Below, piece by piece: positions 1 to 56,536 of a DNA stretch of 56,536 nt; positions within the stretch are counted from its first letter, which is position 1; every line of letters begins with the position of its first letter. Below the pieces are notes generated by a model. It saw only the letters and a program-made list of their open reading frames with translations. It ran no database searches and was not told where the DNA came from. Position numbers and translations under genes: made by a program. The stretch comes from a virus (lineage: Duplodnaviria; Caudoviricetes), in the IMG/VR virus record IMGVR_UViG_3300044632_000832, positions 1 to 56,536 of that record; one strand, 5' to 3'.

Positions 1-126
1 TTAACGGCAACCATATTGGTGCATGTCGCCACCTAGCGGTCAACGGTGGCGGCTACTGTCGTACCGACACATGGCGGCTACCACGCTGCGACTACTCTCC
101 CGTTGGTCGAGCAGTCTTGCCGTCGC
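1..126. repeat. Terminal overlap, copy 1 (circular assembly)
   Basis: Identical to 56381-56506; the following 30 nt match with scattered mismatches. Confidence 0.95.
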
Positions 127-712
127 TCACCTGCGGTGCAGGCTCGCTCTGTGGTTGCCTAGTACGAGTAGTAGCTCCATTCCGTTCCCGTTGGTCACTC
201 CATGGAGAACTTCGTCATCGACATCCAGTCGAGTGACTACGCCCCCCCCTACCCCCCCAAGCACCTTGATGCTCGGAAAAAGTAGGGATGAAGAGCGTTA
301 CGCCCCTTCGATGGCATGGTTAGACCCCCATCGAAATGCCGTGTTTCGGCACCCCCTTTGGGTCTCCGCGAACTGCCCGCAATCATTGCGAGGCAAGCGG
401 ATCCGCTGTAGAGACAGACGGCAAGGAAGATTTGTTTTAAGTCGGTCGCAGGTATCTATTGCTGAATTTGGCGACTTCGACTGGGCCGCATGCTTGGTGC
501 CATGTCGGCCATTGGGACGGTCCAGATCAGTCCGAGTCTCTGGAGGGTCACCACTCGCGGCGGAGTGGTCCGGGTTTGCCGCAGCACAGGCACCGGCCAG
601 CCTAATTACGGTAGTCATCGGACGCCCGTAGTATACACGACTGGACGCGCGGATCAACTGCGGTTAACCTTTGTCTGGTTTCGGAATTTAATCAAGGCAT
701 GTGGGGGTGACA

Positions 713-1471
713 ATGATTTTCTTTGACATCGAAACGGGTCCGCAGGATGGGGTACTGGAGTCGCGATTTGCTCCAGGCAATGAGACGTACGACCACCGAC
801 CGTTCGATCCTGCCAGTGTGAAGCGGCTCAAGAAGGACACGGACGCCAGCTACCAGGACCGCGTGCAGGAAGCCCACGAGGCTTACGTCCTGAAGGCGGC
901 GGAGAAGGCTGGCAAGCACCACCTCGACTCCCAGGATAAGCGGGAGGAGTTCCTCGACAGCTGCTGCCTGTTCGCCCACCTCGGTCGCGTGCTGGTGATC
1001 GGCGTCATGCAAGGAAATGATTTCCAGACAATCGAAGGAGATGAAAGAGAAATCCTCCAGAAATTCTGGGATTTGTTTCGGGAGTCCAGCAACCGGGCGA
1101 AAGAAATGGTGGGCCACAACATCCTGGGGTTCGACCTGCCATTCATGGTGCGGCGGAGCTGGTCGCTGGGCGTGAAGGTGCCGACCGATGTGGTTACGGT
1201 CAAAGGGCGGTATGTGAACTGGCATCCGCTGTTTCAGGACACGGCGACCCTGTGGCTCTTGGGCCAATACAACCGCGATACGAAGTGGTCGCTGGATGCG
1301 GTGGGCTACGCCCTGGGTTCTGGCGGCAAGATCGTGGAGAACGTCAGCGGCAAGGGCTGGTGGCGAACCTACCAGTCTAATCGGGATCAGGCTCTGGCCT
1401 ACTTGGAGAACGACTGTCGGCAGACCAAGCAGATCTACACGGTGATGGCTCCGGCGTCCCTGGGGGTGTAG
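713..1471 (+). CDS. 3'-5' exonuclease (DnaQ/PolB-exonuclease-like)
   Basis: FFDIET (ExoI), GHNILGFDLPF (ExoII), YLEND (ExoIII); start taken at ATG 713. Confidence 0.8.
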   Translation: MIFFDIETGPQDGVLESRFAPGNETYDHRPFDPASVKRLKKDTDASYQDRVQEAHEAYVLKAAEKAGKHHLDSQDKREEFLDSCCLFAHLGRVLVIGVMQGNDFQTIEGDEREILQKFWDLFRESSNRAKEMVGHNILGFDLPFMVRRSWSLGVKVPTDVVTVKGRYVNWHPLFQDTATLWLLGQYNRDTKWSLDAVGYALGSGGKIVENVSGKGWWRTYQSNRDQALAYLENDCRQTKQIYTVMAPASLGV

Positions 1472-1473
1472 CC

Positions 1474-1962
1474 ATGCAGATCCGAGGTAAACGAGGGAAG
1501 CCGTCCCGTTACACCGTCGAGGATGTGCAGGGCATGGAGCGGATGCAGCGAGCGGGCTTCCGCTTGCAGGACATTGCAGCCAAGTACCAGTGTGCGGTCT
1601 CAACGGCATGCGAATTCATTAACAACGCGGAAGAAATCATGACCCACCCCAACAAGCGTCGGGGCAACGACCTGGAACGAGAGATTGTGAACCTGGCTAC
1701 GGAGCGTGGCCTACCGGCGAAGCGAGCCTGGGGCAGCAACGGCAAGGCACTCGGGGAGCATGAGACGGTCGACCTCCTGCTGGCAGGCTTGAAGATTCAG
1801 GCCAAGCGGCGGAAGTCGATTGCCACATTCCTGCAGGTGCCAGAAGCCTGCGATGCGGTAGTATTTCGGCAGGACAGGAAGCCCGCCATGGTGCTGATGT
1901 CCTTGGAGCGTCTGTTCGAGCTATTGAAGAAGGAGTGTGAAGATGGGCAAGAAGCCAGCTAA
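1474..1962 (+). CDS. N-terminal HTH fused to Hjc-like PD-(D/E)XK Holliday junction resolvase
   Basis: LQDIAAKYQCAVSTA HTH; KRRGNDLERE...VDLLL..KIQAKRRK nuclease motif. Confidence 0.7.
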   Translation: MQIRGKRGKPSRYTVEDVQGMERMQRAGFRLQDIAAKYQCAVSTACEFINNAEEIMTHPNKRRGNDLEREIVNLATERGLPAKRAWGSNGKALGEHETVDLLLAGLKIQAKRRKSIATFLQVPEACDAVVFRQDRKPAMVLMSLERLFELLKKECEDGQEAS

Positions 1963-2047
1963 TATCGGCGGCTGCAAGGGATGCAAGAAGGCGGTGAAGA
2001 TCGCGACCAACACGGCGGCAAATAAGCGGATCAAGAAGACCAAATGA
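1943..2047 (+). CDS. 34-aa basic micro-protein with CKGC motif (not in ORF track)
   Basis: AAGGAG at 1930-1935; MGKKPANIGGCKGCKKAVKIATNTAANKRIKKTK*; stop overlaps next ATG (ATGA). Confidence 0.55.
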   Translation: MGKKPANIGGCKGCKKAVKIATNTAANKRIKKTK

Positions 2048-2337
2048 AAAAGCGATACTTTGTCATTGGCGAACTACCGGAGGGATTCCAGCTGGAAGCC
2101 CTGCTCATCCGCTACTTCGCGGAGCGGAATGACTGGGTGAGTGGGCCGGATACCTATCTGCACGATGTCACCTCGGTGCTTGGTGCGGACGGGGTGATCC
2201 TGGGCGATGAATGGTTTGAGGATCGCTACGCCATTGCCCTGCTGGCTGCGGCCAGGGCATGCGGTCGTCCGGTGCTGGATGCTTCCACGATGGAGCATTC
2301 GGTGATGATCACCATCCCCTGGGGTGGTGAGGAGTAG
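2044..2337 (+). CDS. Hypothetical protein, weakly DUF4406/nucleoside-deoxyribosyltransferase-like
   Basis: ADGVILGDEW...AARACGRPV pattern; coupled to upstream micro-ORF. Confidence 0.45.
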   Translation: MKKRYFVIGELPEGFQLEALLIRYFAERNDWVSGPDTYLHDVTSVLGADGVILGDEWFEDRYAIALLAAARACGRPVLDASTMEHSVMITIPWGGEE

Positions 2338-2365
2338 ATGCGGTTCGATTTTCAAGGAGGAGCCT

Positions 2366-2656
2366 GTGGCAAAACGGAAGGCAGCTAAGAAGAAGATCAG
2401 CAAGGCGGACATGCCCTGCAACAAACCGAAGCGGACCCCGAACCATCCGACCAAGAGCCATGTGGTCAAGGCATGCCAGGGCGGGGAGGAGAAGATCATC
2501 CGCTTCGGCCAGCAGGGTGTGAGCGGAAGTCCTGCACGGCAGGGGGAGTCTGAGAAGGATCGGAAGCGTCGTGCTGCCTTCAAGGCCCGACATGCGAAGA
2601 ACATCAAGAAAGGAAAGATGTCGGCAGCCTACTGGGCCGACAAAGTGAAGTGGTAA
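2366..2656 (+). CDS. Small basic phage protein (IIRFGQQG...FKARH...SAAYWA family, DUF6321-like)
   Basis: AAGGAGG RBS then GTG 2366; recognisable conserved viral motif. Confidence 0.7.
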   Translation: MAKRKAAKKKISKADMPCNKPKRTPNHPTKSHVVKACQGGEEKIIRFGQQGVSGSPARQGESEKDRKRRAAFKARHAKNIKKGKMSAAYWADKVKW

Positions 2657-2970
2657 TGTCTATTTACAGCGAGATCGCGATTGTGGCAGTGGCGGCGGTA
2701 GCGACTGCCTTTGCCGTGGGGGAGGATCCAGCCATGCGTACCGTGGAGACCTTTGGGCGAGTGGCCTGGACCGATGGCGGCTTCCTCGTTCAGGAGGTGG
2801 AGGTCACCACCTACGACGGCGGTGGAGAGGTCGTCAAGCAGGAGAAGTTCTGGGAGGTCTGCCGCAGGCTCTCGGACGCCGAGTCGATCCGGCTCAAGAA
2901 CAACGAGATGACCAACGGCTTCCTCGTGAAGGATCTCACGGTCCCCGGTGCAAGGTTGCGGAAGGAATAG
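2656..2970 (+). CDS. Hypothetical protein with N-terminal signal/TM segment
   Basis: TAATG overlap; IAIVAVAAVATAFA hydrophobic stretch. Confidence 0.55.
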   Translation: MSIYSEIAIVAVAAVATAFAVGEDPAMRTVETFGRVAWTDGGFLVQEVEVTTYDGGGEVVKQEKFWEVCRRLSDAESIRLKNNEMTNGFLVKDLTVPGARLRKE

Positions 2971-3039
2971 GGTTCTGGTACAGTATCCAGCATAGTTACC
3001 TCGTTTGGGATTGCTTTCCTGGCCATCCGAACGAATCAC

Positions 3040-3078
3040 GGGTCATGACTGTTCCACCAGTCATGACCCTTTTCTTTG
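3040..3078 (+). terminator. Intrinsic terminator
   Basis: Perfect 12-bp stem GGGTCATGACTG/CAGTCATGACCC, 6-nt loop, then TTTTCTTT. Confidence 0.85.
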
Positions 3079-3177
3079 CGCCTCCAGTTGTTTCTCTCAC
3101 AGCAACGAGCGGACTGCCCTGCCCTGCCAGTTACGATCATCCGTGGGAATCCCACGATCAGATCACTGGAGGGCCAC

Positions 3178-3600
3178 ATGGCACTGTCATTCGACACAAC
3201 GCTGCGCAATAACCGCGCCGATGAAATCACCGCATCAGCTGGCACTTCCGCTGTGCTGCGGATCTATTCCGGCACCGCTCCCGCCAACGCGGGTACAGCC
3301 ACGGGTGGTGGCAATACGCTTCTGGCGGAGCTAACCTGCGGTACAGCACTCGCACCGGCGGCAAGCACAGGCGTTGGCGGTGTTCTGACGCTGAACGCGA
3401 TCACGCAGGACTCGTCAGCGAATGCGACTGGTACGGCAACCTTCTTTCGGATTATCAATAGCACCAACGGAACGGCGATTGTCCAGGGAACTGTGACAGC
3501 CACCGGCGGCGGTGGAGACTTAACCCTGAACACTACGTCGATCTCCAGTGGTGCTGCCGTATCAATTACCAGCTTCGTCATCACCGAAGGCAACGCCTGA
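3178..3600 (+). CDS. Small virion structural protein (fibre-associated)
   Basis: GGAGG RBS; LRIYSGTAPANA...ATGTATFFRI...QGTV...GDLTLNTTSI motif common upstream of phage fibre genes. Confidence 0.65.
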   Translation: MALSFDTTLRNNRADEITASAGTSAVLRIYSGTAPANAGTATGGGNTLLAELTCGTALAPAASTGVGGVLTLNAITQDSSANATGTATFFRIINSTNGTAIVQGTVTATGGGGDLTLNTTSISSGAAVSITSFVITEGNA

Positions 3601-4073
3601 TGGATGCTGAACAGATCAGGGCCACGATCCTGGCTGACCCGGATCTCCGCTTGGCTATCGAGCAGGGAGACGACCAGCGGGTGGCCGATGCGCTGTCGCT
3701 GCTGGCGGACCCGGAGCCGACTGGTGAGCTGTATACGGAGCGGGCCGTGTTCGCGGCGGTCGGTCCCATCATGGGCGAAAGCATCTTCTCCAAGCTGGAG
3801 AGCTTCGCCTCCACTGGCAACAGTGGATCGTCCGTGGTGGCGAGGGGTCTTCGGTGGTTGCACCCATCCAATGGTGGGTTGGACTTTCAGAACCAGGATG
3901 TGAAGCAAATGCTGGCTGGTCTCAATGTCGCAGGGATCCTCTCGGCAAATGAGTTGGCCGCGCTGAACCAGCTGGGTACACGACCTGGTCAGGTGACTAT
4001 CTCTCAGGTCGGTGAAGCAGTGTCCCCTTGGCGGCCAGACGGCAAAATCCAACCGATCCCGAGCGAGGTGTAA
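3600..4073 (+). CDS. Hypothetical protein
   Basis: TGATG-coupled ORF in structural cluster. Confidence 0.6.
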   Translation: MDAEQIRATILADPDLRLAIEQGDDQRVADALSLLADPEPTGELYTERAVFAAVGPIMGESIFSKLESFASTGNSGSSVVARGLRWLHPSNGGLDFQNQDVKQMLAGLNVAGILSANELAALNQLGTRPGQVTISQVGEAVSPWRPDGKIQPIPSEV

Positions 4074-4076
4074 CGC

Positions 4077-4607
4077 ATGGCACTGCCCGACTATGTAGAG
4101 ATCACACAGGGGACGGCAATCGTCTTCGGGGAGAGCGGTGCCTCTGGCGTGACGCACACGCTGAGTTTTGATGGGCAGGCGAACGCTACGGCGCAGATGA
4201 GTGCATCGGCAGACCTCGGTGCCAACTACGCTGACGAATACTTGGTCTACTTTCGTATTGAAACCGGGACTGCCCCCACTGCCGGTAACACGATGGACCT
4301 TTACCTGTTGTCAAGCTACGACAACACCAACTGGCCCGCCAAGGTAACTGGCAGTGCTGGCTCCTACACGCTCGGCAGCAGTGACGCCAACATCAAGCAG
4401 GCTGGACCTCCAGTGTCTGTGCTGATTGCAACGGCAGACACCAACACCGTGCTAGAGCAGCAGCCAGTGATCTGGCGACCGCGTGGACGGTATGTGGTGG
4501 CGATTGCCGACAACAACCTGGGGCAGGCGGTCAGGGATGAGATTACTGCCACTGACAATGGCTCTCGTGTAATCCTGGTTCCGCGACGAGTGGTCATTAA
4601 CGAATAG
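4077..4607 (+). CDS. Hypothetical beta-rich virion protein
   Basis: Abutting ORF, beta-sandwich-like composition, precedes LamG gene. Confidence 0.6.
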   Translation: MALPDYVEITQGTAIVFGESGASGVTHTLSFDGQANATAQMSASADLGANYADEYLVYFRIETGTAPTAGNTMDLYLLSSYDNTNWPAKVTGSAGSYTLGSSDANIKQAGPPVSVLIATADTNTVLEQQPVIWRPRGRYVVAIADNNLGQAVRDEITATDNGSRVILVPRRVVINE

Positions 4608-4614
4608 GCCACCA

Positions 4615-6219
4615 ATGCGGTATCCCAGCTGGTCCGATTACGCAACTGGAGATCAGAGCGATGCTCCACACCTGCATCGCAACCTCTGGGCTGCGTGGAT
4701 GCCGGTGCTGGGTTCCACAGGCTCAACCCTCTTCGATGTTGGACCTCGCGGATACCACGCGGCTGCGAACAATCGAACGAATGCCACTGACTGGGTAACG
4801 AAGCAGTTCAGCTCAGCCTATTTCCAAGAGGCGAACGCCACTGGGCGATTCATTCCGCCTCTATCTTCTTCGCTCCTTGGTCAGGGTGAGGCAACAATCT
4901 CCTGCTGGGTGTGGTTGGTTTCCACTCCAGCGACAACCGCTGCGATCTATCAGGACACTGCTACTGGGCTCACTGGTGCGAGGTTTGGCCTGCTCTGGGT
5001 GAATACTGGAAACATCCAGTTCCAGATGCGTGATCCGTATACTCAGCGATCATTAAGTCCATTGAGTGCTTCAGTCACTACCGACACTTATGGTCGATGG
5101 TCTCATTGGTGTGCGACCTACTCAGCAGCACAGGCGACGATCAATCTCTATCGAGATGGAGTCTCCGTCCGCACGGCATCAAATAGCGGCGATGTGATTC
5201 GTTCCACATCGGCTTACGGGATCGGCATTGGTGGCCGCATCAGTTCAGCTGCTGCTGAAGCATCGAATGATCTGTATATAGCAGACATCCGACTGTGGAA
5301 TCGTTCTCTCAGCAGTGAGGAAGTTCGAGAGCTTGGTTCTGGACCTGGGGCAGGCTTCCGCCGCAGGAGCATGCTGTCTCGTGTCGCCATATCGCTAGGC
5401 GCAGAGACGATCACAGGCAGTAGTGCAGTAATCACAGATGCAGCGACATCATCCGCGTCTGGCCTGCAAACGATCACAGGGTCGGCATCGGCTTCGACAG
5501 ACACTTCTGTTTGCTCGGCTTTAGGCCAAGTTCAAGTAGTTGGTTCAGCATCGACGACACTCAGCGATTCCTCTTCTGCTGCCAGTGGTTCGGTCGCTGT
5601 AATTGGAACTGCTTCGAGCGTCACTGGCGACTCCAGCTGTTCCTCTGCTGGGATTGTCAGTGTGTCTGGCGCGTCATCAGCGACAACCCACGATGCCACA
5701 TCGTCAGCTGTAGGCGGATCTGGATTCTTTGGATCTGCATCCCTTCAGCTAGAGCAAGCTGTTTCTCAGTGTGACGCAGTTGTTTCGAGTATTGGATCAG
5801 GTGCTGCATCCACTGACTGCCAATGCGGTTCTAGTGGATTGGTCACCGATGTCGGCTCTTCATCGGTAACAACGGAAGACGCGCTGGCTTCAGCGTCCGC
5901 ATTTGTCGGGCTCATTGGGGCAGGCTCTTCGACGACAGGAGCATCGGGTGCAGCATCTGGTGTTGTCTCTGTCATCGCGGTAGGGCTGGCGACAACTGGC
6001 GACTCTATCTCGCAAGCCACAGGCGGAATCCCGACTCAGGGTTCAGTGGCAGTAACACTTGAGTCCGCATACTGCATTAGTGCTGGAGTGGTCAAAGAGA
6101 TTGATGTTGTGCTGGATGCCTCTGTGGAACTAACAGAGTTGTCGGGAGGTATATCGGTCCCCTCGGTCCAGGGCCGCGTAAGATACGACGTATTGGAGGG
6201 TCGCAAGATATGGCCGTAA
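4615..6219 (+). CDS. LamG/concanavalin-A-like lectin domain plus Ser/Ala/Gly-rich repeat stalk
   Basis: TISCWV, WSHWCATY...LYRDG, IADIRLWNRSLS; ~24-aa S/G/A repeats in C-terminal half. Confidence 0.75.
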   Translation: MRYPSWSDYATGDQSDAPHLHRNLWAAWMPVLGSTGSTLFDVGPRGYHAAANNRTNATDWVTKQFSSAYFQEANATGRFIPPLSSSLLGQGEATISCWVWLVSTPATTAAIYQDTATGLTGARFGLLWVNTGNIQFQMRDPYTQRSLSPLSASVTTDTYGRWSHWCATYSAAQATINLYRDGVSVRTASNSGDVIRSTSAYGIGIGGRISSAAAEASNDLYIADIRLWNRSLSSEEVRELGSGPGAGFRRRSMLSRVAISLGAETITGSSAVITDAATSSASGLQTITGSASASTDTSVCSALGQVQVVGSASTTLSDSSSAASGSVAVIGTASSVTGDSSCSSAGIVSVSGASSATTHDATSSAVGGSGFFGSASLQLEQAVSQCDAVVSSIGSGAASTDCQCGSSGLVTDVGSSSVTTEDALASASAFVGLIGAGSSTTGASGAASGVVSVIAVGLATTGDSISQATGGIPTQGSVAVTLESAYCISAGVVKEIDVVLDASVELTELSGGISVPSVQGRVRYDVLEGRKIWP

Positions 6220-6548
6220 GGGTGATCTACCAGAATGACACGAGGCACCTGCTGTTGCAAATCGCTGACCCTCGCGATCCATCAGGGATCTACGACTTGT
6301 CATTTGCTCAGACAATCGAAGTTGCCATTGGCGATTGCCCAGCAGGTGCTATCCAGACATTTACCTTCCCTGCTGCCGCAGTGACGGTTGGTCCACCAGC
6401 CAATGGAGAGGTATCGTTGACGCTGGATCCAGCCCAGACGGCTTTGATCCCCGAGGGGAAGCATGAGCTTCGCATTCGCGTGATAGAAAGCGACGGCGAC
6501 AGGTACACCGTGTACACCGAAGTTGTGCTTGTGAAGTGCGCGCTTTGA
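6210..6548 (+). CDS. BppU-N-like small structural protein
   Basis: IYQND...YDLS...NGEVSLTLDPAQT...GKHELRIRV pattern. Confidence 0.55.
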   Translation: MAVRVIYQNDTRHLLLQIADPRDPSGIYDLSFAQTIEVAIGDCPAGAIQTFTFPAAAVTVGPPANGEVSLTLDPAQTALIPEGKHELRIRVIESDGDRYTVYTEVVLVKCAL

Positions 6549-6552
6549 AAGC

Positions 6553-7995
6553 GTGCAGAATGGGGGGCATCTTGTGACTGCAACTGTCGACACTACGCAG
6601 CTAGCCTCGATGCTTGCCCAGGCCAGTACGATTGGTTGGGGGCGAGTCGCCATGGGGGAGAACTTCCACGCCTACCCGTGGCTGCGTGTGCTTGAACACA
6701 AGTACTTGCTGCCACTTGAGTTAGGGCAAATCAAAAGGCTGGCTATCTCTGCTCCAAGCCAGCATGGGAAATCCACGGTTGCCGCGAATCTATTTGCCAG
6801 CAGGTACTTGGCGAAGAATCCAGACAAGCATGTGACCATCGTTTCTTACGGTGATGACCGCGCACAAAACATTGGATCGCAATGCCGCGACCTGCTTACC
6901 GAGCATGGGCATCTGTTCAACGTCGAGGTTGATAAGGGCAATCGCTCGAAGGTCCATTGGTTCTTGCACGGCCACCGTGGCAGCATGCGTTCGGTTGGCT
7001 GGGGCTCTCCACTCACGGGTTTCCCATCAGACCTCTTGGTGATCGACGACATCTGCAAGTCGATGGAAGAAGCATTGTCCTCCACCTTCCAGGCGAAGTG
7101 GATGCAGTTCTGGCAGGCCGTTGCCAGTCAGCGTCTCTCGAAGGATGCGAGGGTCTTGCTGATTGGAACCAGGTGGTCGCCAGACGATCTGATCGGTCAG
7201 ATCCTTAGGGAGAAGCGCACCTACGGCCCGCAGTGGAGTGAGGCGGTCTTCAAGGCTATCGCCACCGAGGACGAGGTCGACCACAAGGGAGAAGTCTGGA
7301 GGAAGGATGGCGATCCCCTCTGTGCAGACCTGCACCCCATCGAGCAGCTGCTGGAGGCCAAGCACACGTTCCCCAGGCATATCTGGGAGACGATGTACCA
7401 GGGCAACCCGGTCACGCCCGATGGAAACCTGTGGGACGGCAATCTGTTTGTGGACACGGACGAGCATCCTATGTGGTGCGATGAGTTGCCATCCGACATC
7501 CTCTATTGCACCATCGCGGTCGACCATGCTCTGGGTCGCGACCTGAAGAACTCCGACTACTCGGCCATCGTGGCACTGGCTGTGAGCAAAACTTCCGAGC
7601 GTCTTTATGTTAAGGCATCTCTGGAACGCACGGGACCGGACCAGACCATCGATAGGCTAATCGATTTCATCCGAGACCTGCCGGTGCAGCCCGACATCAT
7701 CGGATCGGACGCGAACCAGTTCCAGAGCTTTATCGTCAACATCGCAGCGGATCGCCTTCAGGATGCGGGCATTGTCACCCCAATTGTCCCCATTGAAGAA
7801 GATATGCGTGTAAACAAAGAGAATCGAATTATGGAGCTGGACGGTTCTGTCCGGCACCAGGATTTCCTATTCGTCCGTGACAAGGGGACGGAAATCCTTG
7901 TATCCCAGCTGAAGGCATTCCCCCACGGGCGACATGATGACGGGCCTGATGCCCTGCACATGGCAGCCAAGATGATGAGGATGATCGCGGAATGA
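6553..7995 (+). CDS. terL: Terminase large subunit
   Basis: Walker A APSQHGKST, Walker B LLVIDD, GTRW..DD, nuclease VDHA..DYSA, FPHGRHDDGPDA. Confidence 0.93.
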   Translation: MQNGGHLVTATVDTTQLASMLAQASTIGWGRVAMGENFHAYPWLRVLEHKYLLPLELGQIKRLAISAPSQHGKSTVAANLFASRYLAKNPDKHVTIVSYGDDRAQNIGSQCRDLLTEHGHLFNVEVDKGNRSKVHWFLHGHRGSMRSVGWGSPLTGFPSDLLVIDDICKSMEEALSSTFQAKWMQFWQAVASQRLSKDARVLLIGTRWSPDDLIGQILREKRTYGPQWSEAVFKAIATEDEVDHKGEVWRKDGDPLCADLHPIEQLLEAKHTFPRHIWETMYQGNPVTPDGNLWDGNLFVDTDEHPMWCDELPSDILYCTIAVDHALGRDLKNSDYSAIVALAVSKTSERLYVKASLERTGPDQTIDRLIDFIRDLPVQPDIIGSDANQFQSFIVNIAADRLQDAGIVTPIVPIEEDMRVNKENRIMELDGSVRHQDFLFVRDKGTEILVSQLKAFPHGRHDDGPDALHMAAKMMRMIAE

Positions 7996-9503
7996 TTGAC
8001 GAATCTGTAAGCGGTGAACTCCAGATCATGGAGCAGTTGTCCAATCGCCTGGGCGGGTTGACTAGAGAGGCCATGTGCCAGTCAGGCTGGAACGGCTTTG
8101 GCACGTTCGGCTACTGGGACGACAGTGGCAAACGGCTGCCATACTACGACTCGACCAGCATGGACCACATGTACCGTGTTGGCTTCGAGCTGTGGCGGTT
8201 CCCGATCATCAAGGCCATGATCGAGCATCTGATCAGTTATTGCGTGGCGAAGGGCCATAAGTACATCCCCCAGCGAAAGACGGGGAAGTCAGTGACCCAA
8301 AGCACACTGACTCGGATCGAGGGTGCCATCGAAGACATCATGGAGGAGGTGGACCTGGGCAACGCCACGGGTTGGTACTTGCTCCAAGAGGAGACCGTCC
8401 GCCGCCATTACCGGGACGGCCAGTGGTTCCGCAAGTTCGGTTTCTACGCTGACGGCAGGCTCTGGGTCCGGTTCATCGAGCCCATGGACATCAGGCCACC
8501 ATCCTTCTTGCCGACCTCCGTTTCCAGCACTGGCCCTGTCGATCAGGTGCGACTGGTCAATATCTCGGGCCAGGTGGTCCCGGTCGTTGGCAGCACCGTC
8601 TGGCTGGGCGAGTTCGGGGTTGTCACCGATCTCAACGATGCCTGCAACATCATTGGCTACTGGAGGAGACGCATTCGCCAAAATGGCGAACTGGGAAAAG
8701 TTTCCGAGTATTTTTTCGAGCCTGCCTTAAACATCCAGTCTGGCAAGGCTGGGGTGGACATGAACGACCCCCGAGGGGTGCCTGCCTTCTATGATGTGTA
8801 CTGCCATTGTAAGCAGTTGGAGGAGGTTATTAATGCCATGGTGGAGCTGGCGATCACCCAGTCCAGCTTCGCTGCGGTGTACACCCACAAGGCTGCGACC
8901 ACTGCGGATGCACTGCGGAACATCGCCAAGCAGACCCAGAAGATGGTCCAAGAGAACGACGGCAGGCCCAATCCTGGGCAGATCGTGCATGTGAAGGGAG
9001 CCGAGTTGGAGCTTCCCGGCATGAACGTCCGTGCCACTCAATACGTTGAATTGATCCAGTCGCTTCAGAGAATTCTGGGAAATATTTATGGAATCCCAGA
9101 ATTTATGGCGACTGGTGACGCAAATACCGGGAATCGCTCATCGCTGATTGCAGCCGAAGGTCCGTTCGCTTTGCGTGTTCAGCGAGAGCAGAAGAACCAG
9201 TCCGCCCATGATGTTGACCTGATGTGGCAGGCAGTTGCGAGGAAGCTGGGGTGGACGCAGTCCAAGCTGGCATCTGTCCAGTTGAGTGTCCGCATACGGG
9301 CAGAGTACCCGACCGCAGCCATCCGCGATTGGGCCAAGGAGATGAACGTCATGTTGGAGCTGTACAAGGAAGGCGTTGTGTCTGCTCAGCAGATCAATCG
9401 ACGCATGGATGTTGATGACGAGCAAATGGTCTATGAGTTGAAAGTTCGAGAAGCAACTCCCACGAGGACTCCGCAGCCTGCTGAGCCAAATAATCCGCAG
9501 TAA
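7992..9503 (+). CDS. Portal protein
   Basis: 503 aa, ATGA-coupled to terL; RDGQWF, RFIEP, RGVP, GIPEFM..GDANTGNRSS motifs. Confidence 0.85.
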   Translation: MIDESVSGELQIMEQLSNRLGGLTREAMCQSGWNGFGTFGYWDDSGKRLPYYDSTSMDHMYRVGFELWRFPIIKAMIEHLISYCVAKGHKYIPQRKTGKSVTQSTLTRIEGAIEDIMEEVDLGNATGWYLLQEETVRRHYRDGQWFRKFGFYADGRLWVRFIEPMDIRPPSFLPTSVSSTGPVDQVRLVNISGQVVPVVGSTVWLGEFGVVTDLNDACNIIGYWRRRIRQNGELGKVSEYFFEPALNIQSGKAGVDMNDPRGVPAFYDVYCHCKQLEEVINAMVELAITQSSFAAVYTHKAATTADALRNIAKQTQKMVQENDGRPNPGQIVHVKGAELELPGMNVRATQYVELIQSLQRILGNIYGIPEFMATGDANTGNRSSLIAAEGPFALRVQREQKNQSAHDVDLMWQAVARKLGWTQSKLASVQLSVRIRAEYPTAAIRDWAKEMNVMLELYKEGVVSAQQINRRMDVDDEQMVYELKVREATPTRTPQPAEPNNPQ

Positions 9504-9544
9504 GGCTGTAAATGGAATTTAGCAGGGAAGCTAACAGCCTTTTT
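9502..9544 (+). promoter_or_regulatory. Structured leader / possible attenuator with AGGGAA hexaloop
   Basis: Outer stem AAGGCTGT/ACAGCCTT, inner TAGC-AGGGAA-GCTA, followed by T run, 16 nt before ATG 9561. Confidence 0.5.
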
Positions 9545-9560
9545 AAAATACTGGAGTGCC

Positions 9561-10520
9561 ATGAAACCAGAACGACTTGTCGAGCAATTCGACTTTCGCG
9601 GATCAACAGTAGACCGCGAAAACTGGGTGATTAAGGGTGTAAAAGTCCTTGGTCGCACGAGTCGCAATGGCCGCATCTACGAGGACTCGGCCATCCGAGA
9701 CTCATCGCTGCTGTGCGAGAACTTGCCAGTTACGGTTCGTGGTGGACACAACCGTAATGACAGGGACTACCACAGCCAGAACGGCCAGCTGCGTAACGGC
9801 GAAGCCCGCAATCTTGGCACTGAGAAGGCAGCCAGTTATTACGACTGGCACCTCAATCCTGCGGACGAACTTACGGAGAAGATCTGCTACGACGCAGAGA
9901 ACTTCCCCGAGAACGTCCCGCTCTCCCACGAGGTGAGCGTGTACCAGGGTGAAATGGACGAGCAAGGCGTTCTTCATGTTGAACGCCTGATTGAAGTCGA
10001 CGGGGTCGCCGCTGTCTATCGAGGCGGGACGAACCGCTCACTGTTTGAATCGGAGACAGAAACGATGGATCTCAAGACCCTCAAGACGCAGCATGCCGAA
10101 TTGATCGAGCAGTTGCGTACCGAAATCCTCGCCGAGGATACGGTAAAGAGCGAACTGGTCGAAGCGCAGAAGCAACTCGCCAAGGCCGTCGCGGAGAAGG
10201 AATCTCTACTGGAGAAGCTCAATGAAGCAGAGTCGACGCTTTCCGAGTATCGGGCCGTGGAAGAACGTGCGGCGAAAGGCCGTGTCATCCAAGAAACGGC
10301 GAAAGAAGTCCTAGGCAGCGGCATCAGCGACAAGCTGGTAGAGAGCCTGCTGCCGTTGGCGGATGAACAGATTCGAGAAGTCCTGGCTGAGATCAAGGCG
10401 AGCAAGGCCAATGTCAGCCAGCCGGAATCCGTGGCCTCTGCACCCGACAGCACGAGTGGCGCAGCCTACGCCAGCGGTTCTGCCCCCATTAACAAGATCG
10501 GTTTCCAGAACCGCTTCTAA
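9561..10520 (+). CDS. Prohead protease with C-terminal scaffold
   Basis: GVKVLGRTSRNGRIY, GH, LSH, V..V...GTNRSLFES, then coiled-coil scaffold. Confidence 0.8.
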   Translation: MKPERLVEQFDFRGSTVDRENWVIKGVKVLGRTSRNGRIYEDSAIRDSSLLCENLPVTVRGGHNRNDRDYHSQNGQLRNGEARNLGTEKAASYYDWHLNPADELTEKICYDAENFPENVPLSHEVSVYQGEMDEQGVLHVERLIEVDGVAAVYRGGTNRSLFESETETMDLKTLKTQHAELIEQLRTEILAEDTVKSELVEAQKQLAKAVAEKESLLEKLNEAESTLSEYRAVEERAAKGRVIQETAKEVLGSGISDKLVESLLPLADEQIREVLAEIKASKANVSQPESVASAPDSTSGAAYASGSAPINKIGFQNRF

Positions 10521-10531
10521 GGAGTTTTGAA

Positions 10532-11068
10532 ATGGCTTGCACTGCTACGAGTTCGGTAAACGTCGGACTGCGACGTAAATACGACCACGCCTACCTCGAA
10601 CTGCCCGTGGACCCGGAATGGGGCATTCCCGTTCCGAACTGCTGGGTCTACCTCGACACGGTGACCAACTACATCCGCCCGTTCTCCTCGACCGATGAGG
10701 TGACGGACATCACGAACAGCCCCGTAAAGGGCGTCGTTCAGGACTTCGTTCGACCCGGTGTGGATCGCGTGCTGGCCGTCTGGACCTGCGGCGTGTTCCA
10801 GTTCAACATCTCGGCGGCTACTGAAGTCGTTGGCGGCGTCACTGGATTCATTCCGTATCTGGACGGAGCTGCCGTGAGCAACACCAAGTTCGCCCCAGCT
10901 GGCGAAGGTGACACTGCGATCTTGACGGCCATCCAGCATGGTCCGTGCATCTGCCAGTCGCAGTACTCGGATGCTTGCCAAACCGCAGGCGATGTTGCCT
11001 CGGAGAGTCCAACTACCCCACTCGCCATTGCCAACGTGACGAACGCGGTCGGCAAATTCTGCCTCTAG
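10532..11068 (+). CDS. Head decoration/cement protein (7 Cys)
   Basis: Position between scaffold and capsid; AAGGAG RBS; GVFQF motif. Confidence 0.65.
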   Translation: MACTATSSVNVGLRRKYDHAYLELPVDPEWGIPVPNCWVYLDTVTNYIRPFSSTDEVTDITNSPVKGVVQDFVRPGVDRVLAVWTCGVFQFNISAATEVVGGVTGFIPYLDGAAVSNTKFAPAGEGDTAILTAIQHGPCICQSQYSDACQTAGDVASESPTTPLAIANVTNAVGKFCL

Positions 11069-11077
11069 GAGTACAGC

Positions 11078-12457
11078 ATGTCCAAAACGAACATCAACGA
11101 CTTTTTGGTCGAAGGTTACCGGAGTGCTGCTCCGAACGGCACGGTGACCAGTCAAGAGCGTCTTCAGGAAGTTTTCCGCGATGTGGACAACCGTGCGTTG
11201 GACCGCGAACTGGACTTTCAGGAGCTTGACTACAAGCACCTCTTCGAGCGGATCATGCCGAAGCAGGTCTTCGATCTGTTCAACTCCTCTGGTCGCATCC
11301 AGAGCAAGGAGCAGCTGAAGCCCCTGAAGGAATCGGCGGAAGCCGCCATCAAGGCGAGCTACTTCGACCAGTTCCTCGACCGCTGCGTCACCCGTCAGCT
11401 GTTGCAGTTCACCTGCGACATGGCCCCCACGCTGCTGCGTGGTCTGGTCACGCGGGTGGATGCACCCTGCTCCAGCTACAACGACCGCAAGCTCTGCGAG
11501 TTCCCCATGGATCCCCCGCCGGATCTGTGCGGAAAGTCGGAGGAGGATGAGGAGCCAGCACGGTTCTACCAGCTGGGTCGCCAGCGTTGCTGGACGATGC
11601 CGAAGCCTAACTACGTCAGCTTCAGCTTCGCTCTCCATCGCAACTTGGTGTGCGTGGATCCCACGGGTGAAGTTCGTCGACAGATCGAGCAGCGTGTGCG
11701 CTGGTTCGATGTCATCGACGAGAAGAATGCCGCTCGCCTGATGTTCGACATCAAGGGTGCTGGCATGTGTCAGTATCCCTACAGCTACGACGGTACGACC
11801 TACTCGTCTGGCTACAAGGGTGCTTCTGCTGGAGCCCCGTGGGCGAACGTCATCGAGGACGCTGGCCTGAAGCTCAGTGGCTGCTCGGAGGCTCCGCTGT
11901 GTGCGATTGAGCAGGTCTACGAGGACATGCGTGACCCGTACAACTGCTTCCCGCTTGACTGCGGAAACGGTTACCAGGTGATGCTGACCCGCGACTGCCA
12001 GAAGTATCCGTACCTGGATATGATCGCACCGAAGTCGGTGACTCACACGTTGTCTGGTCAGAACTGCGAAGCCGCTCAGGTGACGGATCGCACGGCCCGT
12101 GACGGCTGGACGACTAGCCCGCTGATGAGTCGCTGGGTGTATGACGAGCTGGTGAAGTTCTACAAGAGCGGAGCCTACGTCGACCTGGGTGGAACTACCC
12201 GCACCTACAACGACGCCCAGGCTGCCTACGCCGCGACGAACACCTATCTGGTGTCCAAGTCGATGGCAGAGACGTTCGGCTTCATGGTCGACTTCGATGT
12301 CACGACCCGTGAACTGTCGGGTACGGACACTTGGCAGTACTTCGACCGGGGCGTCACCTGGATGCGTCGGTATGAGCGGAAGGCCAGCTACATGTGGCTT
12401 CGTCCCTGGATGACGCTGCTTGTTCGTGCCTTCCCGACTTTCGATCCTCTGGACTAA
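11078..12457 (+). CDS. Major capsid protein (14 Cys)
   Basis: Size, synteny, strong codon bias, AGGAG RBS, LKES putative maturation site. Confidence 0.8.
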   Translation: MSKTNINDFLVEGYRSAAPNGTVTSQERLQEVFRDVDNRALDRELDFQELDYKHLFERIMPKQVFDLFNSSGRIQSKEQLKPLKESAEAAIKASYFDQFLDRCVTRQLLQFTCDMAPTLLRGLVTRVDAPCSSYNDRKLCEFPMDPPPDLCGKSEEDEEPARFYQLGRQRCWTMPKPNYVSFSFALHRNLVCVDPTGEVRRQIEQRVRWFDVIDEKNAARLMFDIKGAGMCQYPYSYDGTTYSSGYKGASAGAPWANVIEDAGLKLSGCSEAPLCAIEQVYEDMRDPYNCFPLDCGNGYQVMLTRDCQKYPYLDMIAPKSVTHTLSGQNCEAAQVTDRTARDGWTTSPLMSRWVYDELVKFYKSGAYVDLGGTTRTYNDAQAAYAATNTYLVSKSMAETFGFMVDFDVTTRELSGTDTWQYFDRGVTWMRRYERKASYMWLRPWMTLLVRAFPTFDPLD

Positions 12458-12481
12458 TTCCTTCAGAAAGTGGGGTGATGG

Positions 12482-12958
12482 ATGGAAGAGTTTCAGATTC
12501 GTCGTGGACCCGGTCGTCCGCCAAAGCAGGTTTCGGAATCAGCACCGAAGCCTGCGGCTGACGGGGAGTCCACGGCGACGGTCGTGGGGCAGAAGCCTGC
12601 TCCGCAGCCAGTTGTCCGCAGCGATGGCAATGAGGCGTTGCAGTCCAGGCTTCGTTCGATGGAGCTTCAGCTTCAGGCGATTTCTGGAAGGCGTGAGAGT
12701 CGAGACGAGGTCTTTGATAAGGCACGAGAGATCGTTGACCGAATCAAGGGGGCTCGTCTCAAGTCAGGTGCCAATCAGTGGCGAGTCCATAACTCTCGCT
12801 ACCGAGATGCGGCTGGTGATCCCGTGACGCATGAGTTCTGGTCTGATGCATCGGACCCGGAGTCTGCACGAGCGGACTACAATCGCCGCAATGGCCGTTA
12901 CTGGTCGCCCGATGAGGGTGACGATCCGCTGAAGTTCGAGTTGATCGTGGAGCAGTAA
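12482..12958 (+). CDS. Hypothetical protein with N-terminal AT-hook-like RGPGRPPK
   Basis: Directly after capsid gene; RRGPGRPPK motif. Confidence 0.6.
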   Translation: MEEFQIRRGPGRPPKQVSESAPKPAADGESTATVVGQKPAPQPVVRSDGNEALQSRLRSMELQLQAISGRRESRDEVFDKAREIVDRIKGARLKSGANQWRVHNSRYRDAAGDPVTHEFWSDASDPESARADYNRRNGRYWSPDEGDDPLKFELIVEQ

Positions 12959-15015
12959 TGGCAAACGTCAAGCCGACTAGCAAGAAGTTTTCGCCTCTCG
13001 ACCCTGATGTGAACTCAATCCCGGTTGGAGACTCTCTGCCTCCGGGTAAGTTTTCAGATGGTGCGCAGTTCTTTCACAAGGACAATAGCATCCTTTACGT
13101 CTACGCAGACGGTGGGTGGCAGGCGACAACTGGTGCAGGAGGAGTGGTGGATGAGTTCATCGCTCTCTCCGACACACCTGGCAGCTACGTTGGTTCTGGC
13201 GAACTTTGGGTAACCGTCAAGGCAGATGCCTCTGGCGTTGAGTTTGTAAGCCCCGCCTCGGCTACCTCTCGCCTAGCCGTGATGACGGGTGCAACCGCTG
13301 GTGCGGCTGGGACCAAGGGAATGGTTCCGCCCCCGGCGGCGGGTTTTCAAGGTCGCTTCCTTCGTGGCGATGCATCGTGGCAGAATGTTGTTACCAGCGA
13401 GGTGGAAGTCACCCGTGGCTTCGGACCTCCGACTGGCCTGCCCAGCAGCACGAACGATCTGTATGTGGACCTGAACAGCAGTTCGATCTGGTATTCGACC
13501 GGATCGCTGTGGGAAAAGATATCTGTACCGAACGTCGCAGATGTCTACGCCACCATGCCTGCTGGGTATCCAGCCAATCCTTCTTCGCCAACGCCAGCTG
13601 AGGCACAGGCTTACGCTGCTTCTCTCGGTCTGATTGGCCCGACCATTGTGTCTTATGCGGGTGGTGGTAGCACCACAGACCCAGCATTCGCATGGTTCAT
13701 CGACTCTGTGGGATCTGCGGTTTGCATCCGCGACCTGACAGCACAGAAGGGTGACACGGGTGCCGCAGGTCCACCAGGGCCAGCAGGCGTGGTTTGGAAG
13801 GGCAACTGGTCCTCATCTACCAGCTATGTCGCCAATGACGCCGTTCTCTATCAGGGAACTTCGTGGCGTGCCTTGCAGTCTCACACCAACCAGACTCCTG
13901 TTGCCGGTGCCTACTGGGCTGTGCTTGCCCAGAAGGGTGCGGATGGCGGACTCTCTGATGGAGACAAGGGTGACATATCCGTCACTTCGAGCGGCAGCGT
14001 CTGGACGGTCGATGCGAACACTGTCACCTACTCCAAGATGCAGGATGTCTCCGCAGCATCCCGGTTGCTTGGCCGTGGCTCAACGGGAGCTGGTGACCCG
14101 CAGGAGATCAGCCTTGGCACTGGCCTGACCATGACCGGGACAACGGTCAGCGTCAACGGCACGATACCGGACAACGACTACGGCGACATTCAGGTTACTG
14201 GTGGCGTGTGGAAGGTCGATGATGACGCAGACATTCAGCTCAGGTCTGCGTTGCTTGGTTCGACCAGTGGCGGTGGCGCTGGACTCCACAGCGCACAAGC
14301 TAACCTGCTTGAGGTGCGAAGCGGTGCAGCTCCCAATAAGCTGGCCGTGTACAACGCATATCAGTCGCCAACAAATCACGAGCGAATTCTGATTGGGTGG
14401 TCTGGGAACATAGGCTGCATTGCCACCGAGAAGGGATCTTCTGGCGGTGCGGCTCGTTCCATCTCGATTGCGACTGATGGCACAGAGCGGATCAATGTTG
14501 GTGCCAACGGATTCATTCGATTCAATCAAGCGTACACCTTCCCAAATACGGTTGGTACTTTGGGTCAGGTGCTGGGAGTAGGCACTGGCTCCGTGCTGGA
14601 GTGGTTTACTCCATCGGGTTCACAGCCATCAGTATCGAACCCGAAGATGGTAACCAGCACGCCGCATGGGTTTACAGCCGCGAGCATTGGCTATCCGCTG
14701 TTTGCTGCGACAACTTATGTGGACACTGATCCCGAGCAGTGGCCTACTGGCATCTTCGATGAGTACATCAACTCCACTTCGTTCCGATATGCAACCGAGG
14801 GCTCTTCCCTGGACATTGCATCCAGTCTGTTCGAGGTTGGATACAGCATTGACGCAGGCGGGCGTTTTGTGTTTTGGGACTATTCAGTTCAGATCTATAA
14901 GGCCGAGAAACCCGTCGACTCGGATCCTAGGCTTGGGCCATTGCTGATGGTGAACTACCTGGAGTCTGGCAAGTTCAACTGCACCGTACTCGGATTGGGG
15001 CCAAGCTCATGGTAG
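12958..15015 (+). CDS. Fibre/appendage protein
   Basis: Short collagen GPPGPAG, WKGNWSSSTSY..NDAV motif, DGDKGDI repeat, FLRGD..W motif. Confidence 0.75.
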   Translation: MANVKPTSKKFSPLDPDVNSIPVGDSLPPGKFSDGAQFFHKDNSILYVYADGGWQATTGAGGVVDEFIALSDTPGSYVGSGELWVTVKADASGVEFVSPASATSRLAVMTGATAGAAGTKGMVPPPAAGFQGRFLRGDASWQNVVTSEVEVTRGFGPPTGLPSSTNDLYVDLNSSSIWYSTGSLWEKISVPNVADVYATMPAGYPANPSSPTPAEAQAYAASLGLIGPTIVSYAGGGSTTDPAFAWFIDSVGSAVCIRDLTAQKGDTGAAGPPGPAGVVWKGNWSSSTSYVANDAVLYQGTSWRALQSHTNQTPVAGAYWAVLAQKGADGGLSDGDKGDISVTSSGSVWTVDANTVTYSKMQDVSAASRLLGRGSTGAGDPQEISLGTGLTMTGTTVSVNGTIPDNDYGDIQVTGGVWKVDDDADIQLRSALLGSTSGGGAGLHSAQANLLEVRSGAAPNKLAVYNAYQSPTNHERILIGWSGNIGCIATEKGSSGGAARSISIATDGTERINVGANGFIRFNQAYTFPNTVGTLGQVLGVGTGSVLEWFTPSGSQPSVSNPKMVTSTPHGFTAASIGYPLFAATTYVDTDPEQWPTGIFDEYINSTSFRYATEGSSLDIASSLFEVGYSIDAGGRFVFWDYSVQIYKAEKPVDSDPRLGPLLMVNYLESGKFNCTVLGLGPSSW

Positions 15016-17468
15016 CGAAGATCAAGACCACCAAGGACAATGTGATCTCGGTTGTCGGAACTGGAAACGCAGAAATCGACAACATGCGATTTGCGCTTGC
15101 TGTGTCCGCAGCTAATGCGTTTTATTCCAGCACTGGCAGGCCAGCAACGATCCTAATTGATCGTGAAGTTCACATCATTGGTGAGCATATATTCACCAGC
15201 CCGACTGGCCTCGAATGCACCAAGGGAAGCTGGCTGGTCCGCGACGATTCTACCGCAAAGGTTTCTTACAATACGTCCCAGTCTGCCGCGTTCTCCTATT
15301 CTTCGGCAGCCTATGGTGAGATGACTGACACGGCAGCAGGTGCTGCTGTTATCAGCCTTCCTTACGAATACCAGTTGGCAGCTGGCGATTGGGTTTTGAT
15401 CTACGGGTTCAACCAGATCAGCGACATCACGCCACACTCTACGGGAACGAAGAGCTTCCCCATGGAGCTACAGCGTATCAACCGTAGAGCGTCCACGGGA
15501 GCGTGCAACGGTACTGGGACTCGGTGCGACTATGTCTTTGACGACTTCCTCGACGAGGTCTACCAGACGGTAACCAGTGGTGGCGTCACCAAGGCACCAA
15601 GAGTCGCCGTGCTACCGAACATGATGAGTGGCATTCGGATCAGGAACTTCAACTACCGAATGAAGGATGCTGCCTACAGTGCCAGCACCGCTCCGTCCGT
15701 TTACATGTCGGCTCTGTATTTTGAGCGATGCCATGATATCGAATTGAGCAATTGCTCTTTCGGCGAGTGGCACCCAGGGACAATGGGGTTCAAGTACTGC
15801 GCCAATGTTCGTCGCCATGGCTGTAACTGGTCGTCTGTTGAGAACTTCGAGTACGACTCGGAGACTGGGGTTGTCTACGGAATTCTGGATTCTGTCTGCA
15901 ATGGCATGGATATCCAGAACTGCACGTTCGGTGGAATGAGGCACGCTTACACGACAGGCGGAACGGCGGCAGCTTCAATTCACAGCCCATCAACGTCAGA
16001 TCGCGTTGGCACCGTAAAGAGCGTCCTGATCCAGGGCAACCGCTTTGGGAATAATGGTCGGCTTTCTGGATCCACGCTTTCCGGCATGGCGATGGTCAAC
16101 CCTCACTGCGAGGGAAGGCGGATTGTTATCAGCGACAACCAATTCAATGTGCCTGGAGAGCAGAGCGTCAGGAACATTGGGATCACCGTCAGGTACAGAG
16201 ACGCTGTCATTCGCAACAACACTTTCAACTGCGGGCCAGCGGCTGCTCCGTTGATGATCTACGGAACGAGGGCTACCGTCGCCAACAACACCTTCAACGG
16301 CGGCCTTTACTGCTCTGTGAATTCCCTTAACAGCTTTGTGAACATTGACAAGGTTCGGTTCGCCAACAACACGTTCCGAAACTTCGTGTCACCAGCAATT
16401 CATATCACGACTGGCACCGACCACGAGATCGTCGGCAACACGTTCGACAACTGCGGCTACCAGTTGGTGACGGGATACAAGAAGGCTGCGATTGAGGTTG
16501 CCTCCCTGACGGCTGGTGGAAGCATCCGCATCAAGGATAATTCGATTGCTAAGTACTCGAATGACTTTGCAATCCACACTGGGAGCCTGCTGCCGTCACA
16601 GGTCATCCTCGATGGCAACCTTTGCAGCGGATATGGCGGCTTGTCCTTGGGGCTTGATCGGTCCTTGGCGAACACCGCTGAGATTGAGATGCTGTCCCTT
16701 CCCAGGAACAACGGTTCGATCAAGGCCGTGGTTATCCAGCAGCCGGGCCATGCCTTGACTGCGTCGAATGTTGGAATGCCGATCACTGGAAGCCACGCTG
16801 TTTACAACGATGTGACGGCTGGATTCGGAGTCATTGGCGTGATGGCTGACCGAATCGATTCGGGCCACTACATCTTGTACCTGCCTAACGAGCCGTTCTT
16901 GCTGCCAGCCTCATTCATGGCGACGGGCTATTCGTTCCCGGCATCGGGCCGAGACCTCTACTGGGACCAGTCCCAGCTTAAGTATGTGGCTACCAAGCCC
17001 GCTGACTCGGCCAGCGATGCGGTCCCGGTCCTGCGAGTCCATGCATCGAAGCCAAGCGGCCTGCTGGTGAGCATGATCCAGTTTTCGCCTCCGGCTTCGT
17101 CTGCTCCAGTCACGGAATCAATTGGGCTGGCTGTGTCTGACGAAACAACCAACCTGACGGTGGGGACCGGCAAGCTGACTTTCCGCATGCCGTTTCCCAT
17201 GTTCGTCACAGGCGTGCGCGGTTCAGTCAATACGGCACCGACTGGCTCAACGATCATCGTCGATGTGAATGAAGACGGTGTGACGCTGTTCTCAACGCGA
17301 CTCTCCATTGACGCAGGCGAGAAAAGTAGCACCACGGCGGCTTCACAGGCGGTAATCACCAACGGACTGCTTGCCGAGGACGCAGAGATCACGGTGGACA
17401 TTGATCAGGTGGGAAGCACTGTGCCAGGGAAGGGTCTCAAGCTCTGGCTGCAAGGCATCCGCTTATGA
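15009..17468 (+). CDS. Right-handed beta-helix (pectin-lyase-like) spike/depolymerase
   Basis: Repeated I..NNTF/GNRF/DNQF rungs; C-terminal TFRMPF...IIVDVN...ITVDIDQVGS..PGKGLKLWL domain. Confidence 0.8.
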   Translation: MVAKIKTTKDNVISVVGTGNAEIDNMRFALAVSAANAFYSSTGRPATILIDREVHIIGEHIFTSPTGLECTKGSWLVRDDSTAKVSYNTSQSAAFSYSSAAYGEMTDTAAGAAVISLPYEYQLAAGDWVLIYGFNQISDITPHSTGTKSFPMELQRINRRASTGACNGTGTRCDYVFDDFLDEVYQTVTSGGVTKAPRVAVLPNMMSGIRIRNFNYRMKDAAYSASTAPSVYMSALYFERCHDIELSNCSFGEWHPGTMGFKYCANVRRHGCNWSSVENFEYDSETGVVYGILDSVCNGMDIQNCTFGGMRHAYTTGGTAAASIHSPSTSDRVGTVKSVLIQGNRFGNNGRLSGSTLSGMAMVNPHCEGRRIVISDNQFNVPGEQSVRNIGITVRYRDAVIRNNTFNCGPAAAPLMIYGTRATVANNTFNGGLYCSVNSLNSFVNIDKVRFANNTFRNFVSPAIHITTGTDHEIVGNTFDNCGYQLVTGYKKAAIEVASLTAGGSIRIKDNSIAKYSNDFAIHTGSLLPSQVILDGNLCSGYGGLSLGLDRSLANTAEIEMLSLPRNNGSIKAVVIQQPGHALTASNVGMPITGSHAVYNDVTAGFGVIGVMADRIDSGHYILYLPNEPFLLPASFMATGYSFPASGRDLYWDQSQLKYVATKPADSASDAVPVLRVHASKPSGLLVSMIQFSPPASSAPVTESIGLAVSDETTNLTVGTGKLTFRMPFPMFVTGVRGSVNTAPTGSTIIVDVNEDGVTLFSTRLSIDAGEKSSTTAASQAVITNGLLAEDAEITVDIDQVGSTVPGKGLKLWLQGIRL

Positions 17469-18892
17469 TCATTGGATCCCGTGCTGGCCGTGCCAAGTCG
17501 GGCGTGAACCTTGTGTCCCCGTGGTACTACGCCACGGAGCATGCGTTCTTGGATCGTTTCAAGGTCAGCTCCAACAGCTGGATCTCCACCATCAACTTTG
17601 GCTGGAACAACGGGCCAGCGATCACGGTCGACGCCAATGGATACCCGAACAATATCGACCTCACATTGAACGCCCACAACGCAAGCGTAGTGGTTGGGCT
17701 GTCCAGCCAGTTTCCCAGCGGGACATCGTTCGAGATCACCTGGACAGGTGACTCAGCGGGCGTCACCTCGGACGGCGGGACTGCCGCTGGAAACAAGATC
17801 ACGTTTCAACGAAGCACCTCTCAGTACGCGAATCAGCTCATTCGCATATGGCGCAATGGCATCAGCAACCTACAGCTGCGTCGGGTAGGTGATCCCACGA
17901 CAGGGATATTCACGCCGGAGTGGGTGACGCGAAACAAGCGTTACTCGGTGCTGCGGTTTATGGGCTGGACGAAGACGAATGATGCAAGGGCAGCTTACCC
18001 CGTGCTGTGGTCGAGTCGTGCCTTGACGACGCACCGGACGTACGACACGGCTAACGGCGTGCCTTGGGAAACTTGCATCCAGGCATGCAACGAGACAGGT
18101 AGTGGTGGATGGTTCTGCGTACCGCATGGGGCGGACGACAACTACGTTACCTCGCTCGCAACATTGATCCGCGATACCAGGGTGGGCAACTGGCCTGTCT
18201 ACATCGAGCATAGCAACGAGGTCTGGAACAACATCTTTCCTCAATACGCCTACTGCGATGCCCAAGCTGGCGACTACCTCGACTACCACATTCTTCGGAC
18301 CAAGCAGATCGGAACATTGATGCGAGCGACCGGCCTCGATATCAATCTGGTTCTGGGCCTGTGGTCCGCCAATGCCTACCAAGCAGAGCAGAAGTTGCGT
18401 GATGGCGTAACGCTGGCAGGACACGAGGGCATCGACTGCTTCGCCATTGCCCCTTACTTCGGCAATCAGATCTCCGAGGCACAGAATACGCAGATCCTGT
18501 CTGGTGGCGTGACCACTTGCGCACAGATCTGTAGCGATCACATCGCAGGGAATGTGCGGGACTGGATCATTCGCCACAAGCAGTTGGCAGACGACTGCGG
18601 CAAAAGGCTGGTGGGCTACGAGGGGGGGCAGCATTTGCAGGTCTTCGCCAATGCACCGCTCACAGCGATCTACACCGACACCAACCGCAACACGGTGATG
18701 CACGACCTCTATCAGACGTACCTGGAGCAGTGGGACCAGCTGACGAACGGTGCGTTAATGTGCCTGTTCGAGGATGTGTACCCGTGCCAGGAGAGCGGCA
18801 ACTGGGGCCTTCAGGAATACGCAGGAGAGTCAACCACGACGGCCCACAAGCTGCGTTCGTGGCTGACCTTCCTGACAAATAACAAGCAATAG
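17465..18892 (+). CDS. Putative clan GH-A glycoside hydrolase (TIM barrel)
   Basis: LRFMGW, GVPWE, WFCVPH, VYIEHSNEVWN (acid/base), AIAPYF, YEGGQH (nucleophile). Confidence 0.75.
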   Translation: MIIGSRAGRAKSGVNLVSPWYYATEHAFLDRFKVSSNSWISTINFGWNNGPAITVDANGYPNNIDLTLNAHNASVVVGLSSQFPSGTSFEITWTGDSAGVTSDGGTAAGNKITFQRSTSQYANQLIRIWRNGISNLQLRRVGDPTTGIFTPEWVTRNKRYSVLRFMGWTKTNDARAAYPVLWSSRALTTHRTYDTANGVPWETCIQACNETGSGGWFCVPHGADDNYVTSLATLIRDTRVGNWPVYIEHSNEVWNNIFPQYAYCDAQAGDYLDYHILRTKQIGTLMRATGLDINLVLGLWSANAYQAEQKLRDGVTLAGHEGIDCFAIAPYFGNQISEAQNTQILSGGVTTCAQICSDHIAGNVRDWIIRHKQLADDCGKRLVGYEGGQHLQVFANAPLTAIYTDTNRNTVMHDLYQTYLEQWDQLTNGALMCLFEDVYPCQESGNWGLQEYAGESTTTAHKLRSWLTFLTNNKQ

Positions 18893-18916
18893 TCACTTTA
18901 CACAGGGAGTTGGGGT

Positions 18917-19234
18917 ATGCGTGAACTGATCATTGTTCTTCGTGAATTGCTGTCCAAGTCGAAGGATGGGACTGCCACGTTTCTCGATTGGCTGCGAGCC
19001 CTGGACGCGGTGATTCATCTGGTGATGGATTCGCAGATGGGGTTCGGTCAGTCCATGGACGAGGACGAGGAAGAGGAACTTCGCCACATTGCTGGTGAAC
19101 TCACTGGAGAGCCTACAGGTGGCATGGAGATGGGCATTGCCGGGAGCATCCTGCTGAACCTGCTGCTGAAGTACCTGCTCAATCAGGTTTCCAAGAGGGC
19201 TAATGGGGAGGCCGTGGACGATGAATCCGCATAG
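18917..19234 (+). CDS. Hypothetical protein, C-terminal amphipathic/hydrophobic helix
   Basis: GGGAG RBS; GSILLNLLLKYLL. Confidence 0.6.
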   Translation: MRELIIVLRELLSKSKDGTATFLDWLRALDAVIHLVMDSQMGFGQSMDEDEEEELRHIAGELTGEPTGGMEMGIAGSILLNLLLKYLLNQVSKRANGEAVDDESA

Positions 19235-19904
19235 AGCAATTCTGGTTCTGTTATCATGCGTCTCCGCATTGGCGGTCACGTTCGTGGGTGGGGCAGCCCA
19301 GGTACAACAGCAGGTTGCCGTGAATACCAACTCCACTACCCATGTGCAGGTCGCCCCTGCTGCGTCCCCAGGGTCTGACATCACCTGGGAGATACGCGAT
19401 CCCGTGGGCCACCCCTTCCTTGCCAGCAAGGACAATCGTTCGATTGTTTTCTTTACCGAGGGTCTGTCGAGGATCGTCGTTGTCTGCGATGTCATCGACT
19501 GGGATCTACGAAAGCGTGACCGTGTCGAGACGATTGTCACCCCTGGGTCTGATCCTAAGCCAGTGGACCCGGTGAAGCCCGTGCCAGCCCCCAGGCCAAA
19601 TGGCTTTGCTGGGGAAGTCTACGACCAAGCGGTGCCGGTTAAACGGCCCGTGGACTCGATCAGGCTGTCCGATAACTACGAGAACGTATCGGCCCAGATA
19701 GCTGCCGGGGGAATAACCACACTGGAGCAGGCCAACGAGGAGATCGCTCGTCAGAATAAGAGCCTTAACCTTGGGCCTGAGTGGAAGCCGTTCGGTACCT
19801 GGATCGGCTCGCAGTTTGATCAACTGGTGGATGAGCTATCCGAGGCTCGCGACATGATGCACAAGGCTTCCGTTGGCTTGGGCGCAGCTGGGGGTAGGAA
19901 ATGA
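19221..19904 (+). CDS. Exported two-domain protein with Pro-rich linker
   Basis: Signal-like AILVLLSCVSALAVTFVGG; DPKPVDPVKPVPAP linker. Confidence 0.65.
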   Translation: MNPHRAILVLLSCVSALAVTFVGGAAQVQQQVAVNTNSTTHVQVAPAASPGSDITWEIRDPVGHPFLASKDNRSIVFFTEGLSRIVVVCDVIDWDLRKRDRVETIVTPGSDPKPVDPVKPVPAPRPNGFAGEVYDQAVPVKRPVDSIRLSDNYENVSAQIAAGGITTLEQANEEIARQNKSLNLGPEWKPFGTWIGSQFDQLVDELSEARDMMHKASVGLGAAGGRK

Positions 19905-20863
19905 GTGAGAACTTGGGTTGGATTCCACCAAGCGAGCGAGACCTGACTCAACGCCGGATGACCCTGGCGTTTGATCGGGAAACGCCTGCCTTCGGTGAGG
20001 CCAACCCTTTCCTCATGGAGTTGCCCAAGGAGGCACTGCTCTACAGCCTGGAGATTAAATCTACGGGCAATCTCCTGCCGCGTTACTACCAGTTAAGTGG
20101 ATCGTGTGTCGGCTTCGCTGGTGCCAGAGCCTACTGCTTGGCCCAGTGTGGAGATGTCGTCCACCGTGGTGACAGGGAAGAGATCAAGCTGGTGCATCCA
20201 CTGCCCACTTACGGCAAGGGTCGCCAGCTGGCTGGATATCGCAGCAAGGGGGAAGGCAGTTTCGGTGCAGCACAGGCAAGGGCCGTCAAAGAATGGGGCA
20301 TGCTGGCCATTGATGACCCACGCCTTCCGAAGGCTACGCTGACCGATGGATGGCTCAAGTGGTCGTCCAAGACGGAGATCGACTGGAGCTACTCTCCGCA
20401 GTGGCCCGTGAAAGAGTCGGCTCTGTCTGAGGATGCCAGGAATCACATTATTCATTCCGTCTCCAGGGTACGGACGCTCTTGGAGTTGAAGCAGGGCCTA
20501 GCCCAGGGTTATGCAGGGACGATGGCTTGCATGTTCGGATCGAAGAACATGCGGGTAAGAGATGGCTATCTCATCGCACCCTGGGATACACGCTGGGCGC
20601 ATCAGCAAACCATTGCTGGCTATACGGAGCATCCCGTGCATGGCGACCTTTTCGCGATAGACAATCAGTGGAACAAGAACGCCCACCCATTGTGTCCAAA
20701 GCTGTCAAGCATCGGCTCCGGCGTGAACGGTAGCTACTGGGTGACTGGCGACACGATGAAGCAGATACTCGCGAGCGAAGACTCTGAGGTGTTCCTGCAT
20801 AGCAATACCGCTGGCTTCCCTGCACGCAAGATCAGTTGGGGCAACATGGGGATCGGAGAATAA
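19901..20863 (+). CDS. Papain-like (C1-type) cysteine peptidase
   Basis: QLSGSCVG (oxyanion Gln, catalytic Cys), WAHQQTIAGY (His), DNQW (Asn). Confidence 0.8.
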   Translation: MSENLGWIPPSERDLTQRRMTLAFDRETPAFGEANPFLMELPKEALLYSLEIKSTGNLLPRYYQLSGSCVGFAGARAYCLAQCGDVVHRGDREEIKLVHPLPTYGKGRQLAGYRSKGEGSFGAAQARAVKEWGMLAIDDPRLPKATLTDGWLKWSSKTEIDWSYSPQWPVKESALSEDARNHIIHSVSRVRTLLELKQGLAQGYAGTMACMFGSKNMRVRDGYLIAPWDTRWAHQQTIAGYTEHPVHGDLFAIDNQWNKNAHPLCPKLSSIGSGVNGSYWVTGDTMKQILASEDSEVFLHSNTAGFPARKISWGNMGIGE

Positions 20864-20864
20864 C

Positions 20865-23387
20865 ATGAGCTGTAAGATCACAGCGGATTGCGTCTGCGGC
20901 CTGGAAGAATTCGTCCTCGACGTAGTCGCTGGTGGAGGGGGGGGCGGTGGTGGAGAATGCAACCTCACGACCGGTGACAAGGGTGACATCACTGTCAACA
21001 CGATCAACAGCTGGTCGATTGACAACGGTGTCGTTAGTTACCCCAAGATCCAGAACGTCAACACGGATCGGCTGCTGGGTCGCGTCTCTGCTGGATCTGG
21101 CGTTGTTGAAGAGATTCTGTTCACGGACGTAGCGCAGGAACTGCTGACGCAGAACACGATCAACTCGATTCGCACTTACCTTGGCCTGGGAACTTCCAGC
21201 ACCCAGAACATCAACTACTTTGCACTAGCTGCTCACACGCACGATGCCGCTGACATTGTCTCCGGCACGATGTCGACAGCTAGACTTGGAAGCGGCACTG
21301 CGAACAGCACCACCTTCCTTAACGGTGCGAACCAGTGGGTTACGATCAACGCTGCAGCCATCGCGGATGGAGACAAGGGCGATATCGTTGTCAGTGGCTC
21401 TGGGGCAACCTGGACCTTTGATCCATCGGTGGTCACTACTTTCGCACGAACGCTGCTGGACGACACCACGGCAGCAGCTGCAAGGGCAACTCTTGGTATT
21501 ACCGACCTGACGCTGTCTGCGTTTGGTCAGGCGATGATCACCGCAGCGAACTCGGCAGCTGGCACGGCCCTGCTCGACTCGTTTACCTCGACGGCCAAGG
21601 GACTTGCCCCTGCCTCTGGTGGTGGGACTGCGAACTACCTGCGTGCAGATGGCACATGGGCCGCACCCACAACCTTCATCGGTCCCGATACCGTCACAAC
21701 CACGACGATCATCAACGACGCGGTGACCAACGCGAAGCTTGCCGAGATGGCAGCGAACACGATCAAGGGAAACAACACAGCCGCCACGGCTAATCCCTTG
21801 GACCTAACCGGCACCCAGGTCACTGCGATGCTGGATGCTTTCAGTACCTCGGCCAAGGGCCTTGCTCCTGCTTCTGGTGGTGGGACTGCGAACTACCTGC
21901 GTGCAGATGGCACATGGGCAGCACCTCCTGGTTCGGGCGGAGTCACAGACGGCGACAAGGGTGATATCACTGTCACTTCGTCCGGTGCCACCTGGACGAT
22001 TGACAATGGCGTGGTGAGCTACGCCAAGATGCAGAACGTGTCGTCGTCTGACAGGCTGCTTGGCCGTGCTTCTGCCGGTGCTGGCGTTGTCCAGGAGATC
22101 ACCTGCACTAGCCTTGGCCGAAGTATCCTCGACGATACGAGCGTCACTGCTGTCCACACCACGCTGGAATTGAACACCTACTACAGTCAGGTGGGCCATA
22201 CGCATGACGCTGGTGATGTCACGACTGGCGTATTCAATACAGCTCGCCTCGGCACTGGATCGGCAACGTCCTCGACTTACCTTCGCGGCGATGGCACTTG
22301 GGCCACGGTAAGCGGTGGTGGTACGGCGACTCCTGCAGGAAACGACAACGAGATCCAGTTCAACAACAGCGGCGTTCTTGGTGCAGATGCCAACTTCACC
22401 TGGGACGGAACTGAGTTGTTCATTGGACGAACTTCAGGGACTCCTGGCCGGATCAGACTGGAGACCGGCACGGGAACCTCTTCGGTCCCACTGAGTGCAT
22501 CGATATCGCTGCTTCAGACATGGAACTACGGTGCCTCTGCTGCCGTAGCTCCAATTCAGGTGGCAATCACTGACACAGCGTCAGCTGCGGTGAGTAAGGT
22601 CCAGACCGTGGCTGTTAGCGGCGTGACGGTCAGCAGCATCCAGAAGGACGGCCTCACTTGGGGTAAGGCTGGCTTCATGACCGACAACGTCAATGCAGCT
22701 GGGTTCAGCTACGAGGATGGGACAGGTCTTTTCTGGGACGCCTTGAGCGAGATCGGCCAGAGGGATTACATCTCTGCCCAGAAGTTCTCTGTGTACAACA
22801 GGTCGGCACTTAACGCTCCTGGCACCACATACGAACGCGGCGTGCTGGACTGGAAAGGCGAATCTGGTGTATTTAGGGTAGGCACAGAGAAGGGCAGTGG
22901 CGTTGGTGTAGTTGCGAGGCCAATGCACTTGATCACTGATGGAACGCAGCGAGTCCGCATTAGCGAGACTGGTGTCGTCAGGTTCAACTCGGCCTACTCG
23001 TTCCCTACGGCTCAGGGATCAGCAGGGCAGGTGCTTGTCACTGACGGAGTCACTGGTGGCAATGGTGCATTGACATTCCAGAGCGCAGTGCTGTCATCTG
23101 CGTCCACTACTGCCAGCACTTCGATCACCCTGGCTGCCTCGGACAGTGGCAAGGTGATCTTCACTGCCGCTGGCAGTGCCGTGACGGTTACCATTCCTGC
23201 TGCTTTGCCAGCTAACTTCAATGTGCGGATCATCCAGGGCGGCAATGGTCAGGTCACTGTGCAGGCTGCGTCTGGTGTGACACTAACCAGCTTGGCTAAC
23301 AAAGTCGCCAGTGCTGGCCTCAACGGTGTCATGTGGTTGACCGGCATTTCCACGAACTTCTATAACCTCAGCGGCGACCTCGTCTAG
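20865..23387 (+). CDS. Repeat-rich fibre protein with Cys-rich N-terminus
   Basis: 3x GDKGDI(T/V)V..WT, 3x YLR(A/G)DGTWA, 2x HTHDA..ARLG; C-terminal TITL..DSGKVI..VTVTIP domain. Confidence 0.8.
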   Translation: MSCKITADCVCGLEEFVLDVVAGGGGGGGGECNLTTGDKGDITVNTINSWSIDNGVVSYPKIQNVNTDRLLGRVSAGSGVVEEILFTDVAQELLTQNTINSIRTYLGLGTSSTQNINYFALAAHTHDAADIVSGTMSTARLGSGTANSTTFLNGANQWVTINAAAIADGDKGDIVVSGSGATWTFDPSVVTTFARTLLDDTTAAAARATLGITDLTLSAFGQAMITAANSAAGTALLDSFTSTAKGLAPASGGGTANYLRADGTWAAPTTFIGPDTVTTTTIINDAVTNAKLAEMAANTIKGNNTAATANPLDLTGTQVTAMLDAFSTSAKGLAPASGGGTANYLRADGTWAAPPGSGGVTDGDKGDITVTSSGATWTIDNGVVSYAKMQNVSSSDRLLGRASAGAGVVQEITCTSLGRSILDDTSVTAVHTTLELNTYYSQVGHTHDAGDVTTGVFNTARLGTGSATSSTYLRGDGTWATVSGGGTATPAGNDNEIQFNNSGVLGADANFTWDGTELFIGRTSGTPGRIRLETGTGTSSVPLSASISLLQTWNYGASAAVAPIQVAITDTASAAVSKVQTVAVSGVTVSSIQKDGLTWGKAGFMTDNVNAAGFSYEDGTGLFWDALSEIGQRDYISAQKFSVYNRSALNAPGTTYERGVLDWKGESGVFRVGTEKGSGVGVVARPMHLITDGTQRVRISETGVVRFNSAYSFPTAQGSAGQVLVTDGVTGGNGALTFQSAVLSSASTTASTSITLAASDSGKVIFTAAGSAVTVTIPAALPANFNVRIIQGGNGQVTVQAASGVTLTSLANKVASAGLNGVMWLTGISTNFYNLSGDLV
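21615..21919 (+). repeat. 47-bp exact direct repeat (21615-21661 and 21873-21919) inside fibre gene
   Basis: TCTGGTGGTGGGACTGCGAACTACCTGCGTGCAGATGGCACATGGGC twice, 258 bp (86 codons) apart. Confidence 0.9.
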
Positions 23388-23395
23388 GTGGACTG

Positions 23396-24958
23396 ATGCT
23401 CTACACGTTGATGGACTTTAGTGACGGTATCGTCCACGATGCGGCCTGGGCCAGCACCCAGCCCAATGGCAGTCGGGTCGTGGTCATTGATGGCAAGGGC
23501 GACAGCGTCCGTGATCAGTTCAGCATCGCTGTGGGAGAGGGTCGCAATGGGAGCAATGCCCTTCGGGTCAGGTCCGTACCAACCTCAACTGGCGGAGACA
23601 ATCTGCCTGGCTTCTGGGTAATTCCGTACATCAAGGCGTCTAATGGGCTTATGAAGCCCAAGGACTCTCGTGGGTACATGGTTCCACCTGGGACTCGCGT
23701 GAATCGATTTGGGGCATGGCTGAAGTTTCCAGTTGGATTCCAGCAGGCATACACGACCGCGATTGTCGCAGGCACCAAGTACTTCAATTTCAACATCGGC
23801 ACTTACCACCATGATCCAGGTCTGATTGACGGACGCGATGTGCAGGAGACTAACAACTGGCACGGGTACTATCAGGTAACTCTCCGGCATGATCTGGCGC
23901 AGGGCGACTGGATTCACATGCTGGTCAACGAGATGCCAAGCCATCAGCGTGGTTACGGTCAGTACCGAGTGCCGAATCGTTTCACAGGTTCCGCTGGCGG
24001 CATGTGGGATACGCTGACTCGGCTTTACCTGGATACATCGCCATACAAGGGTGATCCCGAAGTCCCGTATCCTGTGGACATGCTTGTCGATTCGATGTAC
24101 TGCGATTACGTCGACGAGGACATGGGCATCCAGGTGCAGATCGAGAACTTCGAGGACGGCCAGGACTTTACCTGCATCAGCGGTCAGCAATACAACTTGA
24201 CCGTTACGATCACCAATTCGACAGACGCGGCAGTAACTGGGAAGCTGTACTACAGGTCGCACTACAGCATGGGTCCGCAGCTAATAGACGCGGTGACCAG
24301 TGCCAATGCCCACAACACCAACGTCACGATTGCACCAAATTCGTCGAAGCTGTTTATTTTCAAGATCACTCCAGCTAGCACCAACAACTACATGACGGGC
24401 GTGGTGTTCTCGCCGTCCTCGCAGAACATTGCACCCATGGGTCCGCTCCAGCCCAACCTGAGCGACCAGAGAACTGCCGTCAGCATGAATACCTACGGGC
24501 AGTACAGCCCATGGGATGGCAAGCTGGCAAGTGCATCCATCAAGACCAGGCCCCAGGCAACTGTGACGCTCCCACTCAAGCCCTGGTCTAGGGGTGGCAA
24601 GGTCTACTACGGGGCAGTTGGCGGCAATATCACTGGCACGTTACCGGCAAGCTCCCCTTCTGGCGAGACGATGACGTTCAGCAAGGTCAGTCAGCAGTCG
24701 ACGGGTGGAAACATCACGATTGAAGCTGACGGGGACTTCACCTTTGTTCCGACAGCTGGATTCGAGGGTGCCTACTTCTTCCGCTATGTGATCAACGATG
24801 GCTACCAGGACTCCAATATCTTTGGTGCTTGGGCATATGCTGGTGAGGACGAAGGTGGTGGTGGTGTTGATCCGCCACCTACTGTGCCGGAAGTCAAGAT
24901 CCAGATGACGGGTGCCAGCACCATGGGCTTCGCCGATGGCAAGTTGCTGGTAAGGTAA
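23396..24958 (+). CDS. Virion protein with C-terminal Ig/cadherin-like (Big_9-type) domain
   Basis: GNITIEADGDFTFVPTAGFEGAYFFRYVINDG..DSN. Confidence 0.65.
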   Translation: MLYTLMDFSDGIVHDAAWASTQPNGSRVVVIDGKGDSVRDQFSIAVGEGRNGSNALRVRSVPTSTGGDNLPGFWVIPYIKASNGLMKPKDSRGYMVPPGTRVNRFGAWLKFPVGFQQAYTTAIVAGTKYFNFNIGTYHHDPGLIDGRDVQETNNWHGYYQVTLRHDLAQGDWIHMLVNEMPSHQRGYGQYRVPNRFTGSAGGMWDTLTRLYLDTSPYKGDPEVPYPVDMLVDSMYCDYVDEDMGIQVQIENFEDGQDFTCISGQQYNLTVTITNSTDAAVTGKLYYRSHYSMGPQLIDAVTSANAHNTNVTIAPNSSKLFIFKITPASTNNYMTGVVFSPSSQNIAPMGPLQPNLSDQRTAVSMNTYGQYSPWDGKLASASIKTRPQATVTLPLKPWSRGGKVYYGAVGGNITGTLPASSPSGETMTFSKVSQQSTGGNITIEADGDFTFVPTAGFEGAYFFRYVINDGYQDSNIFGAWAYAGEDEGGGGVDPPPTVPEVKIQMTGASTMGFADGKLLVR

Positions 24959-25046
24959 AGTGTGTTAACATGGTTTGAGTTCGCAGAGGAATTGCGGCTT
25001 TCTTTGAAGGGAAGCTACTGCTTGGACTCAGCATAAGGAGCTACAC

Positions 25047-25199
25047 ATGCGAGTCGCTTTGATGGCCTTGGTTCTGTTGGCGTGTTCGTCGGTCACTGAG
25101 GCTGGTCTGATCTTCCACCGTGGAAGCAAGACGGTCGTCCGTTCTAGCAAGGCTGGTGTCCGCGTTGTCTGCCGCAGTGGTGCTTGCCAGGTGCGATAG
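25047..25199 (+). CDS. 50-aa exported micro-protein (not in ORF track)
   Basis: TAAGGAG RBS; MRVALMALVLLACSSVTEAG...VVCRSGACQVR*; signal peptide or lipobox LLAC. Confidence 0.65.
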   Translation: MRVALMALVLLACSSVTEAGLIFHRGSKTVVRSSKAGVRVVCRSGACQVR

Positions 25200-25408
25200 T
25201 GTCTGCGTACTACTACTGCAAGCTGTGCGACATCCGCTGGAGGGGCGACTGCTGGTGCGAGAACTGTGGGAAGGTATCCAAGGCGGATACCAGCCACTAC
25301 AGGACTTCCAACGAGGAGTCGGCCATGCCAACGGAGAAGTGGACGAAGCATGAGCATGGGCAGAAGGCGAAGTACAGCCAGATTAAGCGTGGCAAGTACC
25401 GTCGATGA
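25199..25408 (+). CDS. Small zinc-ribbon protein
   Basis: TAGTG overlap; CKLC...CENCG. Confidence 0.5.
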   Translation: MSAYYYCKLCDIRWRGDCWCENCGKVSKADTSHYRTSNEESAMPTEKWTKHEHGQKAKYSQIKRGKYRR

Positions 25409-25478
25409 TTTCCCCTGGCGTCTGGGCCACCGTCTTGAGCCCCACCAAGCGGTGGTCTGGACGCCTTTAAGGTGACAT

Positions 25479-25769
25479 ATGGCAGACTGCGAACCGAATT
25501 GCCCTGACTGTGAAGGTGTCGTCGACTGCGAGCGTGCCAAGCAGTTGCGATGCAAGGTGATGGCCCAGATCGAGGCTTTGCTTTGCGCTCCAAGTGGTCC
25601 GATTGAGATCGAGGGAGTCAAGTATGAGAGTAAGGGTTCAGCCCTGGCTTATCTTCGCGAGTTAATGGATTGGACCTACCTGATCTGTGAAAGGTCCATG
25701 GAGGAGGATGGCCCGATTATTGAGTGGGTTGGCCCCCAGCCGTGCGGCGGTGGAGATTGCTGCCAATGA
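25479..25769 (+). CDS. Head-tail adaptor (gpW-like), 10 Cys in 96 aa
   Basis: IEIEGVKY...YLREL pattern, AAGG RBS, synteny. Confidence 0.65.
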   Translation: MADCEPNCPDCEGVVDCERAKQLRCKVMAQIEALLCAPSGPIEIEGVKYESKGSALAYLRELMDWTYLICERSMEEDGPIIEWVGPQPCGGGDCCQ

Positions 25770-26353
25770 TGCCAGCGTCCGCCGTCACCCTGCTAGACTG
25801 CTCTGGTGCATCCCATGAGGTCTGTGCCTACGTTGCTGCGGTGACGGCTGGGATGTCGGATGATGGCAGTACCATGATCGCCAAGGTGACGGCGGTGGTT
25901 ACGGGGGACATTGGATTCCAGGCCAGGACGCTGGTGTTCGACGAGACTGAGTACACGGTATTCGCTACCAAGCAGGTTCCCTCAGCATGCACTACCAAGG
26001 TGGAGGCGTTCAGGGTCATGCTCAGGGGATGTGATGTCTGTGATGGGGTCGCCAAGACGCTGGCTGTACCAGAGAGCTGTGACGAGGATAGCACTGATGC
26101 CTACGGTGCGCTTGCAGTGAGGTTCTCTGCTCGCCACATATCTACGGACTCTCGCCGCCGAGGGGATATCGTGAGTCACACCGAAAGCTACGAGCTGATG
26201 TTCGAGGGGAGCCCTGAGTTGACGACGGACATGGTCATTGAGGGCTGTGGTAAGCTGTACAAGATTCGCGAGATTAGGTCGCAGTCGGACATTCGCAGGC
26301 CGATGCGTGTTCTGGCGGAGGTATCCACCCGTCCGAGGGCTGACATCCGATGA
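25766..26353 (+). CDS. Head closure/stopper protein (7 Cys)
   Basis: ATGA-coupled; C-terminal DMVIEGCGKLYKIREI pattern. Confidence 0.6.
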   Translation: MMPASAVTLLDCSGASHEVCAYVAAVTAGMSDDGSTMIAKVTAVVTGDIGFQARTLVFDETEYTVFATKQVPSACTTKVEAFRVMLRGCDVCDGVAKTLAVPESCDEDSTDAYGALAVRFSARHISTDSRRRGDIVSHTESYELMFEGSPELTTDMVIEGCGKLYKIREIRSQSDIRRPMRVLAEVSTRPRADIR

Positions 26354-26802
26354 TCAGGGACAGAACCGACCAGATGCTCAAGCGTGCCACTGACAAGCTA
26401 ATGAACGGCATCGAGTCCGCCATGGCGAGGCATGCAGATGTTCTCCGGTATCTTGTGGACACTCCAGTTGATGTCGATGCCAGAGGTAGGGTTATCCGCC
26501 GAAGCAGGCCAGGAGAGTACCCTCGCCTGGAGACTGGGCAGTTGCAGAACAACATCGCCTGGGGTGTCGACAGGGACGGGCTGGAGGGCAGGGTTGGAGT
26601 GAAGGGATACGGCACTGACGAGCAGTTCCTGCACGCAGACAGGCCGAAGCGTCCGTATAGCTGGGGTCCAGCCGATGAGAATGTAGGTGGGTTGGCCCTG
26701 GTGTGGCTGGAGGAGTTCGGGGACCGCCGGGGCATCAAGGCCAGCTGGCATCTCAGGGATTGGATGATAGCCCGACAAATCATCGAGGGGGCCGAAGGGT
26801 GA
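26350..26802 (+). CDS. HK97 gp10-like tail completion protein
   Basis: SRPGEYPRLETGQLQNNI...WLEEFG. Confidence 0.7.
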   Translation: MIRDRTDQMLKRATDKLMNGIESAMARHADVLRYLVDTPVDVDARGRVIRRSRPGEYPRLETGQLQNNIAWGVDRDGLEGRVGVKGYGTDEQFLHADRPKRPYSWGPADENVGGLALVWLEEFGDRRGIKASWHLRDWMIARQIIEGAEG

Positions 26803-27218
26803 GTTGCTGTTGCGATATCAACACGGAGAGTCCATGCACCATCGATGAGGCTGTTAAAACCATACTCGTCAACGAAGGGGTGCTGGCCTCGATTCATTCG
26901 GGAGCCTTGGCCCATCAGGACGAGCAGAACTGGCCTGTCATGGTGTTCGAGATGCTGGAGCCCTCGGTTCCCGTATCCAACGGATGCTGTTGGCAGTCGG
27001 ATGTTACGCTCCAGCTTCGCGTCTACACCACGACGAAGGTGGCTGGAGTGCAGTTGGCCCAGGAGGTATACGGAATCCTGAAGCCACTGGAGCCCATCCA
27101 GAGTCTTGCTGGCAACTTCATCATTTTCAGGCAGACAATTCCGCAGCAGCAGGATCTGCCGGATGGGATTTTTATGACCAGGGTTAACTACCGCCTGGTT
27201 GTGTGGACACCTAAGTAA
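26799..27218 (+). CDS. Tail terminator protein (6 Cys)
   Basis: GTGA overlap; WPVMVF, LQLRVYT motifs; precedes tube gene. Confidence 0.65.
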   Translation: MSCCCDINTESPCTIDEAVKTILVNEGVLASIHSGALAHQDEQNWPVMVFEMLEPSVPVSNGCCWQSDVTLQLRVYTTTKVAGVQLAQEVYGILKPLEPIQSLAGNFIIFRQTIPQQQDLPDGIFMTRVNYRLVVWTPK

Positions 27219-27232
27219 AAGGGAGTTTTGTC

Positions 27233-27817
27233 ATGGCGTGTGGATTATGCCCTGGATATTTCAGTGTCTGGTACTTGAAGGACGTTGGTGAAGGCAGTCC
27301 CGACTTCCAGTGGATCCAGATCAGCAACATCGATTCTTGGACGCTGGACGCGAACGTACAGGAGGCTACCAAGAAGCGTACCTCCAGCACGAACGGTCTG
27401 GCTGTGAAGTTCTGCGAAGACATCGTGGACTACACCGCATCGGTGACGACCACTGTCTGTGAGACGGACTGGCTGTGGTGCCACATCCTTTCCGATTCTG
27501 GCAATAAGAATCAGATGTCAGACACCCGCGAAGGGTGGTGGTTCTTCGGATGGGGCAAGGACGGCACTTCGCCGGAAGCTCCTGATGGATGGACCACCAT
27601 GGAGATCGCGGCTTGGGAGGTCTGGCGAGCTGGCGGTGCGGAAGCAGGTCCGCATCAGGACAGCGGTGTTTTTGTTTACGGGAAGGTCGTTCCCGGCGGC
27701 ATTGGCGGCGACAACACGGCAACCGACCCAACGACGGCCACGTTTACAATCAACGTGTCCTTTGGGCCGATCCTGCCTGAAGTGAACGCCAGCTGCGATC
27801 TTGTTGCGCCTGAGTAG
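27233..27817 (+). CDS. Major tail tube protein (6 Cys)
   Basis: ISNIDSWTLD...TSSTNG pattern, AGGGAG RBS, synteny. Confidence 0.75.
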   Translation: MACGLCPGYFSVWYLKDVGEGSPDFQWIQISNIDSWTLDANVQEATKKRTSSTNGLAVKFCEDIVDYTASVTTTVCETDWLWCHILSDSGNKNQMSDTREGWWFFGWGKDGTSPEAPDGWTTMEIAAWEVWRAGGAEAGPHQDSGVFVYGKVVPGGIGGDNTATDPTTATFTINVSFGPILPEVNASCDLVAPE

Positions 27818-27838
27818 TAACCTTTTGGGAGTGGGGCT

Positions 27839-28306
27839 ATGAAACCGACTGGTGTTGACTTTGATGTCGTGATTGATGGTGAGAAGCAGACGTACTACAT
27901 CAAGCCTGATGTGTTCTCTGAGTCCACCATGACGAAGCTGGCCGCTTACGTTAAGGCGAAGCGGTCGGAGACTCGCAGGGAGATGCTCCGTGATATCGCA
28001 GATGCTTCCAAGGGATTGCCCGAGGAGGCCATCAAGGCGATGACACAGGAGGTGATCCGCAACGGGTTGGACAACGCCTCTGTGGACTACGAGACAGCCA
28101 TTCAGGCACTCCAGTCCGCCGATGGCGAGGGTCTGGCTATCGCCCTTGAGATGAATGTCGACGGCATTAGCTCTCGTCATGAAGCTCGCAAGGTGATGTC
28201 TGCGTACCCGAACGTGGCAGACTTGATGGCGAAGGTCGTGCAAGCTGGCATGACTGCCCTGGAAGCTGCGCAGGAGTATGACCCCAAAACCGGCCTGGGA
28301 AACTGA
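27839..28306 (+). CDS. Tail assembly chaperone (G)
   Basis: Between tube and tape measure; ends in slippery G GGA AAC TGA. Confidence 0.75.
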   Translation: MKPTGVDFDVVIDGEKQTYYIKPDVFSESTMTKLAAYVKAKRSETRREMLRDIADASKGLPEEAIKAMTQEVIRNGLDNASVDYETAIQALQSADGEGLAIALEMNVDGISSRHEARKVMSAYPNVADLMAKVVQAGMTALEAAQEYDPKTGLGN

Positions 28307-28536
28307 TCCCGCCCCGTGGTGATGGCGTGAAGTCCATGTCACGGGAGGAGGGAGACGTATCCCTCGCAAGGGAATACCACCTGTCACTGGACCAGATACG
28401 CGGGCTGAACCAGTACGACAAGCGATTGATGATGGGCTGGGTTCCCTTCAATCGAGAGCTTGCCGAAAAAGCTGCGGCTGACCATGTCTCTGGAATGATG
28501 GCATTGGTCAAACGCCACGGGGTCAAGCATGGCTGA
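28297..28536 (+). CDS. -1 frameshift extension of tail chaperone (GT)
   Basis: GGGAAAC at 28297-28303; -1 frame open through ORF 28327-28536. Confidence 0.75.
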   Translation, partial: GKLIPPRGDGVKSMSREEGDVSLAREYHLSLDQIRGLNQYDKRLMMGWVPFNRELAEKAAADHVSGMMALVKRHGVKHG

Positions 28537-31500
28537 AGAATTTGATCTGATCAGTGCGTTCATCTCTGTCTCGATACGCAAGCAGAGTCTTGAACAGGTC
28601 GAATCGCAGATCAAAGGAATAGCCGAAAGGCTGAAGTCTATCAAGGCGTCCGTTGGGTTACGCCTTGTTGGTCGCCAGGATTTTCGCAAGGAGCTTAAGG
28701 CATTCCTTGACAAGCTCCCGAAGGGCAAGGTCAAGGTCACGCCAGTCATCGACGGAAAGAAAGAATTCAATGATGCCTTCAGGAAGCTAAAGAAAGATGC
28801 TGGCGACAAGCCGATCAAGGCCACCGTCAAGATCGAGACTGGCGGTGCTGAGAAGGCGATCAATCAGCTAGTCGGTAAAGCCAAAGTCATTGCTACTGCC
28901 GCACGGCGTGCTGGCGAGGACATCGACAAACTCAATCGAGAGATTGAGCGATGGGGTAGGATTCGCGGCAGGTCTGCTGAAGCCGAGACTCTTCTCGGAA
29001 TTACTGGCAAGCCAAACTTCGGCAGCATGAAGCAGATCGAAGAAGTCAAAGCGCGAATGCGCTACTATGACAGTCTTCGTAGTCAGGCCGAAAGAATTTC
29101 TGAGCTAACTGCTGACATCCAAGACTGGGGAACTGGTCAGGGCAGGGCGCAGAAGGCTCAGGAACTTATCTCTAGGGTCGGAGCAAAGGGCTTCGGTTCC
29201 AGCGGTGACTTCCGTGCGATACTCCGCGAGATGCGTGCAGTCGACAAGGCGATTGCCAGCACCGAGAGGAAGGCTGAGGCGATCTCGTTTGCCAATAGCT
29301 GGGGCAAGGCTACAGGCAATATCGAGGCAGCCAAAAAAGCCATCGCTGATATAGAGTCCAAGGACTTCTTCAGCCAGAGAGATCTTGCTGCGGTTAGGGC
29401 GGTCGCCAGGGAGTACGACAAGATCTCCTCTGACGCCGAGAAGATCGCACAGCTGAATGCAAGGATCTCGGAGTTCGGTGAGAAGCCAGGGCGGCAAAAG
29501 GTAGCACAGGAGCTGATGACTCGCGTCAATGCTCCTGGGTTTGCCGTGGCAACTCAGTCAAACGCGGTGCTTCGAGACATGCGTGCTGCCGACAGGCAGA
29601 TTGCCAGCATGTTTCGCCAGAACGAAGCAGCTGCGTACCTGAACAACTGGCAAAGACTGAGTGGCAAGGTCAAAGAGACACAGCAGCTCTTGGAAATGGT
29701 GAACCAAACGAAGTTGTTCACCAAGGAAGATTTCGCCGCCATCCGCCAGATGACAAAGGAGATTGATCAGGTATCTGCCGCAGCAGCAAGGGCTCAGGCT
29801 GCATTAAACAAGGCCAGCAACCAACTGAAGATCATTTCCAAGCCAGACCCTCGGGCTATGTTCAAGTTTCGCTCTGACTTTGTGCCGATGCAAGACATTC
29901 TTGCAAACACAATGGATCTGGATGCGAAGAGGGCGCAGCAGCAGGCCGATGCGGAGAAGCAGCGACAGGACAATCTTAAGCGAACAGCAGCAAGGGCAGC
30001 GGCAGAGGGCAGGAAAACCGCTAATGAGTTCAGGGCGCAGAGGGCCAAGCGATCTATTGCACTGCGTGGTGCGTTGTTTGAGGCTGGCTTCGTTGCTGGC
30101 CCAGCTGCTGGCATCCTTGGAAACCTTGTCGGCGTCAGAAACCAAACAAGCACTTTCATACAGAACAGCCAGCTTGCCCAGCAGGCAGCGAGTAAGTTCC
30201 GAGTAAGCATCGGTGCGCTTGGCGCAACAGCTGGAGTCGCAGCGAGCGTTGTGACAGCTGCTGTTGGTGGAATCGTTGCTGTCTTTGGGCAAGCGTTTTC
30301 CGTGATAAGCCAATTCAATCAGCAGGCAATCGCTGGTCTAAAGGGCGCACTGAGTGCAGTGATTGGGCCAGCACTTGCTTTGTTCCAGGCAATTCGCGGA
30401 ATCGCAACCTACCTCCCGCTGGTGGCAGCTGGTATCGCGGGCTTCGTTGGCGAGACATTGACGAAGGCGACTGTGGAGTTTGACAAGATCCAGTCGCTGT
30501 TCAAGTTCACGTTCGCAGGTCAGGCGGCGTCTCAGCTCAATCTGGTTCGTCAGGTGAGCGACTCGTTCGGGTTGAGCCTCGATGCGTTGGCGGTTGGCTA
30601 TGGCAAGTTGGCGGCTGCTGCCAAGGACAGTGGCGTAACCCAAGAGGAGATACGCCAGCTATTCATCGGCACCTCGTCCGCTGCGGCAGTATTCAAGCTG
30701 AACCAGGGTGACCTGGATGGCGTGTTCCGCGCCTACCAGCAGATCATCTCCAAGTCGGTTGTCAGCTCTGAAGAGTTGCGGCAGCAGTTGTCTGAGCGGT
30801 TGCCTGCGGCATTCTCACTAGCCGCCAAGTCTCTCGGTAAGTCACAGCAGGATTTGAACGAAGCCTTGGCGAATGGTAGTGTCACGGCTGAGGAGTTTAT
30901 CCCTGCGTTCGGCAGGGCTCTGCGGCAGGCTTACGACCAGAACGCTTCTGGCATTGTCGACACTCTGCCAGCCAAGCTAAGTCGCCTGCAGAATTCGCTG
31001 CTCGATCTCCAGCGATCTGCCGAGGGTACTGATTTCCTTGAGGCGTTTGTTGACCTGAAGCAGGGGCTGATTGATCCGTTCATCAAGGATGGAGCGATCA
31101 AAGGCGCACTGAAGAATGTATTTGTCGAGGCTGGCAAAGCTTTCAGATTCTTCACTGCACAGATTCCTCTGGCAATCGACCTTCTGAAGGATGTTTGGCG
31201 AGCTGTGCGTCCGCTGGTGGAGGCGTTTGCCACGCTACAGTTGGTGTTCAGTGCGCTTGCCATTGCTGCTGCCAAGGAGTTTCTTGATGTACGCAGGAAT
31301 GCGGAAATAGGACTTGGTGACGCGATCCTGAAGGTTAAGGAGTTTTCCGACAACATCAAGTCCGCACTGAACCTCGACCTGTCTGACTTCAAGTCCATCA
31401 TGGGATTTGTCAAAGTAATCATCGAGAATTCGGAACTCGCATTGGCTGCTTTTCTAGAGGCACTCAACGGTGCGATCCGAGTGATTATTACGTTTGCATC

Positions 31501-32236
31501 AACCCTTTATAGCCAGATAATTCCGCTGATGTTCGAGCTTGGCGTGCAGATGGGCAAGGCCATTGGAAATGGGTTGATGATGGCCTTGACCGGAAGAGAT
31601 GACAGGCTTGAGAAGGCATTGAGGGAAAGGGCTTCCATCAACCAACGAATGCAGGGTGACGAACGCTCTCTGCTCCAGGGAAATCTATCGCCCCGCCTGA
31701 CTCAGCAGGAGAGGGGCGAGATGCGATCAAGGCTGCTGGAGTTGAATGCCGAGATTATGAGGATGGAAAAGGCTAGACGCCCAGGCGGGCTGTCTGGCTT
31801 GTTTGCTGAGTCGATTAGCCTTGCTAGCTCCAAGGCATTCGACGAGCTGTCTGGTATCAATCTCGAACCATTCGAGAAGATTGGTGCGCTGTCAAAGAAG
31901 GCCCAGGAGAATCTTGCCGAGGTGCAAAAGGAGCCGAAGCGAGATTTGTCCTTCCTTGAAATTGCACTGACGGAATTGAGGAAGTCGCTTGGCGCTGGTG
32001 CTGCAACCACATCTGATTTTGAATCGCAGTTCTTTGGCTTCGAGGAGTTTCAGCGATTCCTGCAAAGCGGTGAGCAGGTGCGTGTTGCAGAGAACACGCA
32101 AAAGATCTATGAAATAAACCAGCAGCAATTGGATGTGCTAAACAAGATGAACACGAACCAGGCGTCATTAAACAGCCTGCTAAATCTTGAGGGTGCTTAC
32201 ATGCGAGCCCCGTCTACCCTGCGATGGGAGAACTAA
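28529..32236 (+). CDS. Tape measure protein (0 Cys)
   Basis: 1235 aa helical; QIISKSVVSSEELRQQLSERLPAAFSLAAKSLG tape-measure motif; central hydrophobic segments. Confidence 0.92.
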   Translation: MAEEFDLISAFISVSIRKQSLEQVESQIKGIAERLKSIKASVGLRLVGRQDFRKELKAFLDKLPKGKVKVTPVIDGKKEFNDAFRKLKKDAGDKPIKATVKIETGGAEKAINQLVGKAKVIATAARRAGEDIDKLNREIERWGRIRGRSAEAETLLGITGKPNFGSMKQIEEVKARMRYYDSLRSQAERISELTADIQDWGTGQGRAQKAQELISRVGAKGFGSSGDFRAILREMRAVDKAIASTERKAEAISFANSWGKATGNIEAAKKAIADIESKDFFSQRDLAAVRAVAREYDKISSDAEKIAQLNARISEFGEKPGRQKVAQELMTRVNAPGFAVATQSNAVLRDMRAADRQIASMFRQNEAAAYLNNWQRLSGKVKETQQLLEMVNQTKLFTKEDFAAIRQMTKEIDQVSAAAARAQAALNKASNQLKIISKPDPRAMFKFRSDFVPMQDILANTMDLDAKRAQQQADAEKQRQDNLKRTAARAAAEGRKTANEFRAQRAKRSIALRGALFEAGFVAGPAAGILGNLVGVRNQTSTFIQNSQLAQQAASKFRVSIGALGATAGVAASVVTAAVGGIVAVFGQAFSVISQFNQQAIAGLKGALSAVIGPALALFQAIRGIATYLPLVAAGIAGFVGETLTKATVEFDKIQSLFKFTFAGQAASQLNLVRQVSDSFGLSLDALAVGYGKLAAAAKDSGVTQEEIRQLFIGTSSAAAVFKLNQGDLDGVFRAYQQIISKSVVSSEELRQQLSERLPAAFSLAAKSLGKSQQDLNEALANGSVTAEEFIPAFGRALRQAYDQNASGIVDTLPAKLSRLQNSLLDLQRSAEGTDFLEAFVDLKQGLIDPFIKDGAIKGALKNVFVEAGKAFRFFTAQIPLAIDLLKDVWRAVRPLVEAFATLQLVFSALAIAAAKEFLDVRRNAEIGLGDAILKVKEFSDNIKSALNLDLSDFKSIMGFVKVIIENSELALAAFLEALNGAIRVIITFASTLYSQIIPLMFELGVQMGKAIGNGLMMALTGRDDRLEKALRERASINQRMQGDERSLLQGNLSPRLTQQERGEMRSRLLELNAEIMRMEKARRPGGLSGLFAESISLASSKAFDELSGINLEPFEKIGALSKKAQENLAEVQKEPKRDLSFLEIALTELRKSLGAGAATTSDFESQFFGFEEFQRFLQSGEQVRVAENTQKIYEINQQQLDVLNKMNTNQASLNSLLNLEGAYMRAPSTLRWEN

Positions 32237-32237
32237 G

Positions 32238-33467
32238 ATGGCTGAGGTAGCTTACGGATTTGTGGTGGATGGGGCTCCGACAGAGCGGTACACCAGTGGC
32301 GGTGGCATGGAAGCAAGCGTCACTTTCTTCGGCCCAGCCTCCAACCGGATGCAGTTCCTTGAGTACATTTTCGGCAGGTGGAACTACGCAAACTGGGTTG
32401 CAGATCCAGGTGGAGATGAACCCACCGCCATGCTTCCAAGGGGCATCTGCTGGTCATCACTTCCGAGGCCATATGTTTCCTTAAGCGAAATTGTACTCGG
32501 CGAATGCTACCTTCCTTCCTATGCGGGAATTTCTCCAGCTGACACTGACGCACATTGTCTATGGCCTGACACATGGGAGGTTTCGGCGGCAGACCCAAAC
32601 TCAAAGCCGGAGTTTGTAGGCTGCGTTGATCCGATCTCTGATGATCCAGAAGAGCGGCCTATGTACAGGCCAATCGACTACAGCTGCAGCTGCTACGTTA
32701 CGGTTCACTACCGGCACAAGCACAACGGCTGCTGGCCCCTGCCGCATGTGCGCAGGTATGGAGCAACCAGCGATGGTGGTGTACCGGACGTTCCCGCTGG
32801 GACTTACATCGATGTAAAGACGAGAACATCTGGCGAAGTGCAGACGATTGAGGGGCAGGGTCTTAAATTCGGCAATCCTGGTGCCGCCGGGCCTTCATCT
32901 ATCCCTGGTGCATCATGGGAAGATCCAACCGCCACGCCAACTACGCTACCTGCTGGAGTTGGCATTGGAACGATAGTGTCCACTACGCAGATGGACATCA
33001 CTTGGTCTGGCGTTCCATTCCCACCATGGGAGGTAATCGACGACCTGAGAGGGCGTGTTAACAAGGCACCTTTTCTTGGCAACCCAATAGAATCAGTCTG
33101 CTTCTTCGGTGCGGAGTTCACGACACAGGGAAGCTTCGGCTGCGTCACCCTTTACAACATCCATTATTCCTTTGTGATCAAGACTTCATCGGTTTTTCTT
33201 GAGTCGTCCCCAACGCCTCTTGATTATGAAAACTCAAAAATGATCGCGAATACGTCGCAAATTGGGATATGGAATCGTCGCGCTTGCATTAGCTCCATCA
33301 AGTATGGGAATTCAATCGTGACAAACTATGTGCCGATCTTTACCAAGAACGGAGACACCACACCATTCCGACTTGACGACGGCCTGTACTCATTCTCTGA
33401 TCTGTTCCGTATGAGGAACGGATCTAACGTGCTTACAAGTACTGCATCGGCTCTGGCCTGCACATAA
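32238..33467 (+). CDS. Tail tip/distal tail protein (11 Cys)
   Basis: Immediately after tape measure; GRVNKAPFLG...VCFFG motif. Confidence 0.65.
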   Translation: MAEVAYGFVVDGAPTERYTSGGGMEASVTFFGPASNRMQFLEYIFGRWNYANWVADPGGDEPTAMLPRGICWSSLPRPYVSLSEIVLGECYLPSYAGISPADTDAHCLWPDTWEVSAADPNSKPEFVGCVDPISDDPEERPMYRPIDYSCSCYVTVHYRHKHNGCWPLPHVRRYGATSDGGVPDVPAGTYIDVKTRTSGEVQTIEGQGLKFGNPGAAGPSSIPGASWEDPTATPTTLPAGVGIGTIVSTTQMDITWSGVPFPPWEVIDDLRGRVNKAPFLGNPIESVCFFGAEFTTQGSFGCVTLYNIHYSFVIKTSSVFLESSPTPLDYENSKMIANTSQIGIWNRRACISSIKYGNSIVTNYVPIFTKNGDTTPFRLDDGLYSFSDLFRMRNGSNVLTSTASALACT

Positions 33468-33477
33468 GAGATCTGCC

Positions 33478-35907
33478 ATGGCAATCATCAAAGGTCGCGG
33501 ATACCTCGGCAGTGCCAACCAATTTGGTGTTGGCCCGGCCATGGGGCAGGAGCTAATCCGCAAGGCGCAGGAGCATCTGTCGACTGGGAACGGGTCAAAG
33601 CTAATTGGCCCGAACATGGAGGCCATTGTTGCTGACATTCAGAACAATGGGTTCTTCTTTGCTGTGCCAACGCAAGTCATTGATGAAGCGGTGCAGGACC
33701 AGTCTTCTGGAGAAGCTGGCTATTTCAAGTACTACGCTTCTAGTGGCAAGGGTGTCCATGTCAGCCTGGGTGTTGTCAATAACACATGGCACCAGATTCA
33801 GTCTGCGCCGAACCCACCGGCAAATACTATCGAGTATGTGATGGACAAGAATACCGTAGGCGATCTTCCAGAGGTCGACCTGTGGAACACGCACAATGGC
33901 ATGTGGCTGTGGGCCAATGTTGCCTACAAGTTCACGCTCGACCCTGAGTCTGGCAGGTTCATCCCAATCGACTTGCCGATGCAGCCAGTTATCACTGCCA
34001 GAATCTATCAACAAGACATTGCCTTTGGGGGCTACGGCACTGCTCAGGTCTACTTTAACGGCGTTCCATTTGGCTCAAAGTTCATTACTGTCTACCACAC
34101 TTGGGTGAAATTTGGAGAAGACCTTAAGGCAGGTTCGGACGTATTTGTCCAATGGTTCCCTGAGCGAGGTGCCTACACGGCAGGGCAGTGGGTGGTTGTT
34201 GGTGCAAATGCGGAGACACAGACGGATGTGATCATCGCGGAGATCACTGCCAGTCCTGGTGTCGATAACTGCGGATCGGTAAGCAGGAGCCCCGTCTGCC
34301 TCTATCCTGCACGGAGGGTCGCCAACAATCCAGCGGCAGCCACGCAGTGCGACGACACACCGTGGACTGGCATCGAAGAAGAGATCTATCTGGTCGATAT
34401 CACCGGATGCGATCCGGTAACGACACTCAAGAAGGGTGATCGATACCTTGCGAAGAGGCTGGGGATTATCACTCTAGGTGGGCAAGAGCGAGAGCTTTAC
34501 GCCATCCGTGGTGACAAGTCCTCCACCTCGGTGAAGGTCATCGAGATTGACTATGACGAAGAGGGTACGGAGAACTGCCAGACCGTCCAGACCAATGATG
34601 GCTGTGTCTACGGGGCGATCATCTCCAACAACAGCCTTGGCGACCAATGCTCCGGCCAGTGGTCTGCTGGCGATCTTGTCTGGGCAATCAACGTAGCAGC
34701 CTGCAATCAGCCATCGTCTGTCAAGCGTGGCGACCGATTCGTTGGGCTTGGTCTTGGCAGCCTCACGGTGGGAGGCGAGACGCGGGAACTCTACGCCTTC
34801 CGGCATGTGGACGGCGGCGACCAGACCAAGATCGTCACTGTGCTTCCCTATGCCAGTCAGCCCCTAGCCTGCCAGACCATCGATCCGGCGGCTCCGGCCT
34901 GCATCCTCAATGGCAGGATCTCCAGTGCGCTGGCCTTCGGGGATCCTGACGAATTCGGCAACGAGTGCAACGTCCAGAACTGGACCAACGAGGATGAGAT
35001 CTGGGTCATCAATCTCGCCACCTGCGGGGACAAGGTGCAGATCCCATTCGGCGAGCGGTTCATCGGCCAGTACATCATGGACTATGAGCATCAGGAAGCC
35101 ACCAAGCCGCTCTATGCGATCTACTACCGTCCTTCATCCGCAGGCTCTAGTGCGATTGTCGCGGTGAATGTGATTGGCCCCGAGAGCTGCCATCCGATCA
35201 CACCCAACAACAGCTGCGTCTACCCTGGCAATCTGATCTTCAATGGTGACGATGAACCGGATGTCTGCCAGACCGACAACTTTGTTGAGGGGGCTGACAT
35301 CTGGATCGTAGATGTCGCCAGCTGCAACGACCCTGGATCCATCCCCAACGGAGAGCGGTTTGTCGGACACAGGCTGGGATACCATACCCACGCTGGTGAG
35401 ACGCTGCCCCTGTATGGTATCAAGCATGTGCCTGCTAACATTGGCGTGTCTGGTGCGTACTTTGATACTGGCTTCTTTGCTTCACCTGGACAGTTCGTGG
35501 ATGTCTTGCCAGGATTTGAAACCATCGAGCTTTTCGGAGCGTCGGGGCTGTCAATAGATGCCAGTTTCATTCGCAATACATCAGGAACGGCGATAAGGTA
35601 TGCGGTTAATGCTGAGATCTTTTTTGATTTAGGCAGCGCAGTTGTAGGCGTTACTGAGTGCCTTTTCGCCAGCGGACAAGTCGGGCTAGGAAACGGATCC
35701 GGTTCAACTGTGTTTACGGACTACAGGTTCAATGACCACCTCGACACAAATCTTTGCGGAGGGTGGGGAGATCCAATACTCTGGTCTCATCGTCATGCCT
35801 GCCTATGCAGTATCATCCAGCTACAGCCTAACGAATTGGTGAGCGGGTTCATGAATGGAAGCGGAGGAAGTGTCCGCATTCGCGGCACGTTGACTAGGCT
35901 CGCATAA
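33478..35907 (+). CDS. Tail-tip/fibre protein with four ~100-aa 4-Cys repeats (20 Cys)
   Basis: Repeats ending G(D/E)R(F/Y)...LY(A/G); last large gene of tail module. Confidence 0.75.
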   Translation: MAIIKGRGYLGSANQFGVGPAMGQELIRKAQEHLSTGNGSKLIGPNMEAIVADIQNNGFFFAVPTQVIDEAVQDQSSGEAGYFKYYASSGKGVHVSLGVVNNTWHQIQSAPNPPANTIEYVMDKNTVGDLPEVDLWNTHNGMWLWANVAYKFTLDPESGRFIPIDLPMQPVITARIYQQDIAFGGYGTAQVYFNGVPFGSKFITVYHTWVKFGEDLKAGSDVFVQWFPERGAYTAGQWVVVGANAETQTDVIIAEITASPGVDNCGSVSRSPVCLYPARRVANNPAAATQCDDTPWTGIEEEIYLVDITGCDPVTTLKKGDRYLAKRLGIITLGGQERELYAIRGDKSSTSVKVIEIDYDEEGTENCQTVQTNDGCVYGAIISNNSLGDQCSGQWSAGDLVWAINVAACNQPSSVKRGDRFVGLGLGSLTVGGETRELYAFRHVDGGDQTKIVTVLPYASQPLACQTIDPAAPACILNGRISSALAFGDPDEFGNECNVQNWTNEDEIWVINLATCGDKVQIPFGERFIGQYIMDYEHQEATKPLYAIYYRPSSAGSSAIVAVNVIGPESCHPITPNNSCVYPGNLIFNGDDEPDVCQTDNFVEGADIWIVDVASCNDPGSIPNGERFVGHRLGYHTHAGETLPLYGIKHVPANIGVSGAYFDTGFFASPGQFVDVLPGFETIELFGASGLSIDASFIRNTSGTAIRYAVNAEIFFDLGSAVVGVTECLFASGQVGLGNGSGSTVFTDYRFNDHLDTNLCGGWGDPILWSHRHACLCSIIQLQPNELVSGFMNGSGGSVRIRGTLTRLA

Positions 35908-35920
35908 GCGGGGGAATGCC

Positions 35921-36139
35921 ATGGGATGTGGGTGCCAAGGCGGTAAGAAGAAGGAGGCGGCAGCGATGTCACCTCCGGCGGCAAGCGTGAAGGTGCGGTT
36001 GATCAACCACTCACAAACGCCTGATGCGTTAGTGGGCAAGTCGACAGCCAAGAACTATGGTCGATTCAAGAATGGCGACCGCATCACAATCCAGCGGATT
36101 GACTACGAGGCGGAGCCGGAGAAGTTCGTGCTGCTATGA
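35921..36139 (+). CDS. Small protein with N-terminal GCGC (CxC) motif
   Basis: GGGGGA RBS; MGCGCQGGKKK. Confidence 0.7.
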   Translation: MGCGCQGGKKKEAAAMSPPAASVKVRLINHSQTPDALVGKSTAKNYGRFKNGDRITIQRIDYEAEPEKFVLL

Positions 36140-36462
36140 TCGCCGAGATGCTGATGCTGTCGCTTGCTGTGTGGCGTCTCAGCTACATGATTACGAGCGA
36201 GGTGGGGCCAGCCAGGATTCTGGAGCGATTCCGAACGTGGGCTGGTGTCGTCGTGGACCGGTTGGACGATGGAACCGAGGAGGTGATTGCGTCTCCAGGC
36301 ACACTTGCTGACCTCGTTACTTGCCAATGGTGTGCCTCGGTATGGCTGGGCATGGCGGTAGCCTTACTCCACGCGGTGAGCCCACGCATATGCTGGGTTA
36401 CCGCCATGCCATTCTTTCTTTCGGCAATGGCACTAGGCTACGCAAAGCTCATGGATCGCTGA
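36136..36462 (+). CDS. DUF1360-like membrane protein with CxxC
   Basis: LAVWRLSYMITSE..P...FR...GTLADLVTCQWCASVWLG; three hydrophobic segments; ATGA-coupled. Confidence 0.75.
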   Translation: MIAEMLMLSLAVWRLSYMITSEVGPARILERFRTWAGVVVDRLDDGTEEVIASPGTLADLVTCQWCASVWLGMAVALLHAVSPRICWVTAMPFFLSAMALGYAKLMDR

Positions 36463-36505
36463 TGCCGCCTATCTCCACATCAGATAATTTATTTTTCTTC
36501 TTGGC

Positions 36506-36534
36506 TTGCTGACCTGGTCGTCGGTCGGTAGATT
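36506..36534 (+). promoter_or_regulatory. Sigma70-type promoter for replication block
   Basis: TTGCTG-N17-TAGATT with upstream AT-rich tract (36484-36500). Confidence 0.6.
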
Positions 36535-36563
36535 TCTCCGCACGACAGGACGAGGAGACAGCC

Positions 36564-36908
36564 ATGGCGAAGAAAGAACCGCTGCGGAAGCGGTACTCAG
36601 ATCTTAGTGAACCGATCCTTCAGTATGCAGCTTTGCGTCAAATGGGATGCAGCTGGGCTGAAATCGTTCATGCACTGCGAGTCGATGATGTCGACGGCGT
36701 AGAGTTGGGAAAGCTCGACCTGATGGTTTGCGTGTGGCATGTGATGCAGCATGGGTTGCCGCCGACTGTCTTTGTCGATGTCCCGTCTCCTGTTAAATGC
36801 CCACGCTGCGATGCAATGGTGCAAGCTGTGCCATGCCGCAAATGTGTAGTAGAGGGAGCGTGGCCCTCTGGTCTCGACGATCTTCCCCCGGACGTTGAGA
36901 TTTTCTAG
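36564..36908 (+). CDS. HTH-like protein with C-terminal zinc finger
   Basis: GAGGAG RBS; GCSWAEIVHAL; KCPRC...PCRKC. Confidence 0.6.
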   Translation: MAKKEPLRKRYSDLSEPILQYAALRQMGCSWAEIVHALRVDDVDGVELGKLDLMVCVWHVMQHGLPPTVFVDVPSPVKCPRCDAMVQAVPCRKCVVEGAWPSGLDDLPPDVEIF

Positions 36909-36931
36909 GGGTAACCTTTGGAGGAAGATGT

Positions 36932-37525
36932 ATGCCTAAGTTCACTATTTCCCAAGCGTTTCCTACCGGACGAACTAGCGATTGGACTACGCAGACGGGC
37001 GAGACCATCGTGTTCGATCTGTGGAGCGTGCAGTTTGTCGAGGCACCTGGCATGGTGCTGGAGATCGGACAGACCAAGAAGGCCGGTGCCTTGTCGCCTG
37101 GCATGCAGCTGGATGGCACCATCGAGCAGGGCAAGCGTGGAGCCTACTTTAAGAAGGCACCTCGTCCCCAGAACCAGGGTGCAGCAGGCAGCGGCAATCG
37201 CTACGGTGGTGGAGGTCGCACGGACGATGCGCAGAAGTACATCATCGCCCAGTGTGCGCTCAAGTGTGCCATCGAGATGTCGAAGGCGCAGGAGAAGTAC
37301 GACACGGCGTTCATCGAGAGCGCGATGGCTATCTGCTGGGAGCTGATCCACAAGTACGCGAATCGCCAGGTTGATGCACCTCCTGCTCCAGCTGCTCCGA
37401 TGGCTGCACCTGTTCCGCAGATGCCGCAGATGCCACAGATGCAGATCCCGCAGCAGTACCAGCAGGCTGCCTATGCACATGCTGGCAACGGCAATGGATT
37501 CGGCAACGAAGAGATCCCGTTCTAG
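36932..37525 (+). CDS. Putative single-stranded DNA-binding protein
   Basis: GGAGG RBS; Q/P/G-rich linker and acidic tail EEIPF. Confidence 0.65.
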   Translation: MPKFTISQAFPTGRTSDWTTQTGETIVFDLWSVQFVEAPGMVLEIGQTKKAGALSPGMQLDGTIEQGKRGAYFKKAPRPQNQGAAGSGNRYGGGGRTDDAQKYIIAQCALKCAIEMSKAQEKYDTAFIESAMAICWELIHKYANRQVDAPPAPAAPMAAPVPQMPQMPQMQIPQQYQQAAYAHAGNGNGFGNEEIPF

Positions 37526-37621
37526 GCGATCTCTGTCTCTGTCTTCCTCCTTGCTGACGGCTGCTGGGCGTGGGGTAGTGCCTGGCAGTCGTCAGCGGGT
37601 TTCTATGGACGAGGTGTCACG

Positions 37622-39151
37622 ATGGATCTGTGGCCGCATCAGGTTCGTATCATTGGTGCCATCGAGGACAGGATGCAGTCCAAGGGGCATCGGCTCCTGA
37701 TCTCTGCTCCGACCGGGGCTGGCAAGTCTCGGTGCATGCTGGAGTTGTTCAAGGCGAACAGGCATCGGAAAGCCTGTCTCTACACCCACCGGCGGCTATT
37801 GCTCGATCAGTTGGCCCAGAACCTTCAGGATGCAGGTCTGGAGTTCGGGCTTCGTGCTGCAGGACACGACACGGATTACTCGAAGAACCTCCAGCTGTGC
37901 ATGATCCAAACGGAACACAGCAAGCGGGAGGATCGCGGCCTGCACGACGCAGAGCTGGTGATCATCGACGAGGCCCATGTGATCAAAGCCTCCATGGCGG
38001 AGGAGATTGTCTCAGAGCATGTCGATGGTGGCGCGTTGATTGTTGGCTTCACTGCCACGCCACTCGACCTCGGACACATGTACGACGAACTCTTTGTCGG
38101 TGCCGCCAACAGCCAGCTACGGGCCTGCGGAGCCCATGTGCCTTGCTACCACTATGCTCCCGACTCGGTGGATACCGCGAAGCTGAAGCGGCAAAAGACC
38201 GGCGAGTACTACCAGGGCGACGTACTGCGGGCGATCATGACGCCGACCATCATTGCCAGGGTGGTTGCCAACCACAAGCTACTGAACCCGGAGCAGCGGC
38301 CTGCAATCCTGTTCGCCCCAGGTGTCAGCGAGTCTCGTTGGTTTGCGGAGGAGTTGTGCAAGGCTGGCATTGAGTCGGGCCACATCGATGGCGAGTACAT
38401 CTGGATGGATGGCAAGACTGTCCCCAATACGACGATGTACCGAGAGGAGTTTCTTGGCAAGCTGCGGTCAGGCGAGATGAAGGTGGCGTGCAATCGATTC
38501 GTCCTGCGAGAGGGCATCGACGTACCGGAGCTGTATCACGCCATCTTTGCGACTTGCTTCGGGTCGCTGCAAAGCTACCTGCAGGCAGGCGGTCGTCTGC
38601 TGCGATCTCACTCGTCACTTAGTCATGTGATCGTGCAGGACCACGGCAACAACGTGCTGACACATGGCAGCTTGAACGCGGACAGGGAATGGGAGCTGAC
38701 GGCCACAGCTCAGAAGACGCTCTCCCAACGCATTGAGCGACTGAGGGAGCAGAAGGAAGAAGAGCCCATCATCTGCACAGAGTGCTTCGGCATTCGAGCA
38801 GGTGGACCTAGATGCCCTATCTGTGGGCATTGCGAGAACCGCAGGGTGAGAAGGGTTATCGAACTGGATGGCTCTCTGAGGATGGTGGAGGGACCACTCT
38901 ACAAGCCGATGAGGGTGGACAGGAAGCCAGGCTCGCTGGAGCGGTGGAAGAAGATTTACTGGCGGGCCAAGAATTCCAAGAACATGACGTTCCGGCAGGC
39001 CAGGTCACTTTATGCCAAAGAGAGCGGCGACTGGACCTACCCGAGTGCCTTCCTGCCGCTGATGCCGATTAACCCGGAGGACATGGTAGAGCGGGTACGC
39101 GATCTGCCATCGTGGAAGCTACGTCAATCGACAATGGAGGATGCTCAATGA
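37622..39151 (+). CDS. SF2 DEAH helicase (RadD/YejH-like) with zinc ribbon
   Basis: APTGAGKS, IIDEAH, FTATP, EGIDVP, QAGGRLLR, CTEC..CPICG. Confidence 0.9.
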   Translation: MDLWPHQVRIIGAIEDRMQSKGHRLLISAPTGAGKSRCMLELFKANRHRKACLYTHRRLLLDQLAQNLQDAGLEFGLRAAGHDTDYSKNLQLCMIQTEHSKREDRGLHDAELVIIDEAHVIKASMAEEIVSEHVDGGALIVGFTATPLDLGHMYDELFVGAANSQLRACGAHVPCYHYAPDSVDTAKLKRQKTGEYYQGDVLRAIMTPTIIARVVANHKLLNPEQRPAILFAPGVSESRWFAEELCKAGIESGHIDGEYIWMDGKTVPNTTMYREEFLGKLRSGEMKVACNRFVLREGIDVPELYHAIFATCFGSLQSYLQAGGRLLRSHSSLSHVIVQDHGNNVLTHGSLNADREWELTATAQKTLSQRIERLREQKEEEPIICTECFGIRAGGPRCPICGHCENRRVRRVIELDGSLRMVEGPLYKPMRVDRKPGSLERWKKIYWRAKNSKNMTFRQARSLYAKESGDWTYPSAFLPLMPINPEDMVERVRDLPSWKLRQSTMEDAQ

Positions 39152-39438
39152 ACCGGAAGTACCACACCAGGGCCAGCAAGAACGGCTTCTTTGCTTACGA
39201 GACCGATGTCGGCCTAGTAGCTGCCGCCGCTCAGATGTTTGCCCACTGCGGGAGCGGAGAAAAGCTCCGTTCCTATGCCGCTAAACTAGCCAGGGAGAAC
39301 GTGTCGGATCACGACCGCCAGCTGCTCGGTGCGATGTATGCCGCCAAGCGACAGATACTGATCGCACTGGGAAGCTGGGAGACGAAGGATGGACAGCTGC
39401 AACTGGATGGAGCCCCCAGCTATGAGCCAAACACTTGA
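39148..39438 (+). CDS. Hypothetical protein
   Basis: GGAGG RBS, ATGA-coupled to helicase. Confidence 0.55.
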   Translation: MNRKYHTRASKNGFFAYETDVGLVAAAAQMFAHCGSGEKLRSYAAKLARENVSDHDRQLLGAMYAAKRQILIALGSWETKDGQLQLDGAPSYEPNT

Positions 39439-40225
39439 GCATGCACTTGCCTATCTTGACATGGGACTCGCTGTCATTCCCATTGGCAGCGAAAGTAAGA
39501 TCCCGATGATCAAATGGAAGGAATACCAGACCAGATTGCCCACCCACGCAGAGGCGTCTAGCTGGCCCTGGGAGGGCATCGGGATGCTGACAGGTGCCGG
39601 AAGTGGCTATGTGGTCGTGGACTGCGATACACGCGAAGCTGGAGCCTTCTGGAGCCGTTTTAGGACCAGCACTCCCATGATCTGTCAGACGAAGCGTGGA
39701 TTCCACTTCTATTACCAGATGACCACCCCCATCCGCTCGGATGTTGGCATCCCCCTTTCGGGGGGTCTGTCGTACGACGTTAAGGGGGTGTCGAGCTACG
39801 CCATTGTGCCGCCAACAAAGGGCTACCAGTGGCTGCATGGGATCTACCCGGCAGACCAGCTACCCCGATTCAACGCCAGTTGGAGGCCGGATCGGAAGTC
39901 GGTTGCTGGTCCTGGCGGTGGGTATAATGTCAGCACGCGAGGTGGGGTCTATGCTCTCGGCCAAGTTGAAACGCTCATCCTGAACACAGCGATACGGGAC
40001 GCAGCTAATGGACGAAACCTCGCCGGATTCCGAGCGGCTATACAGCTCAGGGACAATGGATTTCCCATTGAGCATGCTCAAAGAGTTCTTGAGCAATTCG
40101 TCTGCGTCGTCGGGAACTACGGATCAAGCCGCTACACATCTGAAGAAGCCAGGCATTCCGTGCGAAACGCCTACTCACGCCCAGCCCGCTCACCATGGGA
40201 CTCGCTGCGTTCGTCTGTTCAATGA
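39422..40225 (+). CDS. Bifunctional DNA primase/polymerase (Prim-Pol) with PriCT-like C-terminus
   Basis: ALAYLDMGLAVIP, KIP..KWKEYQ, GIGMLTG..VVVDCD, TKRGFHFYY, GRN..GF. Confidence 0.88.
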   Translation: MSQTLEHALAYLDMGLAVIPIGSESKIPMIKWKEYQTRLPTHAEASSWPWEGIGMLTGAGSGYVVVDCDTREAGAFWSRFRTSTPMICQTKRGFHFYYQMTTPIRSDVGIPLSGGLSYDVKGVSSYAIVPPTKGYQWLHGIYPADQLPRFNASWRPDRKSVAGPGGGYNVSTRGGVYALGQVETLILNTAIRDAANGRNLAGFRAAIQLRDNGFPIEHAQRVLEQFVCVVGNYGSSRYTSEEARHSVRNAYSRPARSPWDSLRSSVQ

Positions 40226-40481
40226 GACCTTCCTCGTGGAGTTCGTCCCCAGGTCTCAGCTTGAGGATCATGGCGAGTGCGAGGATCCCCAGGGCTGCCA
40301 GTTTGAGATCCCTCGGATACGAATCAGGGATGACCTATCCGAGTTGGACACGCTCGTCACCCTCGTCCATGAGATGGCCCACGGCTGCAACTGGCGGTGG
40401 CTCTCCGAGGACTGGGTATCGGAGATGAGCGAACACATTGGTCGATCCCTCTACCAATTGGGGTATCGGCGTGTCGCGTAG
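40008..40481 (+). CDS. Small HExxH metalloprotease-like phage protein (true start probably near 40200)
   Basis: GECED...IRIR...LVTLVHEMAH...SEDWV; 5' part overlaps primase gene. Confidence 0.6.
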   Translation: MDETSPDSERLYSSGTMDFPLSMLKEFLSNSSASSGTTDQAATHLKKPGIPCETPTHAQPAHHGTRCVRLFNETFLVEFVPRSQLEDHGECEDPQGCQFEIPRIRIRDDLSELDTLVTLVHEMAHGCNWRWLSEDWVSEMSEHIGRSLYQLGYRRVA

Positions 40482-41235
40482 ATTCATCGCCTTCTCATGC
40501 CTTCACTTCCCAGAACACGACCCCTCCGCAATCGACTGGCTGCTAGCACAAATACGAGAGCAGCAGCCCAGCTATGTCGTCAGCCTGGGTGACATGATCG
40601 ACACGGCTTGCCTCTCTCGATTCTCGAAGGACTCGGTCGCCTCTCTGGCATCCGAGTATGCAGCGGTTGATCAGTTCTGCTCAGCAGTCAATGACGCAGC
40701 ACCGAAGGCCAAGCGTGTCTGGATTCAGGGCAACCACGAGCAGCGGATGTTTCGGGCTGAGCATGCTGCCCTCTCGGACATCCTCGACTACAGAAAGCAC
40801 ATCCGCTCCGCTCGCAACTGGAAACACATCCCCTACATCTACTCTCGACAGCATGTGTTTCGACTTGGCCCCGTCACCTTCCACCACGGCTTCAATTGCA
40901 GTGACAGTGGAATCAAACGCGAGGTCATCAACCTAGGCAATCCCAATGGGCTGGTCATCTCAGGCCACACTCATCGCCCACATGATGTGATCCCTGTCGC
41001 TTTTGGATCGACTGTAGTACCCTACTGGTACTCGAACCCAGGCACCTTCATCCGCCCAGAGCAGGGATACACGCACACTCTGGACACATCGAGATGGGGT
41101 ACTGGCGTCGTAGTTGGCGACACAATCACGAAACGGCAGGTCGGGAGTACTCCTGAATGGACCGCGAGCCTCATCACCTACAGGAACCACTGGGATGGCC
41201 CGAAGAATCGCTCCGGTCCCGAAGCTGACGCCTAG
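40471..41235 (+). CDS. Calcineurin-like metallophosphoesterase
   Basis: SCLH (for DxH), GDMID, GNHE, HHG, GHTH. Confidence 0.85.
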   Translation: MSRRFIAFSCLHFPEHDPSAIDWLLAQIREQQPSYVVSLGDMIDTACLSRFSKDSVASLASEYAAVDQFCSAVNDAAPKAKRVWIQGNHEQRMFRAEHAALSDILDYRKHIRSARNWKHIPYIYSRQHVFRLGPVTFHHGFNCSDSGIKREVINLGNPNGLVISGHTHRPHDVIPVAFGSTVVPYWYSNPGTFIRPEQGYTHTLDTSRWGTGVVVGDTITKRQVGSTPEWTASLITYRNHWDGPKNRSGPEADA

Positions 41236-41635
41236 GCAGAAACGAGTCTACGCACACCTCTGTCGCAAGATCAGGTTCCCGCTGGTGTACGGTCACGCTC
41301 GTGGCTGCTACATGGCTATCAACGACGCACTCGAAGAACTGCACGGGTCCGAGTCTGCCCACCCAGCTCTCAGTATTGAGATCTCGGAGGTACTGTCTAA
41401 GCGGTCCTGTCTCGTGCTGGAGTCGCTCGACATCCAGTCCGTTCAGCACCTGATCGACTGCGACTGGGAAGAGCTGCTAGAAGACATGAAGCAGCACAAG
41501 AAGTACGATGTGATGGTTGGCATGGAGGTGTCGAGAGTTCGCGAGAAGTACGAGAACGCGAACTATGCACCAAAGAAAAAGTCCCCACCGGCCTCGTCTC
41601 ATACCGGTGGGGACCATGCGCCACCAACAAGGTGA
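41195..41635 (+). CDS. Protein with RNA polymerase alpha-CTD-like domain
   Basis: ISEVLSKRSCLVLESLDIQSVQHLIDCDWEELL resembles RpoA LSVRS.N.L...I.T..DL......LL. Confidence 0.55.
   Translation: MARRIAPVPKLTPRQKRVYAHLCRKIRFPLVYGHARGCYMAINDALEELHGSESAHPALSIEISEVLSKRSCLVLESLDIQSVQHLIDCDWEELLEDMKQHKKYDVMVGMEVSRVREKYENANYAPKKKSPPASSHTGGDHAPPTR
41572..41614 (-). terminator. Intrinsic terminator ending the - strand early region
   Basis: 11-bp stem GTCCCCACCGG/CCGGTGGGGAC followed on - strand by TTTTTCTTT, at the convergence point. Confidence 0.75.
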
Positions 41636-41647
41636 CGCTTGTTCGTT

Positions 41648-42058
41648 CTAGCGATCAACCACGCCACATGGCGTACCGTCGACCAGTCGAAAGTGCCGAA
41701 GCAACTCCTCTGCATTATACTCAGCCAGGTTCACCAGGCCAACCTGCCGCAGAGTCACCAGCCAGGCACCAGACTCGTTGATTCGCACCCCAACGCAGAC
41801 ATGCATCGTGCCGTCTTCGCGAACCAGATGCTCGGAGATTAGCTGACGCAGCTCTGATTTACCAAGCGGCTGGTAGGTCTTTGGTGGTGCCACCCGAACG
41901 GTGAACCCATTGATGATCGCAGCGACCACATCCTCCACCTCGCTGAGTGGAGCCCATTGCCCATCGCTCGCCTCCCTGCGTTGGTAGAGAATCTCCTTGC
42001 CCTCGGACATTGCCCTCAGGAACGGCATCACCATCTTCGCGTCGTCGATCATGGACAT
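41648..42058 (-). CDS. Hypothetical protein
   Basis: AAGGAG RBS; C-terminal DGTPCG motif seen in phage proteins. Confidence 0.6.
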   Translation of the reverse strand: MSMIDDAKMVMPFLRAMSEGKEILYQRREASDGQWAPLSEVEDVVAAIINGFTVRVAPPKTYQPLGKSELRQLISEHLVREDGTMHVCVGVRINESGAWLVTLRQVGLVNLAEYNAEELLRHFRLVDGTPCGVVDR

Positions 42059-42504
42059 AGTGCATCTCCTTTGCCGGGTCTGTAATCTGGGGCCACGACG
42101 CCCTTGCCATCCATCGGGTGGTGGATCGCCACTCCCGCCTGCGCTCTACGAGCCATGATCTCGATCTTCTCTTCGCTGCCAGCACGGTACTGGCACGGTG
42201 CGTCTGCCATCGGCGGCTCCCACTCGTCCGGCGTTCCGGCGTAGGCACCTCCCAGATTCTGCACATGGCCTCGATAGTCCAGCGGATCGATCTCCCCGGT
42301 CTCGATCTTGGCAACGAGGTCTGTCAGACGCTCGATCAACCATAGTGGCATCTTTCTCTTGCGACGCATCTGCTCGGTAAAGTACGCACCGCTTGTCGTG
42401 TCAGCCGCCCTGGCGACCTCCACATAGGACAGGCTGTGGGCTCGCAGCCTCTGAGCGATATGCTCAGGCAGGTATGCGCTCCCCTCTGAATCAATCTCTA
42501 TCAT
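42049..42504 (-). CDS. Hypothetical protein with Planctomycete-type GSEEKI...HHP.D motif
   Basis: PCQYRAGSEEKIEIMARRAQAGVAIHHPMD. Confidence 0.6.
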   Translation of the reverse strand: MIEIDSEGSAYLPEHIAQRLRAHSLSYVEVARAADTTSGAYFTEQMRRKRKMPLWLIERLTDLVAKIETGEIDPLDYRGHVQNLGGAYAGTPDEWEPPMADAPCQYRAGSEEKIEIMARRAQAGVAIHHPMDGKGVVAPDYRPGKGDALCP

Positions 42505-42506
42505 GC

Positions 42507-42743
42507 CTAATCCTTTGACATCGTTGTTGCGAATGCCCACGCCGCCATGAAACAGATCACGGGGCCAAGCATCCAGGCTCCTGTTGGTATCGACCACCAC
42601 CACAGACCAAGCACCATTGCCAGGATGGACACGGGCAGCACGAGCCACTTCGGTGCGTCCATCCATGCTGCCGCCAAGGCAAAAGTCCCTGACAGCAAGA
42701 CTGTCGCCATCATTATCGAGGCAAGTATTGCTAGGTCTTCCAT
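42507..42743 (-). CDS. Small membrane protein
   Basis: Three hydrophobic segments; GGGGAG RBS. Confidence 0.6.
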   Translation of the reverse strand: MEDLAILASIMMATVLLSGTFALAAAWMDAPKWLVLPVSILAMVLGLWWWSIPTGAWMLGPVICFMAAWAFATTMSKD

Positions 42744-42746
42744 GAG

Positions 42747-43067
42747 TCACCCACTCCCCGCCTTGATCCACTCATTCATCGCGGCATTGACGCTGACACC
42801 AGAGGCGTACACATCCCCCAGCCAGCGGCCATACTTCTCCTTTCTCTTGGTCTTGACGAGTACCCATTGCCCGAACACCAGCTTCCGCAGGTACTCGGCA
42901 GCAGCTGGCCCTCGCTCCTCTCGCAGCTCTGGTGCCATGACATCACTCAGGCGAATGGTCTGCCTGGTCATGGTCACTCCCATGCCCAGGTCGACGTTTA
43001 CCTTGATCGTATCGCCATCAATGACTTCGGTCACGATGGCGTGGTAGGTATAAGGTTCAGGCTGCAT
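42747..43067 (-). CDS. Thermonuclease (SNase-like)
   Basis: VIDGDTI, IRL..VMAPE, KYGRWLG. Confidence 0.88.
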   Translation of the reverse strand: MQPEPYTYHAIVTEVIDGDTIKVNVDLGMGVTMTRQTIRLSDVMAPELREERGPAAAEYLRKLVFGQWVLVKTKRKEKYGRWLGDVYASGVSVNAAMNEWIKAGSG

Positions 43068-43068
43068 C

Positions 43069-43335
43069 CTATCTGCCTCTCTTTCCAAAGATTCTCTCCT
43101 CCATCGCCTCGTACTCTAGCTGCTCTGACGAAGTCCACAGGCAACGGACAGCACTGATCGCGGTCCACAGCCTTCCGTGTTCCTCGATGTCTCGCTTCGC
43201 CTTCGCATCTATCTCTGGATACATGTTGATGCATGGAGTCGACTCGTCTCCGCCTGCGTAGAACAAGAAAAGCACGAAGGCCGCAAGCATCAGCCAGCCC
43301 ACGGGATGGCAAAGCAAGAACAGTAGGATCCACAT
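43069..43335 (-). CDS. Small membrane-anchored protein
   Basis: AAGGAG RBS; hydrophobic N-terminus. Confidence 0.55.
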   Translation of the reverse strand: MWILLFLLCHPVGWLMLAAFVLFLFYAGGDESTPCINMYPEIDAKAKRDIEEHGRLWTAISAVRCLWTSSEQLEYEAMEERIFGKRGR

Positions 43336-43349
43336 CGCATTGCTCCTTG

Positions 43350-43508
43350 TTAGTTTTCGGATCGATGATAGTAGTTTGGACGCTCGTAGATAGAGTCACT
43401 GTCGCACCGCTGATGCAGCTTGACCGCGCTCCACACAAGCACGGACACGAGCGTCAGCAGGCATCCGATTGCGATCCCCAGCACCAGCCCCAGGATCACC
43501 CATGTCAT
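43350..43508 (-). CDS. 52-aa single-TM micro-protein (not in ORF track)
   Basis: MTWVILGLVLGIAIGCLLTLVSVLVWSAVK...; ATGA overlap with MazG stop. Confidence 0.55.
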   Translation of the reverse strand: MTWVILGLVLGIAIGCLLTLVSVLVWSAVKLHQRCDSDSIYERPNYYHRSEN

Positions 43509-43843
43509 TCGTCACCATCCTTGTCGGCACGGCGCAGAGCCTGATCGTTGCTGTAGGTGCCGCTGGGGTAACGCCTGGACAGCTTCCGCATGTTGGCCTC
43601 CAGCACCTGCTCCATGCTCATGCCACACACCTGGGCCAAGGCCACGGCATAGAACATGATGTCGCCCAGCTCCTCCAGGAGATTGTTGGTGTCGAGGTCA
43701 GCATCGTAGGCGTGCATCCGCTTGACGGTCGTCTGCACCTCCCCTGCCTCGGAGCCCAGGCCCAAGGCTGCATGCAGCAGGTCGTGGCTGAAGTCCACTC
43801 GCTTGAACAGCGCGGCCACCATCTCTTGGTATTCATCGATCAT
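43505..43843 (-). CDS. MazG-like nucleotide pyrophosphohydrolase
   Basis: LHAALGLGSEAGEV...EELGDIMFY...NMRKLSRRYP. Confidence 0.88.
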   Translation of the reverse strand: MIDEYQEMVAALFKRVDFSHDLLHAALGLGSEAGEVQTTVKRMHAYDADLDTNNLLEELGDIMFYAVALAQVCGMSMEQVLEANMRKLSRRYPSGTYSNDQALRRADKDGDE

Positions 43844-43914
43844 AGAGATCTCCAAGGTAAATCAGGATTGCAAAGTAGAAACCACCCACGCAGGCCACCG
43901 ACAAAGCCGCCTCA

Positions 43915-44136
43915 TTAGTCCACATCGCGATACTCGTTAATCTCGTCTCTTGTGATTTCATTGCCATTCGCATCCTCTGCGTACTCCAAGTGCAAGTCGT
44001 AGACGCTGACATCGTCGAACTCACACTCATTGAGTTCGACCTTGCGGCAGGCACCCTCCATGGTTGACGCCCACGCCACAGCGCGAATGAACACACCCTT
44101 CTGGACCTCGACGTTGAAGATGTACTTATTCATCAT
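43915..44136 (-). CDS. Small acidic hypothetical protein
   Basis: ATGA-coupled to csrA. Confidence 0.5.
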   Translation of the reverse strand: MMNKYIFNVEVQKGVFIRAVAWASTMEGACRKVELNECEFDDVSVYDLHLEYAEDANGNEITRDEINEYRDVD

Positions 44137-44300
44137 TGCCCTTCCCCTTTGATCTCAGATCGAACCACATGAACACTCTTGTCGGCTTCGATGCCAACCT
44201 TCACTCGCTTGCCCTGCACAGAGACAATGTGCAGCGTGATCTTCTCGCCATGCACATTGATCTCAATTGACTCCTGCTCCTTGCGTCCAAGCACCAACAT
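44133..44300 (-). CDS. csrA: Carbon storage regulator CsrA/RsmA homologue (55 aa, not in ORF track)
   Basis: MLVLGRKEQESIEINVHGEKITLHIVSVQGKRVKVGIEADKSVHVVRSEIKGEGQ*; AGGAG RBS; conserved MLVL.RK, V.VGIEA, V.R.E. Confidence 0.9.
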   Translation of the reverse strand: MLVLGRKEQESIEINVHGEKITLHIVSVQGKRVKVGIEADKSVHVVRSEIKGEGQ

Positions 44301-44310
44301 GATCGGTCTC

Positions 44311-44874
44311 CTACCACTTCGTGTTTTCTAGTTCATTCAAACGCTCTGTCGGATCCAGTTCCAACAGATAGATGCCAGTCGTCGTCACCTTGGTATGACC
44401 CAGCTGGCCCTGGATCAGGTCCATCCGTACGCCACCTCGGAACATGTGACTCGCTCCGCTGTACCGCATCTGGTGTGTGTGGATGCGCTTGTCGATACCC
44501 GCCTTATTGGCAAGCATCTTGTACGTCTTGTTGCAGTTGGTCTTGTCGAGGTGCGCCCCCTCCGGTGTGCAGAAGATCGGTGCCTTGGGGCCGAGGTCGC
44601 CACGGTACTGAAGCCAGTGATCCAGCTCACGCCGTGCATCTTCCGGCACATGCACCGTCCTGCTCTTGCCGCCCTTGCCGTTGCGGATCAGCAGGCAGTG
44701 CTGGTCCTTGCGGTAGTCCTTGGGCATCAGGTGCAGTGCCTCGCTAATGCGAAGCACGCATCGGTACTGGACGTAGATCAATGCCCTGTTCCGCTTGCCT
44801 GCAAACGACCTGCGGCAGCAGGCCATCATCATGCCGACCTCTTGGACGGTCAGAACCTCTCGTATCCATTTCAT
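44311..44874 (-). CDS. Minimal tyrosine recombinase (catalytic domain only, 187 aa)
   Basis: LRISEA (R), GKGGKSR (K), HQMR (HxxR), LGH, TTGIY (Y). Confidence 0.88.
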   Translation of the reverse strand: MKWIREVLTVQEVGMMMACCRRSFAGKRNRALIYVQYRCVLRISEALHLMPKDYRKDQHCLLIRNGKGGKSRTVHVPEDARRELDHWLQYRGDLGPKAPIFCTPEGAHLDKTNCNKTYKMLANKAGIDKRIHTHQMRYSGASHMFRGGVRMDLIQGQLGHTKVTTTGIYLLELDPTERLNELENTKW

Positions 44875-44887
44875 TGCTATGCCCTTG

Positions 44888-45106
44888 TTATCGAAGTCTC
44901 AGCGGCTTCCTCGTTAACGAATATCCAAACGCTGCACACAAACGGTCGAAACTGTTTGCTCCAATCCCCCTGGGGGCTTCCCCCCTCATCCACTTCCAGA
45001 GGGTAGTCCGGTCCACCTCTGCGATCTCCGCGATCCGCTTCAGCGTCACGCCCTGCTGCATGAGGTCGCGTATCTCATCCTGAATGATCTGACTCGGCGT
45101 TTTCAT
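44888..45106 (-). CDS. XRE/Cro-like HTH regulator
   Basis: TLKRIAEIAEVDRTTLWKWMRG. Confidence 0.8.
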   Translation of the reverse strand: MKTPSQIIQDEIRDLMQQGVTLKRIAEIAEVDRTTLWKWMRGEAPRGIGANSFDRLCAAFGYSLTRKPLRLR

Positions 45107-45317
45107 GTGGCCCTCCCAATCGATCCAGCTGCCAGAGGTAAACGGCCTCCAGCGTGGTGACTATCAGGCCGCAGGTCGTCCTCCACGACATCAGCGTCCC
45201 GACCTTGGCAGCACTCCGCAGCGTCTGCCGAGGGATGCCAACGTGCCTGGCTATGTGGCTGATGCGCCACATCCTGCGCACATCAGTATCCACCAGCATG
45301 TCGTCGCGGTACATCAC
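45075..45317 (-). CDS. Small HTH-like protein
   Basis: ISHIARHVGIPRQTLRSA. Confidence 0.5.
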   Translation of the reverse strand: MMYRDDMLVDTDVRRMWRISHIARHVGIPRQTLRSAAKVGTLMSWRTTCGLIVTTLEAVYLWQLDRLGGPHENAESDHSG

Positions 45318-45703
45318 ACCAGCTTCTCGATGAATAGGTCTGTGTCGAGCAGGTCGCTGATCATCGTGTCGTAGTCGCGTTGCAGGTATGACCGCAGCTT
45401 CGCCTGCCGATCTCGGTACTGCTCGCTGCCTGGGTATCCCCTGCCAGGAGGCAACACATCGTAGCTCCGCAGGGCCGAGATCACATGGCTGTTGCTGTCG
45501 CAGACGAACACAGTGTCATGCTCCGCTTCACCATCCCAGTTCGACCGAAAGCCGACACTGACGACGTACCTGTCGCCAACCTGATAGATGCTGCTGGTGT
45601 ACCAGCGTAGTGCTTCGAGATGCTCTGTGTCCGCCTCGGCTACCAGCACTCCATCAAACTGAAGCGGAGGCATGCCCGTCCTTTGTAGCGTATACGTTTT
45701 CAT
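45314..45703 (-). CDS. Hypothetical protein
   Basis: AAAGGA RBS; L.R.G.PPL.F.G...RW..IY...GRYV...W.GE phage motif. Confidence 0.6.
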   Translation of the reverse strand: MKTYTLQRTGMPPLQFDGVLVAEADTEHLEALRWYTSSIYQVGDRYVVSVGFRSNWDGEAEHDTVFVCDSNSHVISALRSYDVLPPGRGYPGSEQYRDRQAKLRSYLQRDYDTMISDLLDTDLFIEKLV

Positions 45704-45715
45704 TCTTTGTCCTTT

Positions 45716-45754
45716 CAAGAAAGCCGACCGGAATTATGACAGCTCCGGTCGGCT
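45716..45754 (-). terminator. Possible intrinsic terminator/hairpin
   Basis: 11-bp stem AGCCGACCGGA/TCCGGTCGGCT, then TTCTT on - strand. Confidence 0.5.
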
Positions 45755-45769
45755 GATCAACCCCAGGTG

Positions 45770-46009
45770 TTACTGTTCGTTGGCATACGGATCTTCGTAT
45801 GCCCACTGGCACAGCCATGCGGGAGGAACCTCCAGCACTTCAGCCAACTTTCCCACGAACGCCAGCGAAGGCTCCTTCTTTCCCTGCTCCACCTCGGAGA
45901 CGTAGGACTGGCAGCTCTGAATTCGCTTCGCCAGCATATCCTGGGACATGTTCACTTCTTTCCTTCGAGCCGCCACATAGGCACCAAGTCGCTTGATATC
46001 AATATTCAT
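45770..46009 (-). CDS. XRE-family HTH regulator
   Basis: RRKEVNMSQDMLAKRIQSCQSYVSEVEQGKKEPSL...LAEVLEV. Confidence 0.85.
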   Translation of the reverse strand: MNIDIKRLGAYVAARRKEVNMSQDMLAKRIQSCQSYVSEVEQGKKEPSLAFVGKLAEVLEVPPAWLCQWAYEDPYANEQ

Positions 46010-46019
46010 CGCAGCACTC

Positions 46020-46427
46020 CTATTCCAAGATCTCGATTTCACCCTTAACCGTCGTTGCTCCCTTGCGAGGAGCCTTCGGCATGGCATCCAACGCCTTCTC
46101 GACCATGCGGTCGACTTCCTCGTCGACATCACCCAGCAGGTTGTCGATGGTCTCGGCATTGCTGGGATCCATGCAGAACGCGACCGCCTCGATAGCCAGT
46201 TGGGTGGCGGCCTGCACATCCTTGTTGCTGCTGTGGTACGCGATCCACTTCGCGACCTTGAGCCACGGCACCGAAGCCGTAGGCCGGACCATGTAGTCCT
46301 GGCCCTTACTGATGCTGGCCTTCACTCGGAGGGTAATCACCTGATCCACCTCGTACTTGCCAGCGGTCAGGTCCGGCAGGTCTTTTGCCAGCAGCTTGCC
46401 AATCGCCACCATCGATGCATTGTCCAT
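46020..46427 (-). CDS. Hypothetical protein
   Basis: AAGGA RBS; directly downstream of consensus promoter. Confidence 0.6.
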   Translation of the reverse strand: MDNASMVAIGKLLAKDLPDLTAGKYEVDQVITLRVKASISKGQDYMVRPTASVPWLKVAKWIAYHSSNKDVQAATQLAIEAVAFCMDPSNAETIDNLLGDVDEEVDRMVEKALDAMPKAPRKGATTVKGEIEILE

Positions 46428-46482
46428 AGCTTTGTCCTTCTTTGTTTGGGGCCAGCGGCCCTTCCAGTAACGTGACGCTCTC

Positions 46483-46511
46483 ATTATACGCAACCGTCTA
46501 TCGAATGTCAA
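46483..46511 (-). promoter_or_regulatory. Perfect-consensus sigma70 promoter
   Basis: TTGACA-N17-TATAAT on - strand. Confidence 0.85.
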
Positions 46512-46719
46512 CGACAACCGTGTCGCCTTCGACATCGAACTTCCCGCTCTCCATGACGACATCCCAGTCCACGGTGGGGGTGCCAGCAGCCTCGCTGTCC
46601 CAGCACCGGAGAACCTCCCGCAGCGTGGGCCTCATGGACTGGTCAGGCCAGTTGTAGTGAACGAAGCGGAAGATCCCAGGTGCATTGACCAGTTCGGTAG
46701 AACGAAATTCAAGTCTCAT
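46498..46719 (-). CDS. Hypothetical protein
   Basis: AGGAG RBS; abutting neighbours. Confidence 0.5.
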   Translation of the reverse strand: MRLEFRSTELVNAPGIFRFVHYNWPDQSMRPTLREVLRCWDSEAAGTPTVDWDVVMESGKFDVEGDTVVVDIR

Positions 46720-46730
46720 TGCCGTTGCTC

Positions 46731-47225
46731 CTATGAAAGTGTTATTCCATCCAGCGGGCCACTGACCAGCCAGATCCACGACTCATCCAATTCCTTGCCG
46801 GACACAGGCTTTCCTGCGTAGGTCATCCATGTCCTGGTGTCCTGGCTCAACCATCTCTTCCCTGGGACGACGTAGCATTCGGAATCCTCGTCCCAGTGGG
46901 CTACCAGGTGACCATCCACTCCTTCCACAAAGGACCAGTGCAGGACACCTGCCTCGCCGATCATCTGTCCAGCAATAAACAAGTCCGAAGCCTCTGACAA
47001 GACGACTGGACTGGAGCCGCCAGCGTTGAACCCAGGCACGGTGCCAAGCATCTCCAGCAGCCTGGTAAGGAGACCGCTTTCTGCTGCGATGTCCTCGCGG
47101 TCCACCAGAGCCTCGGCGGCTGATCGCAGGTCGCCTCCCGGCATACTATCTATGGCAGACATGACATCTCTCCAGAAGTCCTCCTTCTGAAAGAGAGGGT
47201 TGATGTGCATCATCTCTACGGACAT
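46731..47225 (-). CDS. Hypothetical protein
   Basis: Tightly packed - strand ORF. Confidence 0.55.
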   Translation of the reverse strand: MSVEMMHINPLFQKEDFWRDVMSAIDSMPGGDLRSAAEALVDREDIAAESGLLTRLLEMLGTVPGFNAGGSSPVVLSEASDLFIAGQMIGEAGVLHWSFVEGVDGHLVAHWDEDSECYVVPGKRWLSQDTRTWMTYAGKPVSGKELDESWIWLVSGPLDGITLS

Positions 47226-47228
47226 GGT

Positions 47229-47801
47229 TTACCCCTGGTACTTTAGGATCTGATCTCGCAGTGCTTTCGCATTGTCGTGTTCTGTGCAACGGCACGCTAC
47301 CCGGATGTACGGCACGTTCATCGAGTGGTAGGCAGGAACAACCTTGGGGAAGTCCCACTCACCGGGCCGCAGCAGCACACATCCCTCCTCGCTGCTCATG
47401 CGATCCAGCAGTGCCTCCACCCAGTGTCGCCCCAGGTCGCTCGGAAAGAAGCCTGACTCCATGATATCCGAGACCAGATCTTCGTAACTCTCGCAGGAAT
47501 CTTCTCGCTCAGCGTGATCCTCAGCCTGCTCGTGGATCCACGCTTCGTCCGCGCTGACCTGGCTCCGGCTCTCGTTGCCGAGGTCATCACCGGAGGACCA
47601 TCGAAAGCCAACGATGCCAGCCACCTCGGCCCGCTCCACCCAAACACAGCCGCTTGCCATCCGATTCGGACCACGCTGCGTGGGGTCAACCACGCAGTAA
47701 GTGATCTCGCGGATGATAAACCACTCTGCTCCATCGAACAGTTCGTTGAGGTCCAGCCCTGCCTCGATCAGCAGGTCAATGTCAATTTTCTTCATTTTCA
47801 T
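47229..47801 (-). CDS. Acidic hypothetical protein
   Basis: ACAAGGAG RBS. Confidence 0.55.
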   Translation of the reverse strand: MKMKKIDIDLLIEAGLDLNELFDGAEWFIIREITYCVVDPTQRGPNRMASGCVWVERAEVAGIVGFRWSSGDDLGNESRSQVSADEAWIHEQAEDHAEREDSCESYEDLVSDIMESGFFPSDLGRHWVEALLDRMSSEEGCVLLRPGEWDFPKVVPAYHSMNVPYIRVACRCTEHDNAKALRDQILKYQG

Positions 47802-48042
47802 TCTCCTTGTTGCTTCCAATGTGCATGGTCAATCGCACAGGAGGTTCCATGAACTCCGCCATGTAGCTGACGCGAGTACTTTCGCCCGTGTCGCGGGGCA
47901 GTCGACCATCTTCAAGTGCAGCAGAAGCGGCCTGCGCGATCTCCAACCACTCCCGAAGCGGCTCATCAGCGAACCACTTGGTTTGTCCCATCGGCTGACC
48001 GTCTAACGTCTCTGCGATCAGCGTCATGCGCCATTTAGCCAT
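47782..48042 (-). CDS. Hypothetical protein
   Basis: CAAGGAG RBS. Confidence 0.55.
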   Translation of the reverse strand: MAKWRMTLIAETLDGQPMGQTKWFADEPLREWLEIAQAASAALEDGRLPRDTGESTRVSYMAEFMEPPVRLTMHIGSNKENENEEN

Positions 48043-48340
48043 TGCCGCTCTCCTTGGTCAGTGGTGGACTGTCTGAACCCAATTTGGACCCGAGGCCGTA
48101 GCCCCTGTCGTAGCCGAGTTGATACCCAGCCACATAATCCTCGATTCGCTTGAGCGATGACTGCGAGCCGGTCACCCAGAGGTGCGCCATGTCGCCATTG
48201 GGCGAGTAATGCCACTCTGCGTCGACGTTCAGCTTGTGATCCCACACGAAATCTCCCACCAGGTCTGCGGTGACCTCTCGGTGGAGGATGGGTACGGTAA
48301 TGACTCGGTGAGTCAGCCAGTTAGTACGGCCAGTTGGCAT
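48035..48340 (-). CDS. Hypothetical protein
   Basis: CAAGGAGAAAGACAATG leader. Confidence 0.55.
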   Translation of the reverse strand: MPTGRTNWLTHRVITVPILHREVTADLVGDFVWDHKLNVDAEWHYSPNGDMAHLWVTGSQSSLKRIEDYVAGYQLGYDRGYGLGSKLGSDSPPLTKESGNG

Positions 48341-48368
48341 TGTCTTTCTCCTTGCGTTGTTGTTGAGA

Positions 48369-48614
48369 CTACCAGTAAAGATGACCGTCGACGACCGTAG
48401 CAGGACATGCCTTGCCATCCTCATCGTGCCAGCCGTTGACGTTGCACATGCGGACCTCGTACCGCTTCGAGGTCTTGCGGACCTGAACCACCTGCACGCC
48501 GCCATGGGATGCCGGATTGCAGTCCTCGTGATTGACGCACCCACTAAATGGGTGGTTGTGGACGACCGTCTGCCACTTCGATGAGACAGAGGCGGGAAGC
48601 TTGACGCTGTTCAT
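48369..48614 (-). CDS. Hypothetical protein
   Basis: CAAGGAGAAGACAATG leader. Confidence 0.55.
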   Translation of the reverse strand: MNSVKLPASVSSKWQTVVHNHPFSGCVNHEDCNPASHGGVQVVQVRKTSKRYEVRMCNVNGWHDEDGKACPATVVDGHLYW

Positions 48615-48637
48615 TGTCTTCTCCTTGCTGCCTGAAA

Positions 48638-49105
48638 CTACTTGTCGCCTGCAGCACGCTGCCGCAGGGCGGTGATGATCTCATTCTTGTCGACACTGCT
48701 CACACCGGGGATCAGTTCTACCAGCAGGTGTTTGAGGCGGTCGTCAACCTCTACCTCGCCAGAGGCGAGTGCTTCGGCATAGTACTCGCAGTCATCCAGC
48801 TGCGAGGCGTTGTCCTGGAACTCGATTTCGTATCGGATCACATCGTTCAGCTTCTCGGCCAGCTCCTGCTGATCAGGAGTAGCTCCCTTCCGGTAGGCCA
48901 CGAAGCCGCAGCGGTCATACACCTGATCGTACTTACCTCCGTTCCAGTTTCGGAACAGGGAGTCATAGGTGTACACGATACGGCTCTCGTCACAGAAGTC
49001 ACGGACGACATCGTAGACGCCATCCACATCGATCCCGGTTCCAGAGTAGGCCATGTAGGTTCCGTCAATCAACATCTCCACGTTCGCACACACTACCAGG
49101 TTCAT
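48638..49105 (-). CDS. Acidic hypothetical protein
   Basis: ATGA-coupled to upstream gene. Confidence 0.55.
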   Translation of the reverse strand: MNLVVCANVEMLIDGTYMAYSGTGIDVDGVYDVVRDFCDESRIVYTYDSLFRNWNGGKYDQVYDRCGFVAYRKGATPDQQELAEKLNDVIRYEIEFQDNASQLDDCEYYAEALASGEVEVDDRLKHLLVELIPGVSSVDKNEIITALRQRAAGDK

Positions 49106-49446
49106 TGCGATTCCCTTTCCTTCTCGCGTGCCATGGACTCTTCGACGCTGCGTTCGATCATGCCAGCCACTCGCCGCATGAACTGTTTCCTGGTCATCGT
49201 GTCGGCATTGGTCACCAGATAGTGCCAGTTCTTGATGCAATCAAACTCAGTGAATTCCTTGGCGACATCCAAAACATTGGCATGCCCCAGGTAGCGGATG
49301 CGGAAAATCCACTCGTTGACATTGCCCATGTGGATCTGTGATAGGCCAACGTGCATGCTCATCATCACGAGATCGCGAACGATCTCCTCTTCCACTTTTC
49401 CGATGGGCTTGCGATTGCAATTCTCCCAACTGTACATGAGCGGCAT
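49102..49446 (-). CDS. Hypothetical protein
   Basis: ACAAGGAG leader; MPL.Y.W...VGL..I...N..EW..R...L.TNA motif. Confidence 0.6.
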   Translation of the reverse strand: MPLMYSWENCNRKPIGKVEEEIVRDLVMMSMHVGLSQIHMGNVNEWIFRIRYLGHANVLDVAKEFTEFDCIKNWHYLVTNADTMTRKQFMRRVAGMIERSVEESMAREKERESQ

Positions 49447-49460
49447 TGTCTTTCTCCTTG

Positions 49461-50636
49461 TTAACTGATCTTGCAACGGGTCAGAATCGTCTGCTTGCCG
49501 TACTTCTCGTGTTCATTCCTGTCCTTGACCGTGCCTGACACAAGCACATCGTCGCCACTCTGGTACTCGTGCAGGCCAGTTGCGAACCACACCAGTGGGT
49601 ACTGGTTGTCATCGTCTTCAGCCACCATGCTGATGATGGTGGTCAGGCCACCCATGTAGCCAGGGATCACCTTCGTCCGCAGCACCTTGGCGGGCAGGCT
49701 CTTCACTTTATCTCCATCGACCCACTCCTTGGGCTTGTGCTGCTTCAACTCCCGCTCGACCCGCTCCTGCGTGGCCCGCTGCCAGGCGGGAATCGCGCTG
49801 GCAATGTAGCCCAGCTGCTTGTCCTCGACGACCTGCTGCTGACACAGCAGGGCAAGGTTGCGAGTGTACTCCTTGTCGCTGTCGATATGCTCCAGGCACC
49901 AAGCAATCGTGCTGCTGGCAATCTCCACATCGGTGTCATCGGTAACCAGCTGGCCCGACTCCTTGATGTACTTCTCAGGCTTCCGCAGCCAGTACCACAT
50001 CAGGCTGCTGGTGGACTCTGTCTCGTTCTGGTCCGCCATCGCACGGCTGACCCAGCCATGTTTCCTGATCAGTGCAGACGCAGCCACCAGTGCCTGCATC
50101 GGGGTGAGCAGCACTTCCATCATGCCGCCCGAGAGATAGTCGTCGCCACGCAGCTTGAACTCGTCGAACCAGTACGACAGGTTGACCTGCTGCCCCTCGC
50201 ATCCGAGGAAGTCAGCCAAACAGTTTCGACCAACCGCCATCTCGTGGCCGTCGCCATCCCGCAGGATCACGAGGTCGTTGCGTTTCCGCTTCTTGTCGCA
50301 GTGCTGGCACTTATTGCCCCAGGTTCGCCACTTGGGGTCAACAGCGTCGACGCCTGGCACGCAGTGGACAAGGTTGCCGCCATCGACCGGCTCGATCCTT
50401 GCCACCACATCCCAGCCGTTGATGTGTGGAGTCGAGCCGCAGACCGTCACCTTGTAGACACTGAACTGCTTGTCGTTCTGAAACTCGCCACCCCAGAACG
50501 GGATCACCGCAACCAGCAGACTCTCGATAGTTGGGGGTGCTTGACCCAGCCTGATCGCCTTGGTCGCGTGCTTCGCCACTCGATCTTGCAGCCGCTCAAC
50601 GCCACGGCTGCCTGCGTACACCACTTGCTTAGACAT
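49461..50636 (-). CDS. Phage protein with Zn-binding motif and C-terminal OB-fold-like domain
   Basis: CQHC..R.R...VGRNCLADF; VSGTVK...YGKQTILTRCK. Confidence 0.7.
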   Translation of the reverse strand: MSKQVVYAGSRGVERLQDRVAKHATKAIRLGQAPPTIESLLVAVIPFWGGEFQNDKQFSVYKVTVCGSTPHINGWDVVARIEPVDGGNLVHCVPGVDAVDPKWRTWGNKCQHCDKKRKRNDLVILRDGDGHEMAVGRNCLADFLGCEGQQVNLSYWFDEFKLRGDDYLSGGMMEVLLTPMQALVAASALIRKHGWVSRAMADQNETESTSSLMWYWLRKPEKYIKESGQLVTDDTDVEIASSTIAWCLEHIDSDKEYTRNLALLCQQQVVEDKQLGYIASAIPAWQRATQERVERELKQHKPKEWVDGDKVKSLPAKVLRTKVIPGYMGGLTTIISMVAEDDDNQYPLVWFATGLHEYQSGDDVLVSGTVKDRNEHEKYGKQTILTRCKIS

Positions 50637-50671
50637 TGTCGTCTCCTTGTGCGTGCATTGTAAGGGAACCG

Positions 50672-50998
50672 CTATTGGCCGTCAACGCCAAGTGAGGAAA
50701 TTTCGTTGTCGATGAACTCCCACGCCTTCCACGCCCTGTCGAATCGTCGACTGTTGTTGTGGATGTCGAGGTTGCTGCACTCGTCGCAGTCGCGACCACA
50801 ATGCTCATCATGCGAGTCACAGAACAGACCGCGAATCTCGTCCAGCTCTTCCAGCGTGTAGAAGTTTCCGCTGCGTTTGACCAGTGCAACCATCTCATCG
50901 GTGATCGTATCTGAGCCCGCATTGCGGTCGATGACATACCGCAACGTCTTCTTGCTGATGCCCAGGTCGTCCTGAAGGTGATACTTCCTACTCATCAT
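50672..50998 (-). CDS. Hypothetical protein with Cys/His cluster
   Basis: CDSHDEHCGRDCDEC. Confidence 0.5.
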   Translation of the reverse strand: MMSRKYHLQDDLGISKKTLRYVIDRNAGSDTITDEMVALVKRSGNFYTLEELDEIRGLFCDSHDEHCGRDCDECSNLDIHNNSRRFDRAWKAWEFIDNEISSLGVDGQ

Positions 50999-51530
50999 CT
51001 TGCTCCATTGGTTGAAGGATCTTTTCGCCCTTGAAGTAGACGTTGCCCTGATCGTCGCAGATCCAGAAGTGCAGCGTGATCGGGCCGTCGTCATTCAGCC
51101 AGTACCAGTAGTCGCCAGCGTACAGGTTGCACGCCTTCTCTACATCAACACCCTGCTCGAACATGTCCGCCGTCGCGAACTCATCGCGGTAGTTGACTGC
51201 GATGCGGGTGGACTCCTCATCCTGCTCGATGCACCACTTGCACACCGGCTCAACGAGGTTCTCGATATTGGCTGTGTAGTCGGCAATCAGCACCCAATCT
51301 TCGTTGCCGAAGACGAGGTAGACGTAGCCCCAACACTGCTTGCTTGTGCCATGATGAACAGTCAACCACTGCTCCGAGGTGCTGCCCATCTCGTTCAGCA
51401 CCGCATCTCTGTCGGTGCTGTTGTGGTCCAGTGCCAACTGGTCACCGCCATCGTCGATGTTGAGCGTGTACCCAGCACGGAGGAATGTATCTACCAGTCG
51501 CTCACACGTCGCACGTTCACTTGGCTTCAT
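50988..51530 (-). CDS. Hypothetical protein
   Basis: AAGGAG RBS; DDG......GYVYLVFGN....IADYT motif. Confidence 0.6.
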   Translation of the reverse strand: MKPSERATCERLVDTFLRAGYTLNIDDGGDQLALDHNSTDRDAVLNEMGSTSEQWLTVHHGTSKQCWGYVYLVFGNEDWVLIADYTANIENLVEPVCKWCIEQDEESTRIAVNYRDEFATADMFEQGVDVEKACNLYAGDYWYWLNDDGPITLHFWICDDQGNVYFKGEKILQPMEQDDE

Positions 51531-51714
51531 TGCTGATCTCCTTTGCCATCTTGAGAATTCGTGCCTGCGTCCGCTTGCTGATGCTGTGCAGCGTGACGTA
51601 ATACCCAGCCACTGAGTCATACACTCGGACCGTGTCGCCATCGACCGCGATCCTGTTCATCCGCACCCCCTCACCAGAGAAGGCGCGGCATCGGACGTTG
51701 AGATACTTTGTCAT
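51517..51714 (-). CDS. Hypothetical protein
   Basis: AAGGAG RBS; DGDTVRVYDSVAGYYVTLHS motif. Confidence 0.6.
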   Translation of the reverse strand: MTKYLNVRCRAFSGEGVRMNRIAVDGDTVRVYDSVAGYYVTLHSISKRTQARILKMAKEISNEAK

Positions 51715-51738
51715 TGCATTCTCCTTTGTGAATCTGAT

Positions 51739-52344
51739 CTACTTCTGTCCCCAGTTGTTGACGACCTGGTGATTCCAGCCACGCCGCCACAGGTCGGTCG
51801 CCTGCTGCCACGCCTCAGCCAACCGCTCTCTCCACCCGGTCATGCCCATCAGTACACCGAACCCGGAGTCGCTCTTGACCATCAGCCGCTCCCCCTTCTG
51901 GTCGACGATGAGCCAGGCGGACCCTTCGTCCCCTTCGATGGCGGCGAGCATCGCACGCAGGGCTTTGATCTCGACGAGGATGGTAGCCATCTCCGAGACA
52001 TCCTCAGGGACAACGGTCGGAGCGTTGGGATACCGCCCGATGTCACCGCCGCCAGTCTTTACGGTTTCGCCAACACGCACCCGCACACTGCGAGATTCGC
52101 CCGAGCCGGTGATCTCGACCGTGTGCTTCTTGGCTGGCATGATCTTGGGTTCGATGCGAGCCGACCAGTCTTCACCCACGTCAGTGCCGATGGCATGAGT
52201 CGCCACGGTCAAGGCCTTGCCATCGGTTGCGGTGAACGCCACCGCATCACCCGCCGGAGTGACGATGACACTCGACAGGCTACCGTACCTCTCGCTCTCG
52301 CCAACCAGCTTCGCGATCCCGTTGTTCTTGCATTCGATCTTCAT
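51739..52344 (-). CDS. Truncated DNA polymerase III beta-clamp-like protein
   Basis: TATDGKAL (cf. ATDG.RL), GRYPN...VVP (cf. G.FPDY..VIP), C-terminal GVLMGM; ~200 aa. Confidence 0.6.
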   Translation of the reverse strand: MKIECKNNGIAKLVGESERYGSLSSVIVTPAGDAVAFTATDGKALTVATHAIGTDVGEDWSARIEPKIMPAKKHTVEITGSGESRSVRVRVGETVKTGGGDIGRYPNAPTVVPEDVSEMATILVEIKALRAMLAAIEGDEGSAWLIVDQKGERLMVKSDSGFGVLMGMTGWRERLAEAWQQATDLWRRGWNHQVVNNWGQK

Positions 52345-52366
52345 GGTCATTCTCCTTTGTGTTGGT

Positions 52367-52594
52367 TTAGTTGAGTTCACCACAGGCCGCGAACCCCGTC
52401 GCCCAGTCGTCGAGCCTACGCATCGCCTGCGGGTAAGCGCGGGCTTGCAGCATTCGCCATTCGCCATCGCCCGTCACCCGAAAGTCACACCTGATCTTGT
52501 TCTGCTCGACGAACTCGGAGAACAGAGCCATCAGCCGGTCTTCCTGCGAGGAAGGGAAGAAGAGGATTCGTCGCATCGGTTCTTTCGTTGCCAT
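52367..52594 (-). CDS. Hypothetical protein
   Basis: AAAGGGTGTGGCAATG leader. Confidence 0.55.
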   Translation of the reverse strand: MATKEPMRRILFFPSSQEDRLMALFSEFVEQNKIRCDFRVTGDGEWRMLQARAYPQAMRRLDDWATGFAACGELN

Positions 52595-52614
52595 TGCCAC
52601 ACCCTTTCGCTTTG

Positions 52615-52944
52615 TTAGCAGTCGCTCGACACATGGAACATCACAGCACCCAGAAGCGGCACATCACCCCGACCGATGCTTTGCAACACCCGGTGCATCT
52701 CGGTCTCCGACAGGGAAACCGTGTCGCTGGCGATCCGACCGACACGCAACGCACCAGAGTGGCCGATGAAGTACTTGTTGGGGTTGGGATCGCCCAGCAC
52801 CAGAGAACCATCAGCAGCGCGGCACACCTTGTACCCGCCCGAATAGCAGAGGTACTTATTCGACTTGCTGGTGGTGTCCAGCCGATGCCCCGCCGCCATC
52901 AGGCCTTGGATGGTCGCTTGCTTTCCAGAGATTTTCTTAGCCAT
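52615..52944 (-). CDS. Hypothetical basic protein
   Basis: GCAAAGGGTTTGACAATG leader; YFIGHSGALRVGR motif. Confidence 0.6.
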   Translation of the reverse strand: MAKKISGKQATIQGLMAAGHRLDTTSKSNKYLCYSGGYKVCRAADGSLVLGDPNPNKYFIGHSGALRVGRIASDTVSLSETEMHRVLQSIGRGDVPLLGAVMFHVSSDC

Positions 52945-52982
52945 TGTCAAACCCTTTGCTGAAACAACAGAACCGGAGCAGC

Positions 52983-53027
52983 ACACACTAGGCAGCACGC
53001 CGAACTGGTCGAGGTGCTGCCCGATAC
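52983..53027 (-). repeat. Intergenic hairpin element, copy 1
   Basis: GGCAGCAC...GTGCTGCC stem; near-identical to 53409-53453. Confidence 0.85.
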
Positions 53028-53055
53028 GGGCTGGTCGAGCGGGCGAGGTGGGCGA

Positions 53056-53355
53056 CTAGGTAGCCCGATAGTCTGCTGGGTAGCGTGCCAATTCAGCCTT
53101 GCGTTTCATCTCGCGGTGTTCCGCAGCCCGCCAGTCGAGCGTTTCCATCCCGTGTCCGAAGTCTTTGCACCTAGCACAAGCGGCCTTGGAACCGTGGACA
53201 TACAGAATTCCACGTTCTCCATCACCGGGGTACGACCACTCAAAGGTCACCCGCAACTTGTTCACCCTAGCGAAAACATCCATCTGGAATTCGACGATAT
53301 CAACATTGGACGAGATGAAGCAGCCACAGAACCGAACAGTCTTGACCGTAGCCAT
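53056..53355 (-). CDS. Hypothetical protein
   Basis: GCAAAGGGTTAGACAATG leader. Confidence 0.55.
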   Translation of the reverse strand: MATVKTVRFCGCFISSNVDIVEFQMDVFARVNKLRVTFEWSYPGDGERGILYVHGSKAACARCKDFGHGMETLDWRAAEHREMKRKAELARYPADYRAT

Positions 53356-53375
53356 TGTCTAACCCTTTGCCATTG

Positions 53376-53407
53376 AGGAACAGGAACAGGAACAGGAACA
53401 GGAACAG
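53376..53407. repeat. Tandem hexamer (AGGAAC)x5
   Basis: Direct reading of sequence. Confidence 0.9.
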
Positions 53408-53408
53408 T

Positions 53409-53453
53409 ACACACTAGGCAGCACGCCCATCTGGTGGAGGTGCTGCCCGATAC
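53409..53453 (-). repeat. Intergenic hairpin element, copy 2
   Basis: Matches 52983-53027 with a compensatory base-pair change. Confidence 0.85.
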
Positions 53454-53475
53454 ACACTGTCCGAGGCTGGTTGTC

Positions 53476-54261
53476 CTATCGCGAGTACTCAAAATTCACG
53501 CCCGCCTTGCGGAGCCGGTACACCGCCTTACCCGCCTCGGAACCCTTCGGCTGCGTCCCGTGGATCAGGAGCGCGAAGGTTCCCTTGTCGGGGTTAGCGG
53601 CATGGCTGTCGTCGTGGTCGATTTCCAGGCCGAGCCGTTCCGCCTCTTCGACCGAGTACACCACCACCGAGTGCTTTAGCCCATACTCCTCGATCATGTC
53701 GTCGCGTCGCCCGCCCTTGCTGGCCGTCAGGCTGAGGTTGGCGGGGATCTTCCCCATCATGTCGATCCAGTAGGGGAGCGACTTGGTGTAGGCGTAGAAG
53801 TGGCGGTCCGGGTGACATTGTGCCACCGAAATCCACGCCCTGAAGTAGGCGGGGCTGAAGAAATCCCCGCTCACATGGATTCGTACAATCCCCGCATCAT
53901 CGGGCAGGGCTTCTAGGATCTGGTCGACCATCGCATCGACGGTGTGACAATCCCGCAGGATGTCGAAGTTACCCTTGCGGAGCCGGTACACGTTCGGATA
54001 GCTCACTTCCTCAGAGGCGGAGAAGCATCGGAACACGGTGTCTGGCCCATCCTGCACCCGGACGGTATCGACACCGTCCACCGTCACGGGGACTGCCCGA
54101 CTCATGCACTCGTTGGCGAAGGGACAGGCCCATCCTGCCAACGTATCGAACGAGTACACCTTGCGTCGCCCGTGGGCAGCCGTGGGCTGCAGGTACTTCT
54201 GCGCCCATTCAGCCTTCGCGAGACGACGCAACTTGGCATTGGCATTGGAAAACTTCAGCAT
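53476..54261 (-). CDS. Gp88-family (radical-SAM-like) phage protein, first clear early gene
   Basis: NAKL, AGWACPFANEC...CFSA, VRIHVSGDFFS..Y..AW, FYAYTKS. Confidence 0.75.
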   Translation of the reverse strand: MLKFSNANAKLRRLAKAEWAQKYLQPTAAHGRRKVYSFDTLAGWACPFANECMSRAVPVTVDGVDTVRVQDGPDTVFRCFSASEEVSYPNVYRLRKGNFDILRDCHTVDAMVDQILEALPDDAGIVRIHVSGDFFSPAYFRAWISVAQCHPDRHFYAYTKSLPYWIDMMGKIPANLSLTASKGGRRDDMIEEYGLKHSVVVYSVEEAERLGLEIDHDDSHAANPDKGTFALLIHGTQPKGSEAGKAVYRLRKAGVNFEYSR

Positions 54262-54729
54262 TGTCTAACCCTTTGCTATCAAGGAAAACTGGAAGAACAT
54301 ATAGCTGACCACGGGATATTTTTTCCCCGTGGGCAGTTAATACCCTTACGAGTGTTAACCTGATTTAGCTAACGGCGGGCTTTGTGCATCGTCGGTAGGA
54401 ACACCTACCTAGCACCCCCATGGCTCATCACCGCGCCACCCCCCTATTCCCCCCGTTACACGGAATCACCATAAGGTGCCGATTGCCGTATCCCCATCAT
54501 GCCAACAATCGAGTGCATCACTAGCCCGATTGAGATGGGTACGCGCCGGTTCAATAGTCCGATCTGCGCTTGCCGTATCGAATTGCCAAAGATCTATGCG
54601 TCTGAACGTCTGTGGTCCAGTACGGATTCCAAGCGAGAGGGATCCCTCGTATGGAAACTGGTCGAACGTCATCACGACGGTGACCGCAACTAATGGAAAC
54701 GCCGGTATTGCTTCCCACCAGATGCTCTC

Positions 54730-54758
54730 ATTATAGCCTATCGAAGGTAGCTTGTCTA
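54730..54758 (-). promoter_or_regulatory. Early promoter P1
   Basis: TAGACA-N17-TATAAT. Confidence 0.8.
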
Positions 54759-54844
54759 CCCCTAGCTTTCCGTTCCCTGTCTAGCCATTCAAGGGACTAG
54801 GGAAGTACTTGCTTGGTGGGGTTATCACCACTATCGATCCGCTC

Positions 54845-54873
54845 ATTCTACTCTATCTGCTATCGACTGTCAA
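54845..54873 (-). promoter_or_regulatory. Early promoter P2
   Basis: TTGACA-N17-TAGAAT. Confidence 0.85.
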
Positions 54874-54959
54874 GTGTCATGGTTCGTTTCGTTCACCCCG
54901 TCAAGCCATTCAAGGGACTGGAGGAAGCTTGAACCCTGTACCGTACTGTCGATCCGCTC

Positions 54960-54988
54960 ATTGTACCGTATGGGCTATTGGCCGTCAA
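54960..54988 (-). promoter_or_regulatory. Early promoter P3
   Basis: TTGACG-N17-TACAAT. Confidence 0.8.
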
Positions 54989-55084
54989 TCGGTCTTGGTC
55001 ATTTTGTTCGCCCCACCGAACCATTCAAGGGGTGGGGGGAAGCTTGAACCACGAACCACAACGAACCATTCACCCAACACTATC

Positions 55085-55113
55085 AATATAGTCTATGGAG
55101 CATGGCTGGTCAA
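55085..55113 (-). promoter_or_regulatory. Early promoter P4
   Basis: TTGACC-N17-TATATT. Confidence 0.75.
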
Positions 55114-55566
55114 CACCAATTGGTCGATATGGGACACTTTTCCTGAAATTGCGGAAACCCGAAGAACCCCCCTAATGGGGGGAATGGGTGGGCATGGGTG
55201 GTGTAGAACAGACTGTATACACAATATATAAACAGTATACGTTTCGCGTCTGGTCCACCCACGGTGGCCCGGCCCAGGCCCACCCCTCTAATGGGGCAGG
55301 GACTGACTCCATTCGGGGGGTGGCGCTGCCTGCCACCAATGGGGGGGGTGCCTCCCCACCCGGTTGGGGGGGTAGTGTACGGCTGTACAGTGTCAAGCGG
55401 AATCGCGTGAGAATGGGTGGGCCACTACCTACTTCCCTATCGAGGTAGGTAAGTACCCCCCACTAGGGGGGCCACCTTTGGGTCCCTCCGCACCACCCAT
55501 TGGGGGGGGTGGGGCCCCAAACAGACCTCATGCCAGAAATCGACCAGTTTTCAGGAGCTTTTCCCT

Positions 55567-55956
55567 ATGGACGACATGATGCTCAACGACGAGTACAAGT
55601 ACCGTCACGACCTGAATATGGTGCTTCGGGCGATGAAGAATCGTTGGGAGATCACCGACGAGACGAAGGTGAAGATCGCAGAGCGTGCGGTGGAGTTGAT
55701 TGACCATCACGACAAGCGGGTTGCCATTAAGGCGATCCAGGTACTCGCGAGTCTTGAGGCTCAGAAGCAGAAGGATGATCACAAGTATCTGGACCTCGTG
55801 TCATCGGCGGCAAAGAAGGAGCAGGTGACGAACAACAGCTTTACTCAGATTGCTGTTGGCGATCTTGATAGTGTTTATCAACTGTTAGATAAGCTGTCGC
55901 CAGGGTCGTCTCCTGCTCTGGAGAATCAAGGTACCCCTGGCGAAAATGAGAATTGA
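55567..55956 (+). CDS. Helical hypothetical protein, possible terminase small subunit
   Basis: AGGAG RBS; first + strand gene after the non-coding switch region; no terS candidate next to terL. Confidence 0.5.
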   Translation: MDDMMLNDEYKYRHDLNMVLRAMKNRWEITDETKVKIAERAVELIDHHDKRVAIKAIQVLASLEAQKQKDDHKYLDLVSSAAKKEQVTNNSFTQIAVGDLDSVYQLLDKLSPGSSPALENQGTPGENEN

Positions 55957-56046
55957 TCGATTTCCCTGTCGGGTTTTTGCAATTTCCCGACACGGTTTTT
56001 CTATGGTCGATTGGCTATGCACCGCTACAAATAAAAGTGGTGCGTT

Positions 56047-56361
56047 CTAGTTGCCGAGTATATCTTCGGCCTTCGCCAGTGCTTCGACCAAGCAGGCAAC
56101 GAGACGTTGTGCTGCTTCCTCGGTGACGAACACAGGTTCTTCGTCGATATCGAGGACGATGCCGAATACGGTGAGTCCATCGAGGGCATTGCTGCCAACC
56201 ACCTGGGCTACTTGGATGCCAACCAGTCCGGTGTAGATGGTATCGGTCTGTTGGTCGAAGGGATCGTCAGATTCGAGCCATTCCATGAGTCGGGTCTCCT
56301 TTGTCACCATTGTATCGTCGGAGTCGGGATTGTCGGAGCTTGTACCTACTTCGCGGACCAT
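56047..56361 (-). CDS. Acidic hypothetical protein
   Basis: Isolated 104-aa ORF with plausible composition. Confidence 0.4.
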   Translation of the reverse strand: MVREVGTSSDNPDSDDTMVTKETRLMEWLESDDPFDQQTDTIYTGLVGIQVAQVVGSNALDGLTVFGIVLDIDEEPVFVTEEAAQRLVACLVEALAKAEDILGN

Positions 56362-56380
56362 CCCTTAACTACCAACCATA

Positions 56381-56536
56381 TTAACGGCAACCATATTGGT
56401 GCATGTCGCCACCTAGCGGTCAACGGTGGCGGCTACTGTCGTACCGACACATGGCGGCTACCACGCTGCGACTACTCTCCCGTTGGTCGAGCAGTCTTGC
56501 CGTCGCGCACCAGCCGGGCAGGCGCGCTCTGTGGGT
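56381..56536. repeat. Terminal overlap, copy 2
   Basis: Repeats 1-156; exact for the first 126 nt. Confidence 0.95.

Follow-up and report, generated by a model that had tools for sequence, protein, structure and literature searches.

Conserved and coupled cysteines suggest a disulfide-stabilised virion in an uncultured temperate siphophage lineage

Virion stabilisation by disulfides, of the kind described for phages Milano and Jabs, is on balance the probable reading of an uncultured temperate siphophage lineage represented by the 56,536-nucleotide viral stretch analysed here (the window; all features below lie on its + strand). Comparison with homologues favours the view that selection acts on the cysteines of the capsid, neck, tube and tip proteins and that these residues act as disulfide partners would. 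Subunit-linking disulfides in the particle are putative; by analogy with the mapped phages they probably occur at some interfaces. The earlier note on this DNA implied that a disulfide-cross-linked particle would be novel, but whole-virion networks are already in print for Milano and Jabs, PD491P1 is cited as a third such phage, and the phage here is likely a further case.

All of the earlier per-protein Cys counts were reproduced from the translations, and the terminal motifs on which that note drew (MAC.., MADCEPNCPDC.., MSCCC.., MACGLC.., ..GDCCQ, ..FCL and ..LACT) were all found. Pooled, the eight Cys-rich shell, neck, tube and hub proteins hold 81 Cys in 2479 residues (3.27%), a modest surplus over the phage's own non-structural ORFs (132/6421, 2.06%; odds ratio 1.6, Fisher p = 0.001) in a proteome with 1.66% Cys overall, while the Cys-free set (0/1767) differs from the same ORFs at p = 1.5e-14. 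Dispersion of Cys between proteins (chi2/df 3.1) is not above that of Lys (3.7) or Glu (3.2). Compared with phages lambda, HK97, SPP1 and L5 the enrichment is unusual: 3.05% in the major capsid protein versus 0-1 Cys (0-0.31%; a single Cys among the 385 residues of the HK97 protein), 3.1% in the tube versus 0-1.7%, and 3.9% in a 178-aa protein versus 0%. The degree to which these Cys are conserved is out of the ordinary as well. The depletion, on the other hand, is ordinary: in these four phages neither the tape measures (853, 1089, 1032 and 837 aa) nor the scaffolds contain any Cys. Thus only the Cys-rich half of the proposed partition between outer and ejected or transient proteins is out of the common, and the division is not one of outer versus ejected, because a fibre block that belongs to the outer virion and was omitted earlier is Cys-poor and the portal has only 5/503 (1.0%). 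The partition carries little weight as an argument for selection, since tape measures and scaffolds normally lack Cys, the outer fibres are poor in it and non-structural proteins are already at ~2%; the lineage may simply be tolerant of Cys. Lack of Cys in the tape measure, chaperones and scaffold-like regions is the generic state of such proteins and no special adaptation. Selection on Cys is upheld instead by invariant positions and by coupled gain and loss, and the Cys-rich/Cys-free pattern is repeated in two distant relatives, G001 and G002, whose capsid proteins are only 40% and 37% identical.

The 459-aa major capsid protein (11078..12457), given an HK97 fold by an AF2 model and Foldseek, carries 14 Cys, all within residues 103-330, so that its helical N-terminal ~100 residues are free of Cys as had been noted. 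The model (52-sequence alignment, pLDDT 82.5) gave 290 Foldseek matches in the PDB at E<=0.001, the best at 1e-8, and the matches listed are HK97-fold capsid or encapsulin shell proteins; neither tblastn against 50,697 phage records, Milano included, nor a profile search against PDB sequences found a match. Cys positions are clearly conserved among homologues: 9 of the 14 are invariant in the family, whereas the same is true of 81 among the 445 remaining residues (p = 2.5e-4), and conservation of Cys equals that of Trp. Cys-rich homologues occur in G001 (23/518) and G002 (21/472), and the family ranges from 0/502 to 23/484, so the fold has no need of Cys; Cys-poor clades are nested among Cys-rich ones, a distribution that fits a role in accessory stabilisation.

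Capsid cysteines tend to be present or absent in pairs. Across 52 homologues both, one or neither Cys was found in 44, 0 and 8 sequences for 131-192, in 42, 1 and 9 for 113-295, in 35, 2 and 15 for 269-330, in 19, 4 and 29 for 275-307 and, in other family members, in 9, 0 and 43 for 296-395. One homologue has only Cys 131 and 192, and a second lacks both of these but has 113 and 295, which speaks for separate pairs rather than a single four-Cys metal site. In phylogenetically independent contrasts, computed on a tree for which Cys had been masked, the two members of each of the five pairs changed in step in a fraction of 0.67-1.00, with no opposite changes at all, against a median in-step fraction of 0.08 over all 120 position pairs; there are 3-10 independent contrasts per pair, and alone only 275-307 could reach p < 0.05. 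The five coupled pairs are thus candidate disulfides, and 140-171 would form a bridge across the two strands of the E-loop hairpin, with the proviso that covariation is blind to intrachain versus interchain bonds and to disulfides versus paired metal ligands. Cys 103, 151, 231 and 290 have no coupled partner; of these, Cys 151 is invariant and, lying in the loop that joins the E-loop strands, is a hint of an interchain link. Total Cys number is even in 32 and odd in 20 of the homologues, without a clear even bias.

The 809-aa tail tip protein (33478..35907; 20 Cys), which has no Pfam or PHROG match, contains four ~100-aa repeats (residues ~250-655), delineated by alignment, that hold 16 of its 20 Cys. 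Each repeat has four invariant Cys in the arrangement C-x8/9-C-x14-21-C-x17-19-C; at a mutual identity of 20-35% the repeats share 8 invariant columns, 4 of which are Cys. All 16 are invariant in 12/12 homologues (69-99% identity), and a 27%-identical protein has three such four-Cys modules. We infer two disulfides per repeat. The 194-aa major tail tube protein (27233..27817), which has 6 Cys and was identified by its place directly upstream of the G/T and tape measure genes and by Atlas feature matches ('Major tail protein' and Phage_tail_2 clusters, 0.94-0.96), matched neither PF08813 nor any other tube family in Pfam. Its C3, C6, C61, C76 and C83 are invariant in 19/19 sequences, and the C-terminal Cys is present, shifted by a few residues, wherever the C-terminus is available; 5 of 6 Cys are invariant in the family as compared with 31 of 188 other residues (p = 9e-4). 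In distant relatives the N-terminal C-x2-C is shortened to C-x-C, and the homologues of G001 and G002 hold 8/231 and 10/254 Cys. The six tube Cys would make three bonds. The 409-aa distal tail or hub candidate (32238..33467, placed by position) has 11 Cys; a few of these align with the 22/413 of its G001 homologue, the C-terminal Cys being among those that do.

Cys clusters at chain ends are a hint of interchain links. A 96-aa head-tail joining candidate (25479..25769; assigned by position, with a weak gpW-like Atlas lead, 0.83) has 10 Cys (10.4%), clustered toward its two ends; seven Cys columns are common to the homologues in L025 and G001, although the spacing of the N-terminal C-x3-C-x2-C is kept in neither, and 16/146 residues of a homologue are Cys. 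The 195-aa neck candidate (25766..26353), noted for its seven Cys and without Pfam or PHROG match, keeps 7/7 in L025 (49% identical) and in L028; the conserved odd number means that at least one Cys lies outside any intrachain bond. Odd numbers, here conserved and in the 178-aa protein seen in this phage, are a further hint of links between chains. A 150-aa neck candidate (26350..26802), picked out by its count of 0 Cys, has none over the aligned region in 6/6 relatives, the lone Cys of the L025 homologue falling in a stretch by which its called ORF is extended upstream; the counterparts in G001 and G002 have 0/128 and 0/140. The 139-aa tail terminator candidate (26799..27218, by position; N-terminal MSCCC) has 6 Cys, one of them invariant in 5/5 relatives and the remainder kept only among close relatives; its counterparts hold 7/150 (G001) and 6/141 (G002).

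Among the head-side genes, the 178-aa Cys-rich protein (10532..11068; distinguished by its 7 Cys, 'decoration' being a positional label) has no Pfam or PHROG match, and several Cys align with those of its G001 homologue (13/187), among them the N-terminal Cys and the C-x-C motif. The 319-aa prohead protease/scaffold candidate (9561..10520), also without Pfam or PHROG match, is placed only by its position between the portal and capsid genes and has homologues in G001 and G002; its scaffold part is Cys-free as previously described, with Cys just at 52 and 109 and 0 in the C-terminal ~210 aa. A 158-aa protein (12482..12958; singled out by its count of 0 Cys; no Pfam or PHROG match) has a homologue in G002 with 0/150, the G001 row, which fell on the wrong strand, being left out of this comparison; an ejected or transient role for this and the 150-aa protein is conjectural. 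The eight-gene fibre, beta-helix and adhesin-like block of the outer virion (12958..24958), recognised through Pfam (CBM_5_12, DUF5907, Beta_helix, Big_9/Cadherin) and PHROG (tail fiber), has 41/3997 Cys (1.03%). Tail assembly chaperone G (155 aa) and the downstream T ORF (69 aa), assigned by position (27839..28536), have 0 Cys, the region in relatives having 0-4; the 1235-aa tape measure (28529..32236; Pfam TMP_3, E = 7.6e-24) has 0, and its homologue in G001 1/1023.

It could be supposed that the bonds are all intrachain, stapling subunit folds as in secreted proteins and leaving the subunits covalently unlinked. Such a reading, a narrower form of the main one, contradicts the cross-linked particle of the earlier note and appears rather unlikely. 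It would explain why the coupled capsid pairs fall in same-domain elements of the AF2 secondary-structure map (275 and 307 in the A-domain helices H272-282 and H306-316, 269 and 330 both in the A-domain, 140 and 171 on two strands of one hairpin), why the tip has four Cys per autonomous module, and why the tube family is mostly even with six Cys. It does not explain an odd seven in 3/3 sequences of the 195-aa protein or the partnerless capsid Cys; the E-loop, between whose strands Cys 151 lies, is the element that bears the crosslinking Lys and makes the inter-subunit crosslink in HK97. Terminal Cys clusters also argue against it, such clusters being described as interchain links in Milano (PMC10491603), and both fully mapped phages, Milano and Jabs, are described as mixing intrachain and interchain bonds.

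That a large share of the Cys instead ligates Zn or Fe-S, with the 96-aa protein, the tip repeats and the hub as main candidates, is quite improbable. The ten Cys of the 96-aa protein, with its N-terminal C-x3-C-x2-C and C-terminal CC, would suit a metal site, and the tip-repeat Cys are never lost singly or pairwise (13 homologues), a behaviour that Zn(Cys)4 would fit equally; the lambda tail-tip proteins L and K are Cys-rich too (3.45% and 3.02%), and lambda gpL carries an Fe-S cluster. However, the motif spacings of the 96-aa and tube proteins change in relatives, capsid Cys stand 9-60 residues apart without CxxC knuckles and are lost as independent pairs, not fours, and Pfam gave no metal-binding domain for any of the structural proteins. 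A last possibility is that no special chemistry is involved, Cys being tolerated (e.g. in a low-oxygen habitat) as buried free thiols and the Cys-poor proteins being generic helical ones. The Cys level of the non-structural proteins, the absence of Cys from tape measures and scaffolds in four unrelated phages, the unexceptional dispersion and the Cys-free members of the capsid family, whose fold is independent of Cys, all agree with it; yet it predicts neither Trp-level conservation, nor coupled gain and loss with zero opposite changes, nor four Cys among eight invariant tip-repeat columns, nor a fibre block that stays Cys-poor, and we hold it to be very improbable.

If the virion is disulfide-stabilised, the capsid, neck, tube, hub and tip proteins would fold and assemble in the cytoplasm with their thiols reduced, and upon exit from the reducing cell at lysis adjacent Cys would be oxidised, as in Jabs and Milano, the resulting disulfides fixing the folds and probably also certain interfaces between subunits. 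Among the phage's own genes none for a thiol oxidoreductase was recognised, so oxidation would be spontaneous or host-dependent; were the habitat anoxic, spontaneous thiol oxidation would not occur. The host is possibly a cyanobacterium, as a lead only.

Milano, Jabs, the gp39-type tube and Pam3 are precedents that, as published, are backed by structures and reductant tests. In the Agrobacterium myophage Milano, described as having 1.4% Cys overall, 2.4% in structural proteins and several disulfides in its HK97-fold capsid protein (Commun Biol 2023, PMC10491603), the structural proteome is Cys-enriched as it is here at higher levels, and terminal Cys clusters and conservation of Cys in relatives are shared; Milano differs in its contractile tail and collar and in bonds seen by cryo-EM and tested with DTT, whereas the present phage is known from sequence alone. 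The Mycobacterium abscessus siphophage Jabs is reported to have disulfides in the capsid, between terminator and tube, between tube rings and in Dit-linked proteins, which its authors propose to form during or after lysis (bioRxiv 10.64898/2026.07.24.740622); these bonded components are the Cys-rich ones here, although Jabs has two capsid proteins and ~1,700 mapped bonds. Inter-ring tube disulfides are described for gp39 of the PF08813 family, in which 14% of members have the Cys (Protein Sci 2026, PMC13576161), a part-Cys membership that parallels the Cys-rich and Cys-poor capsid clades of the present family; both tubes have conserved Cys, but gp39 has two and the tube here six. Cyanophage Pam3, with baseplate-fibre disulfides confirmed by MS and DTT (PNAS 2023, PMC9942802), likewise has Cys-rich tail-end proteins; the bonds described there are only in the baseplate wedge and fibres, whereas in the present phage it is the capsid and tube that are rich in Cys and the fibres that are poor.

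A different chemistry for the same capsid fold is that of HK97, whose chainmail consists of Lys-Asn isopeptide crosslinks. This chainmail is also mentioned in the discussion of PMC13576161. The phage here would resemble HK97 in covalent reinforcement after assembly, with an invariant Cys in the E-loop region, and differ from it in the proposed thiol oxidation that takes the place of the isopeptide bond.

The phage is uncultured and is represented by a metagenomic virus record that spans the entire window of 56,536 bp. A long structural module lies on the + strand together with the large terminase (6553-7995, +) and the portal (7992-9503, +; 1.0% Cys); within it the tape measure protein (28529-32236, +), recognised by Pfam as TMP_3 (PF20155; E = 7.6e-24; 84.9 bits, cutoff 41), is placed after the chaperone genes. 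Since the - strand carries Pfam matches to a short (187 aa) Phage_integrase-family protein (44311-44874, -) and an HTH_3 repressor-like protein (45770-46219, -), a temperate lifestyle is probable. Upstream of the terminase gene is that of a 534-aa protein (4615-6219, +) with a Laminin_G_3 (concanavalin-like lectin) domain that matches a PHROG annotated as virion structural protein. An unusually large eight-gene block of ~12 kb (12958-24958, +), whose domains include CBM_5_12, DUF5907, beta-helix and Big_9/cadherin-like folds, is located between the capsid and neck genes, not 3' of the tail tip.

Most of the structural proteins have no Pfam or PHROG family match, and ten proteins of head, neck and tube, scanned against Pfam and PHROGs, yielded no usable family, the sole matches being tube to a PHROG of unassigned function (E = 0.002) and chaperone G to KinB_sensor, below cutoff. 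The 459-aa protein (11078-12457) is, on its predicted structure, a major capsid protein with the HK97 fold: the AF2 model from a 52-sequence alignment has a pLDDT of 82.5, replacing a 14-sequence run (pLDDT 56.5, Foldseek matches only at E >= 0.02), and Foldseek against the PDB returned 290 matches at E<=0.001 (best 1.1e-8, probability 1.00), all those listed being HK97-fold capsid or encapsulin shell proteins. At the sequence level the capsid protein has no match in Pfam, PHROGs or the PDB, profile searches of PDB sequences with tube and capsid giving chance matches alone (E >= 0.24). The 194-aa protein (27233-27817) directly precedes the G/T chaperones and the tape measure and has protein-language-model features near major tail or tube protein clusters of the Atlas ("Major tail protein", Phage_tail_2; 0.94-0.96), so that its assignment as the tube could be firmed up by gene position and feature clusters together; it matches neither the PF08813 profile nor any Pfam family at E<=0.01. 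The names decoration, adaptor, closure and terminator came from the earlier note and are guesses from gene position, the 96-aa "adaptor" having a weak Atlas lead (0.83-0.84).

That note had set a Cys-rich outer virion against Cys-free ejected or transient proteins and proposed a disulfide-cross-linked particle. On recounting, every one of its Cys counts is right, the terminal Cys motifs that it listed are present, and the N-terminal stretch of the capsid protein is Cys-free, its first Cys being residue 103; the protease/scaffold candidate has Cys at 52 and 109 alone. Pooled, the eight Cys-rich proteins (the 178-aa protein, the capsid, the 96-, 195- and 139-aa proteins, the tube, the 409-aa hub and the 809-aa tip) contain 81 Cys in 2479 residues (3.27%), as against 0/1767 in the tape measure, G, T, and the 150- and 158-aa proteins. 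Translations of the structural genes annotated in lambda, HK97, SPP1 and L5 served as the comparison set. The capsid proteins of these four phages have 0-1 Cys (0-0.31%) as compared to 3.05% here, their tubes 0-1.7%, and their structural modules 0.34-0.82% overall; relative to them the Cys enrichment of the structural proteins is real. The Cys-free half of the claimed contrast is in turn the ordinary state, because the tape measures of all four phages (837-1089 aa) have no Cys and their scaffolds and most of their chaperones are Cys-free or nearly so. Within the genome the contrast is softer than that with other phages: the non-structural ORFs have 2.06% Cys (odds ratio 1.6 for the eight proteins, p = 0.001) and the whole proteome 1.66%. 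A strict division of outer from ejected proteins also fails to hold, in that it omits the Cys-poor portal and the fibre/beta-helix block at 12958-24958, which is as exposed as any part of the virion but has only 1.03% Cys. Nor is it a rule that ejected proteins are Cys-free, since a disulfide has been reported between two pre-ejectosome ejection proteins of cyanophage A4.

Conservation of the Cys positions among homologues, named beforehand as a check on the proposal, holds in the capsid, tube, 195-aa and tip proteins. In a 14-sequence capsid alignment 9 of the 14 Cys are invariant, as opposed to 81 of 445 other residues (p = 2.5e-4), and in the 18-row tube alignment 5 of the 6 are invariant, as opposed to 31 of 188 (p = 9e-4), a count that leaves out one apparently frameshifted row; conservation of Cys matches that of Trp. 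The row left out, a tube homologue on an NCBI-sourced contig (P0074), matches the first ~95 residues only and then diverges completely, which looks like a frameshift in the record. The sixth, C-terminal tube Cys is found wherever the C-terminus is available, at positions that differ by a few residues. In the 195-aa neck protein 7/7 Cys are retained at 49% identity. The tip protein contains four ~100-aa repeats that are 20-35% identical to one another and share eight invariant columns, four of them Cys; all 16 repeat Cys are invariant in 12/12 homologues at 69-99% identity, and a protein 27% identical to the tip has three such Cys modules. The 150-aa protein has 0 Cys in the aligned region in all six relatives compared.

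The most informative result is the coupling of capsid Cys positions in pairs. Among 52 full-length capsid homologues the Cys content ranges from 0/502 to 23/484, so the capsid fold does not need Cys; a 443-aa family member likewise has none (0/443). Positions 131 and 192 are both Cys in 44 homologues and neither is in the remaining 8, with no case of one alone; for 113 and 295 the numbers are 42 with both, 1 with one alone and 9 with neither; for 269 and 330, 35, 2 and 15; for 296 and 395, 9, 0 and 43; and for 275 and 307, 19, 4 and 29. Cys 140, 151 and 171 form a correlated trio. For 103, 151, 231 and 290 there is no coupled partner. Total Cys parity (32 even, 20 odd) is not informative. Because related sequences share states, the pairs were evaluated by phylogenetically independent contrasts on a tree built with all Cys masked. 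In each of the five pairs both positions shift alike in 0.67-1.00 of the contrasts, and opposite shifts do not occur; across all 120 position pairs the median is 0.08. Each pair provides only 3-10 contrasts, and the strength lies in the consistent pattern rather than in single tests. On the tree the clades poor in Cys (0-9) branch from within Cys-rich ones, and whole sets of Cys have come or gone together on more than one occasion. In the AF2 secondary structure 275 and 307 fall in two A-domain helices; the A-domain also contains 269 and 330, and the E-loop hairpin has 140 on one strand and 171 on the other. These predicted placements would allow intrachain bonds. Cys 151 is in the loop between the E-loop strands.

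The capsid family has few members: a word-seeded search found 15 proteins, and a search of 1.84 billion representatives found 46 at E<=0.001. A profile search of the reference genomes of 185,579 species found no prophage relatives of the capsid, and tblastn with capsid and portal as queries gave no match in 50,697 phage records. Two distant relatives, long viral contigs taken whole (G001 and G002, capsids 40% and 37% identical), repeat the pattern of Cys-rich and Cys-free proteins. Their capsids have 23/518 and 21/472 Cys, their terminator candidates 7/150 and 6/141 and their tubes 8/231 and 10/254, respectively, and in the same comparison the homologue of the 178-aa protein has 13/187, that of the 96-aa protein 16/146 and the hub 22/413; the tape measure has 1/1023 and the 150-aa homologues 0/128 and 0/140. 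The G001 entry for the 158-aa protein came from the wrong strand and is left out of the comparison. The modules are mosaic, since in a closer relative (the L007/L025 contig) the capsid is 95% identical but the tube only 54% and the 150-aa protein 36%; Cys positions persist there despite the mosaicism. In a further relative, L028, the 96-aa protein is 100% identical and the adjoining tube 64%.

Virions reinforced by disulfides have been described before in other phages, which show no detectable sequence relationship to this one where compared. The Milano report (PMC10491603) gives 1.4% Cys for the phage's proteome and 2.4% for its structural proteins, T4 having 0.9%, and describes both intrachain and interchain bonds in the capsid protein and a loss of stability under DTT; the corresponding values here are 1.66% and, for the eight proteins, 3.27%. 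In the siphophage Jabs (bioRxiv 10.64898/2026.07.24.740622) ~1,700 disulfides are reported, joining capsid subunits of the same and of different capsomers, the terminator and the tube, successive tube rings, and Dit and the receptor-binding proteins; the authors of that report propose that they form during or after lysis. Inter-ring bonds are described in a subset of PF08813 tube proteins (PMC13576161), a paper that also cites the Bacteroides phage PD491P1 (Cai 2026) for a whole-virion disulfide network, and the Pam3 report has fibres attached to the baseplate via disulfides (PMC9942802).

The Cys of the window phage are functional, and most likely they form disulfides: structural bonds are indicated because the residues are conserved and pairwise coupled in proteins that work outside the cell. 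Metal binding is a possible alternative for the 96-aa protein and the tip repeats, although in the former the C-x3-C-x2-C spacing is not conserved. A single Zn(Cys)4 site at capsid 113/131/192/295 is ruled out, since the only two Cys of one homologue are those at 131 and 192, and another has 113 and 295 without these, so that the two are independent pairs. For disulfides in the capsid, the coupled gain and loss of the five pairs lends indirect support to Cys at bonding distance within chains; covariation does not separate intrachain from interchain partners. Some interchain bonds are hinted at by the odd number of conserved Cys in the 195-aa protein, the terminal clusters and the unpartnered capsid Cys; the inter-subunit network of the original proposal is plausible but unproven.

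By analogy with the known phages, a disulfide-bonded virion would assemble in the reduced state and oxidise on release. The oxidation would be spontaneous or host-assisted, since a Pfam scan of 50 of the 64 listed ORFs recognised no thioredoxin, Dsb or Erv-type gene. A fuller scenario, which we consider rather unlikely, is that a single HK97-fold capsid family gained or lost its disulfide pairs in whole sets several times, and that in the Cys-rich lineage of this phage the bonds cross subunit interfaces to give a covalent capsid-neck-tube-hub network matured by oxidation at lysis, perhaps assisted by the conserved DUF1360 membrane protein and the small MGCGC protein whose genes follow those of the tail.

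The phage is thus likely a further case of a known phenomenon, and the current picture of phage assembly is left unchanged. Structural proof of disulfide-reinforced tailed-phage particles is recent (Milano 2023, Jabs 2026, and PD491P1, 2026, as cited), and the Jabs report describes both the prevalence of such reinforcement and the route of bond formation as still open. To these the window adds a candidate from sequence only, whose uncultured lineage has no relative of solved structure. The joint appearance and disappearance of paired Cys could serve as a sequence-level signature of such particles, and the capsid family, in which Cys-rich and Cys-free members both occur naturally, would provide a comparison set for what the bonds contribute.

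Directly 3' of the tail tip gene (35921-36462, +) are a 72-aa protein starting MGCGCQGG and then a 108-aa DUF1360 membrane protein (Pfam E = 3.6e-7), a domain that is essentially uncharacterised in the literature and that the earlier note treated as a possible correlate of the Cys trait; MGCGC-type and DUF1360 genes are adjacent also in the distant relative G001 (24270-25026). A weak lead to a cyanobacterial host comes from two other genes. The best full-length cultured-phage matches of a GP88-family protein (53476-54261, -) are to Synechococcus phages (37-41% identity over 97-100% of the query), and for the helicase (37622-39151, +) the top-ranked, widest-coverage match among those listed is to Synechococcus phage S-H1 (27% identity). 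The TerL matches are spread over phages of many hosts, mostly actinophages.

Follow-up and report, generated by a model that had tools for sequence, protein, structure and literature searches.

What could a tailed phage do with a small membrane protein bearing a CxxC motif, whose gene overlaps that of an even smaller protein starting with a cysteine pair? The question is raised by a locus in a 56,536-nt stretch of viral DNA (Caudoviricetes; IMG/VR record IMGVR_UViG_3300044632_000832), hereafter the window, the genome of which seems nearly complete. A first-pass annotation interpreted the two genes as a disulfide-forming module in the manner of DsbB and VKOR, which would close the structural operon and oxidize the Cys-rich virion proteins of the phage. 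The membrane protein was assigned there to DUF1360, a large family without an assigned function, which a full-text literature search traced to just 2 papers, without a functional account in either. The present analysis yields a testable handle on this family, that is, an invariant CxxC predicted to face the cytoplasm and a partner coupled to it.

Two overlapping genes after the tail genes

The ORFs and the direct reading of the sequence bear out the layout described at first: a 72-aa protein starting with MGCGC and a 108-aa membrane protein are encoded one after the other, and the ATG of the second ORF overlaps the TGA of the first (Table 1). The 72-aa ORF has seven related proteins (57–100% identity) and the DUF1360 ORF has six (70–98% identity); therefore, both are real genes and not chance frames. 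The scan for close relatives recovered one sister contig among the viral contigs, and no relative was found among the genome contigs scanned with alignment A1.

The tape-measure gene (28529–32236) lies upstream of the pair and is followed by two large tail-region genes; the immediate upstream neighbour encodes an 809-aa tail-region protein. After the gap behind the pair come the gene for a 114-aa Cys4 protein and then the replication module. The position after the tail genes agrees with the earlier proposal that the pair closes the structural operon. However, the scan predicted no terminator on the plus strand of the 101-nt gap, and the closing of the operon is consequently a matter of gene order.

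Table 1. Coordinates of the features at the two-gene locus, numbered from the first letter of the window
Feature	Position	Strand	Basis or remark
G-rich Shine-Dalgarno-like run, 6–11 nt ahead of the 72-aa gene start	35910..35915	+	direct reading
Gene of the 72-aa Cys-pair protein	35921..36139	+	ORF; begins MGCGC; 7 relatives
C3-G4-C5 codons (Cys pair of the small protein)	35927..35935	+	sequence reading; conserved in relatives
Predicted beta domain, residues 22–72 of the 72-aa protein	35984..36136	+	AF2 model, hhalign
ATGA start/stop overlap (translational coupling)	36136..36139	+	direct sequence reading
Gene of the 108-aa DUF1360 membrane protein	36136..36462	+	ORF; PF07098 30.6 bits vs cut-off 21
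C63-Q-W-C66 codons, CxxC at the N-terminus of helix 64–81	36322..36333	+	family-invariant
101-nt gap up to the next gene	36463..36563	.	ORF list, sequence reading

A membrane protein with an invariant CxxC

The assignment to DUF1360 (PF07098), proposed at first without a search, holds at a score above the Pfam cut-off (E 3.6e-7), and the match spans residues 7–99 of the 108-aa protein on profile positions 1–95 of 102. Up to E 1, Pfam returned no family other than DUF1360, phrog_781 was matched at E 2.4e-9, and 122 of the 124 aligned relatives also match the DUF1360 profile. At E ≤ 0.001 the family has 1165 representative clusters, and its members are spread over phages of several phyla and occur also in bacteria, including sporulation-associated ones, as well as in contigs of candidate-phyla-radiation MAGs.

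Based on an alignment of 151 sequences, consisting of the window protein and the best 150 of the 1165 representatives, C63, C66 and G24 are present in all members, and R14 (146), E22 (139), P25 (148), R33 (147), S68 (140) and S96 (147) are near-invariant. The 124-row alignment likewise shows both cysteines of the CxxC without exception, and the window protein has this CxxC together with all of the R, E-x-G-P, R and S motifs of the family. As had been noticed, T62-C63-Q64-W65-C66 opens a hydrophobic helix and a third cysteine follows at position 86, yet C86 is not conserved across the family, where Thr or Ala is commonest at this position. Another member, gp79 of Microbacterium phage Pumpernickel (phrog_781/DUF1360, annotated as ‘membrane protein’), shares 28.6% identity with the window protein and has the same length, helices and CxxC; its gene is located in the terminase-portal interval, whereas the window copy follows the tail genes.

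Then, is this protein a phage DsbB or VKOR? There is some likeness in outline, since each of them is a small membrane protein in which a CxxC opens a membrane helix close to a conserved Arg, and a second Cys pair could feed the CxxC, which in the DUF1360 system would be supplied in trans. However, DsbB is built as a bundle of four helices and has two Cys pairs on the periplasmic side, VKOR combines a four-helix core with a CxxC and a Cys pair in a loop, and the CxxC of both is oriented opposite to the cytoplasmic side predicted for DUF1360. The AF2 model of the window protein (pLDDT 94.9) contains three long helices beside a short amphipathic one, and one Cys pair, with helices at residues 2–21, 25–35, 57–62, 64–81 and 83–107 and a hairpin at 38–52. 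Judged from this model and the alignment, DUF1360 appears to lie outside the four-helix, two-pair definition of DsbB, and it differs from VKOR in helix number and Cys count. The Pfam scan, run up to E 1, matched neither DsbB nor VKOR, and the profile of the 124 sequences (A3) returned 0 matches among PDB sequences at E up to 1. Another profile (A5) matched PDB sequences solely over a helix-hairpin-helix extension of some relatives, which falls outside the part shared with the window protein.

Foldseek of the model against the PDB gave no match within E ≤ 0.001, the best having an E of 1.8, and the top hit of a wide VIA fold search was an adenovirus protein (Z 5.2, 66 residues aligned, rmsd 3.0), which is at noise level for helical proteins; neither DsbB nor VKOR was among the 50 matches listed. 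The look-alike search in the ESM Atlas returned only unnamed viral clusters (0.80–0.83), below the useful range. The proposed likeness to DsbB and VKOR is thus not supported by these sequence searches or by the fold matches listed. In addition, a prediction by the positive-inside rule places the CxxC on the cytoplasmic side, as the loop 22–62 plus C-terminus is richer in Lys and Arg than the opposite side in all of the 124 sequences (mean 5.45 vs 0.38).

A cysteine pair on a flexible tail

The 72-aa protein is composed of a flexible basic N-terminal tail, with the Cys pair right after the initiator Met, and a small beta domain; in its AF2 model the pLDDT is about 50 for residues 1–20 and about 95 for residues 22–72. 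The Cys pair, one of the features first singled out at this locus, is kept in the relatives. No hydrophobic signal could be read by eye in the protein. A lipoprotein or o-spanin was considered and rejected, as the protein lacks a signal peptide and a lipobox; its cysteines come already at positions 3 and 5, with no hydrophobic segment in front of them. With tblastn, the protein found no match in 50,697 phage records.

The beta domain aligns with the C-terminal domains of glycosyltransferase fusions (hhalign probability 86%, E 4.8e-6, 29 columns). It also resembles, though weakly, the B-domains of GINS proteins (Foldseek E 0.066, probability 0.99, TM 0.48–0.64; VIA Z 4.5), and on these models it is perhaps best treated as a generic small beta domain. 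Membership in DUF7196 (PF23826), a 68-aa family of unknown function, was considered and rejected, as the score is 13.1 bits against a cut-off of 27 bits and covers residues 1–35 only. The start of that profile is weakly matched by the Met, the Cys pair and the basic stretch (the first 20–35 residues), and the rest of the profile has no match to the beta domain. The same weak match, below the 27-bit cut-off, is found at the nested start in the glycosyltransferase gene of locus L006 (15.2 bits, profile positions 1–20).

Recurrence of the pair in unrelated phages

In search of the same arrangement elsewhere, 80 viral loci fetched with an 11-sequence DUF1360 subset alignment (A4) were compared together with the window (81 sources), using crude ORF calls. 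A Cys-pair protein is encoded within 5 kb of DUF1360, usually directly upstream, in 65 of the 81 sources; it should be noted that these loci are mutually related and were all fetched via DUF1360 motifs, with no matched DUF1360-free phages as control. The linkage holds for 27 of 40 clusters at 60% identity. The family with the CxC and beta domain is present in 26 of the 81 sources and a second Cys-pair family, with a C-terminal CGC motif, in 39, and the two do not overlap; 12 of the beta-domain matches are outside the set used to build the HMM.

The partner takes three forms: the standalone protein of the window, a domain nested in a glycosyltransferase gene, and a 112–142-aa protein encoded between terminase and portal. 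The last context is that of phage Pumpernickel and 39 related loci, where DUF1360 also lies between these two genes. The three architectures are unrelated, the terminal Cys pair present in all being the only feature common to the recurrent partner, and most of the partner genes overlap DUF1360 by 1–4 nt. The Cys pair stands at the start of the beta domain in 24 of the 26 HMM hits, with variable spacing (CxC in 16, CxxC in 4 and CC in 4), and a Met precedes it in most partners.

The nested form is a gene within giant phage glycosyltransferase genes that was previously unnoticed. Here, the Cys-pair beta domain lies in frame at the 3′ end of a triple glycosyltransferase gene (GT4+GT2+GT2). All 21 fused forms have an in-frame ATG, GTG or TTG located 1–4 codons ahead of the first Cys, and all 21 of these nested starts have a Shine-Dalgarno-like motif 5–16 nt upstream, whereas the remaining in-frame start codons of these ORFs carry such a motif in only 96 of 1033 cases (9.3%). 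Therefore, as far as the sequences indicate, the standalone Cys-pair form is probably made everywhere.

Disregarding two isolated weak matches (TerL to L080 and a 176-aa ORF to L018), DUF1360 is all that the window has in common with these loci, so the pair moves as a module. The first-pass annotation had treated the two genes as a functional pair, and this treatment is justified by the linkage of both gene kinds across many otherwise unrelated phages. Based on this joint recurrence, the two gene products probably work together on the inner side of the cell membrane.

A possible thiol contact at the membrane

How could such a pair work? We propose that the two genes would make up a conserved module of two parts, working on the cytoplasmic side of the inner membrane. 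DUF1360 would be a small three-helix membrane protein, with its CxxC at the cytoplasmic end of helix 2, at the entry into the membrane, adjoining the invariant polar residues R14, E22, G24-P25, R33, S68 and S96. The 72-aa protein would be cytoplasmic, with its disordered basic Cys-pair tail and its compact beta domain. The tail Cys pair may engage the membrane CxxC from thiol to thiol, via a shared metal ion, a mixed disulfide or group transfer, and the beta-domain protein would be held or activated at the membrane as a result. Elsewhere, where the beta domain is the C-terminus of the giant glycosyltransferase, this enzyme would be membrane-held too.

Such a hand-off or tether is, in our opinion, a serious possibility that still falls short of being probable; the contact between the two Cys pairs and the recruitment to the membrane are, like the topology, inferred. 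Cytoplasmic partners for the CxxC are supported by the GT4+GT2+GT2 domains of the fusions and by the 72-aa protein having no hydrophobic signal. However, the variation among CxC, CxxC and CC spacings is a poor fit to one fixed metal-site or disulfide geometry. A complex prediction with DUF1360, the 72-aa protein and Zn scored 0.19/0.17 against a mark of 0.32, which the tool grades as no answer. The closest analogy to a tether may be the zinc clasp of CD4/CD8 and Lck, in which a CxC and a CxxC jointly bind one zinc and tether a soluble protein to the cytoplasmic tail of a membrane protein. Nevertheless, that clasp is eukaryotic and without homology to the present system, and the CC and CxxC spacings of the partners misfit a single clasp geometry. 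If the hand-off or tether is true, it would explain how phages place soluble enzymes, and possibly packaging or assembly factors, at the membrane.

Alternatively, DUF1360 could represent a new class of small membrane thiol enzyme at the cytoplasmic face, which would covalently modify the N-terminal Cys pair of a dedicated phage partner by oxidation, as the entry into a phage-encoded cytoplasmic disulfide relay, or by lipid attachment. In the latter variant, a protein without a signal peptide would become membrane-anchored. We regard such an enzyme as rather unlikely. If it exists, a function would be assigned to a family of over a thousand representative clusters, and, with either chemistry, a machinery dedicated to thiol modification would be described in tailed phages for the first time.

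Other explanations

Does DUF1360 need the partner at all? It may act alone in phages, in the same role as its cellular homologues, for example a lipid or metal function of the membrane, and the Cys-pair proteins would then be mere neighbours. The CxxC is kept in the absence of a Cys-pair neighbour in 9 of the 11 cellular or MAG loci with DUF1360, and therefore it must have a partner-independent role. In addition, 16 of the 81 viral sources have no recognisable Cys-pair partner within 5 kb, and methyltransferase, epimerase or phosphodiesterase-like genes intervene between the glycosyltransferase-CxC gene and DUF1360 in several loci. However, a terminal Cys pair in three unrelated partner architectures, mostly with short overlaps, and the joint travel of the pair into otherwise unrelated genomes both argue against a mere neighbourhood, and we consider solitary action in these phages fairly unlikely.

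According to the first-pass annotation, DUF1360 would be a quinone-coupled thiol oxidase with the CxC protein as its shuttle, introducing cytoplasmic disulfides into Cys-rich virion proteins. The motif itself suits an oxidase, as the invariant CxxC marks the N-terminal end of a helix at the membrane interface, and an invariant Arg as well as aromatic residues lie equally deep in the membrane. The partner is also suitably built, for its Cys pair on a flexible terminal tail is arranged like the shuttle cysteines of Erv-family oxidases, whose position and spacing vary between members. These oxidases, together with the poxvirus E10/A2.5/G4 relay, a virus-encoded cytoplasmic thiol system, resemble the present pair in having a CxxC served by such a tail. 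In contrast, Erv proteins are soluble FAD-binding helical bundles, and DUF1360 has no detected homology to them and no evident flavin or cofactor site. The three helices and the single Cys pair of the model, the lack of likeness to DsbB, VKOR or any solved structure in the above searches, and the CC spacing in 4 of 24 partners also speak against an oxidase. Furthermore, DUF1360 occurs in contigs of candidate-phyla-radiation organisms, which to our knowledge are generally without quinones.

The cysteine contents bear on the proposed substrates. Some virion-region proteins of the window are indeed Cys-rich (14 Cys in a 459-aa ORF, 13 in a 426-aa ORF and 20 in the 809-aa ORF), and in the glycosyltransferase-context loci the gene after DUF1360 encodes a Cys-rich soluble protein of about 420 aa. 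However, the helicase (2.6% Cys) and the integrase (3.2%) of the window are as Cys-rich as the tail proteins, the portal has 1.0% and the tape measure has 0, and by our own tally the window proteins with at least 4 Cys show no clear bias to even counts (16 even, 12 odd). The supposed co-occurrence with Cys-rich virion proteins fails as a general rule, since the terminase/portal-context loci carrying the module have only 0.84% Cys (range 0.60–1.06, 7 loci). The usual neighbours of the module are glycosyltransferase or terminase/portal genes, and not capsid, tube or Cys-rich virion genes. The partner genes and their neighbours thus give no specific pointer to virion disulfides, although they leave room for a cytoplasmic thiol relay, and an oxidase serving the virion proteins is improbable. 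A 2026 paper (PMC13576161) states that phage-encoded disulfide machinery has not been described to date, and the pair, if redox-active, would be the first.

A holin or another lysis function of DUF1360, with the small protein as a regulator, was named as an alternative from the beginning. Its size of about 105 aa and its three membrane helices, with the N-out/C-in layout predicted from model and charge bias, are compatible with a class I holin such as lambda S without being holin-specific, and the gene lies near the end of the late genes, behind the tail genes, where lysis cassettes often sit. Also in favour of this reading, no endolysin or holin family was detected among the 45 window ORFs scanned (ten by Pfam only and nine by PHROGs only). 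However, no endolysin is adjacent, the neighbours being the 809-aa tail-region protein and the replication module here, and terminase and portal genes or glycosyltransferases elsewhere, and the family is also present in cellular genomes. Polar residues and a CxxC that stay invariant over 151 sequences, as well as a structured 41-residue loop, are unlike known holins, and the C-terminal tail is short and weakly charged. A lysis role is therefore highly improbable.

Equally doubtful is the handling of a soft metal as in MerT/MerP, in which the membrane protein would pass a thiophilic ion to a small Cys-pair acceptor: the sizes and layout are similar (MerT has about 116 aa, three helices and Cys pairs, and MerP about 72 aa), two-coordinate metal binding tolerates variable Cys spacing and a Met precedes most of the Cys pairs, but no Pfam match to the MerT, MerP or HMA families was obtained, the fold predicted for the beta domain is not that of HMA, the glycosyltransferase or packaging contexts offer no evident reason for metal handling, and the conserved Met can be accounted for more readily by a start codon that has a ribosome site of its own.

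Gene organization around the gene pair

The window represents a tailed, probably temperate phage, the temperate lifestyle being suggested by an integrase-family ORF together with a repressor-like HTH protein. A sister contig of 56,244 bp, 97% identical to the window, runs from window position 34938 round to about 35255, so that its two ends overlap over this interval (comparison of the window with loci L002, L095 and L096), which indicates a genome of ~56 kb that is circularly permuted or terminally redundant. The window is thus probably a nearly complete genome, despite the CheckV estimate of 59%.

As the first-pass annotation had described, a 72-aa ORF with the N-terminus MGCGC is joined by an ATGA overlap to a 108-aa ORF. 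The pair lies directly after two large tail-region ORFs, and is followed by a 101-nt gap and the replication module. Both genes are real and conserved. In a large protein collection, 7 relatives of the 72-aa protein (57-100% identity) and 6 of the 108-aa protein (70-98%) were found, and C3 and C5 of the former are retained in all rows spanning the N-terminus (7 of 8, the eighth being a shorter gene call).

Features of the window and of the compared loci (L numbers), with cysteine content where calculated
Source	Feature	Positions	Strand	Cys (%)	Remark
Window	Terminase large subunit	6553-7995	+		
Window	Portal	7992-9503	+	1.0	
Window	459-aa ORF	11078-12457		3.1	
Window	Fibre or beta-helix genes		+		Several
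Window	Tape measure	28529-32236	+	0	
Window	Large tail-region ORF	32187-33467	+	3.1	426 aa
Window	Large tail-region ORF	33478-35907	+	2.5	809 aa
Window	Alternative-frame ORF	33896-34108	+		70 aa
Window	Cys-pair protein	35921-36139	+		72 aa
Window	DUF1360 protein	36136-36462	+		108 aa
Window	First gene past gap	36564-36908			114 aa
Window	Helicase	37622-39151		2.6	Replication module
Window	Primase-polymerase	39389-40225			Replication module
Window	Phage integrase family ORF	44311-44874	-	3.2	186-aa call may be short
Window	Repressor-like HTH protein	45770-46219	-		
Window	Pfam GP88-family protein	53476-54261	-		
L083	Pumpernickel locus	27251-33094			
L006	Soluble protein after DUF1360	5963-7189			
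L016	Soluble protein after DUF1360	5288-6544			
L024	Soluble protein after DUF1360	5296-6567			
L025	Soluble protein after DUF1360	5328-6605			
L015	12-codon ORF	4897-4935			

The DUF1360 membrane protein

The assignment of the 108-aa protein to DUF1360 was borne out by a score of 30.6 bits against the Pfam cut-off of 21, and the protein also matches phrog_781. Searching 1.84 billion representatives with a profile yielded 1165 family proteins at E <= 0.001. When the window protein was aligned with the best 150 of them, C63, C66 and G24 were found in 151/151 rows, followed by P25 (148), R33 and S96 (147 each), R14 (146), S68 (140) and E22 (139), while position 65, between the cysteines, is aromatic in 131. 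The CxxC is present in every family member examined; C86, the third cysteine to which attention had been drawn earlier, is not conserved. The same invariant columns appear in a 124-row alignment, 122 members of which match PF07098.

An AlphaFold2 model built on the 124-row alignment is confident (pLDDT 94.9, pTM 0.81). Helix 2-21 leads through a turn at the E-x-G-P motif into a short helix (25-35); a beta hairpin (38-52) and a further helix (57-62) come before two long helices (64-81 and 83-107), which are separated by a one-residue turn, and the CxxC is at the exact N-terminus of helix 64-81. Lys plus Arg average 5.45 in loop 22-62 plus the C-terminus and 0.38 in the N-terminus plus the 82-84 turn, the former being the richer side in 124/124 sequences. 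The positive-inside rule therefore predicts a cytoplasmic location for the loop, the CxxC and the C-terminus, irrespective of whether helix 1 spans the membrane completely.

The DUF1360 protein combines three long helices with a single conserved Cys pair; the cores of DsbB and VKOR have four helices, and these enzymes carry two Cys pairs and active sites that face the periplasm. The likeness to these enzymes that had been supposed was not recovered: a Pfam scan at E up to 1 returned DUF1360 alone, no PDB sequence matched the 124-sequence profile at E up to 1, Foldseek found nothing in the PDB at E <= 0.001 (best E 1.8), and VIA, run exhaustively over 48,161 chains, reached Z 5.2 at most, with unrelated proteins leading and neither DsbB nor VKOR among the matches listed.

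Linkage of DUF1360 to Cys-pair proteins

A motif scan of viral contigs with an 11-sequence DUF1360 sub-alignment gave 90 relatives, of which the best 80 were kept; by our own ORF calls, the DUF1360 ORF was located in 79 of these loci and in the window. The loci and the window form 40 clusters at 60% identity. A single Cys pair recurs in the gene just upstream of DUF1360, on the same strand, in three architectures: (a) a standalone small protein with the pair immediately past Met, as in the window; (b) glycosyltransferase ORFs (855-1050 aa) with GT4, GT2 and GT2 domains, whose last 120-200 residues are made up of the Cys pair, a stretch rich in Gly and Lys and a beta domain, to which some ORFs add a helix-hairpin-helix; and (c) proteins 112-142 aa long in which a CGC motif is conserved ~23 residues from the C-terminus. 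What these three unrelated partner architectures, all genetically coupled to DUF1360, have in common is solely a terminal Cys pair; the partners are cytoplasmic-type proteins.

In the AlphaFold2 model of the window 72-aa protein, residues 1-20 are disordered (pLDDT ~50) and residues 22-72 form a confident small beta domain (pLDDT ~95) with a weak likeness to GINS B-domains; the protein has a sub-threshold DUF7196 match over its first 35 residues only (13.1 bits, cut-off 27). Its beta domain and that of architecture (b) are probably homologous, judging from an hhalign comparison (probability 86%, E 4.8e-6, 29 columns). When all ORFs were searched by HMM, the beta-domain family was present in 26/81 sources and family (c) in 39/81, without overlap. 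Therefore, a Cys-pair partner occurs in 65/81 sources, or 27/40 clusters, and a 28th cluster (L010) carries the beta domain by eye; in the other 16 sources no recognisable partner was found within 5 kb. Twelve beta-domain matches come from loci outside the HMM training set, in several of which 1-3 genes lie between the glycosyltransferase-CxC gene and DUF1360. By sequence or motif, these genes resemble methyltransferase, sugar epimerase/dehydratase and phosphodiesterase; a family search bore this out for the epimerase type alone, at another locus. Besides DUF1360, the window has only two single weak matches in common with the other loci, so the pair behaves as a portable module. In locus L015, 65 nt ahead of DUF1360, there is a 12-codon ORF that starts Met-Gly-Cys-Asn-Cys and may be a truncated remnant or frameshifted copy of a small Cys-pair gene.

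The DUF1360/Cys-pair genes are a real, undescribed conserved module, and its linkage, together with the nested start within phage glycosyltransferase genes, constitutes the strongest new fact.

Nested start in the glycosyltransferase genes

In 24 of the 26 beta-domain matches, the matched domain opens with the Cys pair. All 21 fused ORFs of at least 300 aa (19 distinct; loci L003-L009, L012, L016, L018-L025, L038, L039, L044 and L052) have an in-frame ATG, GTG or TTG that precedes the first Cys by 1-4 codons and the stop of the GT4+GT2+GT2 ORFs by ~120-200 codons. In 21/21 cases this internal start is preceded, at 5-16 nt, by a Shine-Dalgarno-like motif, compared with only 96 of 1033 (9.3%) other in-frame start codons of the same ORFs. 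In L006, a weak DUF7196 match (15.2 bits, profile positions 1-20) falls exactly on the nested start. The simplest reading of these sequence signals is that a short protein would be made by internal initiation in the glycosyltransferase-fused phages; the predicted product, starting with Met, a small residue and the Cys pair, would be the equivalent of the window 72-aa protein.

Genomic contexts

In the Microbacterium phage Pumpernickel, the annotated genes 75 to 80 encode terminase, an HTH protein, a CGC protein, a 'terminase, ATPase domain' protein, a membrane protein (the DUF1360 member) and portal. Apart from the extra ATPase-domain gene between the CGC-motif protein and DUF1360, this order is conserved in 39 metagenomic loci, homologues of gp76, gp77 and portal flanking DUF1360 in 39 loci each. 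In this lineage DUF1360 is start/stop-coupled to the portal gene; the arrangement hints at a head-assembly or packaging role at the membrane.

At family (b) loci, the triple glycosyltransferase and DUF1360 are accompanied by a nucleotide-sugar epimerase and an endonuclease VII-like gene; directly after DUF1360 comes a Cys-rich soluble protein (~420 aa), and then a BNR-repeat protein (~500 aa; in the three loci checked, L006, L024 and L025). The soluble protein is conserved (~410-430 aa), with Cys clusters in 3/4 examples and a Pro-x-Cys-x-Cys motif near the C-terminus in 4/4, and had no family match in any of the four.

Eleven cellular loci (Saccharibacteria, Anaerolineae, Bacillota, Peribacteria, Marinilabiliaceae, Shouchella, Pseudonocardia and unclassified MAGs) all keep the CxxC; a Cys-pair neighbour is absent at nine, and only one (L084) has an upstream glycosyltransferase with a Cys pair. 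B. subtilis also has a DUF1360 match, probably YjcA, a protein mentioned in the literature together with sporulation. Full-text searching turned up two papers that name DUF1360 and one that names PF07098; of these, a bioRxiv preprint on B1-cluster mycobacteriophages does no more than note a DUF1360 membrane protein, gp7.

Possible function of the module

We suggest that the flexible Cys-pair tail of the partner would meet the cytoplasm-facing CxxC of DUF1360. The two Cys pairs might share a metal ion, for which the CD4-Lck zinc clasp is a model; they might form a mixed or relayed disulfide, as modelled by the Erv-family tail shuttles; or a group might be transferred onto the partner Cys pair. 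The partner spacing varies (CxC 16, CxxC 4 and CC 4 of 24), which argues against a single rigid geometry. We tentatively favour, at somewhat less than an even chance, a hand-off or tether that would bring the beta-domain protein, plus the glycosyltransferase where fused, to the membrane.

Partner-less cellular homologues argue for an intrinsic role of the CxxC. Action of DUF1360 independent of the Cys-pair proteins is a reading that we consider unlikely.

The mechanism proposed by the first-pass annotation, that the pair oxidises the Cys-rich virion proteins of this phage, is possible, but we rate it lower still and do not favour it. Window proteins average 1.58% Cys, with values for individual proteins in the table. 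Pooled over 5-kb flanks with crude ORF calls, at DUF1360 loci only, Cys content is 1.64% in 23 family (b) loci, 1.73% in 12 partner-less loci and 0.84% (range 0.60-1.06) in seven family (c) loci, which include terminase, portal and adjacent head genes. Therefore, the module also occurs outside Cys-rich phages, and the family (c) loci run counter to a tie with Cys-rich structural proteins.

A holin role could be entertained, since scanning 45 window ORFs with Pfam and/or PHROGs gave no match to an endolysin, holin or spanin family and brought no lysis gene to light, but the conservation pattern and the other genomic contexts of DUF1360 make it very improbable; metal handling by the module is equally hard to credit.

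Other Cys-containing genes of the window

The 809-aa protein contains 20 Cys and, by eye, ~4 internal repeats of ~110 residues with conserved Cys positions; it had no Pfam or PHROG match, and is possibly a receptor-binding or tail-tip protein. An alternative-frame ORF inside its gene starts Met-Ala-Cys-Gly-Cys-Gly, has neither the basic stretch nor the beta domain, and probably arose by chance. The first gene past the gap encodes a protein whose 6 Cys include two CxxC pairs; its rubredoxin-like match is weak and below the cut-off (E 0.018), and it is probably a small zinc-ribbon protein heading the replication module.
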